Part shown: positions 1 to 64,000 of the stretch, one piece after another
Layout of the letters: every line of letters begins with the position of its first letter
How positions within the stretch are numbered: position 1 is the first letter of the stretch
Assembly (NCBI GenBank): GCA_027491115.1
Contig: JAIXWV010000020.1
Coordinates: forward strand, 229,975 to 293,974
Source: Pseudomonadota bacterium
GTDB lineage: Bacteria > Bdellovibrionota > UBA1018 > CAIMNF01
DNA: 64,000 nucleotides
Direction of reading: 5' to 3'
Made by a program: the position numbers and the translations under genes
The notes under the pieces: generated by a model
The model's input: only the letters and a program-made list of their open reading frames with translations
Told to the model about the DNA's origin: nothing
Databases searched by the model: none

Positions 1-2328
1 GTGGAAGAAGTCCTGGCTCGAAAGCAGCATCATCTGGGACTCCTTCTGACCCGTGGTGACATTCCTGAAGATCACACGACCGGGCAGGATCTCTACGATG
101 CCGGAGTCGTGGTTAAAATCCTGAAGCGGATCAAACTTCCCGATGGTTCGATCCAAATTCTCGTTCAGGGGCTCAAACGCTTCAAGGTCCGCAGGCTTCT
201 CTCCGAGCAACCCCACTTCGTGGTCGACGCTGAATATGCAGATGATGCGGTGCCCGAGAAAACGCTCGAGATCGACGCCCTCACCCGTTCGATCATCCAA
301 CACGTGAAAGATCTCTCGGAGACCCACCCGTTTTTCAATGAGGAGATGAAACTCGCCCTCTTGAATGCGCCTCACTCCGGTGTCGTGGCCGACATCGTCG
401 CCTTCGCGCTCGGACTGGACAAGAAAGACGCACAGGATTTCCTTGAAACCCTCCCGGTGAAATCCCGATTCGAAAAACTCCTCCTGTTCTTGAAGCGGGA
501 GCAGGATGTGGCCACCGTTCAGAAAAAAATCAACGACGAAGTGAACTCCAAGATCACGACTCTCCAGAGGGAGTTCTTTTTGCGGGAACAGCTGAAGCTC
601 ATCAAAAAAGAGCTCGGCATGGAAGAGGAAGGCAAAGACAAGAACAGCAGGACCTTCCGGGAACGGATCGCAACTGCAGGCATGCCAGAAGAAGTGCGGA
701 AGGTGGCACTCGAAGAGCTCGAAAAGTTCGAAACGCTGAGCGAGCAATCACCCGAGTACAATCTGGCACGCACCTATCTTGAAACACTTTGTTCACTTCC
801 ATGGTCCCACGAAACCGAGGATCGGCTCGAGCTCGCTCACGCTCGTGAAGTGCTCGACTCGGATCACACCGGACTCGAAAAGGTGAAGGAACGGATTCTC
901 GAATTTCTGGCAGTCCGGAATCTGCAGCGTCGACGGGACCAAAAAAGCGGCAAAGGGTCGATTCTGCTCCTGGTGGGCCCTCCCGGTGTGGGCAAGACCT
1001 CGATCGGAAAATCAGTGGCCAAGGCCATGGGACGGAACTTCTATCGTTTCTCCCTCGGAGGCATGCGGGATGAGGCTGAAATCAAGGGCCATCGCCGGAC
1101 CTATATCGGCGCCATGCCCGGAAAATTCATCCAAGCCGCCCGTCGGGCCGGCAGCAAGAACGCTGTCATTCTACTCGACGAGATCGACAAGTTGGCCTCC
1201 CACTACCAGGGCGATCCGGCCAGCGCCCTGCTTGAGGTCCTGGATCCGGAACAGAATTCCTCATTCCTCGATCATTACCTCGATGTGCCTTTTGATCTTT
1301 CCCGGATGATCTTCATCGCCACTGCCAACACCCTGCAGGGGATTCCCGCCCCTCTGCTCGATCGGATGGAAGTGATCGAGTTGAACGGCTACACCTTGGA
1401 GGAAAAAGAGAAGATCGCACGGACCCACCTCCTTCCCAAGGTACTTGAAGAAAATGCAATCGGTTCGGCCGATTTGAAGCTCGAAAAGACGGGCCTCAGA
1501 AAACTGATCCGGGACTATGCCCGTGAGCCGGGGCTCCGGATTCTCGAACAGATGCTCGCCAAGATCGCACGGAAGACCGCAACGCGGATCGTGGAACGCC
1601 GCGAGTCCCGTGAAAGAATCCGTCTTCCTGTTGTGATCCGTGACGAGGACCTCGAGACCCTGCTCGGCCCTGCCCGCCTCACCCAGGAACTCGCCGGCGC
1701 ACATCAGCTTCCCGGTGTCACGATCGGACTCGCCTGGACCGCACTCGGAGGAGACATCCTCTTTATCGAGGCGACCGAACTCCCCGGTTCGGGCCAACTC
1801 AAGCTCACCGGACAAATGGGCGACGTCATGCTCGAGAGTGCTCAGATCGCCTGGACCTTCGTGAAGAAGCGACTCCTCGACGAGATGGTGCTGACTCCGG
1901 GTCGCCTGAAAGATCGTGACCTCCATGTCCATATCCCCGCAGGCGCCATCCCGAAGGACGGTCCCTCGGCTGGCATCACCTTGGCGACGACCCTGTACTC
2001 GCTGTTCACCGGAGTGCCGGCCCGGGCCAAGACTGCCATGACCGGTGAGCTTTCGCTCACAGGTCGCGTGCTCCCGGTGGGAGGCATTCGCGAAAAACTC
2101 CTCGCTGCGCGCAGGGCCGGTGTCGAGCGGGTGATCCTGCCCCGTGAAAACCGCAGAGACCTTCATGATCTCCCCCTCGAATTGCTGAACAGCCTCGACA
2201 TCCGCTTTGTGGAGCACATCAACGAGGTGTTTCCTCTCGCCATCGGCAACCCTCCCCGTCCCAAGGTGATGAAGAAGTCACCCGTCAAGAAGCCGGCGCG
2301 TTCCGAGAGTCGGCACTTAAAGCAGTAG
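1..2328 (+). CDS. lon: ATP-dependent Lon protease, 5'-truncated by the window edge (N-terminal domain missing)
   Basis: Walker A GPPGVGKTS, AAA+ module, and the C-terminal proteolytic domain with the Ser-Lys dyad context PKDGPSAGIT. The ORF runs from position 1 with no upstream start. Confidence 0.9.
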   Translation: MEEVLARKQHHLGLLLTRGDIPEDHTTGQDLYDAGVVVKILKRIKLPDGSIQILVQGLKRFKVRRLLSEQPHFVVDAEYADDAVPEKTLEIDALTRSIIQHVKDLSETHPFFNEEMKLALLNAPHSGVVADIVAFALGLDKKDAQDFLETLPVKSRFEKLLLFLKREQDVATVQKKINDEVNSKITTLQREFFLREQLKLIKKELGMEEEGKDKNSRTFRERIATAGMPEEVRKVALEELEKFETLSEQSPEYNLARTYLETLCSLPWSHETEDRLELAHAREVLDSDHTGLEKVKERILEFLAVRNLQRRRDQKSGKGSILLLVGPPGVGKTSIGKSVAKAMGRNFYRFSLGGMRDEAEIKGHRRTYIGAMPGKFIQAARRAGSKNAVILLDEIDKLASHYQGDPASALLEVLDPEQNSSFLDHYLDVPFDLSRMIFIATANTLQGIPAPLLDRMEVIELNGYTLEEKEKIARTHLLPKVLEENAIGSADLKLEKTGLRKLIRDYAREPGLRILEQMLAKIARKTATRIVERRESRERIRLPVVIRDEDLETLLGPARLTQELAGAHQLPGVTIGLAWTALGGDILFIEATELPGSGQLKLTGQMGDVMLESAQIAWTFVKKRLLDEMVLTPGRLKDRDLHVHIPAGAIPKDGPSAGITLATTLYSLFTGVPARAKTAMTGELSLTGRVLPVGGIREKLLAARRAGVERVILPRENRRDLHDLPLELLNSLDIRFVEHINEVFPLAIGNPPRPKVMKKSPVKKPARSESRHLKQ

Positions 2329-2362
2329 CGGAGCGCCTGCCCTTCCTGCAAAATGAAAGGGC

Positions 2363-3172
2363 ATGAAAAAGCAAAAGATAGCCATCGTCGGCCTGGGAAA
2401 AATGGGTGAAGCGATCGCACAGGGCCTGATGAGCGGGAACCTGAGCGAGGACTATCAGATCAGCGGGACCACCCGGACGGAAGAATCCGCAAAAGATGCG
2501 AGAACCCGTCTCAAGATCCACTGCTCGACCGACAATTCCGAGGCATTCAATGAGGCGGACATCATCCTTCTCTCGGTGAAGCCCCACCAGGTGGAGAAGA
2601 TCTTGCGAGCGAATGCATCCCGGATCCATGAACGCCAGCTCTTGATCTCGATCTGCGCCGCCATCAGTACGGAGCAATTGTCCGAATGGAGCGGCGGCAA
2701 GGCCGCGATCATCCGGGCCATGCCGAACACGCCCTGCCTGATCAAGAGTGGCGTGACCGCCATCTGTGCGGGACCGAGGTGCGAAAAAACCCAACTCAAA
2801 ACAGCAGAAAAAATCTTCGGCGAACTCGGACTGGTGAGTGTGCTCGAAGAAAGCCTGTTTGACGGAGTGACCGGACTCTCGGGATGTGGCCCGGCGTACA
2901 TCTACCTGATGATTGAATCCCTCAGCGAGGCGGGGGTAAAAGTGGGGATTTCCCGCAAGCAGGCCACACTCCTCGCGGCCCAAACCATGATGGGTGCGGC
3001 CAAGATGGTGCTCGATCGTGAAGAGCATCCGGCTGCACTTAAAGATGAAGTCACGACCCCCGCAGGTTGCACCATCGACGGACTCATGGCTCTAGAAGAA
3101 GGCAAGCTCCGGGTGACCCTCATCAAGGCGGTCTTGGCCGCAACCAAACGCTCTAAACTGATGCGGGGCTGA
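2363..3172 (+). CDS. proC: pyrroline-5-carboxylate reductase
   Basis: N-terminal Rossmann motif IAIVGLGKMGEAIAQGL; length 269 aa and overall P5CR-like sequence. Confidence 0.85.
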   Translation: MKKQKIAIVGLGKMGEAIAQGLMSGNLSEDYQISGTTRTEESAKDARTRLKIHCSTDNSEAFNEADIILLSVKPHQVEKILRANASRIHERQLLISICAAISTEQLSEWSGGKAAIIRAMPNTPCLIKSGVTAICAGPRCEKTQLKTAEKIFGELGLVSVLEESLFDGVTGLSGCGPAYIYLMIESLSEAGVKVGISRKQATLLAAQTMMGAAKMVLDREEHPAALKDEVTTPAGCTIDGLMALEEGKLRVTLIKAVLAATKRSKLMRG

Positions 3173-3175
3173 TGC

Positions 3176-4435
3176 TCAAAATTTGACCGAATAATTCACC
3201 ATCAGGAACAGCTGACGGATGAACAAGGGCTTGTTCTCAAGATCGGGGTAAACAGGAGAAGAGTAGGTCCTTCCCGATGCGATCTGCGTGGAAGCGTTCA
3301 GATAGCGGTTCCCGACCAGGAATGCAAACTCGTCGTCGCGTTCCCTGAAAGGAGTGAAACGGATCCCTGCTCGGTAGAACAGGGTCCGCAGATCCTGCTG
3401 CCTCCTGAAGAACCAACTCACATATTCGGTTTCAGCAAAAAGGCGGTAAAACACATTGAATCGGATCTCGGCATCGGCCTGCAGAGTGAAGGTGTCGACA
3501 TCGTCGCCGTAGGCCATGATGTTCATCAATGTGGTGTAGGGTTTGTCGTTCTGGTCGTAGGCCACGAAGTTATGCATGACCCGACCCGGGAGCTGCCCCA
3601 GGATCCGACTGCCGTAATGCCGATACTGGGGCTTGATCCGGTAACCCAACATGCCCACATCTCCCTTGAACTCGGCATAAGCAAGAGAGGCCGAAGCATT
3701 GGAGTTGGCGCCGGCTTCAAGACCGTAAGAGAAACCGTTGTCGTAGACCTTGCGGCTGTAGAGGGTACCCGTCAGCCGGGGCGCACGGAAATCCGTCTGG
3801 ATTTCTTGCACCAGCACGGTCCCCCCGATCAGCCCGTTACCGAAAGACACATCCATTGTGGCCAGGCCTCCGTCGAGACGGAAACTCCCCGTTCCATCAA
3901 CCATCAGTTTGGCGGTGAATCCTTCGTCGGTCGCAGTGATCGAGCCCCCCACGGTCTCTTTCATCTCGACGAAGAGACCGGTTCCCACTGTCTGCCGGAC
4001 GATATCGCTCAGACGGAACTCCCAATCGAGCCCCAGAAAACGAGGCACCCGGTAAGTGAGCCCCACATGAGGAATCACAAAAGCCAGGAAGGTTGGGCCG
4101 TTGCTCGAGGTGCCTTGGGTCAGATCGAGTTTGACATTGATGCTCAAGTCGTCGACCGGGCGGTACTCGGACCGGAAACTCAACCAGAAGCCGTTGCCAT
4201 GATAGAAATCGAATTTGTAGAGGTTTGCATCGTTCGCACCGAGGAACATGGGCTTGAAGAAGTCGGCATCGACTGCGAACACCCACTTCTCGGTTCGTGG
4301 CAGGATCCTGAACGACTCATTCTCCACCTGACGGAAGAGGTACTCGTTCGGAGCATAATCCAAATAAGAAAGAGCCGTTCCCGGAAGGAACAGCGAGAAA
4401 AACAGAGCCGCGCCTAAGCGTCGGAGCGAATTCAC
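3176..4435 (-). CDS. outer-membrane beta-barrel protein of unknown function
   Basis: Signal peptide MNSLRRLGAALFFSLFLPGTALS, alternating amphipathic beta-strand pattern, and a terminal ...NYSVKF ending in aromatic Phe as expected for a BAM substrate. Confidence 0.5.
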   Translation of the reverse strand: MNSLRRLGAALFFSLFLPGTALSYLDYAPNEYLFRQVENESFRILPRTEKWVFAVDADFFKPMFLGANDANLYKFDFYHGNGFWLSFRSEYRPVDDLSINVKLDLTQGTSSNGPTFLAFVIPHVGLTYRVPRFLGLDWEFRLSDIVRQTVGTGLFVEMKETVGGSITATDEGFTAKLMVDGTGSFRLDGGLATMDVSFGNGLIGGTVLVQEIQTDFRAPRLTGTLYSRKVYDNGFSYGLEAGANSNASASLAYAEFKGDVGMLGYRIKPQYRHYGSRILGQLPGRVMHNFVAYDQNDKPYTTLMNIMAYGDDVDTFTLQADAEIRFNVFYRLFAETEYVSWFFRRQQDLRTLFYRAGIRFTPFRERDDEFAFLVGNRYLNASTQIASGRTYSSPVYPDLENKPLFIRQLFLMVNYSVKF

Positions 4436-4436
4436 T

Positions 4437-4658
4437 TCACAGTTCGCCGGGGAGCGGAGCTTCGTCTTCGCCCTTGTAAAGGGGCTTCACTTTGCCTGCG
4501 GCAATTTCGCGGAGGGAGGTCACGATCGTGCGGTTCTTGCACTTCACGAGAGAGTCAGAGCCCTTGAAAAGCTGGCGCGAGCGGCGGGTGGCCAGGTGGA
4601 TGAGCTCGTACATGTTATCCACGTGATCCAGACAGTCTTCGATTGTAACTCTTGCCAT
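4437..4658 (-). CDS. rpoZ: DNA-directed RNA polymerase subunit omega
   Basis: 73 aa beginning MARVTIEDC..., matching the conserved RpoZ N-terminus. Confidence 0.85.
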   Translation of the reverse strand: MARVTIEDCLDHVDNMYELIHLATRRSRQLFKGSDSLVKCKNRTIVTSLREIAAGKVKPLYKGEDEAPLPGEL

Positions 4659-4734
4659 GACAACTCTTCTCCTTGGGATTGCTAGTCTCTCGTTTGTACA
4701 CGAAAGGGCCGTCCCCTGTCCAGACGCGGCGCGT

Positions 4735-5238
4735 TTACCGCCGACTGCGCTTCATGGCCTGCTCGATCTCACGGTTCTGGCTGCGCTTTTTCTGGTCTTC
4801 CCGCTTATCGCCCTTCTTTTTGCCTTTGGCGAGAGCGATCTCGACCTTGACGCGGCCCTTCAGAAAGTACATGCGGGTCGGAACAATGGTCTTCCCGTCC
4901 TGAGTGGTCGCTCCGAAAAGCTTCCGGATCTGGTGGCTGTGCAACAGGAGTTTCCTCCGCCTCCTGGGCTCGTGGTTCCAGATGTTCCCGTGAGAGTACG
5001 GACCGATGTGAAGATTGACCAACCAGGCCTCGAGGGTCGGAGCGTTCTTCTCTCCCCGTTTTTTGTGAGTCACTTCGACAAAGGAATCCTTCAGGTTCGG
5101 ACTCTGGTTCCTGAGGCTCTTGATCTCGGTCCCCTGGAGCACGATACCGGCCTCGACAAACTCGTCGAGGAAGAAGTCGGCTCTTGCGGAAGGATTGGAG
5201 GCGATCAGCTTCTCGCCCCCGCCTTTCGTGTCACTCAT
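4735..5238 (-). CDS. smpB: SsrA-binding protein SmpB
   Basis: 167 aa with a conserved SmpB core (IASNPSARADFFLDEF...LQGTEIKSLR...) and a basic C-terminal tail. Confidence 0.9.
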   Translation of the reverse strand: MSDTKGGGEKLIASNPSARADFFLDEFVEAGIVLQGTEIKSLRNQSPNLKDSFVEVTHKKRGEKNAPTLEAWLVNLHIGPYSHGNIWNHEPRRRRKLLLHSHQIRKLFGATTQDGKTIVPTRMYFLKGRVKVEIALAKGKKKGDKREDQKKRSQNREIEQAMKRSRR

Positions 5239-5893
5239 GGGGAACCGCCACTCCCAGACTCAGGATGAGCCTGAAGGCTTCGTCCACTTTCAGACCGCTT
5301 TCGATGACCTCGCTCTCGCGAACCATGAGATGAAAACCGGCTGTCGGGTTCGGTACGGTGGGCACGAACACGCTGATGCAACCGGGAGGAAGGCCCTTGA
5401 ATGCCGCCTGGCCGGTCACAAAAGCCACGGCCCAGCATTCCTTGCGAGGGTACTCGACGAACACCACACGGTTGAACTGCTTGCCGCCGCTCGAGGACAC
5501 CGCAGAAAAAAGCTGATTCAACGAAGAATAGATCGCTCCGAAGAACGGGATCTTCTCGATTCCCTCTTTGAGCCACTCGAACACTTTGCGGCCGAAATAG
5601 AGCCTCGAAAAAAAACCGATTCCTGAGATGATCATCACACCTGAAAGCAGGACGCCGATCATCAACAGAAACTTGAGTACCCCGACAACCTCACTGGCAG
5701 GATTGTCGAAAAAGATCCGGAAGGGAACCTCTTCCATCCAGGCCATGATGCCCCCGAAGATCCATTGGAACACCACCGCCACGATCAAAATCGGAGCAAG
5801 CACGAGCAAGCCGGAAAGGAAATGGTCCTTCACGATCAGGAGGGGCTGTTTGAAGCGGCTACGGAAATCAGACACGTGCGGAGTCTCCCTCAA
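5231..5893 (-). CDS. DUF502-family membrane protein
   Basis: Two N-terminal TM helices followed by a soluble domain, typical of the DUF502 family. Confidence 0.55.
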   Translation of the reverse strand: MRETPHVSDFRSRFKQPLLIVKDHFLSGLLVLAPILIVAVVFQWIFGGIMAWMEEVPFRIFFDNPASEVVGVLKFLLMIGVLLSGVMIISGIGFFSRLYFGRKVFEWLKEGIEKIPFFGAIYSSLNQLFSAVSSSGGKQFNRVVFVEYPRKECWAVAFVTGQAAFKGLPPGCISVFVPTVPNPTAGFHLMVRESEVIESGLKVDEAFRLILSLGVAVPHE

Positions 5894-5910
5894 ATCTGAG
5901 TATCATGGAA

Positions 5911-6705
5911 TCAGCGATGTTGCCAAAGCGCGACCCACTCTTCCCATTCGAGCGCCTCCGCCCGCTTGGTCGGATCCACACCGGACTTGGTGAGAGCCTG
6001 CTGCCAAGGTGTCCCCGAGAGATTGGCCCGGAGCATCTTTCGACGGTGAGCGAAGGCAGACTTGAGAAGGGCGTTGAAGGCAGTGCGATCCTCGGGATTC
6101 GCCACCGGAATCCGCGGGTCGCTCCGACGCGTCAGCCGGACCACTTCCGACATCACCTTCGGGGCGGGACGGAAGGCTTCGGGTGGAACCAGCAGCAAGC
6201 GCTCCACATCCCACTCGTTCTGGATGTAAAGGGACAAACTGCCCCGATCGGGAGTCGAGGCATCGGCACGTAAGCGTCGGGCCACTTCAGCCTGGAACAT
6301 GAGGATCATCTCCGGAATCTGCCGCGAGCGCTCTGCCAGTTTCACCACAATGGCGGTCCCGGCCGAATAAGGAAGATTCGACACCACCACGAGGGGCCCG
6401 AGCACATCCAGAGTCTCATCGGACTGATCCAAAAAATCGCCTTTTAGGAGAGTCTGCACCCGGGACTCCCCCTGCCAGTACTCGATCAATTCCCGATCGC
6501 GCTCAGCCAGATGAAAAGGAATCTCAAGCGGCAACTGTTCGAGGAGAGGACGGGTCAAAGCACCCTTTCCGGGGCCGATTTCGAGCAACGCGTGCCCACT
6601 GTGACGTTTCACAGCTTCGATTGCCGCATCCCGGATCGAGCGGATCACACCCTCGTCCTTCAAGAAATTCTGACCGAATGCCCGCTGTTTGTCGAAAGTC
6701 GCCAT
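5911..6705 (-). CDS. rsmA: 16S rRNA (adenine1518/1519-N6)-dimethyltransferase RsmA/KsgA
   Basis: MATFDKQRAFGQNFL start, SAM-binding GPGKGALT and SNLPY motifs. The ORF-track start at 6825 is an upstream extension; I place the true start at MATFDK (about 6705), which abuts the tsaD stop. Confidence 0.85.
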   Translation of the reverse strand: MATFDKQRAFGQNFLKDEGVIRSIRDAAIEAVKRHSGHALLEIGPGKGALTRPLLEQLPLEIPFHLAERDRELIEYWQGESRVQTLLKGDFLDQSDETLDVLGPLVVVSNLPYSAGTAIVVKLAERSRQIPEMILMFQAEVARRLRADASTPDRGSLSLYIQNEWDVERLLLVPPEAFRPAPKVMSEVVRLTRRSDPRIPVANPEDRTAFNALLKSAFAHRRKMLRANLSGTPWQQALTKSGVDPTKRAEALEWEEWVALWQHR

Positions 6706-6707
6706 GG

Positions 6708-7766
6708 TCAATGCTCCGCGATCGCAAAAGCGTTCAGTTTCAGGAATCCGGACGGATCGAGTCCCTGTCCTTGGGAAAACCGGATCGCACCGGCCGCTGC
6801 GATCATGGCGGCATTGTCGGTGCAATAACGCAGGTCCGGGACGATCACAGGCACCGGAGATTCTTTCGACAAACGGGCTCGTAATCTGGAATTGGCAGCG
6901 ACTCCACCCACAACGACGATCGACTTCGCCTTCTTCTGCCGCGCGAGCAAGAGGGTCTTCTGGATCAATGGATCAAGAATGGCCTCTTGAATGCTCGCGC
7001 ATAAGTCCGGAATCGCCGCATCGAGGATCTTCTCCTGCTCGAGACGCTTGGCCAGCAACAGCACCGCGGTTTTGAGTCCACTGAAGGAAAAATCGAAACT
7101 GTCTTTTTGTTTGAGCCCCCGGGGCAGATCGAAGGCCTTCGGATCGCCATCTTTCGAAGCCTCGTCGATCCAACGCCCACCCGGATAGGGGTAGCCGAGG
7201 ATCTTCGCCGTTTTGTCAAAGGCCTCTCCGGCGGCGTCATCGATCGACCGGCCGATCAGCGAGTCCCGAAGCAAGGTGGGACTCCAGCCCTCTGGCGCGG
7301 ACTCGATGTGGTGAAGGTGCGTGTGGCCTCCAGAGACCATCAGGAACACGGCCGGAAACTCGATCCGTTTCGGGTCGTGTTTTTCGGATTGCAGGAAGGC
7401 ACTCATGAGATGCCCTTCCAGATGATGAACCGGAACGAGCGGCTTTTGCCTGGCATAGGCCATGGCTTTCGCCGCAGTCACTCCCACCAACAACGCACCG
7501 ATCAGTCCCGGACGATTGGTGACCGCGATGGCATCGAGATCCGCGATCTCGACCTTGGCCCGATCGAGAGCCTCGAAAATCACCGGCTCGATCTGCTCGA
7601 GGTGGTTCCGGGAAGCGACCTCGGGCACCACACCGCCGAAAGGTTGATGAAGTTCGATCTGCGAAAAGGTCACCACTGAAAGCGGGTTCAGGCGCTCTCC
7701 TTCATGATGAAGGACGGAGGCGCTGCACTCGTCGCAAGAAGTCTCGATACCGAGGATGACGCTCAT
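6708..7766 (-). CDS. tsaD: tRNA N6-adenosine threonylcarbamoyltransferase TsaD
   Basis: MSVILGIETSCDECSASV... Kae1/TsaD N-terminus with metal-binding His pair context; 352 aa. Confidence 0.9.
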   Translation of the reverse strand: MSVILGIETSCDECSASVLHHEGERLNPLSVVTFSQIELHQPFGGVVPEVASRNHLEQIEPVIFEALDRAKVEIADLDAIAVTNRPGLIGALLVGVTAAKAMAYARQKPLVPVHHLEGHLMSAFLQSEKHDPKRIEFPAVFLMVSGGHTHLHHIESAPEGWSPTLLRDSLIGRSIDDAAGEAFDKTAKILGYPYPGGRWIDEASKDGDPKAFDLPRGLKQKDSFDFSFSGLKTAVLLLAKRLEQEKILDAAIPDLCASIQEAILDPLIQKTLLLARQKKAKSIVVVGGVAANSRLRARLSKESPVPVIVPDLRYCTDNAAMIAAAGAIRFSQGQGLDPSGFLKLNAFAIAEH

Positions 7767-8626
7767 GGCTTGGCCTTCAGGCGTTTCTTGCCCAACATGC
7801 CCTCGGCGGTTTTCGGAAACTTGTCGACCAGCTCCGAATAGAAGGCCTTGGCCTCTTCTTTTTTCCCGAGAGCGTCGAAACTCTCTGCGATCTTCAGAAG
7901 CGCTTTCGGATGATACGAGGATTTGGGGAACTTTTCGGGGAATCGCGAGTAATCGACGATGGCCTTGTTGTACTGCTGTTTCTTAAACTGGGATTCTGCA
8001 CGGAAGAATGTGGCCTCTTCGGCTTCCTTACCCGATTCGGACGCACTCAAAGCCTGGGTGAAGAAGTGAACGGCCTCATCCAAGTTTCCGGCAAGGTAGG
8101 CGTCTTTCCCGGCTTGAAAATTCGATTTTCCTTCGGGCAAGGTCGGCACCTCAGGTGTGAGGTCCTTGAGTTGTTTTTCGAGCTGGGCGATCCGCTCTTG
8201 AGCCTTCTTGAGCGCCTCGGCGGTTGACGCCTCCGACTTCTCTTTTTCATGCCGGTATTCCTCGGCAAGTCCGGCCACACGGGCCAGCTCGGCTCGCAAC
8301 TCTTCCACGCCGTAATCGGCGGCCTCGGGCCTCAAAACCGGTACTGGAGTCGGCGACTGTGTCGCAGATGGAAGGGCGAAGGGAGGAGCCACCGAGACAG
8401 GAGCCGGCGTGGGGGCCTCGGGCGTTGGCGCAGGGGTCGGAGCCGTCTCGGGGACGACCTTGACCGGAGCGAGATCCTCGCTCTTCACAGGGCGGGCAGG
8501 TTCCTCGGCCGGAGGCGCGCCCTCCGGGCCTTCTTTCCGCATTTGATTGAGTTGCTCGCGCGTGGTCACACAAGATGACGAGAACAAAAACAGAACGAGC
8601 AACAAACGGGATCGATCAAACTTCAT
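7763..8626 (-). CDS. Tol-Pal-associated TPR lipoprotein (CpoB/YbgF-like)
   Basis: Lipoprotein signal (LFLFSSSC), Pro-rich linker, coiled-coil (AQERIAQLEKQLKDL) and C-terminal TPR repeats; sits immediately downstream of pal. Confidence 0.5.
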   Translation of the reverse strand: MKFDRSRLLLVLFLFSSSCVTTREQLNQMRKEGPEGAPPAEEPARPVKSEDLAPVKVVPETAPTPAPTPEAPTPAPVSVAPPFALPSATQSPTPVPVLRPEAADYGVEELRAELARVAGLAEEYRHEKEKSEASTAEALKKAQERIAQLEKQLKDLTPEVPTLPEGKSNFQAGKDAYLAGNLDEAVHFFTQALSASESGKEAEEATFFRAESQFKKQQYNKAIVDYSRFPEKFPKSSYHPKALLKIAESFDALGKKEEAKAFYSELVDKFPKTAEGMLGKKRLKAKP

Positions 8627-8644
8627 GTGAAGAATGTCTCACTT

Positions 8645-9088
8645 TCAGGGGGGATTGGGAACCCCACCCGGAGGAGGCGGAGGGGGGCCGCCCGGAGGTT
8701 TCGGCGCATCAAATGCGCTACCTTCGACAGGGGTCGACAAGGGTACCGGCGCATAAGAAGGGTCTGCCAGGGGGTCTGCCGGAACCAGGTCCCGCTTGGC
8801 ACCGTTCCGGATCGCCTCGAACTCAGCCCGTTCGGCATAAGCGCGGGCCTCGTCTGCGAGTTTTTTCGCAGCCTTGAAATTTTTCAGCCGGTAAGCCTGA
8901 CGAGCCTGCAGGCCCACTTCATTCGACATCCGGTACAACTCAGGCGCGAGCGTGTCGGCGTTCACTTCCTTTGCAGCGCGGATGCTGACTTCCATGTTGG
9001 ACATCTCTTGTGCTGGACGGAACGCCGTCACCGAGCAAGACGCCAAAAAAAAGGGGGCTACCAGTAGCCCCCTTTTCATGGATTTCAT
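8645..9088 (-). CDS. small lipoprotein with Pro-rich C-terminus (DUF4398-like)
   Basis: Signal plus lipobox FFLASC, helical domain, C-terminal PPGGPPPPPPGGVPNPP. Its start is trimmed so as not to run into pal. Confidence 0.4.
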   Translation of the reverse strand: MKSMKRGLLVAPFFLASCSVTAFRPAQEMSNMEVSIRAAKEVNADTLAPELYRMSNEVGLQARQAYRLKNFKAAKKLADEARAYAERAEFEAIRNGAKRDLVPADPLADPSYAPVPLSTPVEGSAFDAPKPPGGPPPPPPGGVPNPP

Positions 9089-9096
9089 TCTTCCGT

Positions 9097-9573
9097 TCAC
9101 CGTGCGGTCACGACGAAGTTCGCGCGACGGTTGCGGGCATACGCTTCTTCAGTCGTCCCTTGGTCGAGGAGTTTTTCCTTACCGAAGCTGATTACAGAAA
9201 CGCGATCGGCCGGAACGCCGAGCTCGATCAGGAATTTTTTCACCGAGTTGGCGCGCTTTTCGCCGAGAGCGACATTGTACTGGATCCCACCGCGCTGATC
9301 GCAATGGCCTTCGACTTGGATCTTGATCGAAGTCTTGTCCTTCAGGATCTGGGAGTTTGCTTTCAGAATCTCTTTAGCTTTTCCATCGAGGACGTAAGCG
9401 TCATATCCGAAGTTGATCGACTGAAGCCCCATGGCGTTGCCCCGATCGGAATCACCGATGTTCTCATCGGCATTGGCGGCGGACGCCAAGCCCGACTCAT
9501 CCGGCTTCGGCTTTTTGGAACACGCAGGCGCCGCGAGTGTGGCGGCAAGCAGCAACATGACCAGTTTATTCAT
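9097..9573 (-). CDS. pal: peptidoglycan-associated lipoprotein Pal (OmpA-family)
   Basis: Lipobox AAPAC, OmpA-like domain motifs (EGHCDQRG...NVALGEKRANSV...RRANFV). Confidence 0.85.
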   Translation of the reverse strand: MNKLVMLLLAATLAAPACSKKPKPDESGLASAANADENIGDSDRGNAMGLQSINFGYDAYVLDGKAKEILKANSQILKDKTSIKIQVEGHCDQRGGIQYNVALGEKRANSVKKFLIELGVPADRVSVISFGKEKLLDQGTTEEAYARNRRANFVVTAR

Positions 9574-9611
9574 CTTTTTGTCTCCTCAAAGGTTGGTTTA
9601 GCTCGCTCCAT

Positions 9612-10787
9612 TTAATCCTCTTTCACCCATTCCTGCAAGACATCCTCGTCAAAAACATGGTGCGTGCAGAGTCGGAACCCGGCGCCCGGCCCAGACTCCA
9701 GCCACTCCCTTTCAGAGAGTCGGTCGAACTTCTGTACCCCGGTGAACACGTGCGCCGCATCAAAAACTCCGCACCCGGCGAGAGTCCGGAGGAGGCGGGC
9801 GCCTCCCTCGACCATCACACTCTGGAGGGGCTTCTGAAACGGAAGGGATTCAAGGGTTGCCCTGAAGACGGCCCCGAGCTCGGGAGAATCCGGATCGGAC
9901 TCCATCCCCACAAAAACCGTTCCGTGTTGCCTGGCCTCGGGGATTCGGTCCCGACAAACCAAGACCTGGAAACCCACCAGCTCAGAGTCGGGAAGCTTCA
10001 ACAACTCGCCTTTCGGATCAAAGACCACGCGCTCGGGTTGCCGCTGCCTCGGAAGAGCGCAATCCCGGACGGTCAGGGCCGGACGGTCGAGCAAAAAGGT
10101 TCGAGCTCCGACCACCAGTGCATCGTACTTCTGCCGGAGCCAATGCGTGTAGGCCCGAGAATGCGCATGGGTGATCCACTTCGAGTTCCCGTCAACGTCT
10201 GCCAAGTGACCCGAAGGCATCCGCGCCCACTTGGCTACCCAGACGGTTTTTTTCAAACCTCGTGTCTTGATGAACGGAAACAGGAGGGCTCGCACCTCGG
10301 CCTCCAGCACTCCGGCATCCACCCGGATGCCCGAAGCCGCGAGCCGACGCAACCCCTCCCCGCTTACTCGAGGATCCGGATCACCTGCTGCGACCACGAC
10401 CCGGGAAATCCCCCTGCCCGGGAACAAGTCCGAACAAGGGGGCTGGAATCCGGTGTGCGAACACGGCTCCAGCGTGACAAAGACTTCGGCTCCCTCGAGA
10501 TTCACGTCCGAAGGCAGGGCACCGAAGGCCATGCGCTCGGCATGGGGATGCTTCCACGCCTGGGTGAACCCACGCGCCAGTTCGCGACCGTTCTTGACGA
10601 TCACGCAGCCCACGCCGGGATTCGGCGACGAGATCCCCACCGAGTTCATCGACTCGATCAAGGCTTGCTCCATCCAGAATTCGTCGGTGCCGGCCGGAAA
10701 GCACGAGTCTACCCGCTCGGACAAGGTCCGGTCGATTCTTCCTGACAGTCCGAATCCGGGGCGCAAAGGCATCCACTGCATTGGCAC
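9612..10787 (-). CDS. ribD: bifunctional riboflavin biosynthesis deaminase/reductase RibD
   Basis: CMP/dCMP-type zinc deaminase motifs (HAERMA...PCSHTG) followed by a RibD_C reductase domain. The true start is probably about 30-40 codons inside this ORF. Confidence 0.85.
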   Translation of the reverse strand: MPMQWMPLRPGFGLSGRIDRTLSERVDSCFPAGTDEFWMEQALIESMNSVGISSPNPGVGCVIVKNGRELARGFTQAWKHPHAERMAFGALPSDVNLEGAEVFVTLEPCSHTGFQPPCSDLFPGRGISRVVVAAGDPDPRVSGEGLRRLAASGIRVDAGVLEAEVRALLFPFIKTRGLKKTVWVAKWARMPSGHLADVDGNSKWITHAHSRAYTHWLRQKYDALVVGARTFLLDRPALTVRDCALPRQRQPERVVFDPKGELLKLPDSELVGFQVLVCRDRIPEARQHGTVFVGMESDPDSPELGAVFRATLESLPFQKPLQSVMVEGGARLLRTLAGCGVFDAAHVFTGVQKFDRLSEREWLESGPGAGFRLCTHHVFDEDVLQEWVKED

Positions 10788-10834
10788 AAGAATCGCAACC
10801 TCATCAGGTCAACACAACCTAAAAAGGAGGAATC

Positions 10835-11215
10835 ATGAGAGACATCAATCGAGTCATGTTACTGGGAAGGATCGGCAATGATCCAGTGGTGAGACAAACC
10901 AAGACCGGCATTCCCGTGGCCAATTTCAGCCTGGCGACCGAGTTCTGGAACCGAACCAAAAATGAGGGGGAAACCACCTGGCACCGGATTGTGGCTTGGG
11001 GCCGTCCAGCCGAATTGGCTGAACAAGAACTCAAAAAAGGAATGCCCTTGTTGGTCGAGGGAGGCATCCGGGTCAGGAAATACGAAGACGAAGAAGGTGA
11101 AGTCCATTACCTGCACGAAGTCCATGCGGAACAGCTTCACTTTTTGCACTCGAAACCGAAACTTGAAGCCACCGGCGACACACCTCCGGTTGAAGAAGGC
11201 GCTTCAGCGAGCTAA
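10835..11215 (+). CDS. ssb: single-stranded DNA-binding protein
   Basis: OB-fold SSB N-terminus (RVMLLGRIGNDPVVRQTKTGIPVANFSLA...WHRIVAWG); strong RBS AAAGGAGG upstream. The C-terminus lacks the canonical acidic D-D-D-I-P-F tip. Confidence 0.8.
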   Translation: MRDINRVMLLGRIGNDPVVRQTKTGIPVANFSLATEFWNRTKNEGETTWHRIVAWGRPAELAEQELKKGMPLLVEGGIRVRKYEDEEGEVHYLHEVHAEQLHFLHSKPKLEATGDTPPVEEGASAS

Positions 11216-11614
11216 ACGAACCAAGTCACCGATCATCACCGTCTGGGGCAGGAGCGAAACCTCCTGCTCCAGCGAAACAAAGCGATCCACCCGGGCGATG
11301 GCCGTCTTCTCGTCTGCATGGATGACCTTGATCCGACCGACCGGAATCACGTGTTCTCCACCGACCTTTTCAGAGAGGATATCAAAGCTGACAATCTTCC
11401 GGTAAACATCGAGTACCGAGCCTTTTTTCACGCCCTGGTTGCTTCCCATGTTCACAAAAATCTCTTTGGGCGGGGGGCGGTCCGATTCTCCGAGGTCCAC
11501 GGCACGGAAGACCTCATAGACACTGTAATCTGCGGCTAAGGCACGCAGGGGCATGACCATCTCCAGGATGCATGCGAATCCAATCAGGGCGGCAATTCCA
11601 AATTTGCTCTTCAT
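11204..11614 (-). CDS. hypothetical secreted protein
   Basis: Signal peptide MKSKFGIAALIGFACILEMVMPLRALA. Start placed at the internal Met of the longer ORF. Confidence 0.4.
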   Translation of the reverse strand: MKSKFGIAALIGFACILEMVMPLRALAADYSVYEVFRAVDLGESDRPPPKEIFVNMGSNQGVKKGSVLDVYRKIVSFDILSEKVGGEHVIPVGRIKVIHADEKTAIARVDRFVSLEQEVSLLPQTVMIGDLVRLAR

Positions 11615-11746
11615 GTTTCCTCTCCATGAGGCGTAACGATTTCTGCCGCATCCCTGGCAACACTTCGGGCGTCCTTGCCCATTCACTCATCGGGTCCGGA
11701 AGGACACGGCTTGAGTGTTTAAATCGTTCTCAAGGAAGAAACTGCG

Positions 11747-14413
11747 TCAACTTTTTGACAGCTTCTGAAGAACCAGCTCGCGCGCCGCGGCAATCGCCTG
11801 ATCAAGCTTCGAGGCATCCGCTCCACCGGCCTGTGCAAAATCGGGCTTCCCGCCACCCTTGCCACCGAAAACACCGGCTGAGTTCTTGATGATCTCGCCC
11901 GCATTCACTCCGAGCACCTTGGCACCGACCGCAACCACCAGGAAGGGCTTCTCGCCTGATTCACCGATTTCGCGGATCCCGAGCAAGGTCACCGAGGCCG
12001 GATCCTTCTGCTTGATCCGGTCTGCCATCTCGCGGAGCTTCTTCATGCCTTCTCCCGACGGGGCGGCCTGACCGGCCACCACTCGAACCCCCGAGTGGGT
12101 GCTCGCAGATTGAAGCAGGGTCTCGATCTCCACCCCTTGCTGGGCGGCTTCGAGTTTCTCGATGTGCTTCTTGAGTTCGCGGGTTTCGTCAAACAGTCGT
12201 TCGACCTTGGTCGGAATCTCATCCACATGGGAGGCCTTCAGTTGATCCCGGAGGGACTTGAGCTTTCCGTCTTGTTCGCGCAAGAACTGGAAAGCGCCCT
12301 TCGAGGTGTAGGCGATGATCCGCCTGACCCCGGCTGCAATACCGGCTTCAGACGCGATTTTGAAAAGGTGAATATCCGAGCTCTGATCGACATGGGTGCC
12401 GCCACAAAGCTCTGTCGAGTAATCCCCGACCTGCACGACCCGAACCTGGTCTCCATATTTTTCGCCGAAGAACGCGATGGCTCCGGAGGCGATCGCCTCA
12501 TCCTTGCTCATGACCTGTTTCTTGACCCGATCTGCACTCCAGACCTTGGCATTGATCAGATCTTCTACCCGGGCGAGCTCGTCTGGCCTCATCGCCTCGA
12601 AGTGAGAGAAATCAAATCTCAGAAGTTCAGGCGTCACAAGTGAACCCGCTTGCTTGACGTGGTTTCCAAGCACCGAGCGGAGGGCCCACTGGAGCATGTG
12701 AGTCGCCGTGTGGTTGCGTGCGGTGAGGGCACGGATCTCGTCGCTCACCTTTTGAACCGCACGATCGCCCACTTTCAGAATTCCTTTTTGCACCTTCAGG
12801 TGCGCCACGATCAACTCCGGCACCGGGCGCTTCACGTCGACCACTTCAGCCGAGAATTCTCCGGCGGTCACCGTTCCGCGATCGCCCACCTGGCCCCCGG
12901 ATTCGCCGTAGAACGGGGTCTTCGAGAACACCGCCAGCAGCAGATCCGAACCGTCTTCGCCTTTGGCCGGCATGACGGCCAGGGTCTCGCCCTCGGCCTG
13001 AAGCTGCTCGTAACCCACGAACTCGGGGAGCTTGCCGGATTTCTTGAGCGTGTCGACGAGGGTGAACCATTCGGCCTCGAGGACCTGGTCTCCGGTACCC
13101 TTCCAATGTTTGCGCGACTCTTCGCGCTGCTTTTCCATGGCAGTCTCGAAGCCATTTTCGTCCACCGTGATGCTGCGCTCGTCACAGATGGTGCGAGTCA
13201 GATCGAGAGGAAATCCGTAGGTGTCATAGAGCGTGAAGGCGACCGCACCCGGAAGTGTTTTACTCGAGCCGAGTTTTTTCAGCTCTTCGTCGAGGAGGCC
13301 CAGACCCCGGTCAAGCGTCTTGAAGAACTGCTCTTCTTCGGCGAGCACGGCACGCTCGATGAAGGTGCGCTTCTCGATCAGATCGGGATAGGCGTCTTTC
13401 ATCTGTTCGATCACAAATCCGCAAGCCTTGTGGAGGAACGGCCCTTCGAATCCGAGCTTGCGACCGTGACGGATCGCCCGCCGCATGATCCGGCGGAGCA
13501 CATACCCGCGACCTTCGTTCGAAGGCATGACGCCGTCTCCGATCAAGAAGGTCGTGGCGCGAGCATGGTCGGCCACCACACGAAAGGAGAACACGCTTTC
13601 GTCTTTCGATTTCGGATCGTATTTCTTGCCGGCGAGCTTGGAGGTTTTGGCAATGATGTCGACAAAAATGTCGGTGTCGTAGTTGGTCTCGACATCCTGG
13701 AGGATCGACGCCAGGCGCTCGAGTCCCGCGCCCGTGTCGACTGAGGGCTTCGGAAGCGGATTCAGTTTGCCGGTTGCATCGCGGTCGTACTGCATGAACA
13801 CGAGGTTCCAGAACTCCATATAGCGGTCGCAATCACAACCCATCTTGCAGGTGGGTTTACCGCAGCCGTATTTCTCACCCCGGTCGATGAAGAGCTCGGT
13901 GCAGGGGCCGCAAGGGCCGGTGTCGCCCATCGACCAGAAGTTGTCTTTTTCGCCGAAACGGTAAATGCGATCGAGCGGCACACCTTCTTGTTTGTGCCAG
14001 ATTTCGGCTGCCTCGTCGTCGGTCTCGAACACGGTCACGTAGAGCTTGTCTTTCGGGAGCTTGAGCTCCTTCGTGACCAACTCCCAGGCGAAGTGGATCG
14101 CGTCTTTTTTGAAGTAATCTCCGAACGAGAAATTCCCAAGCATCTCGAAGAAGGTGTGGTGGCGCGCGGTGAAGCCGACATTTTCGAGGTCGTTGTGCTT
14201 GCCGCCGGCCCGAACACATTTTTGGGAGGTTGAGGCGCGGGTGTAGGAACGCGGGTCCTTCCCGAGAAATACGTCCTTGAACTGGACCATGCCGGCCGTG
14301 GTGAACATGAGGGTCGGGTCGTTCGATGGAACCAGAGATGAACTCTCGAGGACCGTGTGGCCGTTTTTCTTGAAATAATCGAGGAAGATCTTACGAATCT
14401 GTGCGCCTGTCAT
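11747..14413 (-). CDS. alaS: alanine--tRNA ligase
   Basis: 888 aa with a class II AlaRS catalytic core (e.g. FTTAGMVQFK, FEMLGNFSFGDYFK), editing-domain motifs and a C-terminal DHHA1-like end. Confidence 0.95.
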   Translation of the reverse strand: MTGAQIRKIFLDYFKKNGHTVLESSSLVPSNDPTLMFTTAGMVQFKDVFLGKDPRSYTRASTSQKCVRAGGKHNDLENVGFTARHHTFFEMLGNFSFGDYFKKDAIHFAWELVTKELKLPKDKLYVTVFETDDEAAEIWHKQEGVPLDRIYRFGEKDNFWSMGDTGPCGPCTELFIDRGEKYGCGKPTCKMGCDCDRYMEFWNLVFMQYDRDATGKLNPLPKPSVDTGAGLERLASILQDVETNYDTDIFVDIIAKTSKLAGKKYDPKSKDESVFSFRVVADHARATTFLIGDGVMPSNEGRGYVLRRIMRRAIRHGRKLGFEGPFLHKACGFVIEQMKDAYPDLIEKRTFIERAVLAEEEQFFKTLDRGLGLLDEELKKLGSSKTLPGAVAFTLYDTYGFPLDLTRTICDERSITVDENGFETAMEKQREESRKHWKGTGDQVLEAEWFTLVDTLKKSGKLPEFVGYEQLQAEGETLAVMPAKGEDGSDLLLAVFSKTPFYGESGGQVGDRGTVTAGEFSAEVVDVKRPVPELIVAHLKVQKGILKVGDRAVQKVSDEIRALTARNHTATHMLQWALRSVLGNHVKQAGSLVTPELLRFDFSHFEAMRPDELARVEDLINAKVWSADRVKKQVMSKDEAIASGAIAFFGEKYGDQVRVVQVGDYSTELCGGTHVDQSSDIHLFKIASEAGIAAGVRRIIAYTSKGAFQFLREQDGKLKSLRDQLKASHVDEIPTKVERLFDETRELKKHIEKLEAAQQGVEIETLLQSASTHSGVRVVAGQAAPSGEGMKKLREMADRIKQKDPASVTLLGIREIGESGEKPFLVVAVGAKVLGVNAGEIIKNSAGVFGGKGGGKPDFAQAGGADASKLDQAIAAARELVLQKLSKS

Positions 14414-14455
14414 AGGCCTTAGACGCTACCGAAGTCAGGCCCTGAGTGGCAAGAC

Positions 14456-15136
14456 TCAACGCACCCTGCCAATCAAAAGATTGAGCACCCGTCCGGTCTT
14501 GTTCTCCTGGAGCTCGGGCCGGATCCGGATTCCCTTGGCGGCGATGAACCGCTGAAGCGCGGCCAGGGTAGCCTCCGCGCGCGCTGTTTCCACACGTGCC
14601 GACACCTCGAGGGTCATGCAGGCTCCGCCCGTTTCGCGGGTCCGAGACCAGCGCTCGAGAGAAATCTTCTTGCCCTCTTGCTCCCACTTCCAGCGCTCGC
14701 TCTCGATCTCTACCCGATTCCGGGCATCCGGCTTCTCCGGAGTCAATCTCGCCAACCAAGCGAGCTGCTCACGAGTGAATTGTCGGCCCTCCACCTTGAA
14801 AGACCAGGTGGTGACCCGGGACTTGAGAGTCCAATCGCCTTCACTCTCGATTCCGGGACCCGCAGGAGGATTCTCCGCGGTGGGCGTGCGTGGGCGGAAT
14901 TTCACGGTCACATCGTTGTGGTCTCCGGTCCGCTTGCGAAGGATGACTCCTGCCTTCAAAAAAGGCAGACCGCGCTTTTCAAAAAAAGTGAGGTGGTCGG
15001 TTTTCGGTTCCTTCACGACTTGGAGCCGCTCGAAGTCCGAGCAGTCGAGCCCGATCTTGACCTCGGTTTCTGCAGGTGCAGCATCGGCACTGGCGGCCGC
15101 CATCCATAAAGCAAGACTCAACCCCAGAAGACCCAT
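14456..15136 (-). CDS. hypothetical secreted protein
   Basis: Signal peptide MGLLGLSLALWMAAASADA; no recognised motif. Confidence 0.4.
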   Translation of the reverse strand: MGLLGLSLALWMAAASADAAPAETEVKIGLDCSDFERLQVVKEPKTDHLTFFEKRGLPFLKAGVILRKRTGDHNDVTVKFRPRTPTAENPPAGPGIESEGDWTLKSRVTTWSFKVEGRQFTREQLAWLARLTPEKPDARNRVEIESERWKWEQEGKKISLERWSRTRETGGACMTLEVSARVETARAEATLAALQRFIAAKGIRIRPELQENKTGRVLNLLIGRVR

Positions 15137-15202
15137 CCCTCGATTGTAGCCCAGGATTGCCTGCTTGCCCACCCCCACACCCTCGGCTAAACTGGGTTCA
15201 CT

Positions 15203-15670
15203 ATGAGCGCACTACCCACTCCGGCATTGTTGATTTACTTCAAGGATTACGAACAGTACCACCGTACGAAGGGTAACAAAATGACCCACATCCTCGGCAT
15301 CCCGGGCGTGCTGTTCAGTTTGCTCGGGCTCCTCGCCCAGGTGGTACTCTGGTCACCGGCCGAGGGATCCTTTTGGACTCTCGATCTGGGCGTGATCCTC
15401 CTTTTGGCCGGGGCCTTGTTCTCACTGAAAGTGGATTGGAAGCTCGGCATCCCGTTCACGCTTTTTGCGGTGATCAATTATTTCCTCGCCCGACTCCTTC
15501 CGATGCCGGCCCTGGTGGTCATTCAAATCCTGTCCTGGGTGCTCCAGCTGGTCGGGCATTATTTTTATGAAAAAAAGTCTCCTGCGTTTTTGACCTCGCT
15601 CGAACACCTGTTCATCGGACCCATGTGGATTTTTTCGTTTTTCATCGGTTACTACAAGCCGAGCACCTGA
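15203..15670 (+). CDS. DUF962/Mpo1-like small membrane protein
   Basis: About 155 aa with the YxxYHxxxxN N-terminal motif context and 3-4 TM helices. Confidence 0.4.
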   Translation: MSALPTPALLIYFKDYEQYHRTKGNKMTHILGIPGVLFSLLGLLAQVVLWSPAEGSFWTLDLGVILLLAGALFSLKVDWKLGIPFTLFAVINYFLARLLPMPALVVIQILSWVLQLVGHYFYEKKSPAFLTSLEHLFIGPMWIFSFFIGYYKPST

Positions 15671-16603
15671 ATGAAGCGCCTGTGGCCGCTCTTGCTCCTG
15701 CTCCCGGCTTGTGACTTTCATTGCAGTCCGGCGGCGGGCCCACTGCCCACGTTCGATGGTGATCACGCGCATGAGCTGATTCTCCAGTACGAGAAACTCG
15801 GTCCGAAACCCGCCGGGAGTGACGCCCTCGCACGGACCACAGGTTGGATCCGACAAGAGCTCGAATCCTCGGGAGCGAAAGTCCTCGTTCAGGAAGTGAA
15901 AGTGAAGCCTCCGGTGGGTCCTGAAGTCACCGCCCGCAATGTGATCGGGCAGTTCGACCCCGAAAAAAAGGAGCGCGTGCTGCTCTCCGCTCACTACGAC
16001 ACCCGCCCCTTCGCAGACGAGGAGTCCGACCCGAAGAAGCAAAAGCAGGCCGTCCCCGGTGTGAACGACGGAGGCAGTGGCACGGCTCTTCTTCTTGAGT
16101 TGGCTCGCGCACTCAAGACCTCGCGCCCGAAAGTGGGAGTGGATCTGCTTTTTTTGGACGCCGAGGATGCCGGATTGCCCCACGAAGCCAACAGCTACTG
16201 TTTGGGTACACAAGCCTGGGCCAAGAACCCGGTACCTGCAGGTTATCGAGCCCGATTTGGAATCAATTTTGACATGGTCGGTCGAATCGGGGCGGTTTTC
16301 CCGGTCGAAGGGCACTCCGGCACCCGGGCCGCCTCCGTGGTGGCAAAGGTCCACGCAGCGGCCAGAGACCTCGGACTTTCGGATTATTTTCCTGCTCAAC
16401 GTGCCGGATTCGTGATCGATGATCACGTGTACCTGATGGACGGACTCGGCATCCCGGTCATGGACATCATCCACCTTTCTCCTGAGGGCAGATTCCCTCC
16501 CGAGTGGCACACCCTTCGTGACACCTCCGAATTCATTTCCCGCGACACCTTGAAGGCGGTGGGTCAGGTGACGCTCCGGGTTTTGTGGTCTGAGGAGTTT
16601 TGA
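15671..16603 (+). CDS. M28-family aminopeptidase (lipoprotein)
   Basis: Signal/lipobox LLPAC; M28 metal-binding motifs [32 protein letters not shown]. Confidence 0.7.
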
Positions 16604-16635
16604 GGAACCGGCACCCCTGTGCTACCCTGCTCTGC

Positions 16636-17973
16636 ATGACTGATTCTAAGGAACTCACCAGCTTCCAAGACCTCGTTTCTCTTTGCAAACGTCGCGGGTT
16701 CATCTTCCCGTCGTCCGAAATTTATGGGGGCTTGGGCTCCTGCTGGGATTACGGCCCCCTCGGAGTCGAACTGAAGCTCAACATCAAGGAGTCCTGGTGG
16801 CGCGCCATGACCGACCGGGATGATGTCGAAGGTCTCGATGCCTCGATCCTCATGCATCCCCGCACTTGGGAAGCTTCGGGCCATGTCGAAGGATTCGTTG
16901 ATCCTCTCGTCGACTGCAAGACCTGCAAGGGCCGCTTCCGTGCCGACAAGCTCGAGCACGCGAACTGCGGTAAGAAGTCCTCGATGCGTCCGGGCCAGCA
17001 CGGTGAGTGTCAGCTGACCGAGCCGCGCCAGTTCAACCTCATGTTCAAGACCTTCATGGGTCCACTCGAAGACACCGCCAGCGTGGTGTACCTCCGCCCG
17101 GAAACGGCGCAGGGGATTTTCGTGAACTTCGAAAACGTCCAGCAAAGCTCCCGCCAGAAGATCCCGTTCGGGATCGCCCAAATCGGAAAAGCCTTCCGTA
17201 ACGAGATCACTCCCGGGAACTTCATTTTCCGCACGCGCGAGTTCGAACAGATGGAGATGCAGTTCTTCGTGAAGCCCGGAACCGACATGGAGTGGTTCGA
17301 GAATTGGAAGCAGACCCGCATCGACTGGCACCTTTCCAACGGCTTGCGTCGCTCGAAGCTCCGCTTCCACGAGCACGGGCCGAAGGAACTCGCCCACTAT
17401 GCGCGGGCGGCCTTTGATGTCGAGTACGAGTTCCCGATCGGCTGGCAGGAAATCGAGGGCGTTCACAACCGCTCCGATTTCGATCTGCGTCGTCACCAGG
17501 AGTTCTCGGGCAAGAAGTGCGAGTACTTCGAAGAGTCCACCAAAGAGAAGTTCATCCCCTATGTGATCGAGACCTCCGTAGGCTGTGACCGCGCCCTGCT
17601 CGCCACCCTTTGCGACGCTTATCGCGTCGAAGGTGAGCGCACGGTACTGAAGCTGCATCCGAAGCTCGCGCCCTACAAGGTCGCCGTATTCCCTCTCATG
17701 AAGAAGCCAGAGCTCCTCGAGATGACCGACAAGGTCTACGCCGAGATGAAGCGGAACTTCCGCGCCACTTACGACGAGGGCGGAACCATCGGGAAGCGTT
17801 ACCGCCGTCAGGACGAAATCGGAACGCCGTTCTGCGTGACCGTCGACTACGACGGACTCACGGATCAGACCGTGACCGTGCGTGAGCGCGACGGCATGAC
17901 CCAGGAGCGGATCCCGGCCGAGAAGCTGACTGCGTACATCCGTGACAAGATGGGCGCCTGGAAGTCGGAGTGA
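16636..17973 (+). CDS. glyQS: glycine--tRNA ligase (alpha2 GlyQS type)
   Basis: N-terminus ...[34 protein letters not shown], class II motifs, C-terminal anticodon-binding domain. Start set at MTDSKEL. Confidence 0.9.
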
Positions 17974-18002
17974 TCAGGGGCTCTTTTTCAGGAGCCCGAA
18001 AT

Positions 18003-19157
18003 TCAGCTGCTCACCCGGCGCCGCAAGGTCCTTTGGTAAATCTCGAGCAAGCGTCCGGTGCGATGACCCCGGTCGAAATTCTCACGGGCATATTGCACGG
18101 AACGCTGGCCCATTTTTTTCAGCTGCTCGGGATCTTCGAGGAGAATACGGAGTTTCCTTTGCAGATCGAAGGAATCGCCCGATCTCATGAGCAATCCGCT
18201 CTGGGAGTTTCCGGTCCACTCCATCGAATCAGGGCCGGCCGCACAGATGATCGGAGTTCCCATGGCCAGGGCCTCGATCGCCTGAAGTCCGAACATCGCC
18301 TTACTGGAGGGCAGGACATACACATCGAGCGATCCGAGAACCTTCGGAATGGACTCTTCGGCCGGTGCGAGGATGATCGACTCTTGCAAGTGAAATTGCC
18401 GAATGAGGTCGATGAGTTCCTCGTTTCCGTCGTGTTCGAATCCGACGATCACAAACTTGGTCCGCGCGGCCAGATCTTCATTCCGTAGAAAGGACGCGGC
18501 CGCCTTGATGAACGCGGCCTGCGCTTTCTTGTACTCACGGGAGGCGATCATTCCCACGACGTAATGAGACGATTCGATTCCCCATTTGCTCCGGAGGATC
18601 TTGAAGTCAAAATGATCGGGATTGAAGATATTGAAATCGAGTCCCGGGTGCACCACGCGAATCTTGCTAGCCAGAATAGGTCGCATCAGGGCCACGCGCT
18701 TTCTCAGGGTCGAGGTCGGGACCAACAATGCATCTATACGCGAGTAAAACAGGGACTGGAAAAAGTGGCGCAAGCGTTTCTGCACATTCGGTCCCTCACT
18801 AACAATGAGAGGCACGTCCGAAAACTTCAGCATCCAAGGCAGGATCGATCCCAAGTGATCGGTGTCGCAGCAATGAACGATCTTCACTTTGAACCGACCG
18901 ATCTCCATGTTCAAGAACTCAAGCAGGTTCCAATCAAGATTCTTGCGGGGAACCTGCTTCAAGGTTTCGACCCGGTCCGGGGCCAAAAGTTCGAGACGCC
19001 GATGAATCTCGGAATCCTGGATGCAGATGGCCCGCCAGGGGAGAGCTCGCCCGTGGAGCTCACACAGGTCCTCGAGGGCGAGCTGTTCGTCCTCCCCGAA
19101 TTTCCCGTTCAAAAACAAAAACAGAACCAGAGGGAGTTCAGGATTCAAGGAAGCCAC
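18003..19157 (-). CDS. glycosyltransferase family 4 (GT-B), probably LPS core
   Basis: GT1/GT4 C-terminal signature region (...LPSSKAMFGLQAIEALAMGTPII...). Confidence 0.7.
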   Translation of the reverse strand: MASLNPELPLVLFLFLNGKFGEDEQLALEDLCELHGRALPWRAICIQDSEIHRRLELLAPDRVETLKQVPRKNLDWNLLEFLNMEIGRFKVKIVHCCDTDHLGSILPWMLKFSDVPLIVSEGPNVQKRLRHFFQSLFYSRIDALLVPTSTLRKRVALMRPILASKIRVVHPGLDFNIFNPDHFDFKILRSKWGIESSHYVVGMIASREYKKAQAAFIKAAASFLRNEDLAARTKFVIVGFEHDGNEELIDLIRQFHLQESIILAPAEESIPKVLGSLDVYVLPSSKAMFGLQAIEALAMGTPIICAAGPDSMEWTGNSQSGLLMRSGDSFDLQRKLRILLEDPEQLKKMGQRSVQYARENFDRGHRTGRLLEIYQRTLRRRVSS

Positions 19158-20178
19158 TTTCGATCTCCTCCAATACGTGGGCTGGGTGGATTCCCTTCAA
19201 GCAGGCGTTTTTCCGATGATCATCGAATTTACAGAGATTCCGTTCACAAGGCCAGCACTCCACCGGATTCACCTTCACTTGAACGGCGCCAGGTCCGATG
19301 GGCTTGGTTCGACGCGGATCGGCCGCACCACAAACGATCTGCACCCGACTTCCACACAGGGCGGCGACATGAGCCAGACCAGATTCGTTGCACACTGTGA
19401 ATCGAGCTGCACGGAACAGCTTCCAGTGTGCGGCGACCCAGCCTTTTCCGGTATAATCCTCGATTTGAACTCCGCGTCTGAACAAGGCACCCGCAATCGC
19501 TTTCTCGGCAGCACCTCCCACCACCACGGCTTTCAAACCGTGTCGCGCCATGAGGGATTCAATGAGATCGGCGAATTGCTCGGGAGTCCAGCGACGAGAA
19601 TCAGCCGTCGCACCGGGAGCCACAATGAAGTAAGCACCCTCAGGGGGCTCAATGGGTTCGATTTCAGGCCAATGGATGTAGGGATCGAATGACCACTCTC
19701 CACTCCGATGCCAGTACTCCTGACCTTCGAAATCCGGTGTGGGTCCGGGTAAGAGGCCCAGATAAGCTTGAGCCCGGTGTGTGGAGCTATCCTGAGGGAA
19801 TTGGATCCGCTCTTGAAGCAAAAATCCACGTGCATCGGCATCGTAGCCACGCCGAACCCGGACTCCCGCAAATGCCATCATGAGAGCAGCACCGAAGGAA
19901 TTCGGAAGACTGATCCCAAGATCCCAGGGGCCTTTCTTTCTCAAAAAGACCGAAAACGCGATCAGGTTCCAGATCGTTTTGAAAATCGAATCTCCCTTTC
20001 TCCTCGGCAAAACCACTACCTCATCGACGGCACCCTTGAACTGGATGTCCTTCACCCATTCGGTGCAAACGACCGAGATCCAGGCGCCGGGATAACGCGC
20101 CCGGAGCGTGCGGTAAAAGGGATAGGCCATGATCTGATCGCCGATCCAATTCGGCGCCCGAACCAGAATGCGCTTCAT
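19138..20178 (-). CDS. ADP-heptose:LPS heptosyltransferase (GT9)
   Basis: MKRILVRAPNWIGDQIMAYPFYRTLR... heptosyltransferase N-terminus; GT9 fold. Confidence 0.75.
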   Translation of the reverse strand: MKRILVRAPNWIGDQIMAYPFYRTLRARYPGAWISVVCTEWVKDIQFKGAVDEVVVLPRRKGDSIFKTIWNLIAFSVFLRKKGPWDLGISLPNSFGAALMMAFAGVRVRRGYDADARGFLLQERIQFPQDSSTHRAQAYLGLLPGPTPDFEGQEYWHRSGEWSFDPYIHWPEIEPIEPPEGAYFIVAPGATADSRRWTPEQFADLIESLMARHGLKAVVVGGAAEKAIAGALFRRGVQIEDYTGKGWVAAHWKLFRAARFTVCNESGLAHVAALCGSRVQIVCGAADPRRTKPIGPGAVQVKVNPVECWPCERNLCKFDDHRKNACLKGIHPAHVLEEIESGFLES

Positions 20179-21134
20179 AGGATCTGATCCAAGGCGACGG
20201 CGAAGGATCCGATCTTGAGTTTCGTTTCGATCCGAAGCACCAGTCGTCTTTCATCATCGGAAAGCCAGATCTTGTTCTCGCGGTTACGTAGCTCGCCTTT
20301 GTGATGGTTCTCTACCTGATAAACCACCGCTTCCCGCTCTTTGCCCCCGGCATAAATCTTCTCTTTACCGGCATAGCGCAAAACCGACTCCCAGGGTTTC
20401 CCGTCCAGAATCACCGGATAACGAAATTCGGGACCCGCCTCACGCGGCAGATCGACCGTGCGGAGGAAATAGATGGCAGAGAGCGGATCCTGTGACCAAG
20501 GTCGGATTGAATAGGACTCCTTCTGTTCTATGAATCCCTTCTCGGAATGCTGGATCCGGTTCCAGAAGAAACTCATGTTCTTGTCATAATCGTACAGTTC
20601 GATCAATTTTCGAGACTGCTTCGACTCATCCAAATCCATGGTGAAACGGTGAGAAAACATTCCGTCAGCATCAAAGTAACTGAAGACATTGTCATCTACG
20701 CGGTAAACCAGGTCGAACACTGGGACGGTCTTGATCTTTGAGCGAATAGGAATGACTTTGCGCTCGGAAATCGACTTCTCGGGCATGACTTCAAGCTCCA
20801 TGTGAGCCGCTGTCACGCCGACAAACCGGATGTCGTAACGGAGCTTTTCTCCGACCACGAATGGCATAGCCTGAGGACGACGGATCGGAATGACTTTCGC
20901 CTTCGGGGTGGCGTCGACTTTCTTTTTCTTGCTCTTCTTCGGAGCCGGAGTCGGACTCGGAACCGGAGTCGCCGACGGAAGATCCTTGATTTCGAACTTC
21001 TTCGCGATGTCCTCAGACATCTCTTTGCCCAGATCGCCCTCCTCGAACTTGCGGAGGGGACCGGAGGAACATCCGGACAGGATGGACAATGCCAGCACCA
21101 GCTTCAATGCATCACAAACACGGGGTCGGACCAT
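20175..21134 (-). CDS. hypothetical lipoprotein
   Basis: Lipobox LSGCSS, Lys/Pro-rich linker (PVPSPTPAPKKSKKKK), beta-rich C-terminal domain. Confidence 0.45.
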   Translation of the reverse strand: MVRPRVCDALKLVLALSILSGCSSGPLRKFEEGDLGKEMSEDIAKKFEIKDLPSATPVPSPTPAPKKSKKKKVDATPKAKVIPIRRPQAMPFVVGEKLRYDIRFVGVTAAHMELEVMPEKSISERKVIPIRSKIKTVPVFDLVYRVDDNVFSYFDADGMFSHRFTMDLDESKQSRKLIELYDYDKNMSFFWNRIQHSEKGFIEQKESYSIRPWSQDPLSAIYFLRTVDLPREAGPEFRYPVILDGKPWESVLRYAGKEKIYAGGKEREAVVYQVENHHKGELRNRENKIWLSDDERRLVLRIETKLKIGSFAVALDQIL

Positions 21135-21161
21135 GCCGATAATTTTAATGCTTACGACAAC

Positions 21162-23258
21162 TTATTGCAAACCATCCAAACGATCCTCCACCGCATGGAG
21201 AACAGATGGATCAAGCATCCTGCGTCGAAGCACCCAAAGCCCATCAAAGCCCTTCGTCGGAAGTTTGACACGATCCTTCGGAGTCACCGCAAGAAGGGCT
21301 CCCTGCGACTCAGCCTCGATCATGCGTTGCCTGACCCACTCTGGGTCGAGCTCCGCGTGATCGGGCAGCGAAAACAAGCGATCCACACGAGCCCCGGCCT
21401 GCTGATAGAATCGCCTCACTTCTTCGGGATCACCGACTCCACACAAGATCCAGAGCGGCTTGCCAGGAAGTGGCGCACTCACCCAATCGATCGGGACCGC
21501 CTTTCCGAAACGCGACGTCGCACGTCCCTTCGCCTGAAATAGAAAATCCGCATGACGGGCCTGCGAGTCGAAGTCTCGGTACAACACCCGATCCCGATCC
21601 AGATCCGTCACCAAGAGTACCGTGACCTTCGGCTCGAAACCGAGATTCTGGAACCCGTCGTCGAGAATGAGGACTTGAGCCCCAGCTCGCTTCAGCTCAT
21701 GCGCAGCCCTTACCCGATTGGAATCCACTCCGAGTAAGACCCCGGGCAATTCGTCGAGCATCTCTCGGGCTTCATCTCCGATAAGTGTGGCCGTATCCGA
21801 GGATGACGCCAGATGAAACCTTCCGGAAACACTTCCACCATATCCCCGAGTGATGATCCCCACCCGCTTGCCTCGATCCATCAAGCCTCGGGCGAGCTCA
21901 ATCACAACAGGGGTTTTTCCGGTGCCGCCCGCCTGAAGATTGCCCACGAGGACCGCCGGCAAGGGTAAGGATTCGATTTTTCCGACTCCGTGTCGAACAG
22001 CAAATCTTCGCATGCCGTTCACCACAGACCACAACCACGAGAGTGCCGCGATTCCGAGCTTACGGGGAGGCAGACGTAAGGGCACAGGTCTCTTTTCGAT
22101 CCATCCACTGATTCGCGCTGCGACCGCGGCAGGAACATCCCGGAAGGGGACGAGGCTTTCTTTCAGGGATGCCCCCTGATTTTGCAATTCGCGGAGACGG
22201 GACTGATCCTCGATCAAACGGAACAACCCAACAGCAAGGGCCTGCGGAGTGGCATCGACTCCGAGCCATTCCTGAAAGGGAGCGTCGATCTTCCGCTTCG
22301 CGCCGAGCAAGATGTTCGGAAGTCCGACCGGGCCTGAATAACGCACGATAAAATTAAAAATGAACTCAGACAGCGGACTCACCTTGTAGAAAATGACCGG
22401 CACACAACCCAGCACCGCTGCCTCGAGGGTCGAAGTCCCAGACTTGATCAACCCCAGGGAGTTCCGTGCCAGCACCTCGTGAGATCCATCCTTGAAAAAG
22501 GAATACTCCACCCGGTCCGTACTGGCCAGTTCCCGGCGGATCAAGGCCTCGCCCACTCCACTTGGAACGGGAACCTCGGCGTGGACCCGCTTTCCACTCA
22601 GTCCCGACAATTCTTGCAGGGCCTTTGGAATCACCTTCAGGTGTTGCTTGAGCTCTGCTTCCCGGCTTCCGGGCATCACCGCGATTCGGACATCTGAATC
22701 GGTGAGCCAAGGGGTCTTCAACGGATCCCCTTCGCGGAACAAATCGGCGACTAGCGGATTCCCCTCGTAAATGACGGGAATCCCCCGGGACTCGTAAAAA
22801 TCGCGTTCAAAGGGCAGGATCGTCCACACCCCGTCGTAAAGAGCCCGGATCCGCTCGACCCGGTGTTGGCGCCAGACCCAGACTTTCGGCGGGATCCCAC
22901 AAATCTTCAGCGTGCCTGAAAGCTCGGGCATTCCGGCAACCGCCTCCATGAGCGAAAGGTGGAATTCGGGATAATCAAACGTGAGGATCACATCGGGTGG
23001 GTTTCGCTTCAACTCCGACAACACCCGGTCTCGGATCCGACGTAGCTCACGCAATTTGAATAGGACTTCTGTGAATCCCATCGCCCGGAGGTTTTCTGCC
23101 TCCTCCCAAGCGGTGAAGCCCGGAATCGATCGGAGAGAAGGACCTCCGATGCCGAACACCTCGATGCCACCCTGAGGGTGGTGATCAAGCAGGGCCCGGA
23201 CGATTTTGGCCGCATGAAGATCGGACGAGATCTCGGCCGCGGAGACGAAAATCCTCAT
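21162..23258 (-). CDS. lpxB: fused lipid-A-disaccharide synthase (LpxB) / tetraacyldisaccharide 4'-kinase (LpxK)
   Basis: N-terminal about 380 aa match LpxB (MRIFVSAAEISSDLHAAKIV...). C-terminal about 320 aa carry the LpxK P-loop region LVGNLQAGGTGKTPVVIELA...GIITRGYGG. One uninterrupted 698-aa ORF. Confidence 0.8.
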   Translation of the reverse strand: MRIFVSAAEISSDLHAAKIVRALLDHHPQGGIEVFGIGGPSLRSIPGFTAWEEAENLRAMGFTEVLFKLRELRRIRDRVLSELKRNPPDVILTFDYPEFHLSLMEAVAGMPELSGTLKICGIPPKVWVWRQHRVERIRALYDGVWTILPFERDFYESRGIPVIYEGNPLVADLFREGDPLKTPWLTDSDVRIAVMPGSREAELKQHLKVIPKALQELSGLSGKRVHAEVPVPSGVGEALIRRELASTDRVEYSFFKDGSHEVLARNSLGLIKSGTSTLEAAVLGCVPVIFYKVSPLSEFIFNFIVRYSGPVGLPNILLGAKRKIDAPFQEWLGVDATPQALAVGLFRLIEDQSRLRELQNQGASLKESLVPFRDVPAAVAARISGWIEKRPVPLRLPPRKLGIAALSWLWSVVNGMRRFAVRHGVGKIESLPLPAVLVGNLQAGGTGKTPVVIELARGLMDRGKRVGIITRGYGGSVSGRFHLASSSDTATLIGDEAREMLDELPGVLLGVDSNRVRAAHELKRAGAQVLILDDGFQNLGFEPKVTVLLVTDLDRDRVLYRDFDSQARHADFLFQAKGRATSRFGKAVPIDWVSAPLPGKPLWILCGVGDPEEVRRFYQQAGARVDRLFSLPDHAELDPEWVRQRMIEAESQGALLAVTPKDRVKLPTKGFDGLWVLRRRMLDPSVLHAVEDRLDGLQ

Positions 23259-24046
23259 TTGATGCAGCCGTTGCCACTTCCACGGATGAATTGGAGGAGA
23301 CGCTTCACTTCTTCGATCTCACCGTACTGGCTCTCGATCTCGAGCAGACACTGTTCCTTCATCACATCCGGACGCTTCCAGAGCTTGAGCGAATCGTTGA
23401 TGGCTGAAATGACATCATTCTTGAACCCTTTACGACGGAGCCCGATGATGTTCGCCCCCTTCACTTCTGCAGGTCGTGACCCGACCACGACGGCAAAAGG
23501 TGGCACATCACGGTCCATGATCGAACACCCGCCGATGTAAGAGTAAGCACCCACTCGGATGAACTGGATCACGCCCGTCATGCCACCGATGTTGGCATAA
23601 TCTTCGACCACCACATGCCCGGCGAGATTGACCGAGTTGGCGATGATGCAATGATTTCCGACAATGGTGTCGTGACCGAAGTGGACATAAGCCATCAGGA
23701 GATTGTGGTTGCCGAGGGCGGTCTTGCCACCGCCCTGGACGGTACCGAGATTGAGCGTCACCGACTCGCGGATGGTATTGTCGTCACCGATGATCAGCTC
23801 GGTCGGCTCATTCTTGTACTTGAGATCCTGCGGGACGGCACCGATCGAACCGAACGGAAAGAACACATTGTTCTTGCCGATCCGGGTGTGCCCGTCGACA
23901 TAGACGTGATTCATGAAGCGGGTTCCGGAGTCCACTTTGACATGGGGACCGATCACGCAATAAGGACCGACTTCGACATCGGGAGCGAGCTCGGCTCCCG
24001 GGTGGATGATCGCGGTCGGATGGATGCGGGTCTTCGAATCAGCCAT
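23255..24046 (-). CDS. lpxA: acyl-ACP--UDP-N-acetylglucosamine O-acyltransferase
   Basis: MADSKTRIHPTAIIHPGAELAPDVEVGPYCVIG hexapeptide-repeat LpxA N-terminus; 263 aa. Confidence 0.9.
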   Translation of the reverse strand: MADSKTRIHPTAIIHPGAELAPDVEVGPYCVIGPHVKVDSGTRFMNHVYVDGHTRIGKNNVFFPFGSIGAVPQDLKYKNEPTELIIGDDNTIRESVTLNLGTVQGGGKTALGNHNLLMAYVHFGHDTIVGNHCIIANSVNLAGHVVVEDYANIGGMTGVIQFIRVGAYSYIGGCSIMDRDVPPFAVVVGSRPAEVKGANIIGLRRKGFKNDVISAINDSLKLWKRPDVMKEQCLLEIESQYGEIEEVKRLLQFIRGSGNGCIK

Positions 24047-24047
24047 G

Positions 24048-24572
24048 TTATTTCCCCTGGTTCATTCCGGCCATCACCAAATTGGCCATGATTCTCGCTT
24101 CGGCGACAAGCTTGCCGTCAACGGTGGCCTTGCACTCGAAAGTCCAGAGGGTCGAACGACAGGACACGACTTCGGTTTCGACACGAAGGCTGTCACCCGG
24201 AGTGACCGGGACCCTGAATCGGGCCTCGTCGACCCCGACCAGGAAACACTGGAAGCCGTGATTCGGATCCTGCGCAAGATGTCTCATGCTCGGGTACATC
24301 GAAAAGCTGGCGACCTGGGCCATGGTCTCGACCATCAACACGCCGGGCATGATGGGCAAGGTCGGAAAATGACCGGCAAAATGAGGCTCTGTAGCGGTCA
24401 CTTGCTTGATCCCGATCACGCGGATTCCGACCTTGTTCTTCGAGCCCTCTTGCTGCATCCCTTCAGGTCCTTGAATGTCTAGGATCCGGTCCACCATCAA
24501 AAAAGGATGACGATGGGGTAAAAAAGCGAGGATGTCCTTCTGGACCAATGGGAATTCCAAGTTCGAATTCAT
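24048..24572 (-). CDS. fabZ: 3-hydroxyacyl-ACP dehydratase FabZ
   Basis: LPHRHPFLMVDRIL motif, hot-dog fold length (174 aa), position between lpxD and lpxA. Confidence 0.9.
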   Translation of the reverse strand: MNSNLEFPLVQKDILAFLPHRHPFLMVDRILDIQGPEGMQQEGSKNKVGIRVIGIKQVTATEPHFAGHFPTLPIMPGVLMVETMAQVASFSMYPSMRHLAQDPNHGFQCFLVGVDEARFRVPVTPGDSLRVETEVVSCRSTLWTFECKATVDGKLVAEARIMANLVMAGMNQGK

Positions 24573-25654
24573 CTCTTCTTCCTTTCACGGAGAAGCTTCT
24601 GTTGGAGCGCAAGCAAGCGGTAATGTTCCTTCATCGGACGAGCCGGATAACCTGCCATCTCGGAATGGGCCTCGACATCCTTCGTGGGCGCGGAATACGA
24701 GGCGATCATGGAATAATCACCGACCTGAACCTTGGTGGCCAATCCGGCCTGTGGCCCGAGGATGGCAAAACGCCCCAGAGACGATCCTCCAGCCATTCCA
24801 GCACACCCACAGACAATCGCACCCTCTCCGATACGACAGTTGTGACCGACCTGGACCTGATTGTCGATCTTCGCACCCTTGCCGATCACGGTGTCCCCGA
24901 AAGTGCCACGATCAATGGTTGTTCCAGCCCCGATCTCGACTTCGTCCTCGATGAGGACTCCGCCCAAGTGGTAGATCTTCACCTGCCGCTCGGGGAGCTT
25001 GGTTTCAGAATTTTTCTGGGGTGCGTAGCCAAAGCCATCCGAGCCGACAGTCGAGTTGGCGTGGATCCGGCAGGATTTCCCGATCCGGGTTCCCTCGTAA
25101 ACCGCCACATGCGGAAACAAAACTGAATCGGCACCAATTCGGACTTTCCGTCCGACATAAACCTGAGGATACAACACCACGCCGTCACCGATCACGGCTC
25201 CAGCCTCAATCACCACTCCGGCACCGATCTGCACCAAGGACCCGAGCTTAGCAGAGGGATCGATCACGGCGGATGGGTGGATCTCGGATGCAGAAGCCCG
25301 CTCTTGGTGATCGTGTGCCGAAAAGAGCTTGGATACTTCAGCTGTTGCTCTTGCCATGGCGAGGTAGGGATCTCTTGCCGCGAGGATCACGGCGTTCTTC
25401 CAAACAGGCAGTCCGGATGCCTTCAGGGGTTCCACAAAGGCCTCACCGGTCAGGATCAAGCCAGCCTGAGTCACTTTGAGATCATCTTCGTAAAGTTTTG
25501 AAAAAAAGAAGGCTGCATCCTGAGGACCGGCGTCCTCGAGGGTGGCCAGACGGGCAAGGTCCATAGAGTGAAAAAGCGCGGCGGGTCCGGCCTCGTCACC
25601 ATTCACCCACCGCGCTTCACACCAGTTCGAAAATTGTGCCGGGGTAAACATCAC
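24569..25654 (-). CDS. lpxD: UDP-3-O-(3-hydroxyacyl)glucosamine N-acyltransferase
   Basis: Left-handed beta-helix hexapeptide repeats; conserved position upstream of fabZ. Confidence 0.85.
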   Translation of the reverse strand: MMFTPAQFSNWCEARWVNGDEAGPAALFHSMDLARLATLEDAGPQDAAFFFSKLYEDDLKVTQAGLILTGEAFVEPLKASGLPVWKNAVILAARDPYLAMARATAEVSKLFSAHDHQERASASEIHPSAVIDPSAKLGSLVQIGAGVVIEAGAVIGDGVVLYPQVYVGRKVRIGADSVLFPHVAVYEGTRIGKSCRIHANSTVGSDGFGYAPQKNSETKLPERQVKIYHLGGVLIEDEVEIGAGTTIDRGTFGDTVIGKGAKIDNQVQVGHNCRIGEGAIVCGCAGMAGGSSLGRFAILGPQAGLATKVQVGDYSMIASYSAPTKDVEAHSEMAGYPARPMKEHYRLLALQQKLLRERKKR

Positions 25655-25671
25655 CGCCGTCCCTCGGGCGC

Positions 25672-26181
25672 TCAGTCGAGAGCTTTGAGGACATCTTCAG
25701 TGATGTCGGTCTTGCCGTCGCTGTAGATCACGATGTTATCATTCTTCTCGAGTACGAGCCCGAAGCTCCGCTTGCGAGCAATCTCTGCGACTTTCTCACG
25801 GATCTTGCGGATGATCGGCTCGCTCATTTCCTGTTCTTTTTTCTGGATGTCGGCCTGGGACTTCTGCACCAACTCCTGGTACTTCATCACTTTTTCCTGG
25901 AACTTGGCTTGCTGTTCTTTTTTGGCCGCGTCAGAGAGGGCGGCCGCCTTTTTCATGATCTCTTCCTGCTGCTTCTTGAGAGAAGCCTCTTGGTCCTGGA
26001 GTTCCTTTTTCTTCTTGTTAAATGTTCCTTCGAGCTCGGCACGAGCACGCTTGCCGGCACTGGAGGTCTGGATGCACTTCTGCATGTCGACGACTCCGAC
26101 CAACTGGCCATCCGCACTGGCGATACCGGCATTCAGGATGAGACTACACAGGATGAAGATGTAAGTTGCGAGTTTGTTCAT
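25672..26181 (-). CDS. skp: periplasmic chaperone Skp/OmpH
   Basis: Signal peptide, 169 aa, Lys/Glu/Gln-rich coiled-coil; located between bamA and lpxD. Confidence 0.75.
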   Translation of the reverse strand: MNKLATYIFILCSLILNAGIASADGQLVGVVDMQKCIQTSSAGKRARAELEGTFNKKKKELQDQEASLKKQQEEIMKKAAALSDAAKKEQQAKFQEKVMKYQELVQKSQADIQKKEQEMSEPIIRKIREKVAEIARKRSFGLVLEKNDNIVIYSDGKTDITEDVLKALD

Positions 26182-26195
26182 GACACCACCTTAAC

Positions 26196-28550
26196 CTAAA
26201 ACGGCTGTCCGATAAAGAAAATGAATGAGGGACTTGCCTCAACCTGACCGGTAGTCCGGATGAGACCCGGATTGACCGGGAAGCCCCATTCGAAGCGCAA
26301 GGGTCCGAGCGGAGAGAACCAACGGATTCCGAAGCCGTAGTTCTGCCTGAGCCGATAGGGGTTTTCCGGGTCTTCCGCATCGATTCCCGGGAATCCAGCG
26401 AAAGAGTTCCCCACATCGTAGAAGAGGACCCACTTGATCCCTGCCTCGCGAATGAGTGGGTGCTCAAGCTCAAAGAGGGAGTACACCTGTGAAACGCCGC
26501 CGAGCTTTTCGTAACTGGCGCCGAGTACCGGATCCATGTAGGTCCGTACCGGAGACAGCGAGAATACGTCGAAGCCCCTCATGTTCCAGGGGCCACCCAG
26601 GAAGAATTTCTCGGAAGGCGGGATACCCCGTCCTCCGGTGTTGAAGAGGGCTCCCACCTCGGTGCTGTTCTTGAAAACGAAGTTCCCGATGATGTTGTTG
26701 TAGTATCGGTTGTTGGCCGTGAACTTGGCGAAGTTCTTCACCCCACCGAGCCCGGCCAGCTCCAGCGCCACATTCTGGTAGTTCCCACCGGTGGTCTCGA
26801 AACGGTTATTGCGCTTGTCGCGAATCACACTGACCACCACGCTCGACAGGATCCCCTTGTCGAGCGAATCGTCCGCACGAAGAGGCGGAAGCCCGAGCGA
26901 AGGATTCGCGGCCAGGAGCGCGTTCCGGTCTTCCGCATAGTTCGCAAGCACCCGGAGGTGTTCGAACTTGTAGGTCACAAAGCCCTGTACATCGTCTGTA
27001 ATCGGATAACCCGCCCGAAGATTGAACCCGGAACGACGGATGAGGTAACGGTCGGGAATCGGGGAGTTCGCCATGAAGAGGTCGAAACCCGCACTCCACT
27101 TGGTATCGAAGGCGTACGGATCCAGGAACGAAAGCGAGAAGCTTCTGACCAGATCCTGCCGACCCCACTGGGTCTCGAAGCTCAGGTTCTGTCCGCGACC
27201 GAGGAGGTTGATCTCCTGGATCCGCCCCTGGAAAAAGAACCCTTGAACCGAGCTGTAGCCGGCTCCGAGCGTCACTGATCCGGTCGAACGCTCCTTGACG
27301 ACAATCTCGATGTCCACCACGTCATCTCGACCCTTGCGGGGAATTTGATTGAACTGGATCTCTCCGGGAGCGAAGAATCCGAGACGCTCTACACGCTCTT
27401 TCGAGACTCGGAGCATCGAGCCACTGTAGAGCTCGCCTTCGTAAATGCGAAGCTCGCGACGGATCACCCGGTCGTAGGTCTTGGTGTTGCCAACCACCCG
27501 GATCTCACCAAACCGAACCAGCGAGCCTTTTTCAAAGGAGTAATCCAGGCTCACCGTCTTGAGCTCATCGTTGAAATCCATCTTCGGGATCACGTTCACG
27601 AAGGCGTAACCCAGGTCCTGGTATTTCTCGGTGAGGCGCTGGATATCCGCGTTCCGGCCCGAAATCGAAAAAACCTGTCCGTCGCCCATCTGGATTTCCT
27701 TGCGAAGCTCATCTCTCGGGAAAAGCAGATCTCCACTGAAATCGAACGATCCGATCGAGTAACGATCGCCTTCTTCGACATAAATCGAAATGAACACGTA
27801 TCGTTTGTCTTCACTGATAGTCGTGACCGGGGACTCGTGACGAAACTTCAGGTACCCGTTTTCGAGGTACCAATACGTCAGTCGCTGGAGGTCCATCTTG
27901 AATGATGCCTCGCGGAAAGTACCGGAGTTCGAGAAAAACCCCATCGAGCTGCCTTCCTTGGTTTCGCCGAACACTCCCTTCAGTTTCTCGTCGGTGTAGT
28001 GCCGGTTATTCAGGAACACGATGCGTTTGATCTCAACCTTGTCGTAGTCCGAAACCTTGTAGACGAGCTTCACTTCCCCGGTCTTGTCAGGACGGAGCTC
28101 GTGAGAAACTTTCGCAAGGTAGTAACCCTTCTCTTCGTACTGTTTCTGGATGATCTCAATGTCCGCTTGGACCTTGTTCACATCGAGGATGGACCACTTC
28201 TTGACCTTGATCGCCTCCTGGAGATCGGAGGTCGAGATCTTCTCGTTCCCCTCGAACAGGATCTCATTGATCAGCGGACGCTCTTCGAAAGCGAAGGTGA
28301 GCACCACGCCGTTCGGAGCCGGGTCCTTTGAGATCACGATGTCATCGAAATACCCCATGCCATACAAGGACTCGATGTCGGTCCGGATGCGGTCGGCATC
28401 GTACTCGGTACCCGGGCGGGAGAGGATCTTTTCGAGGATCGCGGCCCGTTCAATCCGCTTCAAACCCGTGGTCTTGACTTCAGCGATGGGAGCGGCAAAG
28501 GCCCCATGAATCCAAAAGCTTGATGCGAGGAGAAAAGTCAAAAATCTCAC
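26196..28550 (-). CDS. bamA: outer membrane protein assembly factor BamA
   Basis: 784 aa with a signal peptide, POTRA repeats and a C-terminal beta-barrel ending in ...GQPF. Confidence 0.9.
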   Translation of the reverse strand: MRFLTFLLASSFWIHGAFAAPIAEVKTTGLKRIERAAILEKILSRPGTEYDADRIRTDIESLYGMGYFDDIVISKDPAPNGVVLTFAFEERPLINEILFEGNEKISTSDLQEAIKVKKWSILDVNKVQADIEIIQKQYEEKGYYLAKVSHELRPDKTGEVKLVYKVSDYDKVEIKRIVFLNNRHYTDEKLKGVFGETKEGSSMGFFSNSGTFREASFKMDLQRLTYWYLENGYLKFRHESPVTTISEDKRYVFISIYVEEGDRYSIGSFDFSGDLLFPRDELRKEIQMGDGQVFSISGRNADIQRLTEKYQDLGYAFVNVIPKMDFNDELKTVSLDYSFEKGSLVRFGEIRVVGNTKTYDRVIRRELRIYEGELYSGSMLRVSKERVERLGFFAPGEIQFNQIPRKGRDDVVDIEIVVKERSTGSVTLGAGYSSVQGFFFQGRIQEINLLGRGQNLSFETQWGRQDLVRSFSLSFLDPYAFDTKWSAGFDLFMANSPIPDRYLIRRSGFNLRAGYPITDDVQGFVTYKFEHLRVLANYAEDRNALLAANPSLGLPPLRADDSLDKGILSSVVVSVIRDKRNNRFETTGGNYQNVALELAGLGGVKNFAKFTANNRYYNNIIGNFVFKNSTEVGALFNTGGRGIPPSEKFFLGGPWNMRGFDVFSLSPVRTYMDPVLGASYEKLGGVSQVYSLFELEHPLIREAGIKWVLFYDVGNSFAGFPGIDAEDPENPYRLRQNYGFGIRWFSPLGPLRFEWGFPVNPGLIRTTGQVEASPSFIFFIGQPF

Positions 28551-28565
28551 GTAGATCCGGTCTTA

Positions 28566-29243
28566 TCACGAGTTCGTGATTTTTCCATCTCTCATCGTCA
28601 GGACCCGCTTCATTCGACGGGCCACGTCATGGTCATGAGTGACGATGAGGATGGCGATTCCGAACTCACGATTCAGATCGAGCAGCAGGTCGATCACCTT
28701 GCGGCTGTTTTCGGAATCGAGATTGCCAGTGAGCTCGTCACCGAGAAGCAGCTTCGGACGAAGGATGACAGAACGCGCAATCGCCACACGCTGCTGCTCT
28801 CCCCCGGATAGTTCAGCCGGTTTGTGATCGAGACGCTCGCCCAAACCCACAAACCGGAGCAGCTCGGAGGCCTTTTTTGAGGCCTGATCTCGATCCATGC
28901 CCGAAATGAGCGCAGGCATCATCACGTTCTCGACCGCCGAGAACTCCGGCAAGAGATAATGAAACTGGAACACGAAACCGAGGTTGCGATTCCGGAAGTC
29001 AGAGAGCTCCTCATCGGACATTTTCCAGAGATTCACCGACTTTTCGCCGAAGAAGATCTCGCCCTGCGAGGGACGGTCGAGCGCACCCAGAATCTGGAGC
29101 AAGGTCGACTTCCCGGCGCCGGAGGCTCCCATGATCGCCAGACAGTCACGTTCGTGGATGTCGAGCGATACGCCCTTCACCACCTGGATGCGCTCACGCT
29201 CCTTCACGAACTCCTTGAAAACGCTTCTGGCTCTCAGAATCAC
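28566..29243 (-). CDS. lolD: lipoprotein-releasing system ATP-binding protein LolD
   Basis: Walker A GASGAGKST, signature LSGGEQQRVAIAR, Walker B LLLGDE. Start placed at the GTG that overlaps the lolC/E stop (GTGA). Confidence 0.75.
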   Translation of the reverse strand: MILRARSVFKEFVKERERIQVVKGVSLDIHERDCLAIMGASGAGKSTLLQILGALDRPSQGEIFFGEKSVNLWKMSDEELSDFRNRNLGFVFQFHYLLPEFSAVENVMMPALISGMDRDQASKKASELLRFVGLGERLDHKPAELSGGEQQRVAIARSVILRPKLLLGDELTGNLDSENSRKVIDLLLDLNREFGIAILIVTHDHDVARRMKRVLTMRDGKITNS

Positions 29244-30484
29244 ATGGTCCACTTGAGTCCCTCGACCGGATTGCGCCTGGCGATCCGGGCGGCAGGGCCG
29301 ACCGTGGCCAGAAAGCAGATCACAAACGCCATTAGACCAATCGCACACCACTCTGTCCAGCGCACAACCACAGGCAGGTACTCGAGGTGATAGACCTCAG
29401 CAGGCAGGCGAATGAAGCGGTAGTGCCGGAGCACCCAGACGGCCACGAGCCCCACCACGACCCCGAGCAAGGTCCCGATGAGCCCGAAGAACGAGCCGAT
29501 AAATGAAAAAAGATGGAACTGGTCGCGACGCCGCACCCCCAGAACCCGGAGGATGGCGATCTCTTTTTCTTTCTCGTGGACCATCATCAGCAACGCACTG
29601 ATCACATTGAAGGCCGCCACGACCATGATCGCGGTCAGCAGCACGCTGATCACGACTTTTTCAAGCGCGATGGCATAGAGGAGGTTCTTGTTGAGCTGAC
29701 TCCAATCGCGCACCCGGTAAGGGAAACCGAAGTGCTTCGAGAGTTCGGCCGCCACCTCGCGTGCCCGATCGGGGTTCTTGAGCTTGATGCGAAAAGAAGT
29801 GATGTGGTCGCGCGACTCGTTGAAAACCAATTGCTGGACGGACTTGAGCGGCGCGTAGGCATATTTGGAGTCGTAATCGTACATACCGAGATGCACGATG
29901 CCAGTGACCTTGAAGTCTTGGACGCGCGGAGACCCGAAGCCTTGATCCTCGTCGTCGCTGAGACCGGCAAACGGAATGATCACCCGGACGGTGTCACCGA
30001 CCGCGGTACCGAGCTTCTCTGCCAGAGCGGATCCGAGCAGGATTTCGCCCTCGTTCTCGGGAAGGGCCCCACCCGGAGCCAGGCGTTCACCCACGGAGAT
30101 CACCTGTAACCACGTTGCGGGATCGACCCCTTCGAGCGCACCCCCGGCCACCCCGTTCGGCCCCCCGAACATGACCTCACTGACAAACGAGCCGGTGATG
30201 TCCTTGATCCCGGGCGCGAATTGCCAGATCTTCCGTTCCAGGTCCTGCCGATCGCGGATCGGCGCCCCTCGGGTGTAAAAGAGCACATCGCCCTGGGTCC
30301 CGGAAATCACACGAGAAAGCTCGTTCTCAAATCCGTTCACCACACTCGTGACGACGAGCAAGGCCACCACCCCCACACAGACTCCTGCGATCGAGATGGC
30401 GGTGACAAAAGAAAGGAATCCGCCTCGGGTCTTCGAGCGGAGGAACCGGAGAGCGATCTCGATGGACAGGCCCAGCCGGCTCAC
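29240..30484 (-). CDS. lolC: lipoprotein-releasing system permease LolC/LolE (FtsX-like)
   Basis: LSIEIALRFLRSKTRGGFLSFV N-terminus, large periplasmic domain, C-terminal FtsX 3-TM bundle. Start probably the GTG just after the trxB stop. Confidence 0.7.
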   Translation of the reverse strand: MSRLGLSIEIALRFLRSKTRGGFLSFVTAISIAGVCVGVVALLVVTSVVNGFENELSRVISGTQGDVLFYTRGAPIRDRQDLERKIWQFAPGIKDITGSFVSEVMFGGPNGVAGGALEGVDPATWLQVISVGERLAPGGALPENEGEILLGSALAEKLGTAVGDTVRVIIPFAGLSDDEDQGFGSPRVQDFKVTGIVHLGMYDYDSKYAYAPLKSVQQLVFNESRDHITSFRIKLKNPDRAREVAAELSKHFGFPYRVRDWSQLNKNLLYAIALEKVVISVLLTAIMVVAAFNVISALLMMVHEKEKEIAILRVLGVRRRDQFHLFSFIGSFFGLIGTLLGVVVGLVAVWVLRHYRFIRLPAEVYHLEYLPVVVRWTEWCAIGLMAFVICFLATVGPAARIARRNPVEGLKWTM

Positions 30485-30486
30485 AC

Positions 30487-31416
30487 TCAGCCGTGCTGAT
30501 TCTCGAGCCAGCGCTCGGCATCGATGGCCGCCATGCAACCGGTGCCTGCGGCAGTGATCGCCTGACGGTACACGTGATCGGCCACGTCACCCGCGGCGAA
30601 TACACCCTCGATTTCGGTCTTGGTCGTTCCGGGTACGACAATCAGGTAGCCGGCGTCATCGGTCTTCAGCTGGTTCTGGAAGAGCTTGGTGTTCGGCTGG
30701 TGACCGATGGCTACGAAGAGGCCAGTCACCACCAAGTCAGAAAGCTCACCTGTTTTCAGGTTCTTCAACTTGAGCCCGGTGACTTCGTTCTCGCCGACGA
30801 TATCCTCGACCGCAGTGTCATAGATCACTTTGATCTTTGGGTTCTTGAGCGTGCGGTCCTGCATCACCTTGGAGGCGCGGAAGGTGTCGCGACGGTGAAT
30901 GAGGGTCACACTTTTTGCAAAGCGGGTCAGGAAGTTCGCTTCTTCCATGGCGGTGTCGCCCCCGCCCACGATGGCGATTTCCTGATTGCGGAAGAAGAAC
31001 CCGTCGCAGGTGGCGCAGGCAGAAACGCCGCGACCCATGAGGCGTGATTCGTTCTTGAGACCGAGCAGCTTGGCCGAGGCTCCGGTCGAGATAATGAGAG
31101 TCTTGGTTTTGACTTCACTGCCGTCGGCGAGAGTGAGGGTGAAGGGACGCTTCGAGAGGTCGACCTTCTGCACATCCCCTTGCTTGAAGCGGGTGCCGAA
31201 GCGCTCGGCCTGCTGGCGGAAGCCGATCATCATCTCAGGGCCCTGAACACCATGCGGAAAGCCGGGAAAATTCTCGACCTCGGTGGTGATGGTGAGCTGA
31301 CCGCCGGGCTGGGTGCCTTCGACACACAGAGGGCTCAGGTTCGCTCGAGCCGCGTAGATGGCGGCAGTGAGCCCTGCGGGGCCCGTGCCGAGGATGGTGA
31401 CATTCTCGATGTCCAT
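30487..31416 (-). CDS. trxB: thioredoxin-disulfide reductase
   Basis: FAD motif ILGTGPAGLTAAIYAARANL, redox-active CATCDG, NADPH motif IVGGGDTAMEEA. Confidence 0.9.
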   Translation of the reverse strand: MDIENVTILGTGPAGLTAAIYAARANLSPLCVEGTQPGGQLTITTEVENFPGFPHGVQGPEMMIGFRQQAERFGTRFKQGDVQKVDLSKRPFTLTLADGSEVKTKTLIISTGASAKLLGLKNESRLMGRGVSACATCDGFFFRNQEIAIVGGGDTAMEEANFLTRFAKSVTLIHRRDTFRASKVMQDRTLKNPKIKVIYDTAVEDIVGENEVTGLKLKNLKTGELSDLVVTGLFVAIGHQPNTKLFQNQLKTDDAGYLIVVPGTTKTEIEGVFAAGDVADHVYRQAITAAGTGCMAAIDAERWLENQHG

Positions 31417-31420
31417 TTGC

Positions 31421-31590
31421 TCAATCTTCCAATTCATCCAGACTGGTGAACAGCGCGTTCTCGCTGTCATCGGGAAGCTTTTCGATCGCGGTCTTGACTT
31501 CTTTGTCAGAGACGACGTTCCGAACGAGATTCCTCTCGATCATGCGGGTATCGAACTTCTTGTCTTGAATGGCTTCGTGAAGGAGTGACA
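31421..31590 (-). CDS. small 56-aa ORF immediately upstream of trxB (not in the supplied ORF track)
   Basis: Read by hand from the minus strand: ATG...TGA giving MSLLHEAIQDKKFDTRMIERNLVRNVVSDKEVKTAIEKLPDDSENALFTSLDELED. Its stop lies 4 nt before the trxB ATG. No clear SD. Confidence 0.3.
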
Positions 31591-31625
31591 TAGGAGGTCA
31601 GATTTAGCGGAAAATCCGCAATCCG

Positions 31626-32138
31626 TCAACGGCGGTAGAGGTTTCCGTTCGCAAAGAGCGTGGAAGCCGCACTGCGACTGATCATTCGGGAGTACCCGAG
31701 ACGGGATCCGTCAGTGTGAAACTGGAATTTTCCCTCGAGGGTGTTGAATCCGGTGTTGTAGTTGGAGTAGCTGCCCACGACGGTGAGGGTACGAGTTTCG
31801 GGGTCGAACTTGGCCCGACCGAGAGAGAGATCGAAGTCCTGGAAATCAACGCGCCACTCGCCCTTGTTTTCGGTAGGGATCAGGAGCCCGTCGCGCACCG
31901 AGCTGCAAAAACCGCCCATGGGGGCGAAGCCTTCTTCAAGCCACACCATTTGGTAGCGTCCTTGGCCTGCATCAAAAAACTCAACCGTGGCGTCGGTCAC
32001 GCGGCACCATTCATTGAAGGGGTTATTGCTGACCGAACCCTGGTAACGCCCGCCGGGGAGCTGGGCATGGGCCGCCAGGCTCAGGAGCAGGGTGGAGAGG
32101 GCGAGAAGCAGGGTACGGGAAATGGAGGTGTGCATGGG
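31626..32138 (-). CDS. hypothetical secreted protein
   Basis: Signal peptide MHTSISRTLLLALSTLLLSLAAHAQ; two Cys; no recognised motif. Confidence 0.4.
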   Translation of the reverse strand, partial: PMHTSISRTLLLALSTLLLSLAAHAQLPGGRYQGSVSNNPFNEWCRVTDATVEFFDAGQGRYQMVWLEEGFAPMGGFCSSVRDGLLIPTENKGEWRVDFQDFDLSLGRAKFDPETRTLTVVGSYSNYNTGFNTLEGKFQFHTDGSRLGYSRMISRSAASTLFANGNLYRR

Positions 32139-32200
32139 GCCTGTATAACGCAAAGCGCGTGCTTTCGCAACCCAACCCGAATGCCCCCCTCAGCTTGCCA

Positions 32201-32938
32201 TTAATGCCAAGTTCGAGGGCCACCGCCCCGCTCGTCTTCCTCGCCCGACTCGTCCTTCACCAGGCGCAGGTGGTTCGGACGCTTCTTCGACCCCGATGAA
32301 CCCCCGCCCGACGGTCTCGGTTTACGACGGAAGCTCATCCCTTTTGCCTGAAGGACCAGAAACAGGTATCCCGCCCCCATCCCCGACAAGTGAGCAATGG
32401 CACCGAGACGCCCCTGGCCCGAGTACAGAGTCTGCAAGAACTCCACTCCGGCCAGCACCCAGACAAATTGCTTGGCCTTCATGGGCAGGAACATCATGAA
32501 GAGCATCTCGCGGTCCGGGAACAGGATCCCGTAAGCCAGCAAGAGTCCGTAGATTCCGCCCGAAGCCCCCACCATGGGGAGCCGGAGCGAAAGGGGATCG
32601 TACATCAGCAGCTGAAGGACCAGGTAAAAGAGCCCGGCCATCAGGGTACAGTAGAAAAAGAATACCAAGAACTTGCGACGCCCCCAGATCGACTCGATGT
32701 CGGAGCCGACAAACACGAGCACCATCATGTTCAACACCAGGTGCATGACATCGGCGTGGAGGAATCCGTAGGTCAGGATCTGCCAGATCCGGCCATTCAG
32801 GATGTCGACCGGAGTGAGTGCGAACCAGCCCCGGAGATTCCCTCCGAAGAACTGATCAACCACACTTTGCACCACGAAAACGCCTACAAAAACGTAAAGG
32901 AGACGCTTCAGGGTCTCACTGATTCGGATGGGCATCAC
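32201..32938 (-). CDS. rhomboid-family intramembrane serine protease
   Basis: 6-7 TM helices, GASGGIYGLL catalytic Ser motif and a downstream His in a TM helix. Confidence 0.75.
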   Translation of the reverse strand: MMPIRISETLKRLLYVFVGVFVVQSVVDQFFGGNLRGWFALTPVDILNGRIWQILTYGFLHADVMHLVLNMMVLVFVGSDIESIWGRRKFLVFFFYCTLMAGLFYLVLQLLMYDPLSLRLPMVGASGGIYGLLLAYGILFPDREMLFMMFLPMKAKQFVWVLAGVEFLQTLYSGQGRLGAIAHLSGMGAGYLFLVLQAKGMSFRRKPRPSGGGSSGSKKRPNHLRLVKDESGEEDERGGGPRTWH

Positions 32939-33353
32939 GAGCCTCCATGAGTTCGATCAGGACTCCACCAGCTGTGGCGGGGTGGATGAAGTTGATGCGC
33001 ATGCCTTGCGCGCCCGCCTTCGGTGTTTCGTAAGTAAATTTGAAGCCTTCGGCAGTGAGGGTCTTCATGAGCGGATCCAAGCCGCCCTCTTCAACCAAAA
33101 AAGACAAGTGATGGATGCCGGGGCCTCGCTTTTCGATGAATTTGGCCACAGATCCGGCAGGATCCCGGACCTCGAGGAGCTCCAGATGCGGAGGCGTTCC
33201 CTCCAGGTTGAAAAAGTGGACATCCACGCCCTGTTCGGCGACCTGCTCACTGACGCCTCGAGTGATCCCGAGGAGACGGAAGAGTTTCTCGAGCTGGGTG
33301 TTCCCGGCAGCCGTAGCGATGCCGATATGATTCAAGCTGACCTGGAAAGCCAT
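32916..33353 (-). CDS. VOC-family protein, methylmalonyl-CoA epimerase-like
   Basis: Two glyoxalase-like beta-alpha-beta-beta-beta modules (LNHIGIA...HHLSF...), 145 aa. Confidence 0.6.
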   Translation of the reverse strand: MAFQVSLNHIGIATAAGNTQLEKLFRLLGITRGVSEQVAEQGVDVHFFNLEGTPPHLELLEVRDPAGSVAKFIEKRGPGIHHLSFLVEEGGLDPLMKTLTAEGFKFTYETPKAGAQGMRINFIHPATAGGVLIELMEARDAHPNQ

Positions 33354-33568
33354 GATTCGAGAGTAACGAAAAAAAAAGGAGCCGTCATCACCTGTGCTGT
33401 ACCCCGGATTGACCTCCTCAGTCAGTGGTCCTTCCGAAATCAGATGATGCGGCCCCCAGTCAAGTGCCCAAGCGTTTTAGCACCCACCAAAGTGCCTCCA
33501 ACCTGGACAATGTTCTCTTCGGCGGCACTAAAGGGAACTTGAGGCTTTTTTTCTCCGAGACGAGAAAA

Positions 33569-33597
33569 ATTTAACTCGTTGCAAAATACCCCCTGAT
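33569..33597 (+). promoter_or_regulatory. near-consensus sigma70-type promoter (TTGCAA-N17-TATAGT)
   Basis: -35 TTGCAA at 33569-33574, exact 17-nt spacer, -10 TATAGT at 33592-33597. It sits in a 680-bp intergenic region upstream of the RCC1-repeat gene. Confidence 0.45.
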
Positions 33598-33882
33598 CGC
33601 CTATAGTTCGCCCCGACTATGGCAGCGACCGAGCGAGTGACCCTCATTCAGACCGAATCCGAGCGCCTCCGAACCCTTCCCCTTCAGGGAGGCGAGACTG
33701 CAGGATTGCGGATCATGGCGCGTACGACGACCGCTTCGCTTTCTGATTACCCGGAGTGGAGCCTGGATGAACTTCGAAGCTACCGCCGCGATGCCGTTGT
33801 GACCGACGGTGCTTGTTCCTGAGTGCCCCAACTTGAGAATCACTGAGTCGTCCACCCCAATCCCAAGACAAAAAAGTACATA

Positions 33883-33920
33883 ATTTCAACGATATGGGTT
33901 GAAATTCCTGGATTTCAACC
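33883..33920. promoter_or_regulatory. triple inverted-repeat operator-like element (AATTTCAAC / GTTGAAATT / ATTTCAACC)
   Basis: AATTTCAAC-gatatgg-GTTGAAATT-cctgg-ATTTCAACC: three 9-bp half-sites in alternating orientation, about 110 bp upstream of the GTG start of the RCC1 gene. Confidence 0.4.
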
Positions 33921-34031
33921 GAGACAGACGAGCCGCTGTGCGCTAGCCTGTAAAGGGGATGATTTTGCTCAAGAATTCGGTGCGGGCGACCGATCCGATT
34001 CTGACGCTCATCCGCGCCAGAAAGGGAGTTC

Positions 34032-37000
34032 GTGCTCACCAGGGTTCACCTGAGTACTATTTTCTTCCTCACTCTCCTCACCCTGACAGGGTGTGGAAGG
34101 ATGCGTTCACCCGATTGGGGACAAGCTGGCAATCGTACAGGCGACACGGGGTTAGCACCTTCCAAGATCCGGACAGTCAAAACCTCCTCAAGCCATTCTT
34201 GCGCAATCAACGATTCTGGCGCCTTGTATTGCTGGGGAAATAACAACTCTGGGCAAGTCATGCCCCCTCCTGAATGGACACCCCAAACGGTAAGGAGGCC
34301 CTCCTCTGCCAGCCTCTCCACCATCGACACCGCCCCCAGCTCCCCCACACTTTATGACCCCATACATAGGAAAACCATCACCTCTCTGTCTGCGCAGAGT
34401 AGCTCCCTCGTAAGCGTGAAACACTTTTGCATGATTGTCGGCGACAACATCCCACCGAAAGGAAACGTGGTGTGCCTGGGCAAGGCAGATCCTATGCAGC
34501 TCTTGGGCGGTGCAGGTAGCGATGGCGTGCTGCCGGCGCCCAACGGAATGAGATTCACACGCGTCAAAACCGGCAAACAGGTCACATGCGCTTTGGGCGC
34601 GGATGGCGCGTTGTACTGCGCAGGTGTTTCACCCGCCTTGCCCGGTGGCGTGAGCAGTACCTTGACCCGCTTGGAGTGGGGACTCGCTTCATCGGTAGTC
34701 ATCGATTTTGCGGTCGGGGATGGTCACATCTGCGCAATTCACCAAAACGAAAAACTCTACTGCTGGGGAGACAACTCTGAAGGCCAGGTCGGTCCACAAG
34801 GAGGATCAATTGATCAGCTCCCAGATGGAACCCTGGATCCCTTTACTCAGGTGATCGAATCACAAACGATCGATAACTTCACGCAGGTCTTCGCCTCCGA
34901 CACCCAGACCTGCGCTATTGCGAAAAACGAACAAATTTACTGCTGGGGACGTAACACAGGCCCGCCCCGTCGGGTCTCGAACCTGGGCTGGAAAGTCGTA
35001 TCGGCCTCGCTCGGCCCCTTCCACAATTGTCTGATTTACAATGAGGGAGTGACGGTAAGTGGCAGAGTCGCTTGCGCCGGAGCCAACATGAACGGACAGC
35101 TCGGGCTTGGTTATTCCTCTGTGATGTTTCCAGTGCCTGCGACAGGCGATCTCAGCCCCGTGCTCCGAACCCCCGGGGTCCAACTGGCGAATGTGGTCCA
35201 AGTTTCAGTGGGACTTCAAAATACTTGTGCTGTTGATGGCACCAACAAGGTTTGGTGTTGGGGCGAGAACTCGTCAGCCTACGAAATCGACCAACCCACC
35301 CCAGCTGTTTATCCCTTTGCATTACTCACCCGAACATCGTCGAATGCGGAACAAGTGGTCACCGGCTCCGGCTTCACCTGCGTGGTTCGGACTGATGGCT
35401 CCCTGACCTGCAATGGGATCAATGTGTTCCAGCAAATTCAAGAGCCAATGAGTGTCACCACCGAATTCCTGAGTTCGACCACCGTTCTCGGGCCGCATCT
35501 TTTCGGCTCAAGTATCCCCATGCCGCTCGGATTCCAGCTCCAGCCGATCATTCACCCCCTGTCATCGAATAAAGCCAGTACCTGTGCTTCCGTTAGCGAG
35601 GAGGGCGGACGCCTCTACTGTTGGGGATCGATGTTGGATCTCAACCTCCCCGATCAGCCGACGAGCAAAATCTACCAAAGTCCGGTTCCGATTCCTGGAC
35701 TCGAAGATGGCGTCACTTCAGTTTCGCTGGGAAAAGAACATGCTTGTGCCATCAGGGCGGGAGCACTCTACTGCTGGGGGAACAATCAGTCCGGTCAAGT
35801 GAATGGAAAGTGGGTGAGTGACCCTGGTGCAGCAGGATCCGTGATCGTATTGCCTCAGTTGATTTTCAGGTCCGGGGTTTCTGCCGTGGCAGCAGGAGGC
35901 GATCACACCTGCGCCGTGGTCGTAGACCAAGTCATGTGCTGGGGCGCCAATCAAGTGGGCCAAGTCGGAGCCGGGCGGGTTTCGAAAAATATTCCCTACC
36001 CGGTCGCGGTTCTCCAAGGTCCGATCGTGGCGCTCACTGCGGGTGCGAACCATACCTGCGCGATTCAGGGTCCCTCTCCTGGAACGATTTTTTGCTGGGG
36101 AGACGGATCAAAGGGACAGCTCGGATTAGGGACCACCGCCTTCGATCGTCCGACCTTGATTTCCTTGAACCCTGCTCTGGGAGTTTACGACCCAGTCGAA
36201 ATCGTTGCGGGCGACTATCACACCTGCATGAAAGCTCTGAATGGATCCCTCGAGCCTCACTTGCTTTGTACGGGCCGAAACGACCACGGACAAATTGGGC
36301 TTCCCATCGGAGTCCCACAACAAGAAAGCTTTGTCCGTCCGAACGGATTGGTTTTGGCGGATACGACTGCCATCGCGGCATCCGGGGAACTGACCTGCCT
36401 GGTGGCCGATACCCCGGGTATCATGCACGATTTCCAATGCATGGGGAATAACACCTCCGGGCAACGCGCCATCGGGTACCCGACGCAACCTGGGGCTCCA
36501 GGAACTGAAAGTATTCGCATGGTCGATCCCTCAGCCATCCTTCACCTCGCCCCAGGAACAAATCACCTTTGCTTTAGTGAAGGAAATGTACTTTGTGTGG
36601 GTTCGAACGCAAATGGTCAGCTCGGAAACGGCTCTCAGTTTCAGCTCGCATTCTACAGTCCGCAGCTGGTGCTGGACGGTGGAGTCACAGATGTGACCCT
36701 GGGATCCGAGCATACCTGCGCACTGAAAGAGGGGAACCTCCATTGCTGGGGCAGCAACCAGGCCCACCAACTGCCGGTAATTGACCCCGCCACTCCTTAT
36801 CTGGTCTCAGCCACCACACCCCTGGTGAGTGGAGTGAGCCATGTGGCTACAAAAGGTGACACGGTTTGCATGGTCCGAAACCGCGAAGTCCGGTGTTGGG
36901 GACAAAATGCGAACGGAACTCTCGGGCTCGATAGCAACACCACTCAATTGACATACGTCGACTCGATCGCTTCACCCCCTATTTTCAGCCAAGACATCTC

Positions 37001-37583
37001 GCAGTTGGTGGTGGGTCAAACGAATACGTGCGCGGTCCTGATGGATGGGGCCCTTTGGTGCTGGGGCCAAAATGATAAGGAGCAAATTGCTCCAACTGGA
37101 GAAGTGGGAGGCCCCGGCTGGGTGATTCAGCCATTTCATGTGAACACGAACAGCACATCCGTGGCAAAGGTCATCGCAGAAGAAACGCTGTGCTGGGTGG
37201 GCATGGATGGATCGCTCGGGTGCAGAGGAAATGTGCCATTCGCGACTGAAGTGAACAACCTGAGTGCACAAATCAGCCCGGTTGCAGATCTCATATCTGG
37301 AGCCGATGCACTGTGTGCTCTCACAAAATCAGGGGAGATCTACTGCGGAGGAAACAACTCGGATCAGATCCTTGACCCCAATGCACCCCAAACTACAAAC
37401 CTACCCTTCAGGAAAGTCCGGAATGGATTCGAAGTGACCTCGTTTTCGATATCGAATTTCCATGGCTGTGGAGTCGAGGCCGGAATACTGAAATGCTGGG
37501 GAGACAACAAGGAGGGCGCCCTGGGGATCGGGGAAGTCGACCTGGGGATTCATCTGACTCCGATCGAGGTGGTATTCCCATGA
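34032..37583 (+). CDS. giant lipoprotein composed of about 20 RCC1/ATS1-like beta-propeller repeats
   Basis: GTG start with RBS AAAGGGAG; lipobox LTLTGC; a recurring about 50-aa unit H-x-C-A-[IV]-x(4-8)-[LVI]-[YWH]-C-W-G-x-N-x-x-G-Q-[LV]-G, for example HSCAINDSGALYCWGNNNSGQ, DHTCAVVVDQVMCWGANQVGQVG, EHTCALKEGNLHCWGSNQAHQL. Confidence 0.75.
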   Translation: MLTRVHLSTIFFLTLLTLTGCGRMRSPDWGQAGNRTGDTGLAPSKIRTVKTSSSHSCAINDSGALYCWGNNNSGQVMPPPEWTPQTVRRPSSASLSTIDTAPSSPTLYDPIHRKTITSLSAQSSSLVSVKHFCMIVGDNIPPKGNVVCLGKADPMQLLGGAGSDGVLPAPNGMRFTRVKTGKQVTCALGADGALYCAGVSPALPGGVSSTLTRLEWGLASSVVIDFAVGDGHICAIHQNEKLYCWGDNSEGQVGPQGGSIDQLPDGTLDPFTQVIESQTIDNFTQVFASDTQTCAIAKNEQIYCWGRNTGPPRRVSNLGWKVVSASLGPFHNCLIYNEGVTVSGRVACAGANMNGQLGLGYSSVMFPVPATGDLSPVLRTPGVQLANVVQVSVGLQNTCAVDGTNKVWCWGENSSAYEIDQPTPAVYPFALLTRTSSNAEQVVTGSGFTCVVRTDGSLTCNGINVFQQIQEPMSVTTEFLSSTTVLGPHLFGSSIPMPLGFQLQPIIHPLSSNKASTCASVSEEGGRLYCWGSMLDLNLPDQPTSKIYQSPVPIPGLEDGVTSVSLGKEHACAIRAGALYCWGNNQSGQVNGKWVSDPGAAGSVIVLPQLIFRSGVSAVAAGGDHTCAVVVDQVMCWGANQVGQVGAGRVSKNIPYPVAVLQGPIVALTAGANHTCAIQGPSPGTIFCWGDGSKGQLGLGTTAFDRPTLISLNPALGVYDPVEIVAGDYHTCMKALNGSLEPHLLCTGRNDHGQIGLPIGVPQQESFVRPNGLVLADTTAIAASGELTCLVADTPGIMHDFQCMGNNTSGQRAIGYPTQPGAPGTESIRMVDPSAILHLAPGTNHLCFSEGNVLCVGSNANGQLGNGSQFQLAFYSPQLVLDGGVTDVTLGSEHTCALKEGNLHCWGSNQAHQLPVIDPATPYLVSATTPLVSGVSHVATKGDTVCMVRNREVRCWGQNANGTLGLDSNTTQLTYVDSIASPPIFSQDISQLVVGQTNTCAVLMDGALWCWGQNDKEQIAPTGEVGGPGWVIQPFHVNTNSTSVAKVIAEETLCWVGMDGSLGCRGNVPFATEVNNLSAQISPVADLISGADALCALTKSGEIYCGGNNSDQILDPNAPQTTNLPFRKVRNGFEVTSFSISNFHGCGVEAGILKCWGDNKEGALGIGEVDLGIHLTPIEVVFP

Positions 37584-37918
37584 AGACCTCCGGTGACATT
37601 CTTTGCCGAGCCCTGCTTTGGGGAGCAATCGCATGGGCCCTTCCTTCCTGCACCAGCCCCCCGCCTTTTGGTGCGAAGCCGGGCGAGGTGTGGAATCAAA
37701 AGCCCGCGCCTGTGGCGGAGGCTCCGTCTCCGAGCCCGACCCCCAAGAAGGAGCCGGAGTTTAAATGGCGCTGTCAGGCCCTGAACGGTGCCGGCAGGAT
37801 CTTTGTCGGTCTCCATGAAGATCGTTATATGGCCCAGCGTGCAGCATTAACCCCCTGTGAACGACAGTACCGGGGGTGTTCGATTTTGAACTGCAAGGAG
37901 ATTGAGGAGGAGAAGTAA
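37580..37918 (+). CDS. small secreted Cys-containing protein (DUF4189-like?), translationally coupled to the RCC1 gene
   Basis: ATGA start/stop overlap with the upstream gene; signal peptide, Pro-rich linker (APSPSPTPKKEP), C-terminal about 50 aa with 4 Cys (WRCQALNGAGRIFVG...TPCERQYRGCSILNC). Confidence 0.5.
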   Translation: MKTSGDILCRALLWGAIAWALPSCTSPPPFGAKPGEVWNQKPAPVAEAPSPSPTPKKEPEFKWRCQALNGAGRIFVGLHEDRYMAQRAALTPCERQYRGCSILNCKEIEEEK

Positions 37919-37949
37919 AGAAGCCTTAACTGCCATGTGACTCTCACAC

Positions 37950-39656
37950 TTATCGGAACACAAAGGTGATACCCTCGGCCTCGAATAAATAGGGCTGTAA
38001 GGCTTTCAAGCTAGCAATCTCAGATGCAAGTGCTGGGTCACCCAGCGCAATCAGGACACCCGATTCTGGAGAACCAGCAAGAAGTCCCTGCCGAATCCTT
38101 TCAAGTTCCGCATCGATCGACTGAGTCGCGCTTCTGGCCACATAACTTGGACCAATCGGAAGCCGGTTACTGAGCGCCAGCCAAGTGAGTCGCCCTTCTG
38201 GTAATGCGTCACTCCCATACAGAACTAGCCTTCGTGCGTTCCGAAGAGCTTCCTCTAATCTCGGTTCGACCACCCCAGTGACTTTCAGTCCAATTTTTCT
38301 CAGGTTCCTATGTTCATCACGGATTACAGAAACCCAAGGAAAGACACTCAATGTTTGAATGGCAAGAGCAAGTCCGATCCACACCGAACGAAGCCTAAGG
38401 GTAAAAAGAAAATAGATCGACACATAGATCAATACCCAGCCCCCGCGACCACTCGAGCGGGCCATGAGGTTTGAAAGATAAACCAACCCAGTCAGCGCCA
38501 TCGAAAGAACCCCTGCCACCAACGGGGTAAACCTTTGGATCCATCGAAAGAAAAACAGAGAAACGATAAGATAAGTCGCCAATGTAACCGGTACAGCGAA
38601 CCGCCATTCACCGACCGCTAGAGAGCTTGATAAGGAATAGAGCAACACGAAAAAGAACAGCACTAAATCAGGCGAACCTCTGCTGCATTGCAAGCGCCGA
38701 CAGATGTCCGCACGGTTCTTAGGATCCATGAGTGCTGAAAATACCAAAAAAAGTAACCCGAACCCCATGAACAGATTACCCTCAATCTGCTCTGGGTAAT
38801 TCACACTCAGGAAAGGGCTTACGGGTGAAAAAAGATTCATGGAAAACTCACCCAATGTTCCAGTGTTCACACTTGAGATTGGAATCTCAAAGTAACCGAA
38901 TCCCAAAGCTGACAACAAAAGCACCGCGATCAATGCCAATTCGCCTCGAGTGGGGAGGCGGAATTTCATCCAACGATAGCGGGACAATACAAAGACCATC
39001 CCGGAAAAGAAGAAGAAATAAAAATGAGTGCCTAGCTCGAACCACAAAAGCGCCCCCCAAACCCAGAGAGGCATCCGCTTTCCCTTCTTCATCTCAACAT
39101 GATTGAAAAGTATCGAAAGAATTAATAAAAAATGAGCAAAGAGGGTGTAGTGTCGGGTCCAACCCGTCACCCGGGAAAGATACGTTGGAAGAGTTCCGAT
39201 AAAAAGTGCCCCCATCAACGCCTTACTGCGGGACCCACACGCATGGAGTAAAAACAGATATCCCGTGACTAACTGAGCCACCCAACAAAACAATATCCAG
39301 ATCCCGTGAAACTGAGTGACTGCCTTTACTCCCAACATCTTCAGGAAGATCGAGAGTACCGGAATAGAATCGGTGTAAACCAGCGATGTCCCAAAAGGAG
39401 CGTTATACTCCGTGATTCGACCCAGGATCCAACTCCAAGAGGTGTTCAAATAAGCATTGAAGCCGAAAAAGTGCTGCCCTGAATCCCCGGACAGGAGCCA
39501 TCGATTATTATTCGGATTAAGCAGATCAAAACCGAAAGCTAAACTAAAGAGAAAGAAACCGACACCAGCCAAACCGAGCAGTTGAACGCCATGCTGTTTG
39601 ATTGCCTTCATCAACCTCGATCCACTCCAGCCCCATTCACGATATGATCTCTTCAA
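37950..39656 (-). CDS. polytopic integral membrane protein (possible GT-C-type glycosyltransferase or polymerase)
   Basis: 568 aa with more than 10 predicted TM helices and a C-terminal soluble domain; first gene of the low-GC region. Confidence 0.35.
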   Translation of the reverse strand: MKRSYREWGWSGSRLMKAIKQHGVQLLGLAGVGFFLFSLAFGFDLLNPNNNRWLLSGDSGQHFFGFNAYLNTSWSWILGRITEYNAPFGTSLVYTDSIPVLSIFLKMLGVKAVTQFHGIWILFCWVAQLVTGYLFLLHACGSRSKALMGALFIGTLPTYLSRVTGWTRHYTLFAHFLLILSILFNHVEMKKGKRMPLWVWGALLWFELGTHFYFFFFSGMVFVLSRYRWMKFRLPTRGELALIAVLLLSALGFGYFEIPISSVNTGTLGEFSMNLFSPVSPFLSVNYPEQIEGNLFMGFGLLFLVFSALMDPKNRADICRRLQCSRGSPDLVLFFFVLLYSLSSSLAVGEWRFAVPVTLATYLIVSLFFFRWIQRFTPLVAGVLSMALTGLVYLSNLMARSSGRGGWVLIYVSIYFLFTLRLRSVWIGLALAIQTLSVFPWVSVIRDEHRNLRKIGLKVTGVVEPRLEEALRNARRLVLYGSDALPEGRLTWLALSNRLPIGPSYVARSATQSIDAELERIRQGLLAGSPESGVLIALGDPALASEIASLKALQPYLFEAEGITFVFR

Positions 39657-39681
39657 TACTTCTTGCCCATAAATTTTGGAA

Positions 39682-40482
39682 TCACTTGGCTGGTTTCTTC
39701 ACGCGATATACTCCCTTGTGCTCATTCGAATCAGCACGTCGACGAATCAGCTCGGCAATATCCGGATCGTGCTTTTGCGACTCCCTCGGAGCAAACAAAG
39801 CCCTCTCTCGAGGAGATGCCCCTTCCTGGGGAGCACAAAGGTAATAAACAGCAAGCGACTTCCTATAGATCCCAACGGGAAGCTCAACCGGACGACTCAT
39901 TCCATGCCAACTATTCTTGGTTGTATCGAAAATCACCGCCGTATTAAACGAGGGCGCATATTCCTCGATCAACTTCCCCGGGGAGTGGGTCTCTGCGTCA
40001 TTTTGCCAAAACCCCAGATGCCCCCCATGTTCTGGCCTAATTCCTGAAGACAGGTACACAATGATGTTCAACCTACGTTGTAACTTGAGCTTGGGATGGA
40101 TTGAATAGTCCAAATGAGGGTTTAGATTACCTCCTCTGCCGTGAATGTGCCATCCGCCTCCATGAAGTCCGGGGTCTGGAAAAAGCGGGGTTCCAACTTG
40201 TGAAGACAAGAGGTTCACGAATTCACTCGAGCATAATTCAGCCATCACCCTGTAAGTCAGAATAGGAAAATAAGCCCAATTGTTGAGTGCCTTCTTGTTT
40301 TCAATAGGATTCTCATAGGTAAACCAGCGAGAATCATCGTACTCTGGAAAATCATTCTCCAGCGACCTCGCAACCTGCTCAGGAAAAAAATCGGGAATAA
40401 CCCAATGGTCGAAAGGATCGCTCTTTTTCGAACAGGTCAACTTTCGATGTAGATTCGTGACGTCAAATAAAGCTGTATCCAT
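39682..40482 (-). CDS. 2OG-Fe(II) oxygenase superfamily protein (prolyl-4-hydroxylase-like)
   Basis: HxD...H facial triad context (NPHLDYSIHP ... EHGGHLGFW) with a downstream basic residue; about 266 aa. Confidence 0.55.
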   Translation of the reverse strand: MDTALFDVTNLHRKLTCSKKSDPFDHWVIPDFFPEQVARSLENDFPEYDDSRWFTYENPIENKKALNNWAYFPILTYRVMAELCSSEFVNLLSSQVGTPLFPDPGLHGGGWHIHGRGGNLNPHLDYSIHPKLKLQRRLNIIVYLSSGIRPEHGGHLGFWQNDAETHSPGKLIEEYAPSFNTAVIFDTTKNSWHGMSRPVELPVGIYRKSLAVYYLCAPQEGASPRERALFAPRESQKHDPDIAELIRRRADSNEHKGVYRVKKPAK

Positions 40483-40571
40483 CCGTAAGGATTATCCCTT
40501 GCCCGGAGAAAAAGAAAAGATGGTTCTTAGCACTGTTCGCGAAATCACTAAATAAAATGTAGAATCAGATC

Positions 40572-41240
40572 ATGAGACTTCTACTGGACCTCCTTGGCAA
40601 AACCCATCAACGTTTTGTTTTCCAACGCCGTTCCCAAGTATTAGCAAGAAATATTTCCGCACTGCTTGAGGAAGGGTCATCAGTCCTCGACGTGGGCTGC
40701 GGAAATGGGCAAATTGCAGCACTGATGATCCAAGAAAAACCAAGCCTCCGAGTGACCGGGGTTGACATCCATGCGCGCCCAAGTTGCGCCATTCCCTTTG
40801 CTCTTTATGATGGAACCACAATTCCCTATCCGGACAGGTATTTTGACGCCGTCATTCTAGTGGATGTGCTTCATCACACTCACAGACCTGCCGAGTTACT
40901 ACAAGAATGCGTGAGGGTTGCGAAATCCAATGTCATCATCAAGGATCACTACGCTGAGGGCTATTTCGACCATAAGGTCTTAGCGTTTATGGATTGGGTT
41001 GGGAATCGAGCTTGGAACGTAAAACTCACCTATCACTATCTATCCAGACGAGAGTGGATAGATCTATTTAAACGACTACAACTTAAAACCGAGAAGCTCT
41101 ATGAAAAAGGAATTGGACTCTATCCACTGTTGTTCAAGCCATTCTTCGAGAATGGTCTACACTTTATCGTCAAACTTAAACCACTCTCGACCGAGACAGT
41201 AAACCAATCGCAATCAAGACACTCGCAAGAAAGCACATGA
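40572..41240 (+). CDS. class I SAM-dependent methyltransferase
   Basis: Motif I VLDVGCGNGQIA; acidic post-motif II (VDIH); length 222 aa. Confidence 0.7.
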   Translation: MRLLLDLLGKTHQRFVFQRRSQVLARNISALLEEGSSVLDVGCGNGQIAALMIQEKPSLRVTGVDIHARPSCAIPFALYDGTTIPYPDRYFDAVILVDVLHHTHRPAELLQECVRVAKSNVIIKDHYAEGYFDHKVLAFMDWVGNRAWNVKLTYHYLSRREWIDLFKRLQLKTEKLYEKGIGLYPLLFKPFFENGLHFIVKLKPLSTETVNQSQSRHSQEST

Positions 41241-42540
41241 ATGCAGGGAAATAATACCTAAATACACAGTCAGGGCCATCGACGATGAAAATCGAATAAT
41301 AGAGCAATCCTGCTACGCAAAACATAAGCGGTGAGTAGTCTTTTTTCCGTAGGACCGCCACTGACGAAAGAAATAGCGCAATCAGGATCATGATATAGGG
41401 GCGCCCAAGAAACCCGTAAAACCCATAGGTGTAGGCTTCCATGCGACCCCAGTAGTCCATTCGGACCGGATTAAAAACCATCTTGTATTCATCATTGATG
41501 GAGGGGGTGTTATTCATAATTTCACTAATCACCCCCTGATCCATTGGGGCCTGAATACCCAGAAAATTCCCAGCAAAGATTAAATTATTCTTAATCCAGA
41601 TCTTAGGCTCCTTGATAGCGAAATCAAAAAAACATCTTACCTGTTCAACGGTTGAGCCCTCTTTTTTTATGTTTTGATAGATCTCCTTGCACAAAACCGT
41701 TCTGTAACAGCGATCATCAAATATCCTCTCTTCGTTGTGAAATACCCCTTTGATGCTATTTCTGATGCAAGAGCTTTCCTTCTCCCGAAGAAAGGAAAGG
41801 TTCCTCATCAATACCCCATGAAACGCTGTATCCATAGGATACACATTAAAGTACCGAGTCCCCAAGATCGACGCAACCACACCCAGAGGCAAAAGTATGG
41901 CCACGCAAGACCTCAAAGTCAGCCTCGATCGAGACCGGTATAGGCTCACCGGGATGAAGAAAAGTAGCGGGAGGAGGCTGACAAAATTGTATCGAAAAAG
42001 CAGACTCAAAGCCAAAAGCCCAGAGGCAAGGTAGAGATAGAATAGCTTCTTCGTGCGAAGGAAATTTAAAGCAAATGCGGTCATAAACAGCAAAATGATC
42101 GCAGCCGGCGTATCCGCTGAGTGAAAAATTCCGTAATTAATCAGAAAAGGCGTGAGACAGACGAGCACACCAGAGATAACCGAGTACCAACCCAATGAAG
42201 TGAAAGAAATCAAAACATAAAAAATGCTCAGGTTAGTAAGAAAAGACTGAATCACTGCGTAAGTGGATGGGCCCACCCCTAACTTCAAACACATCAGCTT
42301 GAAGAACGTGTTGAACAAGGGCCATTGTGATGTGATGCCGAACTTACTTAGATCGGCATCAAAACCATCATTAAGTTGGTAGGCCCAACCCCATTGGGAA
42401 GCCGAATCCCAAAACAACCAGCCCGGAGAAAGTCTGACTCCATGATAAACTGAAGACGCCAAACTAAATAGGACTACGAAAGAGACCCATAGCTGCTTCT
42501 TGTTAAGAATATCCATTTCCCAACTCAGCCTTTCCTTCAA
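41176..42540 (-). CDS. polytopic membrane protein (candidate GtrC-like or GT-C transferase)
   Basis: 454 aa with more than 10 TM helices, divergently adjacent to a GtrB-like GT2; its 3' end overlaps the convergent methyltransferase by about 65 nt. Confidence 0.35.
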   Translation of the reverse strand: MKERLSWEMDILNKKQLWVSFVVLFSLASSVYHGVRLSPGWLFWDSASQWGWAYQLNDGFDADLSKFGITSQWPLFNTFFKLMCLKLGVGPSTYAVIQSFLTNLSIFYVLISFTSLGWYSVISGVLVCLTPFLINYGIFHSADTPAAIILLFMTAFALNFLRTKKLFYLYLASGLLALSLLFRYNFVSLLPLLFFIPVSLYRSRSRLTLRSCVAILLPLGVVASILGTRYFNVYPMDTAFHGVLMRNLSFLREKESSCIRNSIKGVFHNEERIFDDRCYRTVLCKEIYQNIKKEGSTVEQVRCFFDFAIKEPKIWIKNNLIFAGNFLGIQAPMDQGVISEIMNNTPSINDEYKMVFNPVRMDYWGRMEAYTYGFYGFLGRPYIMILIALFLSSVAVLRKKDYSPLMFCVAGLLYYSIFIVDGPDCVFRYYFPAFMCFLASVLIAIGLLSRSRVV

Positions 42541-42677
42541 AACTCGGCCGACGATAGTAAAGTATTCTTCTCGGCTCCCTTAGAGAATCCTTGAATTAAG
42601 TAGAATACCTGTCAAAAAAAAGTCTAAATCACAAAGACTCTGGTCAGCTTGACGGGTTCTTCGCTGGGCATTATCTT

Positions 42678-43448
42678 TTGAGCATGACAGGCCAGACCGA
42701 CCTCACCCATTCGTTAAAAAAACCGGTTGTGGCCATTATCATTCCATCGTTCAACGAAGGTCCTCGGCTACTGAGGACTCTCAGAACCCTGGTCTCCTAC
42801 ATAGAGGAGGCAAACCATCCCACGATCCGCGAAAGAGACTTCCACATCTTGGTCGTGGATGACGGTTCTCACCCCCTTACCGACACCAAGACATTACAAG
42901 AGTCTCGAGGTAGCCAGTGCCAGATTTTTCTACTGCGACACTGGGTGAATCTCGGACAAGGCGCTGCTCTTCAAACTGGGATCGAGTTCGCCCGAGAAAA
43001 AATTCATCCGGATCATTTTGTTACCATGGATGCTGATGGGCAACATTCACCATCCGATCTTCCACTACTTCTGGAAACCATCATCAAAACAGAAACTGAC
43101 ATTGTGTTCGGAAATCGTTTTATAGGTATCTCCAACACCCCCGCGCTCAGGCGAGCTGTTCTCGCAGCTGCTGGCTGGTTTGAATACTGGATGACAGGAC
43201 TGAAGCTCGGAGACGCTCACAACGGATACCGTATTTTCAACTCAAAGCTCGGTGATGCCATCAACCTGAAATATAATCGCATGGCCCACGCAACGGAGTT
43301 TAAGGAGTTTGTCGGAAAATACGGGTTCCGCTTTACGGAAGCAAAGGTCAGCATCCACTACTCCCAAGAGTCACTCGCAAAGGGTCAAAGCAACATAGGC
43401 GCATTCAGGATAATTAGAGACCTGATTGCGGGCCACATTTTTGACTAG
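42678..43448 (+). CDS. GT2 polyprenol-phosphate glycosyltransferase (GtrB/DPM1/ArnC-like)
   Basis: VVAIIIPSFNEG...ILVVDDGSHP...DADGQH motifs of GT2 Und-P/Dol-P sugar transferases; 256 aa. Confidence 0.75.
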   Translation: MSMTGQTDLTHSLKKPVVAIIIPSFNEGPRLLRTLRTLVSYIEEANHPTIRERDFHILVVDDGSHPLTDTKTLQESRGSQCQIFLLRHWVNLGQGAALQTGIEFAREKIHPDHFVTMDADGQHSPSDLPLLLETIIKTETDIVFGNRFIGISNTPALRRAVLAAAGWFEYWMTGLKLGDAHNGYRIFNSKLGDAINLKYNRMAHATEFKEFVGKYGFRFTEAKVSIHYSQESLAKGQSNIGAFRIIRDLIAGHIFD

Positions 43449-43454
43449 GAGCTT

Positions 43455-43781
43455 ATGTACCGATACCACGTCGTCCTATTCCTGTTCATTATCGCTCTAC
43501 TTGTCTGGGATTGGATTTTTCTGGAAAAACCTTTCCGGCGAGTACTCGGCTGGCTCCTATTCTTTTTGACCTTGGTTACGGTAGGCTGTCTCAATTCCGG
43601 ACTGGTGGTGAGAGCGGAACGTCTTCTTCAGGCCCAGAGTCTGTCGGACCTATTCATTTATATTGTTTGTGTTCTTTTTACCCGTGAAGTGATCCTCAGC
43701 CGGGCTCGCAACAACAAGAAAAACGTTGAATTCACAAAAGTGGTCCGGGCCTTGGCGAAAGAGCGCGCTGAGAGACTTTGA
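43455..43781 (+). CDS. small membrane protein (GtrA/DUF2304-like flippase candidate)
   Basis: 108 aa, 3-4 TM helices, immediately downstream of and co-directional with the GT2 gene. Confidence 0.4.
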   Translation: MYRYHVVLFLFIIALLVWDWIFLEKPFRRVLGWLLFFLTLVTVGCLNSGLVVRAERLLQAQSLSDLFIYIVCVLFTREVILSRARNNKKNVEFTKVVRALAKERAERL

Positions 43782-44586
43782 GCGCAAAATCCCGGTAGGT
43801 AGAAACGCGTACGCTCTGGTTCGTGAGGTTTTTAAGTCGACTTAGTGCGTCTCTCCTGTTCCAGTAGAGCAATAAATTGAGGAGTGGATTTCTATTTACC
43901 CCTCCATGCATGTAATACTCCTCGTCTGGGTCAAAGTCATACGGGTGGAAGTAGGTAGGAATCGCTTCCCCTGAAGCAATGGAACGACGGACAGCGCTGA
44001 ATAACATTCCACGCGGAAGCAGCCTAAAGTACACCCCTCCTACGGGTACGGACCAAGGTCCTAATTTTACAGGCCTCATTGGGATCTCTACCACTCCTGC
44101 CGCAATCCTGGGCTCCGGACCATATCCGGCCCAGCCATGAAGCGGGTTGGCTGCTGGTAGAATGGAGGAAGAGTATATGAACCCTGCTTTACCCAATTCC
44201 TCATGAGCCCAGTTGGATTCGGGTGTGAGGGAGAAAATGGGAGCTCGGTATCCGAGTATCGGAACTCCAAGTTGCTGCTCGAAATCTTTAGCAATCCAGA
44301 GATCCTTCCGGAACTCTTCCCGGGACATCTCATTCAATGGTCGATGGGAGTCTGAGTGCCAAGCGAGCTCATGTCCGGCGGCAATCACCTTAGCGATCAG
44401 TTCGGGGTGATTCCGCATGATGTTGCCGACAGTGAAGAAGGTACACTTGAGCGATAGGGGCTCAAGCAGAGAGAGGAACTTTTCCGTATTGAACACTACG
44501 CGCGAGGGATAGCGACACCCCCTCTCAGAGTCAAGACGAGGATCTTCCAGATCGAGACTCAATAGTAGTTCGCCATCGTTTCTCAA
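43732..44586 (-). CDS. polysaccharide deacetylase (CE4 NodB-like, DUF3473-type)
   Basis: TFFTVGNI...HELAWHSDSH...GYRAP motifs of the CE4 family. Confidence 0.65.
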   Translation of the reverse strand: MRNDGELLLSLDLEDPRLDSERGCRYPSRVVFNTEKFLSLLEPLSLKCTFFTVGNIMRNHPELIAKVIAAGHELAWHSDSHRPLNEMSREEFRKDLWIAKDFEQQLGVPILGYRAPIFSLTPESNWAHEELGKAGFIYSSSILPAANPLHGWAGYGPEPRIAAGVVEIPMRPVKLGPWSVPVGGVYFRLLPRGMLFSAVRRSIASGEAIPTYFHPYDFDPDEEYYMHGGVNRNPLLNLLLYWNRRDALSRLKNLTNQSVRVSTYRDFALKVSQRALSPRPGPLL

Positions 44587-44587
44587 T

Positions 44588-46171
44588 CTATAACTCCCCT
44601 TTCTTCAATAGGTCGACAGCATGATGGCAAGCTCTGGCCGTGAGTGCCATGTAGGTGATGCTTGGATTCTGACAGGCACTTGATGCCATGCACGCTCCAT
44701 CAGTCACGAATAGGTTTGCCACCTCATGAGACTGATTCCACCCATTCAAAAACGAGTCTCTCTTGTCCCGCCCCATCCTAGCTCCGCCCATTTCATGGAT
44801 CGAGTGACCTGGAATGGCGGGCTCTTGAATGGGAATCACCTCTTCCGCTCCAGCGGCCTCAAGCATTTCTACGGCACTCGCCTGCATGTCCCCCCTCATG
44901 GCGTACTCATTTGCGCCGTATTCAAAATGAATTCGAACCAAAGGCATTCCGTAAGAGTCGCTCTGAGTCCTATCTAGCTCAATGAAATTCGATTGACTGG
45001 GCAGAGTCTCTCCAAACCCATGAAAATTCACTAGCCAGTCTCCCTCATTGTCAATCATCCCGGAACTGACTTGGTAGCCGAATCCGCGAAGGTAGTCTCG
45101 AGAAGGCTCCACGCCTAGGTTACGGAACCGTGGAACATACGAGCCCCAGGGAACTTCAGATTCCTGGTTCGAGATGTCACTGGGTAGTCTAATCCTTGCA
45201 TTGGCCCCAGACTTCCAATGATGGTCGACAAGATATCTCCCGAGAACTCCACTACTGTTACCGATCCCGGTTGGAAACTGCCGCGAAGTACTATTCAACA
45301 GAATCTGGTTGGTGGGAATAGTTGATGCGCACAAAAAAACAATTCGGGCCTGATACTCCGCCTCAGCCTTCGACGTAGCATCGATGACCCTCACCCCCGA
45401 GGCGCGCCCGCTTCGGTGATCCAGGAGCACAGAATGAACTATCGATCCGGTTTTTACAGCGAGTCTTCCGGTAGCCATCGCCTCGGGGAGCGCACCGTTA
45501 ATGCTAGAATAGTACACAACTCCATCGGAGTGAGTTTCACCACAAAACTGACAAGACCTCTTCCCATTTGAGCGTCCCTCGGCGATACGACTCGGAGTGA
45601 GCAGCCTAGTAAATTTACCCTGAAGAGTTTTCCGAAGATGCTCCTCCACAGCATTGAGAGACCTTGCCTTACCGAACTCACCGTCTGGAATCTGGGGGAC
45701 TCCTTCTTTCCTTCCAGTCAACCCAATCAGTCGCTCGACCTTCGAATACCAAGGGGCGAGATCCGTATAGCGAATGGGCCAGTCACAACCCGCACCGTCA
45801 ACAAGATTCGCATTGAAATCAAGATCACTCCACCTGTACGACTGCCCGGCCCAGGTGGCAGAACGCCCCCCGAGCTGATATCCACGAATCCACCAAAAAG
45901 GCGCATCTGGATCGCTCAGATAAGGATGCTCTCGATCATTCACAAAATAATGGGCCAGGTTAGGCCCTTCGAAAAGGTAACAGTTCCGCTGGATATGAAA
46001 ATCATCAAGGTCGATACTTGGAAATGACGATGCGGGTAGACTCGGACAAAGCCTAGGCGATCCCCTCTCAAGCAATAAGACCTCGAGCCCCGCTTGGGTC
46101 AGCTCTCTTGCCGCCAAAGACCCAGTTAATCCACTTCCTACCACTATCGCATCATAATGAGTCTTCATCAT
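44588..46171 (-). CDS. GMC-family FAD-dependent oxidoreductase
   Basis: N-terminal YDAIVVGSGLTGSLAARELTQAGLEVLLLERG dinucleotide fold and a C-terminal GMC signature region. Confidence 0.8.
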   Translation of the reverse strand: MMKTHYDAIVVGSGLTGSLAARELTQAGLEVLLLERGSPRLCPSLPASSFPSIDLDDFHIQRNCYLFEGPNLAHYFVNDREHPYLSDPDAPFWWIRGYQLGGRSATWAGQSYRWSDLDFNANLVDGAGCDWPIRYTDLAPWYSKVERLIGLTGRKEGVPQIPDGEFGKARSLNAVEEHLRKTLQGKFTRLLTPSRIAEGRSNGKRSCQFCGETHSDGVVYYSSINGALPEAMATGRLAVKTGSIVHSVLLDHRSGRASGVRVIDATSKAEAEYQARIVFLCASTIPTNQILLNSTSRQFPTGIGNSSGVLGRYLVDHHWKSGANARIRLPSDISNQESEVPWGSYVPRFRNLGVEPSRDYLRGFGYQVSSGMIDNEGDWLVNFHGFGETLPSQSNFIELDRTQSDSYGMPLVRIHFEYGANEYAMRGDMQASAVEMLEAAGAEEVIPIQEPAIPGHSIHEMGGARMGRDKRDSFLNGWNQSHEVANLFVTDGACMASSACQNPSITYMALTARACHHAVDLLKKGEL

Positions 46172-47316
46172 TGATCTCCGTTCCGAGGTGAACCCACCGC
46201 AGCTGCATCCTGTTCCAGCCTTTTCTCAACTTCCGAAACAACCAAACTGACACCGAGCGGATTCCAGTGCGTGTCGTCTGATTGATGCAGAAACTGGCCC
46301 GTTCTTTCGAAGTGATCCTTGAAAGCACGAATCGTGTTCACATACTCGAACCGGAGTGACCCTCGCCTATTTCGGACTTTTTCAAGAAACTCCGGAAAAC
46401 GTTCTCCAAATCTCCCTGGGGCCTCACCCGAAAGCTTGGGATAAAGAATGTTCTTCCTAGGCATCAGACTCAAGTAGAGTCGGCTTCCGAGCTTTTGCAG
46501 CTCTCCGCCGAACCGATCCAGACTAAGAACAATTTCCTCAAGCTCCTCATCACTCCAACTATCCGGCTGCCTAAATGCAGATGCCTCGTCGAAAAGCTGG
46601 CGCGGCTGGGTGCCAAAGGGGTAGGTACCCATGAACTCATCGGGTGGAGTGAAAGACCTGAAAAGAGCGGAATGGAGCCCGTGAGACTCTCTAAAGTTCC
46701 AATATGGATTTTTTCTGATCCTCGAGTAGGCAGTCAACAGCCTCGGAAAAGGGATCACCGACTCGCTCCCGGGCTTGACATCCGCGGCCCTAAATCGATC
46801 CACAATCTGAGCAAGAGGAAGTGCTACATAGTCCCCAACCGAGATCAATATCCACTTAGGTCGATAGCCAAGATTGTAAGCATGCTCCACATCGAATCTG
46901 AAGTTAGATCCGGCAAAGGATCTGACGCATCTTCCTTTTGAAAGAAGTGCCGTCAACGTTTCATCCTGGGACAAGGATGCCCCAGCGGCGGTGCTGTCAC
47001 CGATCACAATACCCTCTGGCTCTTGACACGAGTCATTAGAGTTTCTGTAGCCATCTTGATCGGTCTCCCATCGGGTACGTTTTGGGACCGAATCCTCAGT
47101 ATATGGCCCTAGATCACCCATCTCTGTTGAGTCAAGCCGCTGGTTCGGAAAGAAGTTTCCGTTCCAGTAATCTCCGTGAACAACCAAAGCCTCCCATGCG
47201 CGGAAAGTGTACTGGTTGAGAGGAAGGCTCAGCTGCCAGACAAACCAAACCAATGCCGGCGTTGATACCAAAGCCAAACGCAGAACCAAAGTTATGAAGG
47301 ATTTTTGATTATTCAT
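46168..47316 (-). CDS. SGNH/AlgX-AlgJ-like O-acetyltransferase partner protein
   Basis: N-terminal TM anchor, SGNH block I IVIGDSTAAG and block V DDTHWN; located directly downstream of the MBOAT gene. Confidence 0.55.
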   Translation of the reverse strand: MNNQKSFITLVLRLALVSTPALVWFVWQLSLPLNQYTFRAWEALVVHGDYWNGNFFPNQRLDSTEMGDLGPYTEDSVPKRTRWETDQDGYRNSNDSCQEPEGIVIGDSTAAGASLSQDETLTALLSKGRCVRSFAGSNFRFDVEHAYNLGYRPKWILISVGDYVALPLAQIVDRFRAADVKPGSESVIPFPRLLTAYSRIRKNPYWNFRESHGLHSALFRSFTPPDEFMGTYPFGTQPRQLFDEASAFRQPDSWSDEELEEIVLSLDRFGGELQKLGSRLYLSLMPRKNILYPKLSGEAPGRFGERFPEFLEKVRNRRGSLRFEYVNTIRAFKDHFERTGQFLHQSDDTHWNPLGVSLVVSEVEKRLEQDAAAVGSPRNGDQ

Positions 47317-47317
47317 A

Positions 47318-48721
47318 TCAGAACTGGAAGTAAATAAATTGTTCACCAGAAAAATGCGCTCCGAATAGGAACACAATCAAAATCAAAAAATAAAGTCCCC
47401 AACGCAATAATCCTGGAAGAGATCTCACCCTCTTCCAGAAGGGTTTCTTTTCGTCCCACCATTCGAAGAAATACATCGCAACTAGTAGAACCACGAACTC
47501 GTAAACCACGTCCCGTCTCAGAAGGTCAAATCCCATTAGGAACGGACGGAAAAAGCCCTTGAACATATCGGCTACACACTCCATGGTTTCTGAGCGGAAG
47601 AAGATCCAGGTGATCATCATCGCCAGGAAGACATAAACTCTTCCTAGCCACTTAGGCCAATTCTCACTCCGATACTTCGTTGGCACGAGGCCCTCGAGGA
47701 TAACATAGCCACCTTGAGTGGCCCCCCATAGAATAAATTGCCAACTCGGCCCGTGCCAGAATCCACTCAAAACGAAAGTAATCATGAGATTGAGCCGAGT
47801 CCTGAAAGCACCATGCTTACTTCCCCCCAGTGGGATATAGACATAGTCCCTAAACCATGAGGACAGAGAAATATGCCACCTCTTCCAAAACTCAGTCATC
47901 GAGGTTGCAAAAAAGGGCTTATCAAAATTCACCATGACCTCAATCCCGAGAATCTTTCCTGACCCTCGAGCGATATCGGAATATCCACTGAAGTCACCAT
48001 AACAACGTAGGGCCAGAGCGCTACACGCCAGAAAAATGACCAAACCCCCGAAGCGAGAAGGGGCTTCAAAGACACCATTAATGAGGAGCGCAACCCCATC
48101 AGAGAGAATGCACTTCTTAAATAGGCCCTGGGCGATCAGATAAAGTCCGGAGACCACCCGCTCATAGTCGAACTCGTTCTTCCGCCAAAGCTGAGGGATC
48201 ATATTTGCAGGCCGCTCGATCGGCCCTGCAACCAACTGTGGGAAGTACATGACGTAAACGGAGTAGACCAAAAGATTCTTTTCAGCAGTCCATTTTCCTC
48301 GATAAACATCGATGACATAAGATAAAGACTGAAAAGTGTGGAACGAGAGGCCAATAGGAAGAATGATTTCTAGTGCTTGGATAGAATAGTTCCAGTGGAG
48401 CGACTTAGCGAGTGCATTGATATTTTCGATCAAAAAATTTGAGTACTTGAAGAAAAACAGAATAGAAAGGTTCGACAGTACACTTAGGGCCAAATACCAT
48501 TTTTTCTTTTCTGTTGTGCCTGCGGCCTGAATCATTCGTCCCGCAAAATAGTCGATAAGAATGATCGCATAGAGAATCAGAAGATACTTTGGCATGAAAA
48601 AGCCGTAGAAGATCGAGCTCGAAACTAAGAGGAGCCAAAGGCGATTGCGCTGCCCGAGCATGAAGTAGGCCGCACAGACGAGAGGCATGAAAATCAGAAA
48701 TTCAAATGAATTGAATAGCAT
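47318..48721 (-). CDS. MBOAT-family membrane-bound O-acyltransferase (AlgI/DltB/PatA-like)
   Basis: MLFNSFEFLIFMPL... N-terminus, multi-TM, conserved His in ...FWHGPSW...; 467 aa. Confidence 0.8.
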   Translation of the reverse strand: MLFNSFEFLIFMPLVCAAYFMLGQRNRLWLLLVSSSIFYGFFMPKYLLILYAIILIDYFAGRMIQAAGTTEKKKWYLALSVLSNLSILFFFKYSNFLIENINALAKSLHWNYSIQALEIILPIGLSFHTFQSLSYVIDVYRGKWTAEKNLLVYSVYVMYFPQLVAGPIERPANMIPQLWRKNEFDYERVVSGLYLIAQGLFKKCILSDGVALLINGVFEAPSRFGGLVIFLACSALALRCYGDFSGYSDIARGSGKILGIEVMVNFDKPFFATSMTEFWKRWHISLSSWFRDYVYIPLGGSKHGAFRTRLNLMITFVLSGFWHGPSWQFILWGATQGGYVILEGLVPTKYRSENWPKWLGRVYVFLAMMITWIFFRSETMECVADMFKGFFRPFLMGFDLLRRDVVYEFVVLLVAMYFFEWWDEKKPFWKRVRSLPGLLRWGLYFLILIVFLFGAHFSGEQFIYFQF

Positions 48722-48739
48722 ACTTTCCCCTTGACCGCT

Positions 48740-51709
48740 TCACACGCGAGTCTCCCGATCCGACTCGAAATCGTTTCCTGCATTCAACATTTCAAAATAC
48801 TTTCCTCGGGTCGACATCAGGAAATCATGATCTCCTTCCTCGATTACGTGCCCCCCCTCCACAACCAGAATACGATCGACATTCCTCACAGTGGAGAGAC
48901 GATGGGCGATGATAATCGCCGTACTCCCATGAAACACTTCCTTGAGGTTCCTCGCCACAATCCCCTCTGAGTCTGCGTCGAGAGAGGAGGTCGCCTCATC
49001 AAGAATGATCACGCGGTTTCTACGGTAGAGTGCCCGAGCGAGGATCAACCTCTGCTTCTGGCCTCCTGAGAGGCCCAATCCCCCCTCCCCCAGTCGATAT
49101 TCGTACTGGTTCGGAAGCTCATGGATGAACTCATCGCAGTTCGCTAGGCCAGCAGCCCACCGGATCCGGTCCATGTCGGGGGTATCGTCTCCATAAGCGA
49201 TATTGTCGCTAATCGTACCCGAGAACACCTTGGAGTCCTGGTTCACATATGCGACTTGACTACGAACTGTAGACAGATTGAGGGAGTTGATGTTGACCCC
49301 GTCGAGTTCAATTGCACCCTTTTGAACCCTATAGAATCCTGCGATGAGGTTCGCGATGGTCGACTTCCCTGATCCGCTACTGCCCACGATCGCTACGACC
49401 TCACCTGGCCGTACCCTGAAGTCCATGTCACGGAGAACTGGGGGGCCCTCCGGGCGGTACTGAAACGAGACACACTTGAAACAGATTTCGCCGCGTAATG
49501 AAATACGGATTCCCGACCCGACATCGTCCTGAGACTGTTCAGACGGTGACAACAGGATCTGTCCTACTCTTTCGAGTGAAAGTTTCACATTCTCCCAGTC
49601 CAATACCATCGAGCTCAAGCTTGAAACTGGACTAGAAACCATCTTCAAATAAAGGTTAATCGAGATCAGCTCGCCCGGCGTGAGCCGCCCATCGAGCACT
49701 CCGCGGGCAGCCAGATACAATCCCACAACCGATCCCGTACCAGAAATCAACGAAGTCACTAAACCGAAGTGATTCATCCTCATTTGAAGCCGATAACCTC
49801 GAGCTCCGAGGGAAACGAGCAATCCCTCCCAACGATCGAGAATCTCGCGCGTTACGGAATTAGCTTTGATGGTCTGGATCGAAGACACCATTTCCGCAAG
49901 GAAGCTATCTAGCTTTACCTCATCCCTGAATAACAGTTTCGATTCCTCGACATATCCTTTTTTAAAAATCAGATTGCCGAACAAAAGACTTACAAAAATG
50001 GCTGCTGGTATAGCGAGGTACTCTGCTCCAAAGGTAGAGAGCATCACGCTCCCCGCCACGACCATGAGGACATCCACTAACAGGCTAATGGCGCCTGTCG
50101 AAATGAAGCGTCGAATTCCGCTCATTTCAGACATCCGAGCAACCACCTCCCCGATTCGGTCTCCAGTAAAAAGATTGGGATGAGCCGCAAGGTACCGATG
50201 ATAAAAAACAGAACTCAGATGGAAGTTTGACTGATTAGTGAATTCATTGATCACAAACTTCTGAGCTGTCCTCGAGACAATTGAAAAAAGTCCTAGAGCA
50301 AAAATCAATCCGACCACTCCCCAGACGAGTCCGGGTTCCTTCAGGGGCAGAATGTCGTCAAACAGGTACTGCATCACTTTTGGAAGAATGGTCTCAATCC
50401 CGACTACAAGTCCGAGTAGCATCAGAAAGGTCAGAAAAAACGACCGATAAGGACTCAGCAACTCCCAGATGATTCTCATGACTCGAAATTGCTTGCGCTC
50501 CGTCGATTCACCCTCAGGAACCCCCTCAGCCCGGGATCTAACCTCGATCAGGGTCCTGTTCCAGATCTTTCCGATCTCATCGAGAGAAGCCCTTCGGAGT
50601 CCCGACATTCCATCATAAAGAATCCACTCACTCGCTTTACATTCGAGCACCACCACAACTCGCTTGTTCACTAGAATACAAAATGGACAGCGATTCTGGG
50701 GCCCCGCTCTTTCTGCTTTCCAAATTTTTACATATAAGCCCTGTGACTCAAGGACCTCAGCCAAAACTAAGGGGGTCCTTGCACGCTTGAGCGACAACCC
50801 CTTGGCTAGTGCTTCGGAATCAACAACCACTCCCGCCAGAGATCCATAAACACGGAGCGCATCGACGGTAGCCTCAGTGAGCGTCTTGGCCTGACGGGAA
50901 CGCTGATCGATCTGCGACCACCGCTCATCTTCCATCGACTCGCCAACCATCTCGATCACTTCCGATCCCACCACGGGGACCGCCCTAATTGCACGCTTCA
51001 GGCAGGAGTTTGAATCAAGAACCATCATCAATTCAGCGAAATCATCCTTAGGAAGCGGCATGGAATTGATCACTGCCGCGGTAAGGGCTTCGCAAGAAAA
51101 CCGATCTAGGACGAACCAGGAGCCCGACCCGAGAAACTGGGGAGTAGCATACTCAGAATCGGAGGCGTCCGGATGAAGAAGAACCTCTCCTTCATCTACC
51201 CAATAAAGAGCCCCCTGATCGTTTCTACTTAGCACTTCACCTTTTTGAAGCGACTGCCCCTTACCGTTTGTTTCGCCGAAAAAACGCACCAAACGACCCG
51301 CAGGAATTCCGCTGGAGCGGAACAAGGCATCGAGATTCTCTAAAGCGGAACAACTGAATACGGTCTTGAGATACCAACTCCCCTCATTGTTTTTTCGGAA
51401 AGACGTTTCAATCAGGTCGACTGAAACACTTAGGAACCATACAGGGAAAGGGGCTATGTAATCTTGTGCATGCGTTTGATTGAGGATCCACTCCCGAAGA
51501 CCATAGGCCCATGGAGAACTCAGCCCGGATACGGAAAAAAGTATATGCTTAACCGATTCTCCCTTTCGAAAGATCAGCTCTCCCTCTTTGTAGGAAACTA
51601 TCCTGCTCGAGATCAAGCAATCTGTTTCAAGACTGGGAAACAACTCCAGCAAACGCTTGAACTGGGAGGAACGATGGATCACCTGGGAAACATTCATGCC
51701 CGGAGTCAT
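48740..51709 (-). CDS. NHLM-type ABC exporter with N-terminal cNMP-binding-like domains and a degenerate C39-like domain
   Basis: 989 aa. N-terminal cNMP-binding-like segments (e.g. YKEGELIFRKGESVKHILFSVSGL), a C39-like region lacking the catalytic Cys context, a 6-TM ABC exporter domain, Walker A GSSGSGKST, signature LSGGQKQR, Walker B ILDEATS. Confidence 0.75.
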   Translation of the reverse strand: MTPGMNVSQVIHRSSQFKRLLELFPSLETDCLISSRIVSYKEGELIFRKGESVKHILFSVSGLSSPWAYGLREWILNQTHAQDYIAPFPVWFLSVSVDLIETSFRKNNEGSWYLKTVFSCSALENLDALFRSSGIPAGRLVRFFGETNGKGQSLQKGEVLSRNDQGALYWVDEGEVLLHPDASDSEYATPQFLGSGSWFVLDRFSCEALTAAVINSMPLPKDDFAELMMVLDSNSCLKRAIRAVPVVGSEVIEMVGESMEDERWSQIDQRSRQAKTLTEATVDALRVYGSLAGVVVDSEALAKGLSLKRARTPLVLAEVLESQGLYVKIWKAERAGPQNRCPFCILVNKRVVVVLECKASEWILYDGMSGLRRASLDEIGKIWNRTLIEVRSRAEGVPEGESTERKQFRVMRIIWELLSPYRSFFLTFLMLLGLVVGIETILPKVMQYLFDDILPLKEPGLVWGVVGLIFALGLFSIVSRTAQKFVINEFTNQSNFHLSSVFYHRYLAAHPNLFTGDRIGEVVARMSEMSGIRRFISTGAISLLVDVLMVVAGSVMLSTFGAEYLAIPAAIFVSLLFGNLIFKKGYVEESKLLFRDEVKLDSFLAEMVSSIQTIKANSVTREILDRWEGLLVSLGARGYRLQMRMNHFGLVTSLISGTGSVVGLYLAARGVLDGRLTPGELISINLYLKMVSSPVSSLSSMVLDWENVKLSLERVGQILLSPSEQSQDDVGSGIRISLRGEICFKCVSFQYRPEGPPVLRDMDFRVRPGEVVAIVGSSGSGKSTIANLIAGFYRVQKGAIELDGVNINSLNLSTVRSQVAYVNQDSKVFSGTISDNIAYGDDTPDMDRIRWAAGLANCDEFIHELPNQYEYRLGEGGLGLSGGQKQRLILARALYRRNRVIILDEATSSLDADSEGIVARNLKEVFHGSTAIIIAHRLSTVRNVDRILVVEGGHVIEEGDHDFLMSTRGKYFEMLNAGNDFESDRETRV

Positions 51710-52281
51710 GATCGATCAGCCGCGACTCCGATGTTGAACCAATCTCGCAAGATCTTACCCAAGGGGGTCCAATAACCCTGCACCACCATCGCGTTAACGT
51801 GCATCCCTGGCCGTAGGGCTGAGTCTCCAGACAAAATTCTGGCATCATTCGAAAATGGTCCGGACACCGCAGCAGAATAAGTTGGGGGTGAACCCATCGG
51901 CTCATTCCGGATCGACTCAATCACTCCCTCAAAAGGTGGAATCAACTTTTCCGAGACCCCATCCACTCTCAAAATGACTCGCATTCCTTTTTTTATCTGG
52001 AGTGTTTCAGAGACACCCAATTGGACCAAGGCGATTAGACGGGAGTCCTTGCCATCGATCTGTGCGAGAACCCCCCTTGAACTCACCGTATGCGGTGCCT
52101 CGAAAAAAGAAGCGTACCCCACCGTCAATCCAAGCAACACCAGCAGGAGTCGCACCGAATAACTAACCGCGGCACTTGGTCTTGAAGCGACAAACTCAGC
52201 CATCCCCCAAGATACCTTCGACGGGCTGTACGTCACCGCTTCTTCGGAGGAGTCGGAACGCTCGGCGGGTTCAATGTGCAT
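51706..52281 (-). CDS. short HlyD-family periplasmic adaptor lacking the coiled-coil hairpin
   Basis: 191 aa with a single N-terminal TM and a beta-rich C-terminal membrane-fusion-protein domain (GMRVILRV...GMHVNAMV); overlaps the ABC gene stop by 4 nt. Confidence 0.55.
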   Translation of the reverse strand: MHIEPAERSDSSEEAVTYSPSKVSWGMAEFVASRPSAAVSYSVRLLLVLLGLTVGYASFFEAPHTVSSRGVLAQIDGKDSRLIALVQLGVSETLQIKKGMRVILRVDGVSEKLIPPFEGVIESIRNEPMGSPPTYSAAVSGPFSNDARILSGDSALRPGMHVNAMVVQGYWTPLGKILRDWFNIGVAADRS

Positions 52282-52367
52282 ACCTTAATTTCAACATATT
52301 TCTCCCTCTTTTGCACAGCTCTTGCTAAAATAATTGTGTCCTGAACCCTGACAGAAATGGATCCTTC

Positions 52368-54899
52368 TTGAGTAATGAACACACAAAGGCGTTACTGACT
52401 CTTGCAAGCGATCTCACATTCTTCAACTTCAACGAAGTGGAGATTCATGAAACTCTAGAACTGTTTCGACAGATGAGTGAGAATCTTCAGCCGCGAACCG
52501 GCGAACGAGCCGTGATCATATCGCTCGAATCGGGCGCTTACCGGATGACGCTCGGCCCCCCCCGACCCGAACCTGGGTTCGACGGGGAGCTGATTTTCCT
52601 TACCGAAGAAACTTGGTCTTCCCGAGTAGGCAAGGAGAAGACTGCACCCTTCCTGGATTTCCTCGAGCATGAGATTCCCAGCGAAGCTCACCTCAGCGGT
52701 GAACAAACCACAACTGACCCAGACGAGGAGATTCGGCTTTTCCACAAAAACTCAAATGCACCAGAAGGAAAACCCGTATTTATCCCTCAACACGACGAGA
52801 TGGACTGCGGAGCCGCCTGTCTTTCGATGATCGCGCATTATTACGGGAAAAAGATATCTGTCCCTGACTATCGCTCAAGAGTCCATGTTACCCGCGAAGG
52901 GGCCTCCATGCTCGCCCTCAAACGCGCGGCCGAACAAACCGGTTTCGACGCAATCGGAATCTACTCTGGATTAAACTCGAATCTACTTCAGGTTCGCACT
53001 CCGTTCATCGCCCTCATGGACTATCATTTTGTCGTGGTCTATACGGTGACGGAGAAAGAATTCCTAGTTGGGGATCCCGCAGTTGGAATTAGATCAATCC
53101 CACTGGAAGAAATAAGAAAGTCGTGGTCGAAGTTCCTGCTCCTATTGAAGCCAAACTCCACTTTCAAAGACCAGAAAGAGAGCTCACCTACATTTAGAAA
53201 GTATCGACGTGTTTTTCAAGGAGAAGGAGGCCGCCTTTTCGATATCGCGACCGCATCGATCTTGAGCTTATCTGTAGGGGTGATCACACCACTCTTCATG
53301 CAAACCGTTTTCGATCGTGTATTCAGCGAAAAAAGCCAGGATGGACTCACGGCCTTGGTCATTGCCTCAGTGGCCGCCACAGTCGCATCGACTTTCTTGG
53401 GCTGGGTGAGCACCTACACATTCTCCCATTTATCCATTCGTCTAGATTCCAAGTTCTCCGCTCTGTTCATGCGACACACCCTATCTCTACCCTCTGGATT
53501 TTTCGCTGTGAGGCGGGTCGGAGACATTACCACACGTGTTCAAGAGTTGGGCGTGTTGAGGAGTTTTTTTACTGGGGATCTCCTCGCGTTGCTGATGTCA
53601 CTCCTGTCTGCGGTCATGTATTCAGTTCTTGCGGCGCTTTACGACTGGAGAATCCCTCTTCTGGTATTCTGTCTTCTTTTCTTTCAGGTACTTTTCGTTC
53701 TTAAAATTTCAAAGAAAATCTCTGAAATTTACCAGCAGTCCTTTAAGTCTTCGACGAAGAGTCAAAGCCTTCTTTATGAACAGATCCATTCGATCGAGAC
53801 GCTTAAAATCCTCAATCAGACAACTCCGGCCCGCTGGCGATGGGAAGAAACTCTTCTAGACTCCCTCAGGCTTCAAAGAAAACTCGGTCTATATACTGCA
53901 ATTTCAGCAGGCAGCTCGGAATTCTTTAGAGAAGCCTCCCTCAATATTTGTATCTTTCTATGCCTTTATCTTTACCTACTGAACGATCTGACTCTCGGTC
54001 AGATTGTGGCGGTCACTGCCCTGATCGGGAACATCACACCGGCGATTGTTCATCTGGTAGAGTCACTTACTACCATCAGCCAAATCAAGGTCTCTCTTGC
54101 AAGGGTGGATGACGTGATCACTTCGTCTCCAGAGAAGACCGAGGGTCGCATGGATTTCGATCCTTACGGAAAGATCGAGTTCAGAGGAGTATCATTCCAG
54201 TACGGAAATGAGTTATCGCCATATGCCCTCCGGAATGTGGATCTAACCATCAACTCCGGGCAGTCGGTGGCTTTTGTGGGAACAAGCGGTTCTGGCAAAA
54301 CAACTCTTGCCCAGATGATCGGGCTACTCCATCGCCCCACACAAGGCAGTATCCTGATTGATGGTGTCGACATCACCACTTTGGACCTGGAGAGACTCAG
54401 ACAGCATGTCGGAATGGTCCTTCAGGAAAACAACCTCTTCAGCGCGAGCGTACTAGACAACATCACCCTAGGGGACCCAAACCCATCCCGACAAAAGGCG
54501 ATCGAGGCAGCCAAGATCGCTCAGATCGACGAACTGATTCAGACTCTGCCTGGGACATATGATTATCTGATCGACCCAGTTCACTCCGGCCTTTCGATGG
54601 GCCAAAAGCAAAGAATTGGAATTGCGCGAGCAGCCTATAGGAATCAAGCCATCCTTATCCTAGATGAGGCAACCTCTGCGCTTGATGGAATCACAGAGAA
54701 AAAAATCATTGAAGCTCTGATGCGGCACCGGAAAGGCAAGACAACAGTGGTAATCGCTCACCGGCTTTCTACTGTTTCTGGAGTGGACCAGATCTGTGTT
54801 TTTGAAAAGGGCACTCTGGCTGAAAAGGGAACCCTGAAGACTCTCACTCGAAGAAGGGGGAGATTCAGCGAACTATTCGCCAATCAACTTCAATTCTGA
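52368..54899 (+). CDS. peptidase-C39-containing ABC transporter (PCAT, double-glycine leader processing exporter)
   Basis: C39 catalytic motif QHDEMDCGAACLSMIAHYYG, 6-TM exporter domain, Walker A GTSGSGKTT, signature LSMGQKQR, Walker B ILDEATS; 843 aa. Confidence 0.85.
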   Translation: MSNEHTKALLTLASDLTFFNFNEVEIHETLELFRQMSENLQPRTGERAVIISLESGAYRMTLGPPRPEPGFDGELIFLTEETWSSRVGKEKTAPFLDFLEHEIPSEAHLSGEQTTTDPDEEIRLFHKNSNAPEGKPVFIPQHDEMDCGAACLSMIAHYYGKKISVPDYRSRVHVTREGASMLALKRAAEQTGFDAIGIYSGLNSNLLQVRTPFIALMDYHFVVVYTVTEKEFLVGDPAVGIRSIPLEEIRKSWSKFLLLLKPNSTFKDQKESSPTFRKYRRVFQGEGGRLFDIATASILSLSVGVITPLFMQTVFDRVFSEKSQDGLTALVIASVAATVASTFLGWVSTYTFSHLSIRLDSKFSALFMRHTLSLPSGFFAVRRVGDITTRVQELGVLRSFFTGDLLALLMSLLSAVMYSVLAALYDWRIPLLVFCLLFFQVLFVLKISKKISEIYQQSFKSSTKSQSLLYEQIHSIETLKILNQTTPARWRWEETLLDSLRLQRKLGLYTAISAGSSEFFREASLNICIFLCLYLYLLNDLTLGQIVAVTALIGNITPAIVHLVESLTTISQIKVSLARVDDVITSSPEKTEGRMDFDPYGKIEFRGVSFQYGNELSPYALRNVDLTINSGQSVAFVGTSGSGKTTLAQMIGLLHRPTQGSILIDGVDITTLDLERLRQHVGMVLQENNLFSASVLDNITLGDPNPSRQKAIEAAKIAQIDELIQTLPGTYDYLIDPVHSGLSMGQKQRIGIARAAYRNQAILILDEATSALDGITEKKIIEALMRHRKGKTTVVIAHRLSTVSGVDQICVFEKGTLAEKGTLKTLTRRRGRFSELFANQLQF

Positions 54900-55651
54900 T
54901 CGTCCCGATCCACCCAGGAAAGAGTCATCTCGATCCGCACTCGTCTCCGATCCTCGATACAGCTTTCAAGCAGATATCTTGCCTCCTCCTGATACTGTGC
55001 GCAGGAGAACTGCGATGCAAGCCTAGATTCGATCCTCTCAACTAAACCTGCCGTCCACTTGAAGTGATGAACTGGAACCGCTAGCTCCGCTCTCTTGACC
55101 GAAGCAGGATCTTCAAGCACCCGATGGAGCCCGGGGCCCAATCGCACGACCGGCCTTGATAGGGGAACCTTGGTGGAAGAACCCTTCAGAATGTCGGCTG
55201 TGAAAAGCGCCTGAACCGGAAACTGCGCAAAGATCGAAGTGGTCCCCAAGACCGGGTTCAAAGCTCCAAGAGGAGCGAATCGATCAATTAGAGTTCCTCC
55301 CAGATAGTCGTACGGACTAACAATCAGCTGGGAAAGAAACCCCGGGTCCAAGCTCACGAATTCGTCACTATCCACTGTCCAGACCCACTGGTCAGACTTC
55401 AAGACCGTGGACTTGTACTCGGAGATCTTGGCCACTCTTTGCAACTCGTCCACCGAACCCACACTCGACTCGATCAGGGTCACTGGATTCTGCGCGAACA
55501 AAGCCAGGTAAGGGTGCACCGAATCCTGGATTCCAAGAGGATTACTGAAAAAAAGATGAAATCTCTCAACTCCCATCTTTCGGTAAAAGCGGAACCATTG
55601 CGACAGGATGTCGATCGAGTCTGCGGTCGAAACATAGGCAACCAGATTCAT
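54890..55651 (-). CDS. GT92-like (former DUF23) nucleotide-sugar glycosyltransferase
   Basis: ILSQWFRFYRKMGVERFHLFF resembles the GT92 EWIEYH..GV.HFYIY block; DxD-type VDSDEFV. Confidence 0.45.
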   Translation of the reverse strand: MNLVAYVSTADSIDILSQWFRFYRKMGVERFHLFFSNPLGIQDSVHPYLALFAQNPVTLIESSVGSVDELQRVAKISEYKSTVLKSDQWVWTVDSDEFVSLDPGFLSQLIVSPYDYLGGTLIDRFAPLGALNPVLGTTSIFAQFPVQALFTADILKGSSTKVPLSRPVVRLGPGLHRVLEDPASVKRAELAVPVHHFKWTAGLVERIESRLASQFSCAQYQEEARYLLESCIEDRRRVRIEMTLSWVDRDDQN

Positions 55652-55669
55652 GTTGCGACACCACTCGTT

Positions 55670-56758
55670 TCAAAACCGTACATACTGATCTCCCCTAACC
55701 AATAACCCCAACCCCATCATCGACTCGATTTCACGAGGATTGAAAAAAGCAATCTCCTCACGGTAGTATTCCGGCAAGAGGGCCTCTTTCCCGGCCAGAA
55801 CCATATCTCGGGCCTCTGGAATCACCCCCTCGGGCCGAATTCCACTCTCCGACTCCTCGTACTGGTTGATCCGATGGAGGTTGAAACCCGAGACTCGACG
55901 GCGGAACATCTCGAACCCACACATCGGGAAATGGAGAATAAGTGCGCTCATACTGTCATCAATCACCACTGAAGCATTGGTAAGATCGGGGTGGTAGTGA
56001 TGCACCGTAGAGGGAGTTTCGATATCTATGAAGTGCCTCGGCCTGAAAACACTCTTTCCATGAGCATACCCGACGAAAGGAAATCTCCGAAAGGCGCGAT
56101 ATCTCATGTACAACCATTGCTTCTCACTCAATATGAAGCGGGTCTTTTTAAAGAGTGCCACCTCTCGAAAGGCGTCTCGGTACTCAATCTGCTGGGGAAC
56201 TGCCTCAACATTAGGAACAAATACCTCTGAGACACGATCATCGAATCGACTCAGATACTCGCTCACTCCGCCACAGGTTCTATCGACCCCAAATAGCTCG
56301 TCTGAATCGAGGTGACAAAGCCAGTCTATTCCCTCCTGAGCAGCGAGTCGTGTGGCATACCCAGTATTGAGCTGCTGCCGCGTCACCACTCTTCTGGAGT
56401 AGGTCTCAGCATGATTCTGATAAAAAATAGTTTTTTGGAGCACCTGCAAGAGGCGGTCGTCATGCTGAATAATCTGCACAAAAGAAGAAAATTCTGACGC
56501 CTGTAGAAGTTCCAAAAATGCGGCGTCATAAGCTGGATCATCCAGAAAAAGATACACCTTTTCAAACCCAACTGAACGGTGGTGACTTAGAAAACTAAAA
56601 AATCCGGAATCAAGCCCTTTGGCTGTAGTCACCAGTGCGGACTTCAACCCATCCCCCAAAAAAGAAAAAGGGCGTCCTTCTTCAACAAAGAAGGACGCCC
56701 CGAAATCATTACTTACCGCCGGCTTTGACCGCACCAGGCTTAGCCCCGGCAGGAGCAA
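55670..56758 (-). CDS. GT92-like glycosyltransferase (second copy)
   Basis: SVGFEKVYLFLDDP and LDSDELFG motifs, a paralog of the preceding gene. The first-listed start is TTG; the true start is uncertain and may lie downstream. Confidence 0.45.
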   Translation of the reverse strand: MLLPGLSLVRSKPAVSNDFGASFFVEEGRPFSFLGDGLKSALVTTAKGLDSGFFSFLSHHRSVGFEKVYLFLDDPAYDAAFLELLQASEFSSFVQIIQHDDRLLQVLQKTIFYQNHAETYSRRVVTRQQLNTGYATRLAAQEGIDWLCHLDSDELFGVDRTCGGVSEYLSRFDDRVSEVFVPNVEAVPQQIEYRDAFREVALFKKTRFILSEKQWLYMRYRAFRRFPFVGYAHGKSVFRPRHFIDIETPSTVHHYHPDLTNASVVIDDSMSALILHFPMCGFEMFRRRVSGFNLHRINQYEESESGIRPEGVIPEARDMVLAGKEALLPEYYREEIAFFNPREIESMMGLGLLVRGDQYVRF

Positions 56759-57146
56759 CGCCTTGCTTCACCGCGGTGGCGGCACTTGCCTTCTGGAATG
56801 GGAACTTGGATGCTGCTCTGAAGCCAGCGCCACCCACCACCAGGTTCGCAAACCGGGCGGATGCGGTGAGCTCGTCGGTGGAGATACCACCTCCGGCGAG
56901 AACCGCCATCTGGGAATCACTCAGCTTCTTCATTCCCCATTCGGAGTCGAAATGAATCAGGTCATCGAACTCTTCAAAGGTTGAGCAAACTCTGGCGACT
57001 TTACCGAGTGACAGTGCGTCTGCTGCGTCAACGGTAGGTCCGAGTAGTTTTGCTTTGGCTTTGATAGAGGTTTCGTCATCCCTTCTAAACGACTCATAAA
57101 CAGACTTCAGAATCACCTTTGGAATACGCCCCTTGGACATCGACAT
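56709..57146 (-). CDS. candidate RiPP precursor: NHLP/Nif11-like leader ending in a double-glycine motif plus a Gly/Ala/Lys-rich core
   Basis: Strong RBS (GGTAAGGAGAAAGC-ATG) and an AT-rich upstream region. Residues 1 to about 86 form the leader, with ...MKKLSDSQMAVLAGG(G) at 72-87 matching the LSxxELxxVxGG consensus. KAKLLGPTVDAADALSLG resembles the NHLP/Nif11 helical block. The 58-59-aa core is ISTDELTASARFANLVVGGAGFRAASKFPFQKASAATAVKQGVAPAGAKPGAVKAGGK. Flanked by a C39-PCAT cassette. Confidence 0.55.
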   Translation of the reverse strand: MSMSKGRIPKVILKSVYESFRRDDETSIKAKAKLLGPTVDAADALSLGKVARVCSTFEEFDDLIHFDSEWGMKKLSDSQMAVLAGGGISTDELTASARFANLVVGGAGFRAASKFPFQKASAATAVKQGVAPAGAKPGAVKAGGK

Positions 57147-57308
57147 GCTTTCTCCTTACCAGCGGAATAAAAGTAACCGCTTTTACATGATTGTAATGTT
57201 TCCTTGTCGGATCAGGTAACAAATAATTAATATTTTTTATGTAAAAAAAGCCGTCTGATTCAAGGGGTTCCATAGAGGTGTCAAAAATGACACTCACCAA
57301 TTCGAGCC

Positions 57309-57992
57309 TCACCTCATGAAGTATTCAATAAATGGCTCGATATTGGCCTTCTGATCCGGACCCCCATTTCCATGGATAATGAGTGGCTGCGTCCCGGTGA
57401 GGACATTTTCAACTCGACCCCCGCTCATCGTATAATCCCAGCCGATAAATCCCGGCGAGAAAAGGGTATAGAATAGCTCGCACCGATGATCGAGTTTAAT
57501 CAGGCCCGGGTTCTCGAGAAACAACCGGGTGTAGAACCTCTGGTCATCCCCCCAGATGTCGACTCCTGAGAAGTTAAAACGCAATGCCGCATTGCGAAAA
57601 TACTCAATCTCAGCCATGAAGCACCCAGCATTGAGGAAACGCCAAGGTGTTTCACAGGGGGGATAGCGGTCTTCCATACCGGCGTCCGGCCAGCAACTCT
57701 GTTCGGCATTAAACACCCAAGGATGTTGAAGTTCGATAAAGCGACGCTCCACCTCCTGTAAGGGAGCTGTGACGACTACATCAAACGCGTCCATGACTAG
57801 TACATGGGTGAATTGATCGCGCATTTCCTCGATAGTTTCGAAAACTCGCTTGATCTTGAGGGCATGAGAGTACTTGGGGAACCCCTCGGGCCAAACGTTT
57901 CGAACCTCGTAACCAAACGAATTCCAGATCCTCGAGCACTCCTTGAAATAGCCACCTTCTCCGTTCCACATGGATAGCACCAGTGTTTTCAT
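57309..57992 (-). CDS. glycosyltransferase homologous to the N-terminal GT domain of lysyl hydroxylase LH3/PLOD (collagen Hyl-glycosyltransferase-like)
   Basis: Motif-by-motif resemblance to the LH3 GT domain as I recall it: DxxD MDAFDV (LH3 VDSYDV), AEQSCWPD (AESFCWPE), WRFLNAGCF (KRFLNSGGF), DDQRFYTRLFL (DDQLFYTRLYL), LDHRCELF (LDHKSRIF), PLIIHGNGG (PIVVHGNGP). Confidence 0.5.
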   Translation of the reverse strand: MKTLVLSMWNGEGGYFKECSRIWNSFGYEVRNVWPEGFPKYSHALKIKRVFETIEEMRDQFTHVLVMDAFDVVVTAPLQEVERRFIELQHPWVFNAEQSCWPDAGMEDRYPPCETPWRFLNAGCFMAEIEYFRNAALRFNFSGVDIWGDDQRFYTRLFLENPGLIKLDHRCELFYTLFSPGFIGWDYTMSGGRVENVLTGTQPLIIHGNGGPDQKANIEPFIEYFMR

Positions 57993-58639
57993 GGACTCAT
58001 AAACCTCGCGACTTCACGATAACGATTGAGATTCTCCGGTGGGATGCCGGCCCTGAAATACTTGTACACTTCTTCCACTTCGACGAAATCGAGCTCCTGG
58101 AACACCTCTACCGGACCGATCGGCAACTGGTACCAAAATCCGGCTAATTCCGTTCGATAGATCCCAGAAAGAATATCGAGCTTAAGCGAGAACTGATCTG
58201 AGGAAAGAGTATGAGCGGTGTAGTTTCTGGAGAATGCTCCCGGTGAAAACACCGGAACGCCAAGCTCGGCGGCCGCCCAATGAACTGCATACGAGACATC
58301 CTGATGCTGGATGTGCCCATACTCGCCGTGTGGAGAATGGGTATAGACCACCTTGTATCCTCCCGAGCGGATCAAGTTCAGAACCGCCTCGTACACTTCC
58401 TCTACGGGCAGTCGCTCGCGAAAGCTATCTTTCAGACTAAGGAGTTCAATCCGAGGCACACCGAGCGCCTGACCGGCGGAATGGAGCTGCGCCATTCGTG
58501 CCTGACCCCTGCCCTCATAGTTTCCGTCGGTCACACAACACAAATCTGCAGCACCGGGGTAAAGCACCGTGAACACCGAAGTAAAGAACAAGGTCTCATC
58601 ATCAGGGTGGGCAGCAACCACTAGCGCTTCACTCTTCAT
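57989..58639 (-). CDS. PIG-L/LmbE-family N-acetylglucosaminyl deacetylase
   Basis: AAHPDDETLFF zinc-binding signature at the N-terminus; 216 aa. Confidence 0.75.
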   Translation of the reverse strand: MKSEALVVAAHPDDETLFFTSVFTVLYPGAADLCCVTDGNYEGRGQARMAQLHSAGQALGVPRIELLSLKDSFRERLPVEEVYEAVLNLIRSGGYKVVYTHSPHGEYGHIQHQDVSYAVHWAAAELGVPVFSPGAFSRNYTAHTLSSDQFSLKLDILSGIYRTELAGFWYQLPIGPVEVFQELDFVEVEEVYKYFRAGIPPENLNRYREVARFMSP

Positions 58640-58752
58640 CAGGTCTTAATCTACACCATCAATCAAGGAATACGGAGAGGCCAATGCATCGTCAGAAATC
58701 CGTCGCTATGCCCAAGCATTGGGAAAGGATAATTTAGCTGAAGGAGCACACG

Positions 58753-59808
58753 ATGCGAACGAAAATCCGGGTGCATTTTCACATCCCCGAGCCCGATGTG
58801 GGCGGTGCCGAGGTTCACGCACTGAACCTATGGAAAACCATCGATCGGTCGAAGTTTGAGCTTACAGTGAGCGCTCCTCCGATGAGGCCAGAGTTCCAGT
58901 GGTTCGAGGAAGAGATCAGGCGCCACGCTCCACTTCACATCTTTTCACGCTCTCCATCCGAGATCGCTCATTTCCTGAGTTCGGTTCGCCCATCCTTGAT
59001 TCAGTTCTACAACAGCATTGATTTTTGTGATGCTCTCGACACTATCGATTTCCCCTTCGCCGGGATCGAGCTCATTCACGCAAAAAAGTTCTGGGGACAG
59101 GACATTACCAAGACTCCAAAGCACCACGTCCGCATCATCATTGGAGTCAGTGATGATGCCTGTAGGTTTTACCTTGATAACCGACTGGAGCGGGACATCG
59201 AGGTCAGAACCATTTGGAATGGGATTGATACCGGGAGATTCCCGCCGAGGCGTAAGGAAGACCCGGATCGATTACGATTCCTCTCGGTCTCTCGACTCAG
59301 TATCGAGGATAAGCGACTCGACGATTTGATTTACTTCTTCAACCGACTCGGGGTTTCCACACACGAACTCCACCTGGTCGGGGAAGGCTCGGATGAGGGC
59401 GTTCTTCGTGAGTTTGCGGAGTCACTCGGGGCTGGAAACGTTCGGTTTCGTGGCTTTCTTGAGGATCCCTCAACCGCTTATTCGGAAGCAGACGTCTATA
59501 TCTCGCTGTCCGAACGCGAGGGGTATGGCCTAAGCCTGGCTGAGGCAGCCGCATGCGGACTTCCAATCCTCAGCTGGAACTGCGGAGGGGTCATGGATCT
59601 ATTTGAGGACGGCAAAAATGCTCTGATCCTTGAAAAAGACGGAGACATTCTTCCGGCGATGTCCCGGATGCTCAAGGATTCCGAGCTCAGGAGAATGCTC
59701 GGACAGAACGCTCGTGCCCTGGCTCAAGCAAAGTTTGATCTCAGAGGAATGACCCGGAGCTACGAGAAACTCTACGAGGAACTCTTGACTCCCCATTCAT
59801 TCGGTTGA
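58753..59808 (+). CDS. glycosyltransferase family 4 (GT-B)
   Basis: RBS AAGGAG; C-terminal EGYGLSLAEAAACGLPILS... GT4 signature (E-x7-E region). Confidence 0.75.
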   Translation: MRTKIRVHFHIPEPDVGGAEVHALNLWKTIDRSKFELTVSAPPMRPEFQWFEEEIRRHAPLHIFSRSPSEIAHFLSSVRPSLIQFYNSIDFCDALDTIDFPFAGIELIHAKKFWGQDITKTPKHHVRIIIGVSDDACRFYLDNRLERDIEVRTIWNGIDTGRFPPRRKEDPDRLRFLSVSRLSIEDKRLDDLIYFFNRLGVSTHELHLVGEGSDEGVLREFAESLGAGNVRFRGFLEDPSTAYSEADVYISLSEREGYGLSLAEAAACGLPILSWNCGGVMDLFEDGKNALILEKDGDILPAMSRMLKDSELRRMLGQNARALAQAKFDLRGMTRSYEKLYEELLTPHSFG

Positions 59809-59861
59809 CGGCGGCTGTCTGCTCAATTGCACTTTAAGCCGAATCCTGCCACGATTGTTGC

Positions 59862-61250
59862 ATGGGGAATCACCTCTACCGCTGGGACGAAATCCAAAAG
59901 CTAAAGGATCTAGCGATCCGGCCGGAGGTTGCCTCTCCATTCGTCGAAGGCTCGGTTCGGACTGGCACTCCGATCGTCCTACGGAACCCGGTCGGGGGTG
60001 CTCTTTTTACAGAAAGGGACACCCTCGAAGTGATCCGAGATATTTTCCTGAATCCCTTCAGGGATCTTCCGAATCCGAAAATCATCCTCGGAGACTCAGA
60101 ACTCTTCTCTGATTACAGCAACGATCCCGACGGGCTCGCCGAGAAACTGCTTCGCCTTGCGCCGTTACCCGATGAAGAGACCGTGAGCAGTTATGTGGAA
60201 CGAGTGAAGCGAGAGACTGGCTCGAGCGAACTTTTCTATTATATGAAGATCCGTTCAGCAAATCATCCCCTCCTCTGGTTCAAAGTCCGGGAGGTGCAGA
60301 AACACATCTTTAACCGAATGCCCTATCCGGCCGGAGGTGTCGAGCTGGATATTTTCTTCGGCGATTACTCCAAAACACCCACTAACATCCATCGGGACGG
60401 AGCCGGCTTCATTTATGTCGTGAGTGGATCAAAAAAATTTCATGTGTGGCCGTTCGACCGATTCAGCGGACTCGATTCGGTCAAAAACGATGCCCGATTG
60501 AGGCCCGCTTACTTTCTTGGCGAATCTGTACGCTTCGAAGATGCGGTGGCGACAGGAATCCCACTCGAGGGGAGTCGAGGCGACATCATCTTCTGGCCAG
60601 ACGACCATTGGCATATCGCGGAGGGAGACGGAAGCATTGCGATCACTTTCTGCATGAGTTTTTTCTTTAACTTCTCCATTCTCAGTGAAATCGAGCCCGC
60701 ACTCCAGTCCATCGGTGCAGGGGATCCACAATCATTAGTCCCGCGCGAGCTATCGAAATCGGGAGGATCAGGTCCGGATGTGACTCCGTTAAATAATGAG
60801 CTGGTCACAGCCCTCGATCGCTGGTGGAAGGATACCAGCGTCATTTACAGTAGGCTACGAGAAGCCTATACACTGAAACAAATCGAGAGGACGAGCGGAG
60901 CAGGTTTCAACCAGCCCTTTTTTCCAGTTAGGATCGATCGGGAAAGCCTGATTGGGGTTCGCCTGAAATGTGATCCGGAGTTCCCCTTGCATCATGTTGT
61001 CCTGGGCAAGGTCACCCATGTTGCCGCAAATGGCATAAGCAGCGCCTTCACGGACGCTTGTGAACCGCTTATTCCATTTCTTACCTGGCTCAACACAGGG
61101 GCGGAGTTCACGACCGACACAGCAACCATATTGTTCCAGGAGACGACACGGCAATCGGTCAACGAGCGCGAGCGTAGAACTCTTGAAAGCTGCCTCGAAT
61201 TCGTTCTGTCGATGAGAGCGGCATTCATTGTAAACGGAAGCGGTCCATGA
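59862..61250 (+). CDS. JmjC/cupin-like domain protein (candidate 2OG-dependent hydroxylase)
   Basis: Cupin beta-sandwich with a HxD...H arrangement (NIHRDGAGFIYVVSG...FHVWPFD ... IIFWPDDHWHIAEG); 462 aa with an extra C-terminal domain. Confidence 0.4.
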   Translation: MGNHLYRWDEIQKLKDLAIRPEVASPFVEGSVRTGTPIVLRNPVGGALFTERDTLEVIRDIFLNPFRDLPNPKIILGDSELFSDYSNDPDGLAEKLLRLAPLPDEETVSSYVERVKRETGSSELFYYMKIRSANHPLLWFKVREVQKHIFNRMPYPAGGVELDIFFGDYSKTPTNIHRDGAGFIYVVSGSKKFHVWPFDRFSGLDSVKNDARLRPAYFLGESVRFEDAVATGIPLEGSRGDIIFWPDDHWHIAEGDGSIAITFCMSFFFNFSILSEIEPALQSIGAGDPQSLVPRELSKSGGSGPDVTPLNNELVTALDRWWKDTSVIYSRLREAYTLKQIERTSGAGFNQPFFPVRIDRESLIGVRLKCDPEFPLHHVVLGKVTHVAANGISSAFTDACEPLIPFLTWLNTGAEFTTDTATILFQETTRQSVNERERRTLESCLEFVLSMRAAFIVNGSGP

Positions 61251-62341
61251 GTTCCGTCCTCGACCTTCTGCGCACCCTGGACTTGCCGAAGTCCAATCTC
61301 GCTGTTTCCATGCTCGAGCAACGCTCCATGGAGCCAGATGATGGCGGGGTACGGATTTTCTTCTATGACTCCCCAGAATGGTTGGAGCTCGAAGAAAAAG
61401 CTGTTCGCGCCTTCAACGATGAAGGGCACGTCTATCCGGAGGACATTGCGCTCTATGTCCTGCTCAGAGACCGATTCTGGCAACATCGCGTCCATCGGCC
61501 GGAGGAAGCCGACTTCGTTTTCACTCCCTTTCCTGCGACTACGGCCCGATGCATTCCTCAAGACGAGTTCAACAGGGCACTTGGACGCATGAGCCTTTTG
61601 GGTAAGATTCCACACCTGCTCATCGACACCCACGACGCCTATTCCCGCCCAGGATACGCGCAAGGGAATCCTTCGCGGGAATCGTTGGCGGAACTCAAGC
61701 AAGCTCTCTTCGGCTGGATCAGCGCGGATTTCACGCTTTTGTATCTTGACTCGACCCCGCAGGACCATCCGGATGATATCCCTGTCCTTCCGTTTTGTGG
61801 CTTCGAAACGATCCCACCTGATGCGACCGAGAGGCCCTACTCCACCGGCTTCGTCGGCACCCTGGGTCAGGAGCATTGGCCAGCAGGAAACATCCGCGGG
61901 AAAGACGCGTTTCAGAATTGGATGGATCTCAAGGATTCCTTTGGTACCGATGCTTTTATAGGCTCCAACATGGAAGCAATCCTCACTCTTTCGGGTATCA
62001 CATCCCCCCTGATTGAGCTTCCTCGACTCTCTAAGACTTGGCTTTGTCCGCGAGGATTCAGTTCTTATACCTACCGAATCTCGGAGTCGGTACTGAGCGG
62101 TGCTGTACCGTGGATCTTGGCCGACGACTACCGTCTCCCGTTTGAACAGCTCATCGATTGGAGTGGGTTCTCCATCCGGAGCCGGGAGTCCGATTTACCC
62201 CACCTGAAGGAGACTTTCGTTCAGAACCGTCTCCCTATCGAACAAAAGATCAAAAAACTCCATGATTTCCAGCATTATTTTACTCCGGAGGGGCTATTCC
62301 AGTTGATCCGGATGGAACTCAAGAGGAGGAGGAAAGAATGA
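61247..62341 (+). CDS. exostosin/GT47-like glycosyltransferase
   Basis: C-terminal exostosin hallmark: WLCPRGFSSYTYRISESVLSGAVPWILADDYRLPFEQLIDWSGFSIRSRESD (compare F.LCP.G...R..EA...GCIPVI..D...LPF...IDW..FSV). ATGA overlap with the upstream gene. Confidence 0.5.
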   Translation: MSSVLDLLRTLDLPKSNLAVSMLEQRSMEPDDGGVRIFFYDSPEWLELEEKAVRAFNDEGHVYPEDIALYVLLRDRFWQHRVHRPEEADFVFTPFPATTARCIPQDEFNRALGRMSLLGKIPHLLIDTHDAYSRPGYAQGNPSRESLAELKQALFGWISADFTLLYLDSTPQDHPDDIPVLPFCGFETIPPDATERPYSTGFVGTLGQEHWPAGNIRGKDAFQNWMDLKDSFGTDAFIGSNMEAILTLSGITSPLIELPRLSKTWLCPRGFSSYTYRISESVLSGAVPWILADDYRLPFEQLIDWSGFSIRSRESDLPHLKETFVQNRLPIEQKIKKLHDFQHYFTPEGLFQLIRMELKRRRKE

Positions 62342-63531
62342 AACACGAGCCACCTCTTTTTGGAGCCTACTTCTACCCCATTAGTAGCAAGTGCCCGGTC
62401 CGAAATTCCCGCGCTGAAACCCTCGCTCTGCCCCAGGTGCCGAATGAGTGCACTCTGGCATTGAATGCCACACCGCTGTTTCCCGGCCACGAGCAACCAC
62501 AAAAGTACTGCATTGATCGAGAGCTCACCACCACTTGGGATGATGCTGACCCCGAAACAATGAGGAAGCATGTCCAGCTCGCCAAGGAACACGGGATCGA
62601 CTTTTTCCTGTTCGATACCTACCTCGGGCTCAAGGACGGAAAGGTTTACCATGAGCTGAAGGAGTGCATTGACCTCGGAATGCTTTCTCAGCAGCTCGGT
62701 GACTTCAAGTTCGCGGTTATGAATGTACCCGCCAGTCCTCGAGTCATCCTTCCGATGCCGAAAAACCTCGAGAAACGACTCTCAGACTTTTATCGCGAAG
62801 AGCGGTTCTACGAAATCTCTGAGGCCTGCGCCGAAGTAATTGTCGACCACAATCAATCGAAATATTGGGGACATGCCAATTATCTTCATATCGACGGACG
62901 CCCGGTTCAAGCCCTGTTCATCGGCGATTTCCGCTTTGAAGATCCAGAGCTTGAACGAAAGCGAGTGCTCGATTTTCTGCTTCGATTCAAGAGCTACTCC
63001 TTTGAAAAATACGGTGTCCGTCCTTATGTCATTGCCGTCATGGTGAACAGCCTCGACTTCATCGAAGAGTGCATGGCTGCAGAGGTCGATGCGATTACCG
63101 GTTATGGATTGCTAGCCTATTTTGAGAAATACGAGTCGAGCGTCCAGAACTACCCCGACCTTGTAGAGCGACGGATCGAAGACTGGCCACTGATCCAGTC
63201 GATGATCGGAGATATCCCTTTCATTCCCCCCATCGTCCCTGGCTTTGACTCCTCTCCACGCGGAGAGAATCACACCAAGCTGGAAGAGGTGACGGGGCGC
63301 TATCCATTCACGCCCGTCGTTGCGAACTCTAATCCCGAGTCCTTCGAGAACATGATGTCTGCGGCGCGGACCTTCATCGAGAGTCCGTTCCCAAACCGTC
63401 CTCCGCTTTATTTGTTTTCCACCTGGAACGAGATCACGGAAGGAATGGCCCTTCTCCCCAAGGCTAACCGCGGAACCTTCGATTCGACCCTACTCGAGCG
63501 GGTCAAAAAATTTAAGGAAACACTCAAATGA
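62338..63531 (+). CDS. WbsX-like (GH99-like) glycosyltransferase family protein
   Basis: N-terminus ...LFGAYFYPISS resembles the FYLPQFHP start of WbsX-family proteins; 397 aa. Weak call. Confidence 0.3.
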   Translation: MKHEPPLFGAYFYPISSKCPVRNSRAETLALPQVPNECTLALNATPLFPGHEQPQKYCIDRELTTTWDDADPETMRKHVQLAKEHGIDFFLFDTYLGLKDGKVYHELKECIDLGMLSQQLGDFKFAVMNVPASPRVILPMPKNLEKRLSDFYREERFYEISEACAEVIVDHNQSKYWGHANYLHIDGRPVQALFIGDFRFEDPELERKRVLDFLLRFKSYSFEKYGVRPYVIAVMVNSLDFIEECMAAEVDAITGYGLLAYFEKYESSVQNYPDLVERRIEDWPLIQSMIGDIPFIPPIVPGFDSSPRGENHTKLEEVTGRYPFTPVVANSNPESFENMMSAARTFIESPFPNRPPLYLFSTWNEITEGMALLPKANRGTFDSTLLERVKKFKETLK

Positions 63532-64000
63532 GCTCAACTGAAAATAAGAAGCTACTCCTTACCATCGCTTGTGGAGATTACTATCAACGAATGGCGGAAA
63601 TCACCCATCCCTTCCTGAGGAGCTATGCGGAAAAGATCGGCGCGGACTTCCATTGCATCTCGGAACACCGTTCAGAGCTTCCCGCCCATTTTCAGAAGAT
63701 GTCCATCTATGAATTCCTGGAGCGCTACGATCGGATCCTCTTCATGGATACGGACATTCTGGTTCGACCTGAGGCTCCAGATCTTTTTTCTATTGTAGAT
63801 GAGCAGCACCTCGGTCTTCTGGACCAGTCCCAACACTATTCTTCGAGTCCGATCCAGTTTAGATCCGCCGTGAGCCTGTGGGGGTATGACCTTTCACCCG
63901 AACGCTATTACAACACCGGAGTGATGGTGATCTCGAAGATCCACCGCAATCTTTTCCGCATACCTGTTGACATCCGACCGGAGCAGGTCCCCTTCGACCA
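63528..64000 (+). CDS. GT8/GT34-like nucleotide-sugar glycosyltransferase, 3'-truncated by the window end
   Basis: ATGA overlap start; YAEKIGADFHCI, DxD MDTDILV and YYNTGVMVI motifs typical of GT8/GT34 (Mnn10/GMA12-like) retaining GT-A enzymes. Confidence 0.4.
   Translation, partial: MSSTENKKLLLTIACGDYYQRMAEITHPFLRSYAEKIGADFHCISEHRSELPAHFQKMSIYEFLERYDRILFMDTDILVRPEAPDLFSIVDEQHLGLLDQSQHYSSSPIQFRSAVSLWGYDLSPERYYNTGVMVISKIHRNLFRIPVDIRPEQVPFD

Follow-up and report, generated by a model that had tools for sequence, protein, structure and literature searches.

Two Fe(II)/2OG oxygenases of a glycosyltransferase-rich island: a putative sugar-pathway enzyme and a candidate hydroxylase of a secreted peptide

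Described systems and comparison with the island

JmjC-type RiPP hydroxylases have been described for the biphenomycin pathway (BipG/BpmG, ornithine; PMC12707348) and the curacozole pathway (CzlI, phenylalanine; PMC11575548), while MppG, a 2OG hydroxylase that carries an RRE domain, is described as dependent on a Nif11-like leader (bioRxiv 10.64898/2026.10.04.756588). Fusions of an RRE-like domain to JmjC are also described, and their bacterial homologs occur in RiPP-like contexts (PMC12710340). In mimivirus L230, a lysyl hydroxylase is joined to a glycosyltransferase (GT; PMC9614988).

The window analysed here, a stretch of 64,000 nucleotides, contains a GT-rich island with two oxygenase genes. 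These encode P0001, of the P4H/OGFOD1 fold (39682..40482, minus strand; 266 aa, ATG start), and P0002, of the JmjC type (59862..61250, plus strand; 462 aa, ATG start); the ends that an earlier note had given for both ORFs are exactly those of the ORF list. Like BipG, CzlI and MppG, as far as the published excerpts describe them, P0002 is encoded beside a long-leader ribosomal precursor. It differs from them in the phylum of its host and in the GT-richness of its island, a feature not described for their clusters in those excerpts. The island also resembles LH3/PLOD and L230 in placing a PLOD-type GT domain near 2OG oxygenases and a Lys-containing candidate substrate. However, in LH3 and L230 a PLOD-type hydroxylase domain is fused to the GT, whereas the island has a stand-alone GT (227 aa) and a candidate hydroxylase of the JmjC type. 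Unlike in the collagen system of LH3, the precursor core has no Gly-X-Y repeat.

Organisation of the island

The start of the island lies at ~37.9 kb, where the G+C content of the window falls from 0.55-0.59 to 0.45-0.53. On the strand of the P4H-like gene and 25 bases downstream of it lies the gene of a 568-aa DUF6311 membrane protein (37950..39656, minus strand; Pfam DUF6311, E 3.4e-13), and the pair is a probable two-gene operon. Divergent to P0001 is a SAM methyltransferase gene (40572..41240, plus strand; Pfam Methyltransf_23/11/25). A GT2 (42678..43448, plus strand; Pfam Glycos_transf_2, E 7.6e-23) resembles polyprenyl-phospho-sugar synthases, its best NCBIfam match being PpgS (NF058614, E 1.1e-47, 162 bits, below the cut-off of 370); a small hydrophobic ORF of 108 aa, recognised from its translation, follows (43455-43781). 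Besides this PpgS-like GT2, the left part of the island (37.9-48.7 kb) encodes a deacetylase, an MBOAT protein, an AlgX-like protein and membrane proteins.

Two ABC exporters were identified. One possesses a C39 peptidase (52368..54899, plus strand; Pfam Peptidase_C39, E 6.6e-32; best NCBIfam match TIGR03796, 470.7 bits, below the cut-off of 853), and the second is a protein of 989 aa (48740..51709, minus strand) whose N-terminal part gave a weak cNMP-binding match. A double-glycine precursor peptide of 145 aa (56709..57146, minus strand) was recognised from its translation and from conservation among homologs: its leader (residues 1-86) ends in LSDSQMAVLAGG and is followed by a core of ~59 aa, both being conserved in three homologs at 80-98% identity. 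Profile searches gave no Nif11 or NHLP match for it. Eight bases past its stop codon lies a terminator-like hairpin, a 15-pair stem followed by a T run (56669..56701, minus strand). The precursor gene is located within a GT operon, between a GT92-like gene and that of the stand-alone PLOD-type GT (57309..57992, minus strand; Pfam GT_PLOD, E 6.1e-30), whose family occurs in 4/401 genomes of the phylum.

A GT4 gene (58753..59808, plus strand; Pfam Glycos_transf_1, E 7.4e-27) leads the plus-strand operon that contains the JmjC gene. The stop of P0002 overlaps the start of an Exostosin/GT47-like gene by 4 bases (61247..62341, plus strand; Pfam Exostosin_GT47, E 9.3e-17), which in turn shares 4 bases with a WbsX-like GT gene (62338..63531, plus strand); a GT8-like gene (63528..64000, plus strand) leaves the window at its end and is complete in L132:103-789. 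The P0002 gene is translationally coupled into a glycosyltransferase operon. The earlier description of two oxygenases bracketing the GT genes holds only roughly, as the JmjC gene lies inside the GT operon and further GT genes follow it from 61250 up to and beyond the end of the window.

For the closest homologs of P0002 (P0125, 60%), P0001 (P0006, 65%), the precursor (P0288, a member of its cluster) and the PLOD-type GT (P0291), the longest contig listed measures 38,142 bases in each case. A second set of homologs (P0278, P0290 and P0292) shows a longest contig of 18,714 bases each, and homologs of the PLOD-type GT and the precursor share one further contig size elsewhere, of 2,645 bases; that these homologs lie on the same contigs is judged from equal contig sizes only. 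Since one 38,142-base contig is listed for the closest homologs of four genes, the island appears to be conserved elsewhere.

It could be argued that two unrelated loci adjoin here, one for a surface glycan or exopolysaccharide, comprising all GTs and all oxygenases, and one for a small bacteriocin and its export, the peptide remaining unmodified. The left part of the island does resemble a glycan-modification locus, and nucleotide-sugar epimerase/dehydratase genes are found at the contig end. However, the precursor lies inside a GT operon with the PLOD-type GT and GT92-like genes as its flanks, homologs of that GT and of the precursor share the 2,645-base contig size, and an M16 peptidase is also encoded in the island, all of which make this separation quite unlikely.

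The P4H-like oxygenase P0001

P0001 is, as the earlier note had proposed for both proteins, an Fe(II)/2OG oxygenase, and its HxD...H triad is intact. The Pfam check suggested there gave a match to 2OG-FeII_Oxy_3 (E 9.8e-14, 52.5 bits, above the cut-off of 27), and 2OG-FeII_Oxy_4 also matched (E 4.7e-08). Residues H123, D125 and H193 (codons 40114-40116, 40108-40110 and 39904-39906, minus strand) and R207 (39862-39864, minus strand) are invariant in an alignment of 28 sequences; from its position, R207 is predicted to be the basic residue that pairs with the C5 carboxylate of 2OG. The AF2 model (pLDDT 88.8) is a double-stranded beta-helix that matched OGFOD1/Tpa1, PolD, PasI, P4H, PHD2, HygX and AviO1 in Foldseek, with probability 1.00 to OGFOD1, Tpa1, P4H and PHD2.

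The best PDB structural matches of P0001 are OGFOD1/Tpa1 and P4H/PHD (E 6e-10, rmsd 2.7 A, 210 columns), with which it has Pfam 2OG-FeII_Oxy_3 in common. Unlike these, it is a single-domain protein, just 15-19% identical to them in structural alignments, and its genomic context is one of glycan synthesis and not, as for OGFOD1/Tpa1, of translation. No specific sequence kinship to characterised P4Hs was found by phmmer against the PDB, the sole match being a weak one to OGFOD1 (E 0.036). The fold can also act on sugars, since it is shared by HygX and AviO1, which are orthosomycin orthoester synthases, and by PolD and PasI of high-carbon sugar nucleoside synthesis, all from antibiotic pathways (Foldseek E 3e-09 to 1.5e-06), although no sequence-level kinship of P0001 with these enzymes was seen.

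Relatives of P0001 are 53-65% identical to the query among the 120 matches listed, a degree of conservation that would fit a common small substrate. A paralog in the same genome (61% identity) is encoded between RmlA and RmlB-RmlD-RmlC. Among 35 loci of the family from diverse phyla, glycan or nucleotide-sugar genes occur within the four nearest ORFs in 25 (the remaining 10/35 having no glycan gene there) and 12 have a GT2 gene directly next to that of the oxygenase; a C39 peptidase was found in 0/136 neighbour genes. In BFVD, the top structural match (TMq 0.82, 32% identity, E 6e-22) is to a protein of 616 aa from Mimiviridae that bears the name GDP-mannose 4,6 dehydratase; to judge by this name and its size, it may be fused to a sugar enzyme.

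Because members of the family occupy O-antigen, rml and GT2 clusters in several phyla, without peptide-export neighbours, hydroxylation of peptide prolines by P0001, as put forward in the earlier note, is unlikely; P0001 most likely does not act on the peptide, and the idea of a hydroxylase preceding a glycosyltransferase is unlikely for this gene. A role in a sugar pathway, with a sugar as substrate, is considered probable. The family would be a strongly conserved accessory one that, at the loci examined, travels with 6-deoxyhexose/nucleotide-sugar and GT2 genes, and P0001 would most likely oxidise a sugar used by the GTs of the island, either nucleotide-activated, lipid-linked or in the finished glycan. 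Against a role on sugars only, OGFOD1 and Tpa1, the solved structures nearest to it in Foldseek, are prolyl hydroxylases, and P0001 may have a peptide role as the precursor seems to accompany its closest homolog.

A sugar epimerase cupin (RmlC, dTDP_sugar_isom), an alternative raised previously for either protein, was rejected: PF00908 was not matched and both facial triads are kept.

The JmjC oxygenase P0002

P0002 is a divergent Fe(II)/2OG oxygenase. Among 53 sequences, Y169, H177, K191 and H251 show no variation and conservation of D179 reaches at least 90% (codons 60366-60368, 60390-60392, 60432-60434, 60612-60614 and 60396-60398, respectively, plus strand), leaving the H177/D179/H251 triad intact. 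A JmjC/cupin profile, expected from the earlier note, is found for the family, with Cupin_8 and/or JmjC_2 in 22 of the 23 relatives scanned and several above cut-off, but P0002 itself matched Cupin_8 only, and below the cut-off (E 0.0041, 17.5 bits against 27.4). K191, which together with Y169 would supply the 2OG ligands, shares its column in an HMM alignment with the 2OG-binding lysine of FIH.

As in E. coli YcfD/RoxA, Rhodothermus YcfD, human NO66 and MINA53, and FIH, the fold is a JmjC double-stranded beta-helix with HxD...H. The AF2 model (pLDDT 86.6) matched JmjC ribosomal oxygenases and FIH with Foldseek probability 1.00 and aligned over its full length to NO66, YcfD, MINA53 and RmYcfD (466-531 columns), at just 8-14% identity to the ribosomal oxygenases and FIH in structural alignments. 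A single-sequence search of the PDB gave no match. With the family profile, the best 60 of 79 PDB matches included RmYcfD (1.3e-08), FIH (2e-06), YcfD, YxbC, JMJD5, MINA53, NO66 and JMJD7, the credible ones being JmjC protein hydroxylases only. JMJD6, the lysyl 5-hydroxylase invoked for P0002 in the earlier note, was absent from these 60 and from the Foldseek matches listed, and a specific likeness to it is not upheld. The solved members of the clade (YcfD, NO66, MINA53, FIH, YxbC, JMJD5/7) are all protein hydroxylases.

DSSP on the AF2 model and Foldseek show a JmjC domain, a helical domain and a C-terminal winged-helix (strand/helix) domain, the architecture of the ROX subfamily; in its three domains P0002 is thus built like ribosomal oxygenases (YcfD/NO66) and like FIH, with no particular likeness to JMJD6. 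The C-terminal domain (residues 365-456; 60954..61229, plus strand) consists of three or four strands and then three helices, a winged-helix or RRE-like order. It has no Pfam match at E<=10, and the profile alignment to RmYcfD (4csw) covers 216-427, extending through this domain.

Unlike the genes of ribosomal oxygenases, that of P0002 lies outside a housekeeping context, within a GT operon that adjoins the gene of a secreted peptide. It is 2.7 kb from the precursor ORF, clustered with it and with the PLOD-type GT in keeping with the earlier note, and 5 kb from the C39 ABC exporter; a leader-bearing precursor and an exporter or protease in the same cluster would also be expected of RiPP-tailoring JmjC hydroxylases of the BipG and CzlI type. 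Where a ROX gene would be a conserved housekeeping gene, that of P0002 sits in a low-G+C GT island and has an orthologue in 1/116 genomes of the order, its own; as it was not found in 16 other genomes of the genus and 115 other genomes of the order, P0002 is not a housekeeping protein here. Remote homologs at 11 loci in the phylum have surroundings of housekeeping type (rRNA methyltransferase, MetRS, RecG), with a GT or C39 gene in 0/50 neighbours scanned, so that the family at large is not specific to RiPPs.

P0002 might ignore the precursor and, like ribosomal oxygenases, hydroxylate a protein of the cell or of its prey, or else act on a substrate other than a protein; co-transfer alone would then account for its position in the GT operon. 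This would agree with the solved relatives, which act on ribosomal proteins or ankyrin/HIF substrates, and with the housekeeping contexts of the remote homologs. It is nevertheless rather unlikely, given the absence of the gene from the genus and order genomes searched, the 4-base overlaps with GT genes and the apparent co-occurrence of its closest homolog and the precursor at two contig sizes. The substrate of P0002 could be the small secreted peptide whose gene lies nearby, and a peptide role is somewhat favoured.

Hydroxylation and glycosylation of the core peptide

In the earlier note, P0001 would form Hyp and P0002 Hyl on the core, and the PLOD-type and other GTs would O-glycosylate these residues. 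One low-G+C island does contain the two oxygenases together with the PLOD-type GT and the precursor, their closest homologs list the same contig size elsewhere, P0001 is closest in structure to prolyl hydroxylases among solved proteins, and L230 provides a precedent for lysyl hydroxylase and GT in one protein. The proposed core motif AP..KP..K..K is conserved in part: K114, P116, K119, P132 and K145 are invariant in the four precursor sequences, but K136 and P137 vary. Further against this model, the P0001 family occurs in rml, O-antigen and GT2 clusters without peptide genes, its cross-phylum conservation is too high for a private peptide substrate, and collagen lysyl hydroxylases are not known to be JmjC enzymes. 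The many Ser and Thr residues of the core could moreover be glycosylated directly. The complete scheme is accordingly judged very unlikely, although hydroxylation followed by glycosylation may apply to the JmjC gene; the earlier interpretation as a whole is partly supported.

The reading preferred here is that the two oxygenases do different jobs, with a sugar role for P0001 and a peptide role for P0002; that both hold together is given slightly less than an even chance. P0002 would be a JmjC protein hydroxylase of the ribosomal-oxygenase/FIH type that a GT operon has taken in. It would most likely depend on Fe(II), 2OG and O2 and hydroxylate a side chain in the precursor core, before removal of the leader by the C39 ABC exporter, and its C-terminal strand-strand-strand-helix-helix-helix domain is a candidate leader-binding module. 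The substrates of both enzymes and the target residue are putative, and the evidence that would couple hydroxylation to glycosylation is gene neighbourhood.

A third oxygenase of the island, of the PhyH type, is encoded directly outside the window and matches HygX by sequence (E 7e-13).

Gene content of the low-G+C island

Both oxygenase genes put forward in the earlier note were recovered with identical ends in the ORF list, at 39682..40482 (- strand; P0001, 266 aa, a Fe(II)/2OG oxygenase of the P4H/OGFOD1 fold) and at 59862..61250 (+ strand; P0002, 462 aa, a divergent JmjC Fe(II)/2OG oxygenase). They lie inside an island marked by its G+C content, which at about 38 kb falls from 0.55-0.59 to 0.45-0.53 and does not recover before the window end. 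At its left border lies the gene of an RCC1-repeat protein of 1183 aa (34032-37583, + strand; WD40_RLD, E 3e-108).

To derive the gene content of the island, 24 ORFs between 34 and 64 kb were scanned against Pfam. The P0001 gene (2OG-FeII_Oxy_3, E 9.8e-14) is located 25 bases upstream of a gene for a DUF6311 membrane protein (37950-39656, - strand), and after it come genes for a methyltransferase, a GT2, a polysaccharide deacetylase, a GMC oxidoreductase, an AlgX-like protein and an MBOAT protein. Two ABC exporters, one possessing a C39 peptidase domain, were also identified, as were two Glyco_tranf_2_4/GT92-like proteins, a PLOD-type GT (227 aa, 57309..57992, - strand), a PIG-L deacetylase and a GT4. 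P0002 matched Cupin_8 only at E 0.0041, below cut-off; downstream of its gene are GT47-like, WbsX-like and GT8-like genes.

The best NCBIfam match of the GT2 near P0001 was the polyprenyl-phospho-GalNAc synthase PpgS (E 1.1e-47, below cut-off). A hydrophobic ORF of 108 aa comes after this GT2 (together 42678-43781, + strand), and two large membrane proteins are encoded nearby, namely the DUF6311 protein and one with a weak Agl23-like match (41176-42540, - strand). Together they look like a polyprenyl-phosphate-sugar system for extracytoplasmic glycosylation. The mycobacterial ppgS locus, where the oxygenase Rv3633 is a neighbour, was considered as a parallel. It was dropped, as the accessible sections of PMC6487176 do not state the family of that oxygenase.

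The contig continues 9.2 kb past the window end, with the remainder of the GT8 gene, a GT4, a PIG-L-domain protein, a GNAT protein, an M16 peptidase and two nucleotide-sugar epimerase/dehydratase genes, where the contig ends. A further Fe(II)/2OG oxygenase, of the PhyH type (PhyH E 7.4e-13), is encoded about 6.4 kb past the window end (L132:6962-8017, on G000:C30), adjoining the M16 peptidase and the two epimerase/dehydratase genes. It matches the sugar-oxidising enzyme HygX (E 7e-13). Three oxygenases, each of a different family, are thus encoded in the island.

P0001 belongs to a family found in glycan gene clusters

The best PDB structural matches of P0001 (AlphaFold model, pLDDT 88.8) were OGFOD1 and Tpa1, followed by PolD, PasI, P4Hs, PHD2, HygX and AviO1; its fold therefore spans both prolyl hydroxylases and sugar-oxidising enzymes. 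A sequence-only search against the PDB returned only OGFOD1 (E 0.036). All 28 aligned family members share H123, D125, H193 and R207. The sole NCBIfam match, the cyclophane peptide oxygenase YhhC (E 0.012, 15.3 bits against a cut-off of 150), was dismissed as noise.

Judged by sequence, the P0001 family is very widespread and highly conserved: 1904 of 2170 candidates score at E<=0.001, and the best 120 of these 1904 share 53-65% identity with the query, their named sources including Paraburkholderia, Burkholderia and Paracaedibacteraceae. In the phylum sample it was found in 18 of 401 genomes at E<=1e-30 and in none of the 14 other genomes of the genus, which makes P0001 an accessory gene. The top match in the viral structure library was a 616-aa Mimiviridae protein named GDP-mannose 4,6 dehydratase (274 columns aligned, 32% identity, TMq 0.82), whose name and length suggest a fusion of a P0001-type oxygenase with a sugar dehydratase. 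The ESM Atlas clusters nearest to P0001 are 56-69% viral.

A paralog with 61% identity to P0001 is present on contig C2 of the same genome (L004:4734-8918). There it separates RmlA from RmlB-RmlD-RmlC, and the surrounding cluster also encodes DegT, further dehydratases, a GT4 and two DUF2079 membrane proteins. Scanning species-representative genomes gave 101 relatives, with 80 loci kept and 41 picked to spread over genera. ORF calling did not place the homolog in six of the 41 (L057, L061, L066, L067, L084 and L124), leaving 35 to be counted, for which the two nearest ORFs per side were scanned (136 proteins). Nucleotide-sugar, GT, Wzx/Wzy, RgpF, capsule or O-antigen-export genes were found among the four nearest ORFs in 25 of the 35, a GT2 being the immediate neighbour in 12; the other ten loci had no glycan gene among these ORFs (L064, L081, L098, L103, L107, L116, L118, L119, L120 and L125). 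Two loci, L047 (Methylophilus) and L051 (Acidovorax), show a flagellin-DegT-FdtA setting, which suggests a role in flagellin glycan synthesis for these members. No C39 peptidase was identified among the 136 neighbouring proteins.

Members of the family were encountered in clusters for O-antigen, rhamnan, flagellin glycosylation and giant-virus sugars. Along with the rml paralog, the viral match and the DUF6311 and PpgS-like GT2 neighbours, these contexts favour a sugar or glycan substrate for P0001, probably of a 6-deoxyhexose pathway, over the prolines of the peptide. The proposal that the P4H-like enzyme hydroxylates peptide prolines is thus unlikely to hold, and P0001 is rather likely to be a sugar-pathway enzyme. 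A literature search found no paper on the chemistry of this family; knowledge of what it acts on would supply a missing piece of 6-deoxyhexose glycan biosynthesis.

P0002 is a divergent JmjC oxygenase

Comparison of P0002 with 1.84 billion representative proteins gave 754 matches at E<=0.001, only three of them at E<=1e-30: P0125 (a true relative, 60% identity), an 87-aa fragment and one protein at 28% identity. Cupin_8 and/or JmjC_2 domains were identified in 22 of 23 relatives scanned. All 53 aligned family sequences share Y169, H177, K191 and H251, and at least 90% of them have D179, so that the facial triad is kept in both oxygenases (H123/D125/H193 in P0001, H177/D179/H251 in P0002). The profile of this alignment matched the Rhodothermus YcfD-like arginyl hydroxylase (1.3e-08) and FIH (2e-06) in the PDB, then E. 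coli YcfD, B. subtilis YxbC, JMJD5, MINA53, NO66 and JMJD7, with K191 in the column of the FIH lysine. JMJD6 is absent from the 60 matches listed of the 79 in the PDB profile search, and P0002 shows no specific likeness there to the JMJD6-type enzymes to which the earlier note pointed.

The AlphaFold model of P0002 (pLDDT 86.6, pTM 0.86) aligns over its full length to NO66, YcfD, MINA53 and RmYcfD. Its last 90 residues are arranged as strand-strand-strand(-strand)-helix-helix-helix, the same order as in the RRE-like domains fused to JmjC proteins described in the accessible part of PMC12710340. No RRE or Nif11 profile match at E<=10 was found for this C-terminal domain or for the precursor peptide discussed below.

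P0002 has relatives in 79 of the 401 phylum genomes, its own included, and 11 of 12 loci retrieved have housekeeping-type neighbours without a GT or C39 gene (61 proteins scanned). No orthologue was found in 115 other genomes of the order. The P0002 gene begins 53 bases after the GT4 and overlaps the GT47-like gene by 4 bases, with two more 4-base overlaps downstream. Its absence from the rest of the order and its position in a GT operon therefore indicate that this member of a protein-hydroxylase clade was recruited and is specific to the island.

Within the phylum, the JmjC profile matches best at L035:1446-4717 (G313 contig C78); this match adjoins a 660-aa protein with a weak radical-SAM match and an APH-type kinase, and may represent another peptide-tailoring setting. 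Two remote relatives, P0182 and P0207, are JmjC-PhyH fusions, and P0227 is maybe fused to a sulfotransferase domain (E 0.0066), which hints at multi-step tailoring enzymes in the wider family. BLASTP gave only E 0.004 and 0.022 between the PhyH fusions and the PhyH gene of the island, so no specific relation is drawn.

A precursor peptide and its candidate hydroxylase

The precursor ORF (145 aa, 56709-57146, - strand) is located between the PLOD-type GT and a GT92-like gene. The leader ends at residues 75-86, LSDSQMAVLAGG, with a double-glycine motif, and the core after it is 59 aa long. Three homologs (80-98% identity) conserve the entire 86-residue leader and the core, showing the ORF to be real. 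Invariant positions of the core include K114, P116, K119, P132 and K145; the K136/P137 pair of the proposed motif AP..KP..K..K varies. A terminator-like hairpin (15-pair stem and T run; 56669-56701, - strand) lies 8 bases past the stop codon, which makes it probable that the next ORF starts downstream of its listed TTG (56758).

For this neighbouring precursor the JmjC gene is, on balance, a credible candidate peptide hydroxylase. In the accessible portions of the respective sources, BipG is the JmjC ornithine hydroxylase of biphenomycin (PMC12707348), CzlI the JmjC phenylalanine hydroxylase of curacozole (PMC11575548) and MppG a 2OG hydroxylase with an RRE domain that recognises a Nif11-like leader (bioRxiv 10.64898/2026.10.04.756588); these are direct precedents for a hydroxylase acting on a precursor. 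Complex prediction for P0002 (alignment A1) with the precursor returned no answer (score 0.00, mark 0.32), which speaks neither for nor against binding. The interpretation in the earlier note is thus partly supported: its hydroxylase-to-glycosyltransferase pairing may apply to the JmjC enzyme beside the precursor and is unlikely for the P4H-like enzyme on prolines.

The proposed route from hydroxylysine or hydroxyproline to an O-glycan is speculative, and its lysine branch, a collagen-style decoration of a bacterial ribosomal peptide, is rather improbable. The JmjC enzyme would hydroxylate the conserved core lysines K114, K119 and K145, the stand-alone PLOD-type GT would begin an O-glycan on hydroxylysine, the eukaryote-type GTs (GT92-like, GT47-like and GT8-like) would lengthen it, and the other two oxygenases would tailor its sugars. 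If true, the product would represent a novel RiPP class carrying glycosylated hydroxylysine, in which a JmjC hydroxylase takes the place of the PLOD hydroxylase. Should the JmjC enzyme act on the precursor, peptide hydroxylation would be joined to an unusually large GT set around one exported peptide, a combination of which a full-text literature search found no description. The PLOD-type GT family occurs in 4 of 401 genomes of the phylum, a rarity that marks the combination as unusual and does not in itself show the chemistry.

A longest contig of 38,142 bases is recorded for each of the closest homologs of P0002 (P0125), P0001 (P0006), the precursor (P0288) and the PLOD-type GT (P0291). Equal lengths are likewise seen for P0278, P0290 and P0292 (18,714 bases each) and for P0276 and P0286 (2,645 bases both). 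For the DNA around these homologs, a scan of genome contigs with P0002 and metagenome scans with alignments A3 and A6 gave 0 relatives. From these equal contig sizes alone, we infer that the same island is present in other assemblies.

Follow-up and report, generated by a model that had tools for sequence, protein, structure and literature searches.

A peptidase-containing ABC transporter with a paralogous ABC partner and a stub adaptor, related to but distinct from the NHLM export set

Analysis of the window, i.e., the whole 64,000-nucleotide stretch of DNA, revealed a transporter cassette of three genes and, close by, a small precursor gene (Table 1). The genes of the 191-aa adaptor and of the 989-aa ABC exporter (ABC-A) overlap by 4 nt (ATGA), and the gene of the 843-aa peptidase-containing ABC transporter (PCAT, ABC-B) is divergent from this pair across an 86-bp spacer. 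An earlier, sequence-only reading had proposed three ORFs here, including two divergently arranged ABC exporters; all three were found where it had placed them, and their positions and strands agree with the divergent arrangement. A sigma-70 promoter scan of the spacer, which is uninformative for this phylum, gave no consensus site. The PCAT gene has a TTG start, and the alignment to its orthologue on an independent contig (L004) starts at residue 11.

Table 1. Features of the transporter cassette and the neighboring precursor gene, in window coordinates.
Feature	Position	Strand	Remarks
ABC-A, 989-aa ABC exporter partner	48740..51709	-	Order: two CAP-like domains, inactive C39-like domain, TMD, NBD
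C39-like domain of ABC-A, residues ~275-395	50525..50887	-	Without catalytic Cys or His
Second CAP/cNMP-like beta-roll of ABC-A, residues ~150-235	51005..51262	-	Phosphate-binding-cassette segment deleted
First CAP/cNMP-like beta-roll of ABC-A, residues ~30-125	51335..51622	-	Eroded; 17-residue deletion relative to homologues
Minimal HlyD/MFP-family adaptor, 191 aa	51706..52281	-	phmmer matches, alignments, AlphaFold model, Foldseek
Divergent intergenic spacer, 86 bp	52282..52367		Separates adaptor/ABC-A operon from PCAT gene
ABC-B, 843-aa peptidase-containing ABC transporter (PCAT)	52368..54899	+	Aligns with PCAT1 and ComA
N-terminal extension of PCAT, ~135 aa	52368..52772	+	Conserved in L004 (42% identity)
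Active-type C39 peptidase domain of PCAT	52779..53159	+	Gln141, Cys147, His220, Asp236
145-aa precursor, presumed cargo	56709..57146	-	Double-glycine leader motif, residues 75-86

In the 843-aa protein, Pfam detected Peptidase_C39 (110.6 bits, residues 138-264), ABC_membrane (117.3 bits) and ABC_tran (110.1 bits), and residues 134-836 aligned to PCAT1 (4ry2) and ComA (8hf4). The sequence-only reading had described a catalytically competent C39 domain (QHDEMDCGAAC). This string is present and the Gln, Cys, His and Asp residues are intact, as in an active-type domain; in a residue-by-residue alignment the catalytic Cys, the His of YHFVVVY and the Asp of GDP matched the same residues of PCAT1, and the catalytic residues were invariant across five relatives. 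PCAT (AMS) family membership was defined by an N-terminal C39 domain with Gln/Cys/His/Asp, a six-helix TMD and a C-terminal NBD, and the 843-aa protein, which carries all of these, is as judged from its sequence a genuine member. Its C39 domain is the only one in the 98.7%-complete genome. The best NCBIfam model was TIGR03796, at 470.7 bits against a cut-off of 853.3 (55% of the cut-off), with relatives scoring 458-482 bits on the same model; the protein also stayed below the TIGR01193 subfamily cut-off (366.8 vs. 523.85). Identity to the L004 orthologue is 64%, and the ABC signature is LSMGQ, not LSGGQ. The N-terminal extension had no Pfam match. MAFFT aligned it to the proximal half of the relatives' extension, and hhalign gave a weak match to these extensions (28.8%, E 6e-4) and nothing against the N-terminus of ABC-A. 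Related long-type PCATs have a CAP-like extension of ~290 aa, of which it is probably what remains, although to call the extension of the window's PCAT CAP-like is a guess.

ABC-A is a paralogous ABC exporter to the PCAT (ABC_membrane 73.8 bits, ABC_tran 108.5 bits), 51% identical to its L004 orthologue over 975 residues. Its best NCBIfam model was TIGR01846 (type_I_sec_HlyB; 416.6 bits vs. a cut-off of 725.55), the alignment beginning at residue 284 and running through the C39-like domain, while the scores on TIGR03796 (351.8) and TIGR03797 (316.1, cut-off 709.4) were both lower. Walker A/B, Q-loop and H-loop motifs are canonical in the NBDs of ABC-A and ABC-B alike. A degenerate ATPase site was considered as a signature of a heterodimer and set aside, as the sole deviation, the LSMGQ of the PCAT, is too weak to use. 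The C39-like domain was recognized weakly by Pfam Peptidase_C39 (E 0.004, profile positions 47-132) and with 82.7% probability when compared to the PCAT C39 domain by hhalign. The Cys-less state proposed earlier for this domain was confirmed, and the catalytic His is missing too, replaced by Arg.

The tandem cNMP-like domains that the sequence-only reading had seen at the N-terminus of ABC-A could be retained. cNMP_binding (PF00027) scored 25.9 bits on the N-terminal 403 residues, below the gathering cut-off of 27.5, with two stretches of 14.2 and 16.5 bits; the first domain matched at residues 38-63 (14.2 bits) and the second at residues 153-228 (16.5-25.9 bits). Homologues of this N-terminus exceed the cut-off (L010, 41.2; L011, 40.2; L012, 29.2 bits), and the designation therefore holds by transitive homology. 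The L004 orthologue had no cNMP_binding match at all. In the alignment, the second domain has a 6-residue gap at the GGEALV or GGQAIV of relatives, and neither domain contains R-[ST]-A; the phosphate-binding cassette (G-E ... R-[ST]-A) is thus deleted or unrecognizable in both. Single-sequence AlphaFold prediction of the N-terminus gave no usable model (pLDDT 36.5), and a profile search against PDB sequences gave nothing meaningful. A word-based homologue search with residues 1-410 returned only the query, 40 relatives, 16 of them congeners, yielded no match to the N-terminal 403 residues, and a contig scan with ABC-A returned one unrelated Bacteroidales NBD.

The 191-aa protein comprises a cytoplasmic tail with a conserved Y-x-P-S-K-V-S-W motif, a TM helix (residues 37-59), a six-stranded beta-barrel (62-171) and a short helix (173-182). 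No Pfam or NCBIfam model matched it, including HlyD, HlyD_3 and Biotin_lipoyl_2. A phmmer search against 1.84 billion representatives returned HlyD-family proteins only, with E 8e-8 to 3e-4 for ~420-aa HlyD_3/TIGR01843-type proteins; the full-length relatives score 114-157 bits on TIGR01843 and at most ~49 on TIGR03794 (cut-off 156.2). An AlphaFold model built on a 16-sequence alignment (pLDDT 80.8) had MacA (E 7.9e-5), ZneB, MexA and HlyD as top Foldseek matches, and BesA was matched as well. In two alignments ~230 residues (229-235) of the full-length relatives fell into gaps, and alignments and model agree that the lipoyl domain and the coiled-coil alpha-hairpin are absent. The phmmer matches and the fold model bear out the HlyD-family adaptor proposed earlier; by alignments and model, this HlyD/MFP-family protein is reduced to tail, one TM helix and one beta-barrel. 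That it is a gene fragment or an assembly artefact was rejected, since the L004 orthologue (190 aa, 39% identical) is equally long and is coupled to its neighbor by an identical 4-nt overlap, and another three short forms were found. A word-based search with the 191-aa protein returned only itself, and a metagenome scan with two short adaptors returned nothing.

On L004 the cluster is fully syntenic (PIG-L, GT_PLOD, precursor, two GT-like genes, PCAT, short adaptor, ABC-A, MBOAT and ALGX), and the orthologues of the three cassette genes have no frameshifts. Looser versions of the three-gene set, with a short HlyD_3-only adaptor, a cNMP/C39-like ABC and a C39 ABC, were found in at least three further genomes from the phylum (G154, G326 and G305), and a small double-glycine-leader ORF adjoins each of them. 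Pairing of A and B is kept in five loci, with A-to-B translational coupling in two; in L010 and L012 all three genes are chained by 4-nt overlaps. In a phylogeny, the A-type and B-type ABC cores were split by a 99/98-supported branch, and the pairing is therefore old. The HlyD-family adaptors differ in size (~420, 296, 250, 207 and 190 residues), and long-type ORFs of ~1000 aa were found in ~19 of 400 sampled genomes of the phylum.

The 145-aa precursor carries the leader motif L-S-D-S-Q-M-A-V-L-A-G-G, which a motif scan found in the window and in L004, where an 80% identical orthologue occupies the syntenic position. No NCBIfam model matched at E<=0.001, neither NHLP (TIGR03793) nor Nif11-type (TIGR03798); at E<=10 only NF038167 appeared, weakly (E 0.45) and on the GG-leader stretch. 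As to the outer membrane, no OEP gene was found on the contig of the window or in the surroundings of the relatives' cassettes, where TolC and a full-length HlyD were looked for without success as well. Seven TolC-family ORFs lie elsewhere in the genome, in which neither a canonical T1SS HlyD nor a TIGR03794 member was found (best TIGR03794 match 19.7 bits, at another locus).

The cassette most likely trims and exports a small peptide of the surrounding sugar-adding gene cluster. The substrate was assigned by adjacency, and the sole C39 domain of the genome, the synteny with L004 and the GG-leader ORFs beside related cassettes support the earlier proposal that the neighboring 145-aa ORF is the leader-cleaved, exported cargo. 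Our preferred reading, which we hold to be probable though by no means secure, is an inner-membrane machine that cleaves and exports this double-glycine-leader peptide with the help of ABC-A and the minimal adaptor. The PCAT would recognize the L-S-x-x-Q-M-x-x-L-x-G-G leader, its Cys/His peptidase would cut after Gly86, and the ~59-residue core, probably glycosylated, would be translocated. ABC-A would act as a dedicated partner, most simply as the other half of an A/B heterodimer, and its catalytically dead C39-like domain and the pair of eroded CAP-like domains would offer the long leader a platform for docking or regulation, being neither protease nor cyclic-nucleotide sensor. The 191-aa protein would be a membrane-fusion-protein remnant that has kept the parts at the ABC transporter (tail, TM helix and membrane-near beta-barrel) but no longer has the lipoyl and hairpin domains with which such proteins reach TolC; its role is probably to organize or stabilize the ABC complex. 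We infer that the product is probably delivered to the periplasm and not straight through a TolC duct. The seven TolC-family ORFs elsewhere leave room for a bridge to the outer membrane, and BesA illustrates that a hairpin-less adaptor can still serve a tripartite pump (PMC3807786).

The sequence-only reading had taken the genes for a complete tripartite NHLM-type set. The NHLM/NHLP three-gene transport cluster consists of a TIGR03794 HlyD-like protein, a TIGR03796 ABC transporter with a peptidase and a TIGR03797 ABC transporter without one (Haft et al., 2010, PMC2887384), and equals the cyanobacterial bacteriocin cluster group V (Wang et al., 2011, PMC3140520), in which the extra ABC carries a CAP_ED domain and no C39 domain (PMC3140520; PMC2887384). 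The architecture that the reading had described is thus right, and its domain logic of two ABC transporters plus an adaptor stands, as the parts list is identical (PMC2887384; PMC3140520) and TIGR03796 is the top model of the 843-aa protein. However, in the HMM check that the reading had itself proposed, the three proteins stayed far under the curated cut-offs, and the adaptor did not match TIGR03794 even at E<=10. ABC-A scored higher on the HlyB-type model than on either NHLM model and keeps the C39-like domain that the second NHLM ABC does without, the adaptor's full-length relatives favor TIGR01843, and the precursor is of neither NHLP nor Nif11 type. A true NHLM/NHLP set serving such a precursor is improbable; the cassette is a relative of the named NHLM export set, not a member. 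Nor could it be upheld as a complete tripartite system, as the adaptor has no hairpin and lipoyl domains to reach an outer-membrane duct and the contig carries no TolC-family gene. The same reading had implied gating by a nucleotide second messenger, i.e., by a cyclic nucleotide bound to the N-terminus of ABC-A, to which the weak cNMP_binding similarity and the higher-scoring relatives would point. Because the phosphate-binding cassette is deleted, this is unsupported: the Gly-Glu segment of the second domain is gone in both the window and L004 proteins, R-[ST]-A is lacking throughout, the first domain has its 17-residue deletion, and the L004 orthologue gave no cNMP_binding match. Moreover, the cNMP domain of HetC, the one studied cNMP-domain PCAT, was unresponsive to cAMP and bound ppGpp, GTP and GDP (PMC10986499). 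We regard cyclic-nucleotide gating as very unlikely, and caution that a "cNMP domain" annotation on such exporters does not imply it. Scarcely credible is classical type I secretion (HlyB/HlyD/TolC) of a large protein with a C-terminal signal, in which the C39-like domain would work as it does in RTX exporters, with the peptide having no part in it. The best model of ABC-A, aligned across the C39-like domain, and the TolC-family genes of the genome would suit it, but the TIGR01846 score is below its cut-off, the adaptor has no hairpin to reach TolC, no canonical T1SS HlyD was found in the genome, no RTX-type cargo is evident in the cluster, and the neighboring active PCAT and GG-leader precursor are themselves conserved.

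A further alternative is that two independent transporters are encoded, a PCAT homodimer that alone processes and exports the peptide and an ABC-A homodimer that, with the short adaptor, does something else, e.g., producer self-protection by pumping the mature peptide off the membrane, or transport of another cargo. With both NBDs fully canonical, two separate homodimers are possible; the PCAT lies on the opposite strand to adaptor and ABC-A in L004 and L011 as well as in the window, where the divergent transcription leaves co-expression uncertain, and loci with a single long-type ABC plus adaptor exist (L013, L015 and L016). Against this stand the pairing in five loci with translational coupling in two, the old and co-inherited A and B lineages, and the fact that a dead C39-like domain is best known as an exporter's own substrate-docking module (HlyB type; PMC10986499). 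We rate two independent transporters as unlikely but a serious competitor of the joint peptide exporter. Going beyond that joint exporter, the cassette could represent an undescribed class of inner-membrane-only peptide exporter in a diderm, an obligate live/dead-peptidase heterodimer held by a ~190-aa stub adaptor stripped of all it would need to reach TolC. Its glycosylated peptide would enter the periplasm and be finished there by the MBOAT/SGNH pair and the lipid-linked glycosylation module of the cluster before a separate step to the surface. This fuller scheme is speculative and, taken as a whole, we doubt it.

The transporter set is the strongest genomic argument for the 145-aa ORF being a cleaved and exported peptide; on that view, the low-GC island of 25 kb can be read in its entirety as a glycopeptide pathway of a Bdellovibrionota-type bacterium. 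The conserved pairing of an active and an inactive C39 ABC is a candidate heterodimeric PCAT, a type of structure absent among the solved PCATs returned by the structure search. The shrinking adaptor series from ~420 to 190 residues could separate what the ABC side needs from what the outer-membrane duct needs.

Compared to PCAT1 (C. thermocellum), ComA and LahT150 (6mpz), ABC-B aligns over the whole C39-TMD-NBD core and shares the catalytic residues, while those transporters are homodimers without a paralogous partner or an N-terminal extension. In glycocin clusters, SunT-type PCATs strip the GG leader off a glycosylated peptide whose gene adjoins those of glycosyltransferases, and the cassette likewise combines a PCAT and a GG-leader peptide near glycosyltransferases; the SunT systems, however, are monoderm, have one PCAT and lack both adaptor and second ABC. 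ABC-A resembles HlyB-type exporters in its Cys-less C39-like domain. The adaptor model could be superposed on HlyD of the HlyB/D complex (7sgr) over the membrane-near part that is resolved there (161 columns, TM-score 0.47/0.53), yet HlyD has ~480 aa and a long TolC-recruiting hairpin. BesA of Borrelia burgdorferi (4kks/4kkt/4kku; PMC3807786), whose chains were among the fold matches, also lacks the alpha-hairpin, but it has retained its lipoyl, beta-barrel and membrane-proximal domains and works with an RND pump, while the 191-aa adaptor is TM-anchored and has one beta-barrel only.

With NHLM/NHLP systems the cassette shares two ABC half-transporters and an HlyD-family protein beside a double-glycine-leader precursor, one ABC with an active C39 and the other with a CAP_ED-type N-terminus. 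It differs in the HlyB-like second ABC with its dead C39-like domain, in the adaptor (191 instead of ~420 aa), in the 135-aa N-terminal extension of the PCAT and in the precursor. Also close are the "long-type" CAP_ED-C39 ABC transporters of cyanobacteria, including HetC of Nostoc PCC 7120, which join cNMP/CAP-like, C39(-like), TMD and NBD regions in ~1000 aa (PMC3140520; PMC10986499) and are likewise paired with an HlyD-family gene and GG-type peptides. In HetC, unlike in ABC-A, both catalytic residues (Cys and His) are present, and ppGpp is bound in vitro. The cassette is a new version of these known "long-type" CAP_ED-PCAT exporters, in which the architecture is split over an active and an inactive paralogue and the CAP-like domains have lost their ligand-binding signature.

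The ORF listing gave the three genes in exactly the frames named by the sequence-only reading. The stop of the adaptor gene and the start of ABC-A, the partner ABC exporter, share an ATGA overlap, and ABC-B, the peptidase-containing ABC transporter (PCAT), is divergent from both across an 86-bp spacer. Its neighbours are MBOAT, AlgX-like, GMC-oxidoreductase and glycosyltransferase-like genes together with the 145-aa ORF of the presumed precursor. The cassette lies inside a low-GC block, in which GC drops from about 0.57 to about 0.49 and remains low to the window end. The low GC is consistent with an acquired island, and so is the absence of the window's version of the ABC-A N-terminus from the 16 genomes of its genus that were searched. 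The 1183-aa lipoprotein-like ORF, built of RCC1-type repeats, is located just upstream of the block.

Features of the cassette and of related contigs (L004 carries the orthologous cluster; L010, L011, L012, L013 and L015, related cassettes)
Feature	Contig	Position	Strand
Lipoprotein-like ORF, 1183 aa	window	34032-37583	
Low-GC block	window	38000-64000	
ABC-A, 989 aa	window	48740-51709	-
Adaptor, 191 aa	window	51706-52281	-
Adaptor cytoplasmic motif, residues 18-36	window	52174-52230	
ABC-B, 843 aa	window	52368-54899	+
ABC-B NBD	window	54228-54887	
Precursor, 145 aa	window	56709-57146	-
PCAT orthologue	L004	4440-6953	
Adaptor relative P0010, 296 aa			
Adaptor, 250 aa	L012	9772-10524	
Adaptor, 207 aa	L011	11845-12468	
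Adaptor, 197 aa	L010	9454-10047	
A-type ABC of genome G326	L011	9064-11838	-
Run of 400-510-aa proteins	L010	16134-18934	-
Run of 400-510-aa proteins	L012	1635-5728	+
Small lysine-rich GG-leader ORF	L010	18941-19309	-
Small lysine-rich GG-leader ORF	L011	17455-17613	-
Small lysine-rich GG-leader ORF	L012	6794-7072	-
Small lysine-rich GG-leader ORF	L013	3016-3231	-
Small lysine-rich GG-leader ORF	L015	3308-3499	+

ABC-B matched Peptidase_C39 (110.6 bits, residues 138-264), ABC_membrane (117.3 bits) and ABC_tran (110.1 bits) in Pfam, and its residues 134-836 aligned to the whole of PCAT1 (4ry2) and ComA (8hf4). The catalytic residues are intact, in line with the competent peptidase proposed from the sequence alone: at residue level, PCAT1 positions are matched by the Q-H-D-E-M-D-C-G-A-A-C motif, by the His within Y-H-F-V-V-V-Y and by the Asp within G-D-P, and Q141, C147, H220 and D236 are invariant across five related proteins. 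This is the only C39 domain in the genome (98.7%-complete). The approximately 135 residues preceding it had no Pfam match and are 42% conserved in the L004 orthologue. B-type relatives have an N-extension of about 290 aa that shares homology with the A-type N-terminus (98.7%); the shorter extension of ABC-B matched it weakly (28.8%). The signature of ABC-B reads LSMGQ, not LSGGQ, in both the window and the L004 orthologue, the remaining NBD motifs being canonical, whereas ABC-A and the relatives' B-type proteins carry a consensus or near-consensus [LV]SGG[QE]. The LSMGQ could give an asymmetric ATP site in an A/B heterodimer.

The TMD and NBD of ABC-A are clear and canonical; its N-terminal ~410 residues are very divergent. 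A word-based search of 5.8 billion clusters with this N-terminus returned only itself, and its profile found nothing among PDB sequences. The cNMP_binding model reached 25.9 bits on ABC-A, below its cut-off of 27.5, in two stretches (14.2 bits at residues 38-63 and 16.5 bits at 153-228). A profile of the region found three homologues among 400 same-phylum genomes. Because the equivalent proteins of these homologues pass the cut-off (41.2, 40.2, and 29.2 bits) and contain part of a C39-like domain (41.8, 37.9, and 23.3 bits), the tandem cNMP-like plus C39-like architecture proposed for ABC-A holds via homology. Its C39-like domain matched the C39 of ABC-B with 82.7% probability; Arg replaces His, and in a five-way alignment the nucleophile position is without Cys, as the sequence-only reading had described. 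In G326 the A-type protein stops beyond its Q-loop: the signature, Walker B and H-loop are absent or lie in another frame, and this copy has probably suffered a frameshift or is in decay.

The proposed gating of export by a cyclic nucleotide is unsupported. In the five-way alignment, ABC-A and its L004 orthologue lack 17 residues of domain 1 and, in domain 2, a further 6 where relatives have the G-G-E-A-L part of the phosphate-binding cassette, and R-[ST]-A is absent from either CAP-like domain of both proteins. The only cNMP-domain PCAT studied binds ppGpp, not cAMP (PMC10986499).

No Pfam or NCBIfam model matched the 191-aa adaptor even at E<=10. A phmmer search of 1.84 billion representatives gave 14 hits including itself: one of 190 aa (40% identity), one of 197 aa, one of 296 aa and ten of 394-425 aa, the last matching in two stretches. 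All nine relatives scanned (197-425 aa) belong to the HlyD family (HlyD_3, HlyD_D23, Biotin_lipoyl_2), with TIGR01843 at 61-157 bits, below cut-off, and TIGR03794 at most at ~49 bits. In the alignment the adaptor retains the N-terminal cytoplasmic segment, the TM helix and the C-terminal barrel, and the 229-235 missing residues correspond to the lipoyl halves and coiled-coil of full-length relatives. An AlphaFold model (16-sequence alignment, pLDDT 80.8) places helices at 37-59 and 173-182, and six strands plus a short helix within 62-171. All ten Foldseek hits in the PDB at E<=0.001 were periplasmic adaptors, among them MacA (E 7.9e-5), ZneB, Spr0693, MexA and the resolved HlyD part of the HlyB/D complex (161 columns, TM 0.47/0.53); hairpin-less BesA stood lower in the list. 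By its relatives, alignment and modelled fold the protein is a HlyD-family adaptor, as the sequence-only reading had assumed, cut down to its membrane-near part. Across the shorter adaptors the loss is graded, hairpin first, lipoyl halves next and first barrel strands last, and a stepwise reduction seems more likely than a single deletion. Full-length members of the subfamily and most short ones largely preserve the cytoplasmic motif Y-x-P-S-K-V-S-W-x-x-x-E-F (alignments A1 and A6; in A6, Trp25 is invariant and Val23 and Pro35 are conserved at >=90%), which could contact the ABC N-terminal domains.

The 190-aa relative sits on the 14.5-kb Logan contig L004, where the whole neighbourhood recurs with its gene order kept: PIG-L and GT_PLOD, followed by the 143-aa precursor and two more genes, then a PCAT of 837 aa, the short adaptor, an ABC-A of 980 aa, and finally MBOAT and ALGX-like genes. 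Identity to the window genes is 80% for the precursor, 64% for the PCAT, 51% for ABC-A and 39% for the adaptor, and since there are no frameshifts the genes are maintained. The three-gene set also occurs in three further genomes from the phylum, G154, G326 and G305 (with adaptors 197, 207, and 250 aa long, respectively), and in two of these three adaptor, A and B are chained by 4-nt overlaps. With a broader profile, ORFs of ~1000 aa with CAP-like/C39-like ABC architecture were found in about 19 of 400 sampled phylum genomes; in those searches no other genome of the genus showed the version present in the window. A maximum-likelihood tree of TMD+NBD cores, from which the L011 ABC-A was omitted for its truncated NBD, split A-type from B-type proteins by a branch with 99/98 support. 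Each related set has, no more than a few kb away, small ORFs whose leaders read K-K-L-[ST]-x-x-x-L-x-x-[LI]-x-G-G; such ORFs also accompany single long-type ABCs in two other genomes, whether or not the contig carries an adaptor gene. The cores of these ORFs are mutually unrelated: one is rich in Cys and Pro, another in Gly, and a third is very short. The 400-510-aa proteins between cassette and GG-leader ORF in L010 and L012 had no Pfam match and may be uncharacterised tailoring enzymes.

These features fit a machine for maturation and export of a double-glycine peptide. Precursor residues 75-86 match the classical leader (Leu -12, Ser -11, Gln -8, Met -7, Leu -4, Gly -2/-1), from which cleavage after Gly86 is predicted. 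Because the A-B pairing is conserved and the genes are coupled, ABC-A and ABC-B would act in one complex, the simplest form of which would be a heterodimer that pairs a live with a dead peptidase domain. The source genome is diderm-like, with seven TolC-family ORFs elsewhere. Release of the peptide into the periplasm would be the simplest end point, as the adaptor is without the parts that contact an outer-membrane duct and no OEP gene lies on the window's contig or beside the relatives' cassettes. This end point is nevertheless uncertain, because BesA, a hairpin-less adaptor, still serves a tripartite pump (PMC3807786).

Membership in the NHLM family, as the sequence-only reading had it, was not borne out by the HMM searches. 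ABC-B scored 470.7 bits against TIGR03796 (cut-off 853.3), 425.9 against TIGR01846 (725.55) and 366.8 against TIGR01193 (523.85); ABC-A reached 416.6 against TIGR01846, 351.8 against TIGR03796 and 316.1 against TIGR03797 (709.4). No NCBIfam model hit the adaptor, TIGR03794 has no member in the genome, and the sets of G154, G326 and G305 were likewise sub-threshold. The NHLM architecture named by the sequence-only reading is still a fair analogy, although the window genes are a different lineage: the published NHLM set comprises a HlyD-like protein, an ABC with and an ABC without peptidase (PMC2887384), and its extra cyanobacterial ABC has a CAP_ED-type N-terminus, as in "long type" transporters (PMC3140520). 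The cassette is thus not an NHLM member; it is a variant, itself new, of the known long-type CAP_ED/C39 ABC exporter systems. In HlyB-type exporters a dead C39-like domain docks the substrate, and we propose that the one in ABC-A would likewise serve as a docking module (discussed in PMC10986499).

Follow-up and report, generated by a model that had tools for sequence, protein, structure and literature searches.

The 64,000-nt stretch of DNA analysed here, hereafter the window (Pseudomonadota bacterium GCA_027491115.1, contig JAIXWV010000020.1, positions 229,975-293,974, forward strand), contains a region that we regard, with slightly better than even confidence, as the core of a RiPP cluster in which a peptide would be hydroxylated and then multiply glycosylated before export. 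Because a small exported peptide is encoded among about eight glycosyltransferases (GTs) and several hydroxylases, the likely product would be a heavily hydroxylated, sugar-coated peptide of a kind not yet described in bacteria. This reading draws on the anatomy of the precursor, ATGA coupling, a C39 peptidase, GTs free of transmembrane (TM) segments, synteny, the genomic contexts of the oxygenase and GT47 families, an M16 peptidase, and the lack of a priming transferase, Wzx, Wza or ABC-2 exporter in the scanned DNA.

An earlier note on this DNA had described co-directional, ATGA-coupled GT genes of eukaryotic type around a leader-peptide gene, and the observation was largely real with respect to Pfam domains, ATGA overlaps, precursor and exporter. 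Four ATGA start/stop overlaps were found, three on the plus strand (61247-50, 62338-41 and 63528-31) and one on the minus strand (57989-92). The genes are not co-directional, however, but form two divergent operons of GT genes that part around 58640-58752, and the gene list had passed over a GT4, a PIG-L, a WbsX-family and a JmjC-like oxygenase gene (see below). Contigs 99.9% identical to the window extend the cluster by 8.3 kb; over 12,754 nt, L001 has 14 mismatches to the window and L002 has 3. The extension encodes a GT8, a GT4, a PIG-L, a GNAT, an M16 (PqqF-like) peptidase, two more Fe/2OG oxygenases and, at the cluster end, an NAD-dependent epimerase/dehydratase. Altogether the core cluster comprises about eight GTs, four Fe/2OG oxygenases and two PIG-L deacetylases, and the whole block is a low-GC island adjoining LPS genes.

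The precursor gene (56709-57146, minus strand; 145 aa) is supported by its open reading frame, its conservation and its own AAGGAGA ribosome-binding site with an AT-rich region upstream, and it sits between GT genes transcribed in the same direction. Directly after its stop codon lies an intrinsic terminator (56669-56701, minus strand) with a 15-bp stem, 8 GC pairs and a T-run. The leader of about 86 aa ends in the double-glycine motif KKLSDSQMAVLAGG; a long leader is a usual trait of RiPP precursors that are recognised by enzymes. The core of about 59 aa is Cys-free and carries the conserved motifs GISxxEL, RFANL, GGAGF, SKFPFQKA and a C-terminal AGGK, and no Gly-X-Y repeats were found in the peptide. 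No other product of the cluster is as well conserved: orthologues of the precursor are 80-98% identical. The family is narrow, only close relatives having turned up in the search, and it matched no family in Pfam or NCBIfam and thus neither a Nif11 nor an NHLP leader; both features speak against the RiPP reading.

As claimed earlier, the leader-peptide gene lies beside its exporter. This PCAT (52368-54899, plus strand) consists of a C39 double-glycine peptidase (Pfam, 110.6 bits), an ABC membrane domain and an ATPase; its best NCBIfam match was the NHLP bacteriocin exporter TIGR03796 (470 bits, under the cut-off of 853). The catalytic Q/C/H/D motifs are present, with the catalytic cysteine in Q...DCGAAC, and the peptidase looks active from these residues. 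According to the domain scan, a second ABC exporter of 989 aa with a weak cNMP-binding-like N-terminal region is encoded at 48740-51709 (minus strand), and the GT47/cupin/GNAT module of L010 comes with a homologue of it (33% identity). Next to it, a 191-aa protein with one predicted TM segment (51706-52281, minus strand) is possibly a short membrane-fusion (HlyD/AprE-like) component; the window copy gave no family match in the domain scan and its L007 orthologue showed a faint Beta-barrel_AprE match. The exporters found in the cluster are all of peptide type.

On the minus strand, two adjacent genes encode GT-A type enzymes. The first (54890-55651) has a DSDE motif, and PF13704 was its sole match, just below threshold (26.5 bits, cut-off 27.5); its motifs align with those of the neighbouring GT and an orthologue in L007 is 59% identical. 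In the second (55670-56650) PF13704 (Glyco_tranf_2_4) was the best match at 29.9 bits. The mechanical reading frame of the latter reaches 56758, the L007 orthologue has 327 aa, and translation probably begins downstream of the terminator, at a TTG near 56647-56659. An assignment of both genes to GT92, as made originally, was not supported, since PF01697 stayed below threshold (16.5 bits for 55670-56758, cut-off 23). The proposed LH3-like GT was borne out: the single-domain LH3/PLOD-type (R699-like) enzyme at 57309-57992 (minus strand) matched the PLOD GT domain PF25342 with 104.6 bits, and among solved structures it came closest to mimivirus R699 (E 1e-21) and the GT domain of human LH3 (E 1e-20). 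By alignment, D68/D71, F70, E97 and W101 correspond to D83/D86, Y85, E114 and W118 of R699, and D149/D150 and N209 to D162/D163 and N218, so that the catalytic residues appear intact. The plus strand encodes a WbsX-family putative GT (62338-63531; PF14307, 42.4 bits; 74% identical orthologue in a relative) and the GT8/GT34-like enzyme of the earlier list, here a GT8 with a DTD motif (63528-64000; 30.3 bits, cut-off 24.3) that is cut by the window end and has 228 aa in full. None of the GTs has a predicted TM segment, which fits cytoplasmic stepwise assembly.

The ATGA-coupled neighbour of the LH3/PLOD-type GT is a PIG-L family de-N-acetylase assigned by Pfam (57989-58639, minus strand), and a GT4 follows at 58753-59808 on the plus strand (PF00534, 94.4 bits; in NCBIfam, BshA, stp2 and SdgB matched weakly and far under their cut-offs). 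The presence of two GT4 + PIG-L pairs, with BshA and BshB1 among the better, though not top, NCBIfam matches and below cut-off, raises the question of whether the product is a free aminoglycoside-like or oligosaccharide compound, the peptide being separate, e.g. a co-exported bacteriocin or signal. GT4 and PIG-L would then work as in 2-deoxystreptamine or thiol-glycoside pathways, sugars would be tailored by the PhyH-like oxygenase, whose best solved relative (E 4e-13) is HygX from the hygromycin B pathway, and self-resistance would come from the Acetyltransf_9 GNAT, which is conserved along with GT47 and cupin and belongs to the family of the Eis acetyltransferase. We consider this very unlikely. 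These enzymes fit such pathways and so count against the RiPP reading, but an enzyme that forms a cyclitol or aglycone was not found in the available sequence, the best-conserved product is a precursor with a long leader, the exporter has a leader peptidase with apparently intact catalytic motifs, and the JmjC-like oxygenase family is tied to GG-leader precursors elsewhere.

That oxygenase is a 462-aa JmjC-like (Cupin_8) Fe/2OG enzyme (59862-61250, plus strand) with a conserved H177-x-D179...H251 motif, translationally coupled to the GT47 gene; this coupling implies that the hydroxyl group would be glycosylated next. Its JmjC-like assignment rests on motifs and sub-threshold scores (Cupin_8, 17.5 bits), a point against the RiPP reading; the family profile had weak matches to JMJD5 and NO66 alone, both JmjC protein hydroxylases, and one homologue passed the JmjC_2 cut-off. 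Homologues neighbour GG-leader precursors in three further clusters. In a Gemmatimonadota MAG (L013/L016) they immediately follow three tandem genes for 67-aa GG-leader peptides, in L018 a homologue comes after a different GG precursor, and in L029 one comes after four tandem GG-leader genes, in a cluster that has a PCAT and HlyD. JmjC peptide hydroxylases of RiPP pathways are exemplified by BipG of biphenomycin (PMC12707348) and CzlI of curacozole (PMC11575548). Like these JmjC/cupin Fe/2OG enzymes, which act on the precursor peptide, the present family adjoins precursors and may work by analogy; unlike them, the enzyme here is translationally coupled to a GT47.

The exostosin/GT47 assignment was confirmed. 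The enzyme (61247-62341, plus strand) matched Exostosin_GT47 (PF03016) with 61.7 bits against a curated cut-off of 33.4, covering positions 4-288 of 293 in the profile, and appears as a soluble single-domain protein. The earlier description of these GT kinds as overwhelmingly eukaryotic fits the known characterised enzymes. The nearest relatives of this GT47 with examined contigs occur in bacterial-type gene contexts, mostly peptide natural-product clusters. At E<=1e-3, a search of 1.84 billion representatives gave 937 relatives, and those on examined contigs were at most 34% identical outside two close lineages. They recur beside amino-acid hydroxylases and in RiPP or NRPS clusters: P0011 is a fusion of GT47 and a 2OG oxygenase, L027 combines three GT47 genes with two 2OG oxygenases and one PCAT, and in L028 a GT47 adjoins a CmlA-like beta-hydroxylase and an NRPS. 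Elsewhere, a GT47 adjoins PqqD, a lasso B2-type protease and an HPr-kinase-like gene (L025), and an ABC exporter, GNAT, GT47 and cupin are kept together (L010/L011). Since the best exostosin structure match, EXT2, scored only 18.6 bits and one narrow scan of viral contigs was negative, we see no sign of a recent GT transfer from eukaryotes or giant viruses in these sequences.

The gene order was also informative. A relative with 58% GT47 identity keeps it entirely; its enzymes are 34-75% identical and its precursor 80%. This second lineage retains all eight core GT genes in order at 56-75% identity. This shared order could be plain inheritance, because the two syntenic lineages are close enough. 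Conservation also bears on a more modest scheme in which the peptide is hydroxylated and exported and only one or two GTs act on it, giving a glycocin-like mono- or disaccharide, while the rest serve another glycan. To our knowledge, known glycosylated RiPPs carry one or two sugars, our literature search on them having returned only glycocin and cacaoidin work with one or two sugars, and the operon split could mean different targets. We nevertheless hold this scheme to be quite unlikely, as the second lineage keeps all eight core GT genes and translational coupling links the GT genes with one another and with the oxygenase.

The upstream half of the island, on the minus strand unless stated, contains polysaccharide-type genes, which count against the RiPP reading. 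An MBOAT membrane O-acyltransferase (47318-48721; PF03062, 96.7 bits), a 39.5%-identical homologue of which adjoins a cupin homologue in L023, and its possible partner, an AlgX/SGNH-like protein (46168-47376; weak match of 19.6 bits, below cut-off), form a probable extracytoplasmic acylation module. The domain scan further assigned a GMC oxidoreductase (44588-46171) and a polysaccharide deacetylase (43732-44586). A GT2 (42678-43448, plus strand), a 454-aa polytopic protein of no family (41176-42540), a SAM methyltransferase (40572-41240, plus strand), a 2OG-FeII_Oxy_3 oxygenase (39682-40482) and, at the start of the low-GC island, a DUF6311 polytopic protein (37950-39656) follow; membership of the genes at 37950-43448 in the peptide pathway is uncertain.

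The GT, deacetylase and acyltransferase genes could belong to a lipid-carrier surface or secreted polysaccharide or glycolipid system, in which an unrelated bacteriocin-type cassette of precursor, PCAT and ABC protein has lodged. Such a pair of separate neighbouring systems, which we rate as unlikely, would agree with the MBOAT, AlgX-like, deacetylase and GT2 genes, the two polytopic proteins, which could be Wzy- or GT-C-like, the cluster GT4s, whose best NCBIfam matches were exopolysaccharide GTs far under cut-off, the terminal epimerase/dehydratase, and the position of the low-GC island beside LPS genes. Against it, no priming phosphoglycosyl transferase, Wzx or Wza/Wzc was found among the scanned large ORFs (the likeliest coding one from each overlapping set) of the window and the 8.3 kb beyond, and no ABC-2 exporter (Wzm/Wzt) in the same ~72 kb. 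The reported absence of Wzx, Wza and a priming transferase thus stood; that of Wzy is less certain, given the two unassigned polytopic proteins. Moreover, the precursor is embedded co-directionally between GT genes, an arrangement shared by the relative with 58% identity; peptide exporters and precursors repeatedly accompany GT47 and cupin relatives in lineages that are unrelated; and three to four protein-hydroxylase-type oxygenases have no obvious polysaccharide role. The proposal of a glycan on the exported peptide instead of an exopolysaccharide is supported in part, its likeness to extensin/AGP or collagen being a conjecture of the note: the precursor inside the GT operons, the kept order, the peptide exporters and the oxygenase/GT47 contexts favour it, and co-localisation and family membership make the peptide a candidate glycan acceptor.

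Several known systems resemble parts of the cluster. Glycocins (sublancin, glycocin F, pallidocin; S-/O-glycosylated, SunT-type PCAT) rely on one SunS-type GT2, bear one or two monosaccharides and have Cys-rich disulfide-stapled cores. The present cluster may be analogous in its double-glycine-leader precursor, cytoplasmic glycosylation before export and C39-ABC exporter, and differs in its about eight GTs of other families, four Fe/2OG oxygenases, two PIG-L proteins, Cys-free core and 86-aa leader. NHLP/Nif11 RiPPs with the NHLM cassette (TIGR03796/03797 plus HlyD-family protein) likewise have a GG leader, about 80 aa long, and pair a PCAT with a second ABC protein and a membrane-fusion-like gene; however, the scores here are far under the equivalog cut-offs (470 vs 853; 316 vs 709), neither the Nif11 nor the NHLP model matches the leader and the membrane-fusion-like protein has only 191 aa. 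Glycosylation of collagen Hyl by LH3/PLOD3 and mimivirus R699/L230 involves a homologous GT with the key catalytic residues beside Fe/2OG oxygenases and the same hydroxylase-then-GT logic. In contrast, the bacterial enzyme has 227 aa and consists of the catalytic domain alone, with neither an accessory nor a lysyl-hydroxylase domain, neither a GT25-type galactosyltransferase nor a PLOD-type lysyl hydroxylase was found in the cluster, and the peptide, here a putative acceptor, lacks the repeats of collagen. With eukaryotic GT47 enzymes (EXT1/2, plant MUR3 and IRX10, and the extensin arabinosyltransferase ExAD) the bacterial enzyme shares a nearly full-length, above-threshold domain and a C-terminal motif conserved with EXT2, but it is soluble and single-domain, has no type II membrane anchor and scored low against EXT2. 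In serine-rich-repeat adhesin glycosylation (GtfA/B, Gly, Nss, SdgA/B) a large adhesin is exported by accessory Sec. Cytoplasmic stepwise O-glycosylation of a secreted polypeptide by soluble GTs including GT4 and GT8 may be a common trait, and weak NCBIfam matches to SdgB and GtfA were seen far below cut-off; here, a small leader-bearing peptide would be exported by a PCAT and hydroxylases are present. Part of the toolkit (GT4 + PIG-L pairs, GNAT, HygX-like oxygenase) resembles aminoglycoside/oligosaccharide pathways.

For the hydroxylated glycopeptide we propose the following route. The 145-aa precursor would be made with its double-glycine leader and Cys-free core, and Fe/2OG oxygenases, candidates being the JmjC-like enzyme and one or more P4H-type enzymes, would hydroxylate side chains in the cytoplasm. 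Soluble GTs would then assemble oligosaccharides on the hydroxylated residues and/or Ser/Thr, with the GT47 as a candidate for the step that directly follows hydroxylation. GlcNAc would be attached by the GT4/PIG-L pairs and turned into GlcN by deacetylation, the LH3/R699-type GT, GT8, WbsX-type GT and two PF13704 GT-As would extend the chains, and the GNAT, HygX-like oxygenase and epimerase/dehydratase would tailor or supply sugars. The PCAT would cut the leader after GG and export the product together with the second ABC protein and the short membrane-fusion-like protein, after which the upstream MBOAT/SGNH, deacetylase, oxidoreductase and polytopic proteins may modify it outside the cytoplasm. 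If this holds true, the locus would represent a multi-GT, multi-hydroxylase ribosomal peptide cluster, some of whose GTs belong to kinds that are otherwise familiar chiefly from plants, animals and giant viruses.

We consider it somewhat better than an even bet that the region is a RiPP cluster whose peptide is hydroxylated, glycosylated stepwise by soluble glycosyltransferases (GTs) and exported, each of these steps being one that we infer. ORF listing combined with Pfam scans resolved window positions 54890-64000 into two divergent operons around 58640-58752, so the co-directional packing of the GT genes described in the earlier note did not hold. The minus-strand operon encodes a PIG-L de-N-acetylase (57989-58639), an LH3/PLOD-type GT (57309-57992), a 145-aa ORF for the GG-leader peptide precursor (56709-57146) and two GT-A proteins (55670 to about 56650, and 54890-55651) with PF13704 as best Pfam match. 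On the plus strand follow a GT4 enzyme (58753-59808), a 462-aa protein with a weak Cupin_8 match (59862-61250; 17.5 bits vs a cut-off of 27.4), GT47/exostosin (61247-62341), a WbsX-type GT (62338-63531) and GT8 (from 63528), which is cut by the window end. Four ATGA-type start/stop overlaps were confirmed in the GT/precursor region, as had been described, and membrane segments were predicted in none of its GTs. At 54890-54899, the 3' ends of the plus-strand gene for the C39 peptidase-containing ABC transporter (PCAT) and of the minus-strand GT-A gene overlap convergently by 10 nt.

When the proposed eukaryote-type GT families were analyzed, exostosin/GT47 was upheld by a PF03016 match of 61.7 bits (cut-off 33.4) spanning profile positions 4-288 of 293, and the same domain was matched by the L007 orthologue (on a related contig) and by relatives of the window GT47. 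A PDB sequence search returned EXT2 as its sole solved relative, with 18.6 bits over the C-terminal motif. No hydrophobic segment was predicted in the GT47 protein, which therefore lacks a type II membrane (Golgi) topology; this topology is typical of eukaryotic GT47 members but does not define them. The LH3-like GT also stood, with 104.6 bits for PF25342 (cut-off 27), its closest solved relatives being mimivirus R699 (E 1e-21) and then the human LH3 GT domain (E about 1e-20). R699 is a collagen galactosylhydroxylysyl glucosyltransferase whose Mn2+, uridine-stacking and acceptor-contact residues include D83/D86, Y85, E114, W118, D162/D163 and N218 (PMC12279948). These align with D68/D71, F70, E97, W101, D149/D150 and N209 of the LH3-type GT, in which the Mn2+-binding DxxD, the uridine-stacking aromatic residue and the catalytic E, W, DD and N residues are all kept. 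With 227 aa the enzyme consists of the catalytic domain alone and has neither an accessory domain nor a fused lysyl hydroxylase domain. For GT8, the truncated ORF scored 30.3 bits on PF01501 (cut-off 24.3) and contains the DTD motif, in line with the original assignment, and the full-length copy of 228 aa beyond the window carries PF01501 too. The two supposed GT92 enzymes had to be reassigned: ORF 55670-56758 reached only 16.5 bits on PF01697 (curated cut-off 23), ORF 54890-55651 gave no match, and both fit PF13704 better. The PDB sequence search found no solved relative of either GT-A protein or of the WbsX-like protein, and a single-sequence AlphaFold2 model of the GT-A protein 55670-56758 was too poor for a fold search (pLDDT 32).

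The precursor gene is preceded by an AAGGAGA ribosome-binding site and an AT-rich region, and a terminator with a 15-bp stem lies directly 3' of its stop codon. Its product bears out the claim of a leader-peptide gene: it contains KKLSDSQMAVLAGG, with the GG motif at G85-G86 and the hydrophobic residues L75, M80 and L83 at positions -12, -7 and -4, and all of these residues are invariant across the precursor homologues. As an alternative cleavage site we weighed a second 'VVGG' within the core, but prefer the first GG because the second agrees poorly with the hydrophobic pattern at -4/-7/-12. The precursor matched no family in Pfam up to E = 5 or in NCBIfam up to E = 0.01, and since it matches neither the Nif11 (PF07862/TIGR03798) nor the NHLP (TIGR03793) model, a leader of these types was ruled out. 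The core contains no Cys and no Gly-X-Y or Ser-Pro repeat architecture; its conserved prolines are P116 and P132, and one homologue carries ASPPPG. Shared-word searches recovered close relatives alone, three for the precursor, five for GT47 and two for the 462-aa oxygenase.

The exporter expected beside the leader peptide is the PCAT (52368-54899, +; PF03412, 110.6 bits), the C39 domain of which keeps the catalytic Cys, His and Asp in the motifs Q...DCGAAC, YHFVVVY and VGDP. Among NCBIfam models this transporter comes closest to the NHLP bacteriocin exporter, with a score that falls far short of the curated cut-off. Together with a second ABC exporter (48740-51709) and a 191-aa protein with a single transmembrane segment, it forms a cassette resembling the three-gene NHLM export set.

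From about 37950 to 64000 and through 8.3 kb beyond the window, the whole cluster has a GC content of 45-53%, down from about 57%, suggesting that it is an island of 34 kb or more gained by horizontal transfer. At its left border there is no tRNA, integrase or Rfam element, and tRNA and Rfam features are absent from the entire window. The first 34 kb of the window are diderm core genome (Lon, AlaRS, LpxA/D, an LpxB-LpxK fusion, BamA, LolCDE). The fusion is a single 698-aa ORF (21162-23258, -) that joins lipid-A-disaccharide synthase (LpxB) to tetraacyldisaccharide 4'-kinase (LpxK). Just before the low-GC island lies a gene for a 1183-aa protein (34032-37583, +) that consists of RCC1 repeats over nearly its whole length (PF25390, E 3e-108), a type of repeat protein best known from eukaryotes. 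From about 37950, the upstream half of the island encodes a DUF6311 polytopic protein, a P4H-type oxygenase, a methyltransferase, a 454-aa polytopic protein and GT2, followed by a polysaccharide deacetylase, a GMC oxidoreductase, an AlgX-like protein and MBOAT. The contigs L001 and L002, which differ from the window by 3 to 14 mismatches in 12,754 nt, run 8.3 kb further and encode there the full GT8, a second GT4, a second PIG-L (485 aa), a 222-aa protein without assignment, an Acetyltransf_9 GNAT, an M16 (PqqF-like) peptidase, a P4H-type 2OG oxygenase, a PhyH-type oxygenase and an NAD-dependent epimerase/dehydratase. For the PhyH-type oxygenase (L001 19294-20196, +, about 6.5 kb past the window end) the best solved relative is HygX (4XC9/4XCA, E 4e-13), which forms the orthoester in hygromycin B biosynthesis and has a glycoside as substrate; this hints that at least one cluster oxygenase acts on sugars and not on the peptide. 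No PDB relative was found for the downstream P4H-type oxygenase, and the only PDB match of the upstream one was OGFOD1 (E 0.036).

The GT4/PIG-L/GNAT/HygX-like set and the polysaccharide-type genes upstream would also be accommodated by three other readings of the locus: a glycan island that houses an unrelated bacteriocin cassette, which we regard as unlikely; a peptide that receives just one or two sugars, which we hold to be improbable; and a free aminoglycoside-like oligosaccharide, the least probable of the three. The apparent lack of lipid-carrier priming and polysaccharide export genes in the window and the following 8.3 kb speaks against all of them. Pfam domains of priming phosphoglycosyl transferases, polymerases, Wzx, Wza/Wzc and ABC-2 were unseen in the large ORFs scanned there, in agreement with the earlier note; two polytopic proteins carry no functional assignment, the DUF6311 protein and the 454-aa protein, the latter with a PMT_2 hint (E 0.46). 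The three readings are further opposed by the position of the precursor, which is embedded among the GT genes and is the best conserved product. Between the window and the L007 relative, whose GT47 is 58% identical, gene order is fully preserved over the stretch that begins with the ABC exporter and ends with the epimerase; enzyme identities lie between 34% (M16) and 75% (PLOD-type GT, PhyH), and the precursor reaches 80%, with leader and N-terminal core almost invariant. In both lineages, independent assemblies (the 41.7-kb contigs L001/L002, and L007-L009) end 30 to 370 nt past the epimerase gene, so a repeat or a strain-variable junction may lie there.

The contexts of homologues in other contigs speak against the three alternatives as well, and for a RiPP pathway. 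An exhaustive HMMER search of 1.84 billion representatives yielded 937 GT47 relatives at E<=1e-3, of which no more than 59 reached E<=1e-10, so that the clade is rare; pattern scans of GTDB species genomes and JGI metagenomes gave no GT47 matches. On L010/L011 (32% identity), the module seen in the window recurs, with an ABC exporter, GNAT, GT47 and a homologue of the 462-aa cupin protein. In a 693-aa marine-metagenome protein (P0011; L026 447-2528), GT47 (65-328) is fused to 2OG-FeII_Oxy_3 (598-685). L027 (803-7226, 71% GC) is an independent GT47, hydroxylase and peptide-exporter cluster: three GT47 genes are interleaved with two P4H-type (2OG-FeII_Oxy_3) oxygenases beside a PCAT with intact C39 active site, and no precursor was identified on this 7.2-kb fragment. 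GT47 adjoins PqqD, a transglutaminase-core lasso B2-type protein and an HPr-kinase-like gene on L025. On L028 (2634-13360) it lies immediately 3' of a CmlA-like diiron beta-hydroxylase and is followed downstream by an M28 peptidase, a MacB-type exporter, a PALP/OCD pair and an NRPS, suggesting that GT47 there glycosylates a beta-hydroxy amino acid of a non-ribosomal peptide. The remaining two contexts are a solitary gene in a bacterial contig and a contig too short to judge. Thus, in a small and non-random sample, an amino-acid oxygenase adjoins or is fused with GT47 in 4 of 7 contexts, and peptide natural-product hallmarks likewise occur in 4 of 7. These counts form the main new argument that the window GT47 acts on a hydroxylated peptide residue. 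Viral contigs scanned for the PLOD-type GT gave no match, a result of little weight because the patterns were clade-specific N-terminal peptides.

The 462-aa protein, a putative JmjC-like oxygenase, belongs to a family in which Cupin_8 scores rise to 25.3 bits in the L011 homologue and the L034 homologue passes Pfam JmjC_2 (22.6 vs 22). H177-x-D179 and H251 are conserved within the invariant motifs TP..H.D and WP.D.WH. A PDB search with the protein sequence alone returned nothing; with a ten-member family profile, all 25 matches were to the JmjC protein hydroxylases JMJD5 or NO66, weak in score (E 0.07-0.6), with alignments that pass exactly through the two motifs. AlphaFold2 with a three-sequence alignment gave a model too poor for fold search (pLDDT 49). 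In a Gemmatimonadota MAG (L013 7732-9787, identical to L016) the cupin homologue follows three tandem 67-aa ORFs whose leaders end in DVSGG, and on a second Gemmatimonadales contig (L018 5998-7508) another GG precursor lies upstream of it. On L029 (8776-11173) it comes after four tandem GG-leader ORFs, in a cluster with HlyD, a sigma-54 activator and a PCAT 31% identical to that of the window. The neighbourhoods on L017, L019, L021 and L022 were uninformative. Judged by gene neighbourhood, the homologues point to peptide substrates, and JmjC peptide hydroxylases have precedent in RiPP pathways, namely BipG (PMC12707348) and CzlI (PMC11575548). The cupin homologue on L023 (2270-4550) adjoins an MBOAT 39.5% identical to the window MBOAT, which suggests that the upstream MBOAT module is functionally tied to the peptide pathway. 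The precursor cores of these RiPP-like clusters on L013/L016, L018 and L029 are rich in Cys, Pro and Lys. In the Gemmatimonadota cupin enzymes HxG replaces HxD, as it does in halogenases and HygX.

In the RiPP pathway that we favour, the precursor would be hydroxylated in the cytoplasm and then glycosylated stepwise by soluble GTs, GT47 acting after the JmjC-like enzyme. GlcN would come from the GT4/PIG-L pairs, chain extension would fall to the R699-type GT, GT8, the WbsX-type GT and the GT-A proteins, and the GNAT, the HygX-like oxygenase and the epimerase may tailor the sugars. During export, the PCAT would cut the leader after G86; the M16 peptidase, the upstream MBOAT/SGNH, the deacetylase and the oxidoreductase may act after export.

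We rate the cluster as a putative glycosylated RiPP system with an unprecedented enzyme set. It shares the leader and PCAT logic of glycocin and NHLP-type RiPP systems. Glycocins, however, depend on a SunS-type GT2 and a Cys-containing disulfide core, both missing here: no PF00535-type GT adjoins the precursor, and the only GT2 lies 13 kb upstream. Unlike in NHLP/Nif11 systems, the precursor has no Nif11/NHLP leader. The pairing of hydroxylases with LH3-type and GT47 enzymes recalls collagen and extensin glycosylation, whereas the Gly-X-Y or Ser-Pro repeats of those substrates are not present in the peptide. Literature searches on glycosylated RiPPs returned glycocin and cacaoidin examples alone and none on hydroxylysine-glycosylated RiPPs, and no paper was found that ties GT47/exostosin to RiPPs or bacterial biosynthetic clusters. 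To our knowledge, no glycosylated RiPP described to date bears more than two sugars or needs more than two GTs to attach them, and we know of no characterised GT47 or LH3/R699-type enzyme from outside eukaryotes and giant viruses. It is a tentative proposal, with the odds rather against it, that the cluster represents a RiPP class undescribed so far, in which leader-guided peptide residues are hydroxylated by JmjC/P4H-type enzymes, after which soluble GT47, LH3/R699-type, GT8 and GT4 enzymes O-link oligosaccharides to them.

If true, such a peptide, hydroxylated several times and then glycosylated by about eight GTs, would belong to a new chemical class, relevant to natural-product discovery and glyco-engineering. 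The recurrent pairing of GT47 with hydroxylases across RiPP and NRPS clusters, be it by adjacency, translational coupling or fusion, provides a testable genome-mining rule. If it exists, the pathway would parallel, in prokaryotes, the Hyp-glycosylation of extensins/AGPs and the Hyl-glycosylation of collagen, and would give bacterial members of the GT47 and LH3/R699-type families their first function. In that case, the bacterial GT47 clade would serve RiPP and NRPS products alike as a general 'hydroxy-amino-acid glycosyltransferase', and might inform the origin of the eukaryotic GT47 enzymes.
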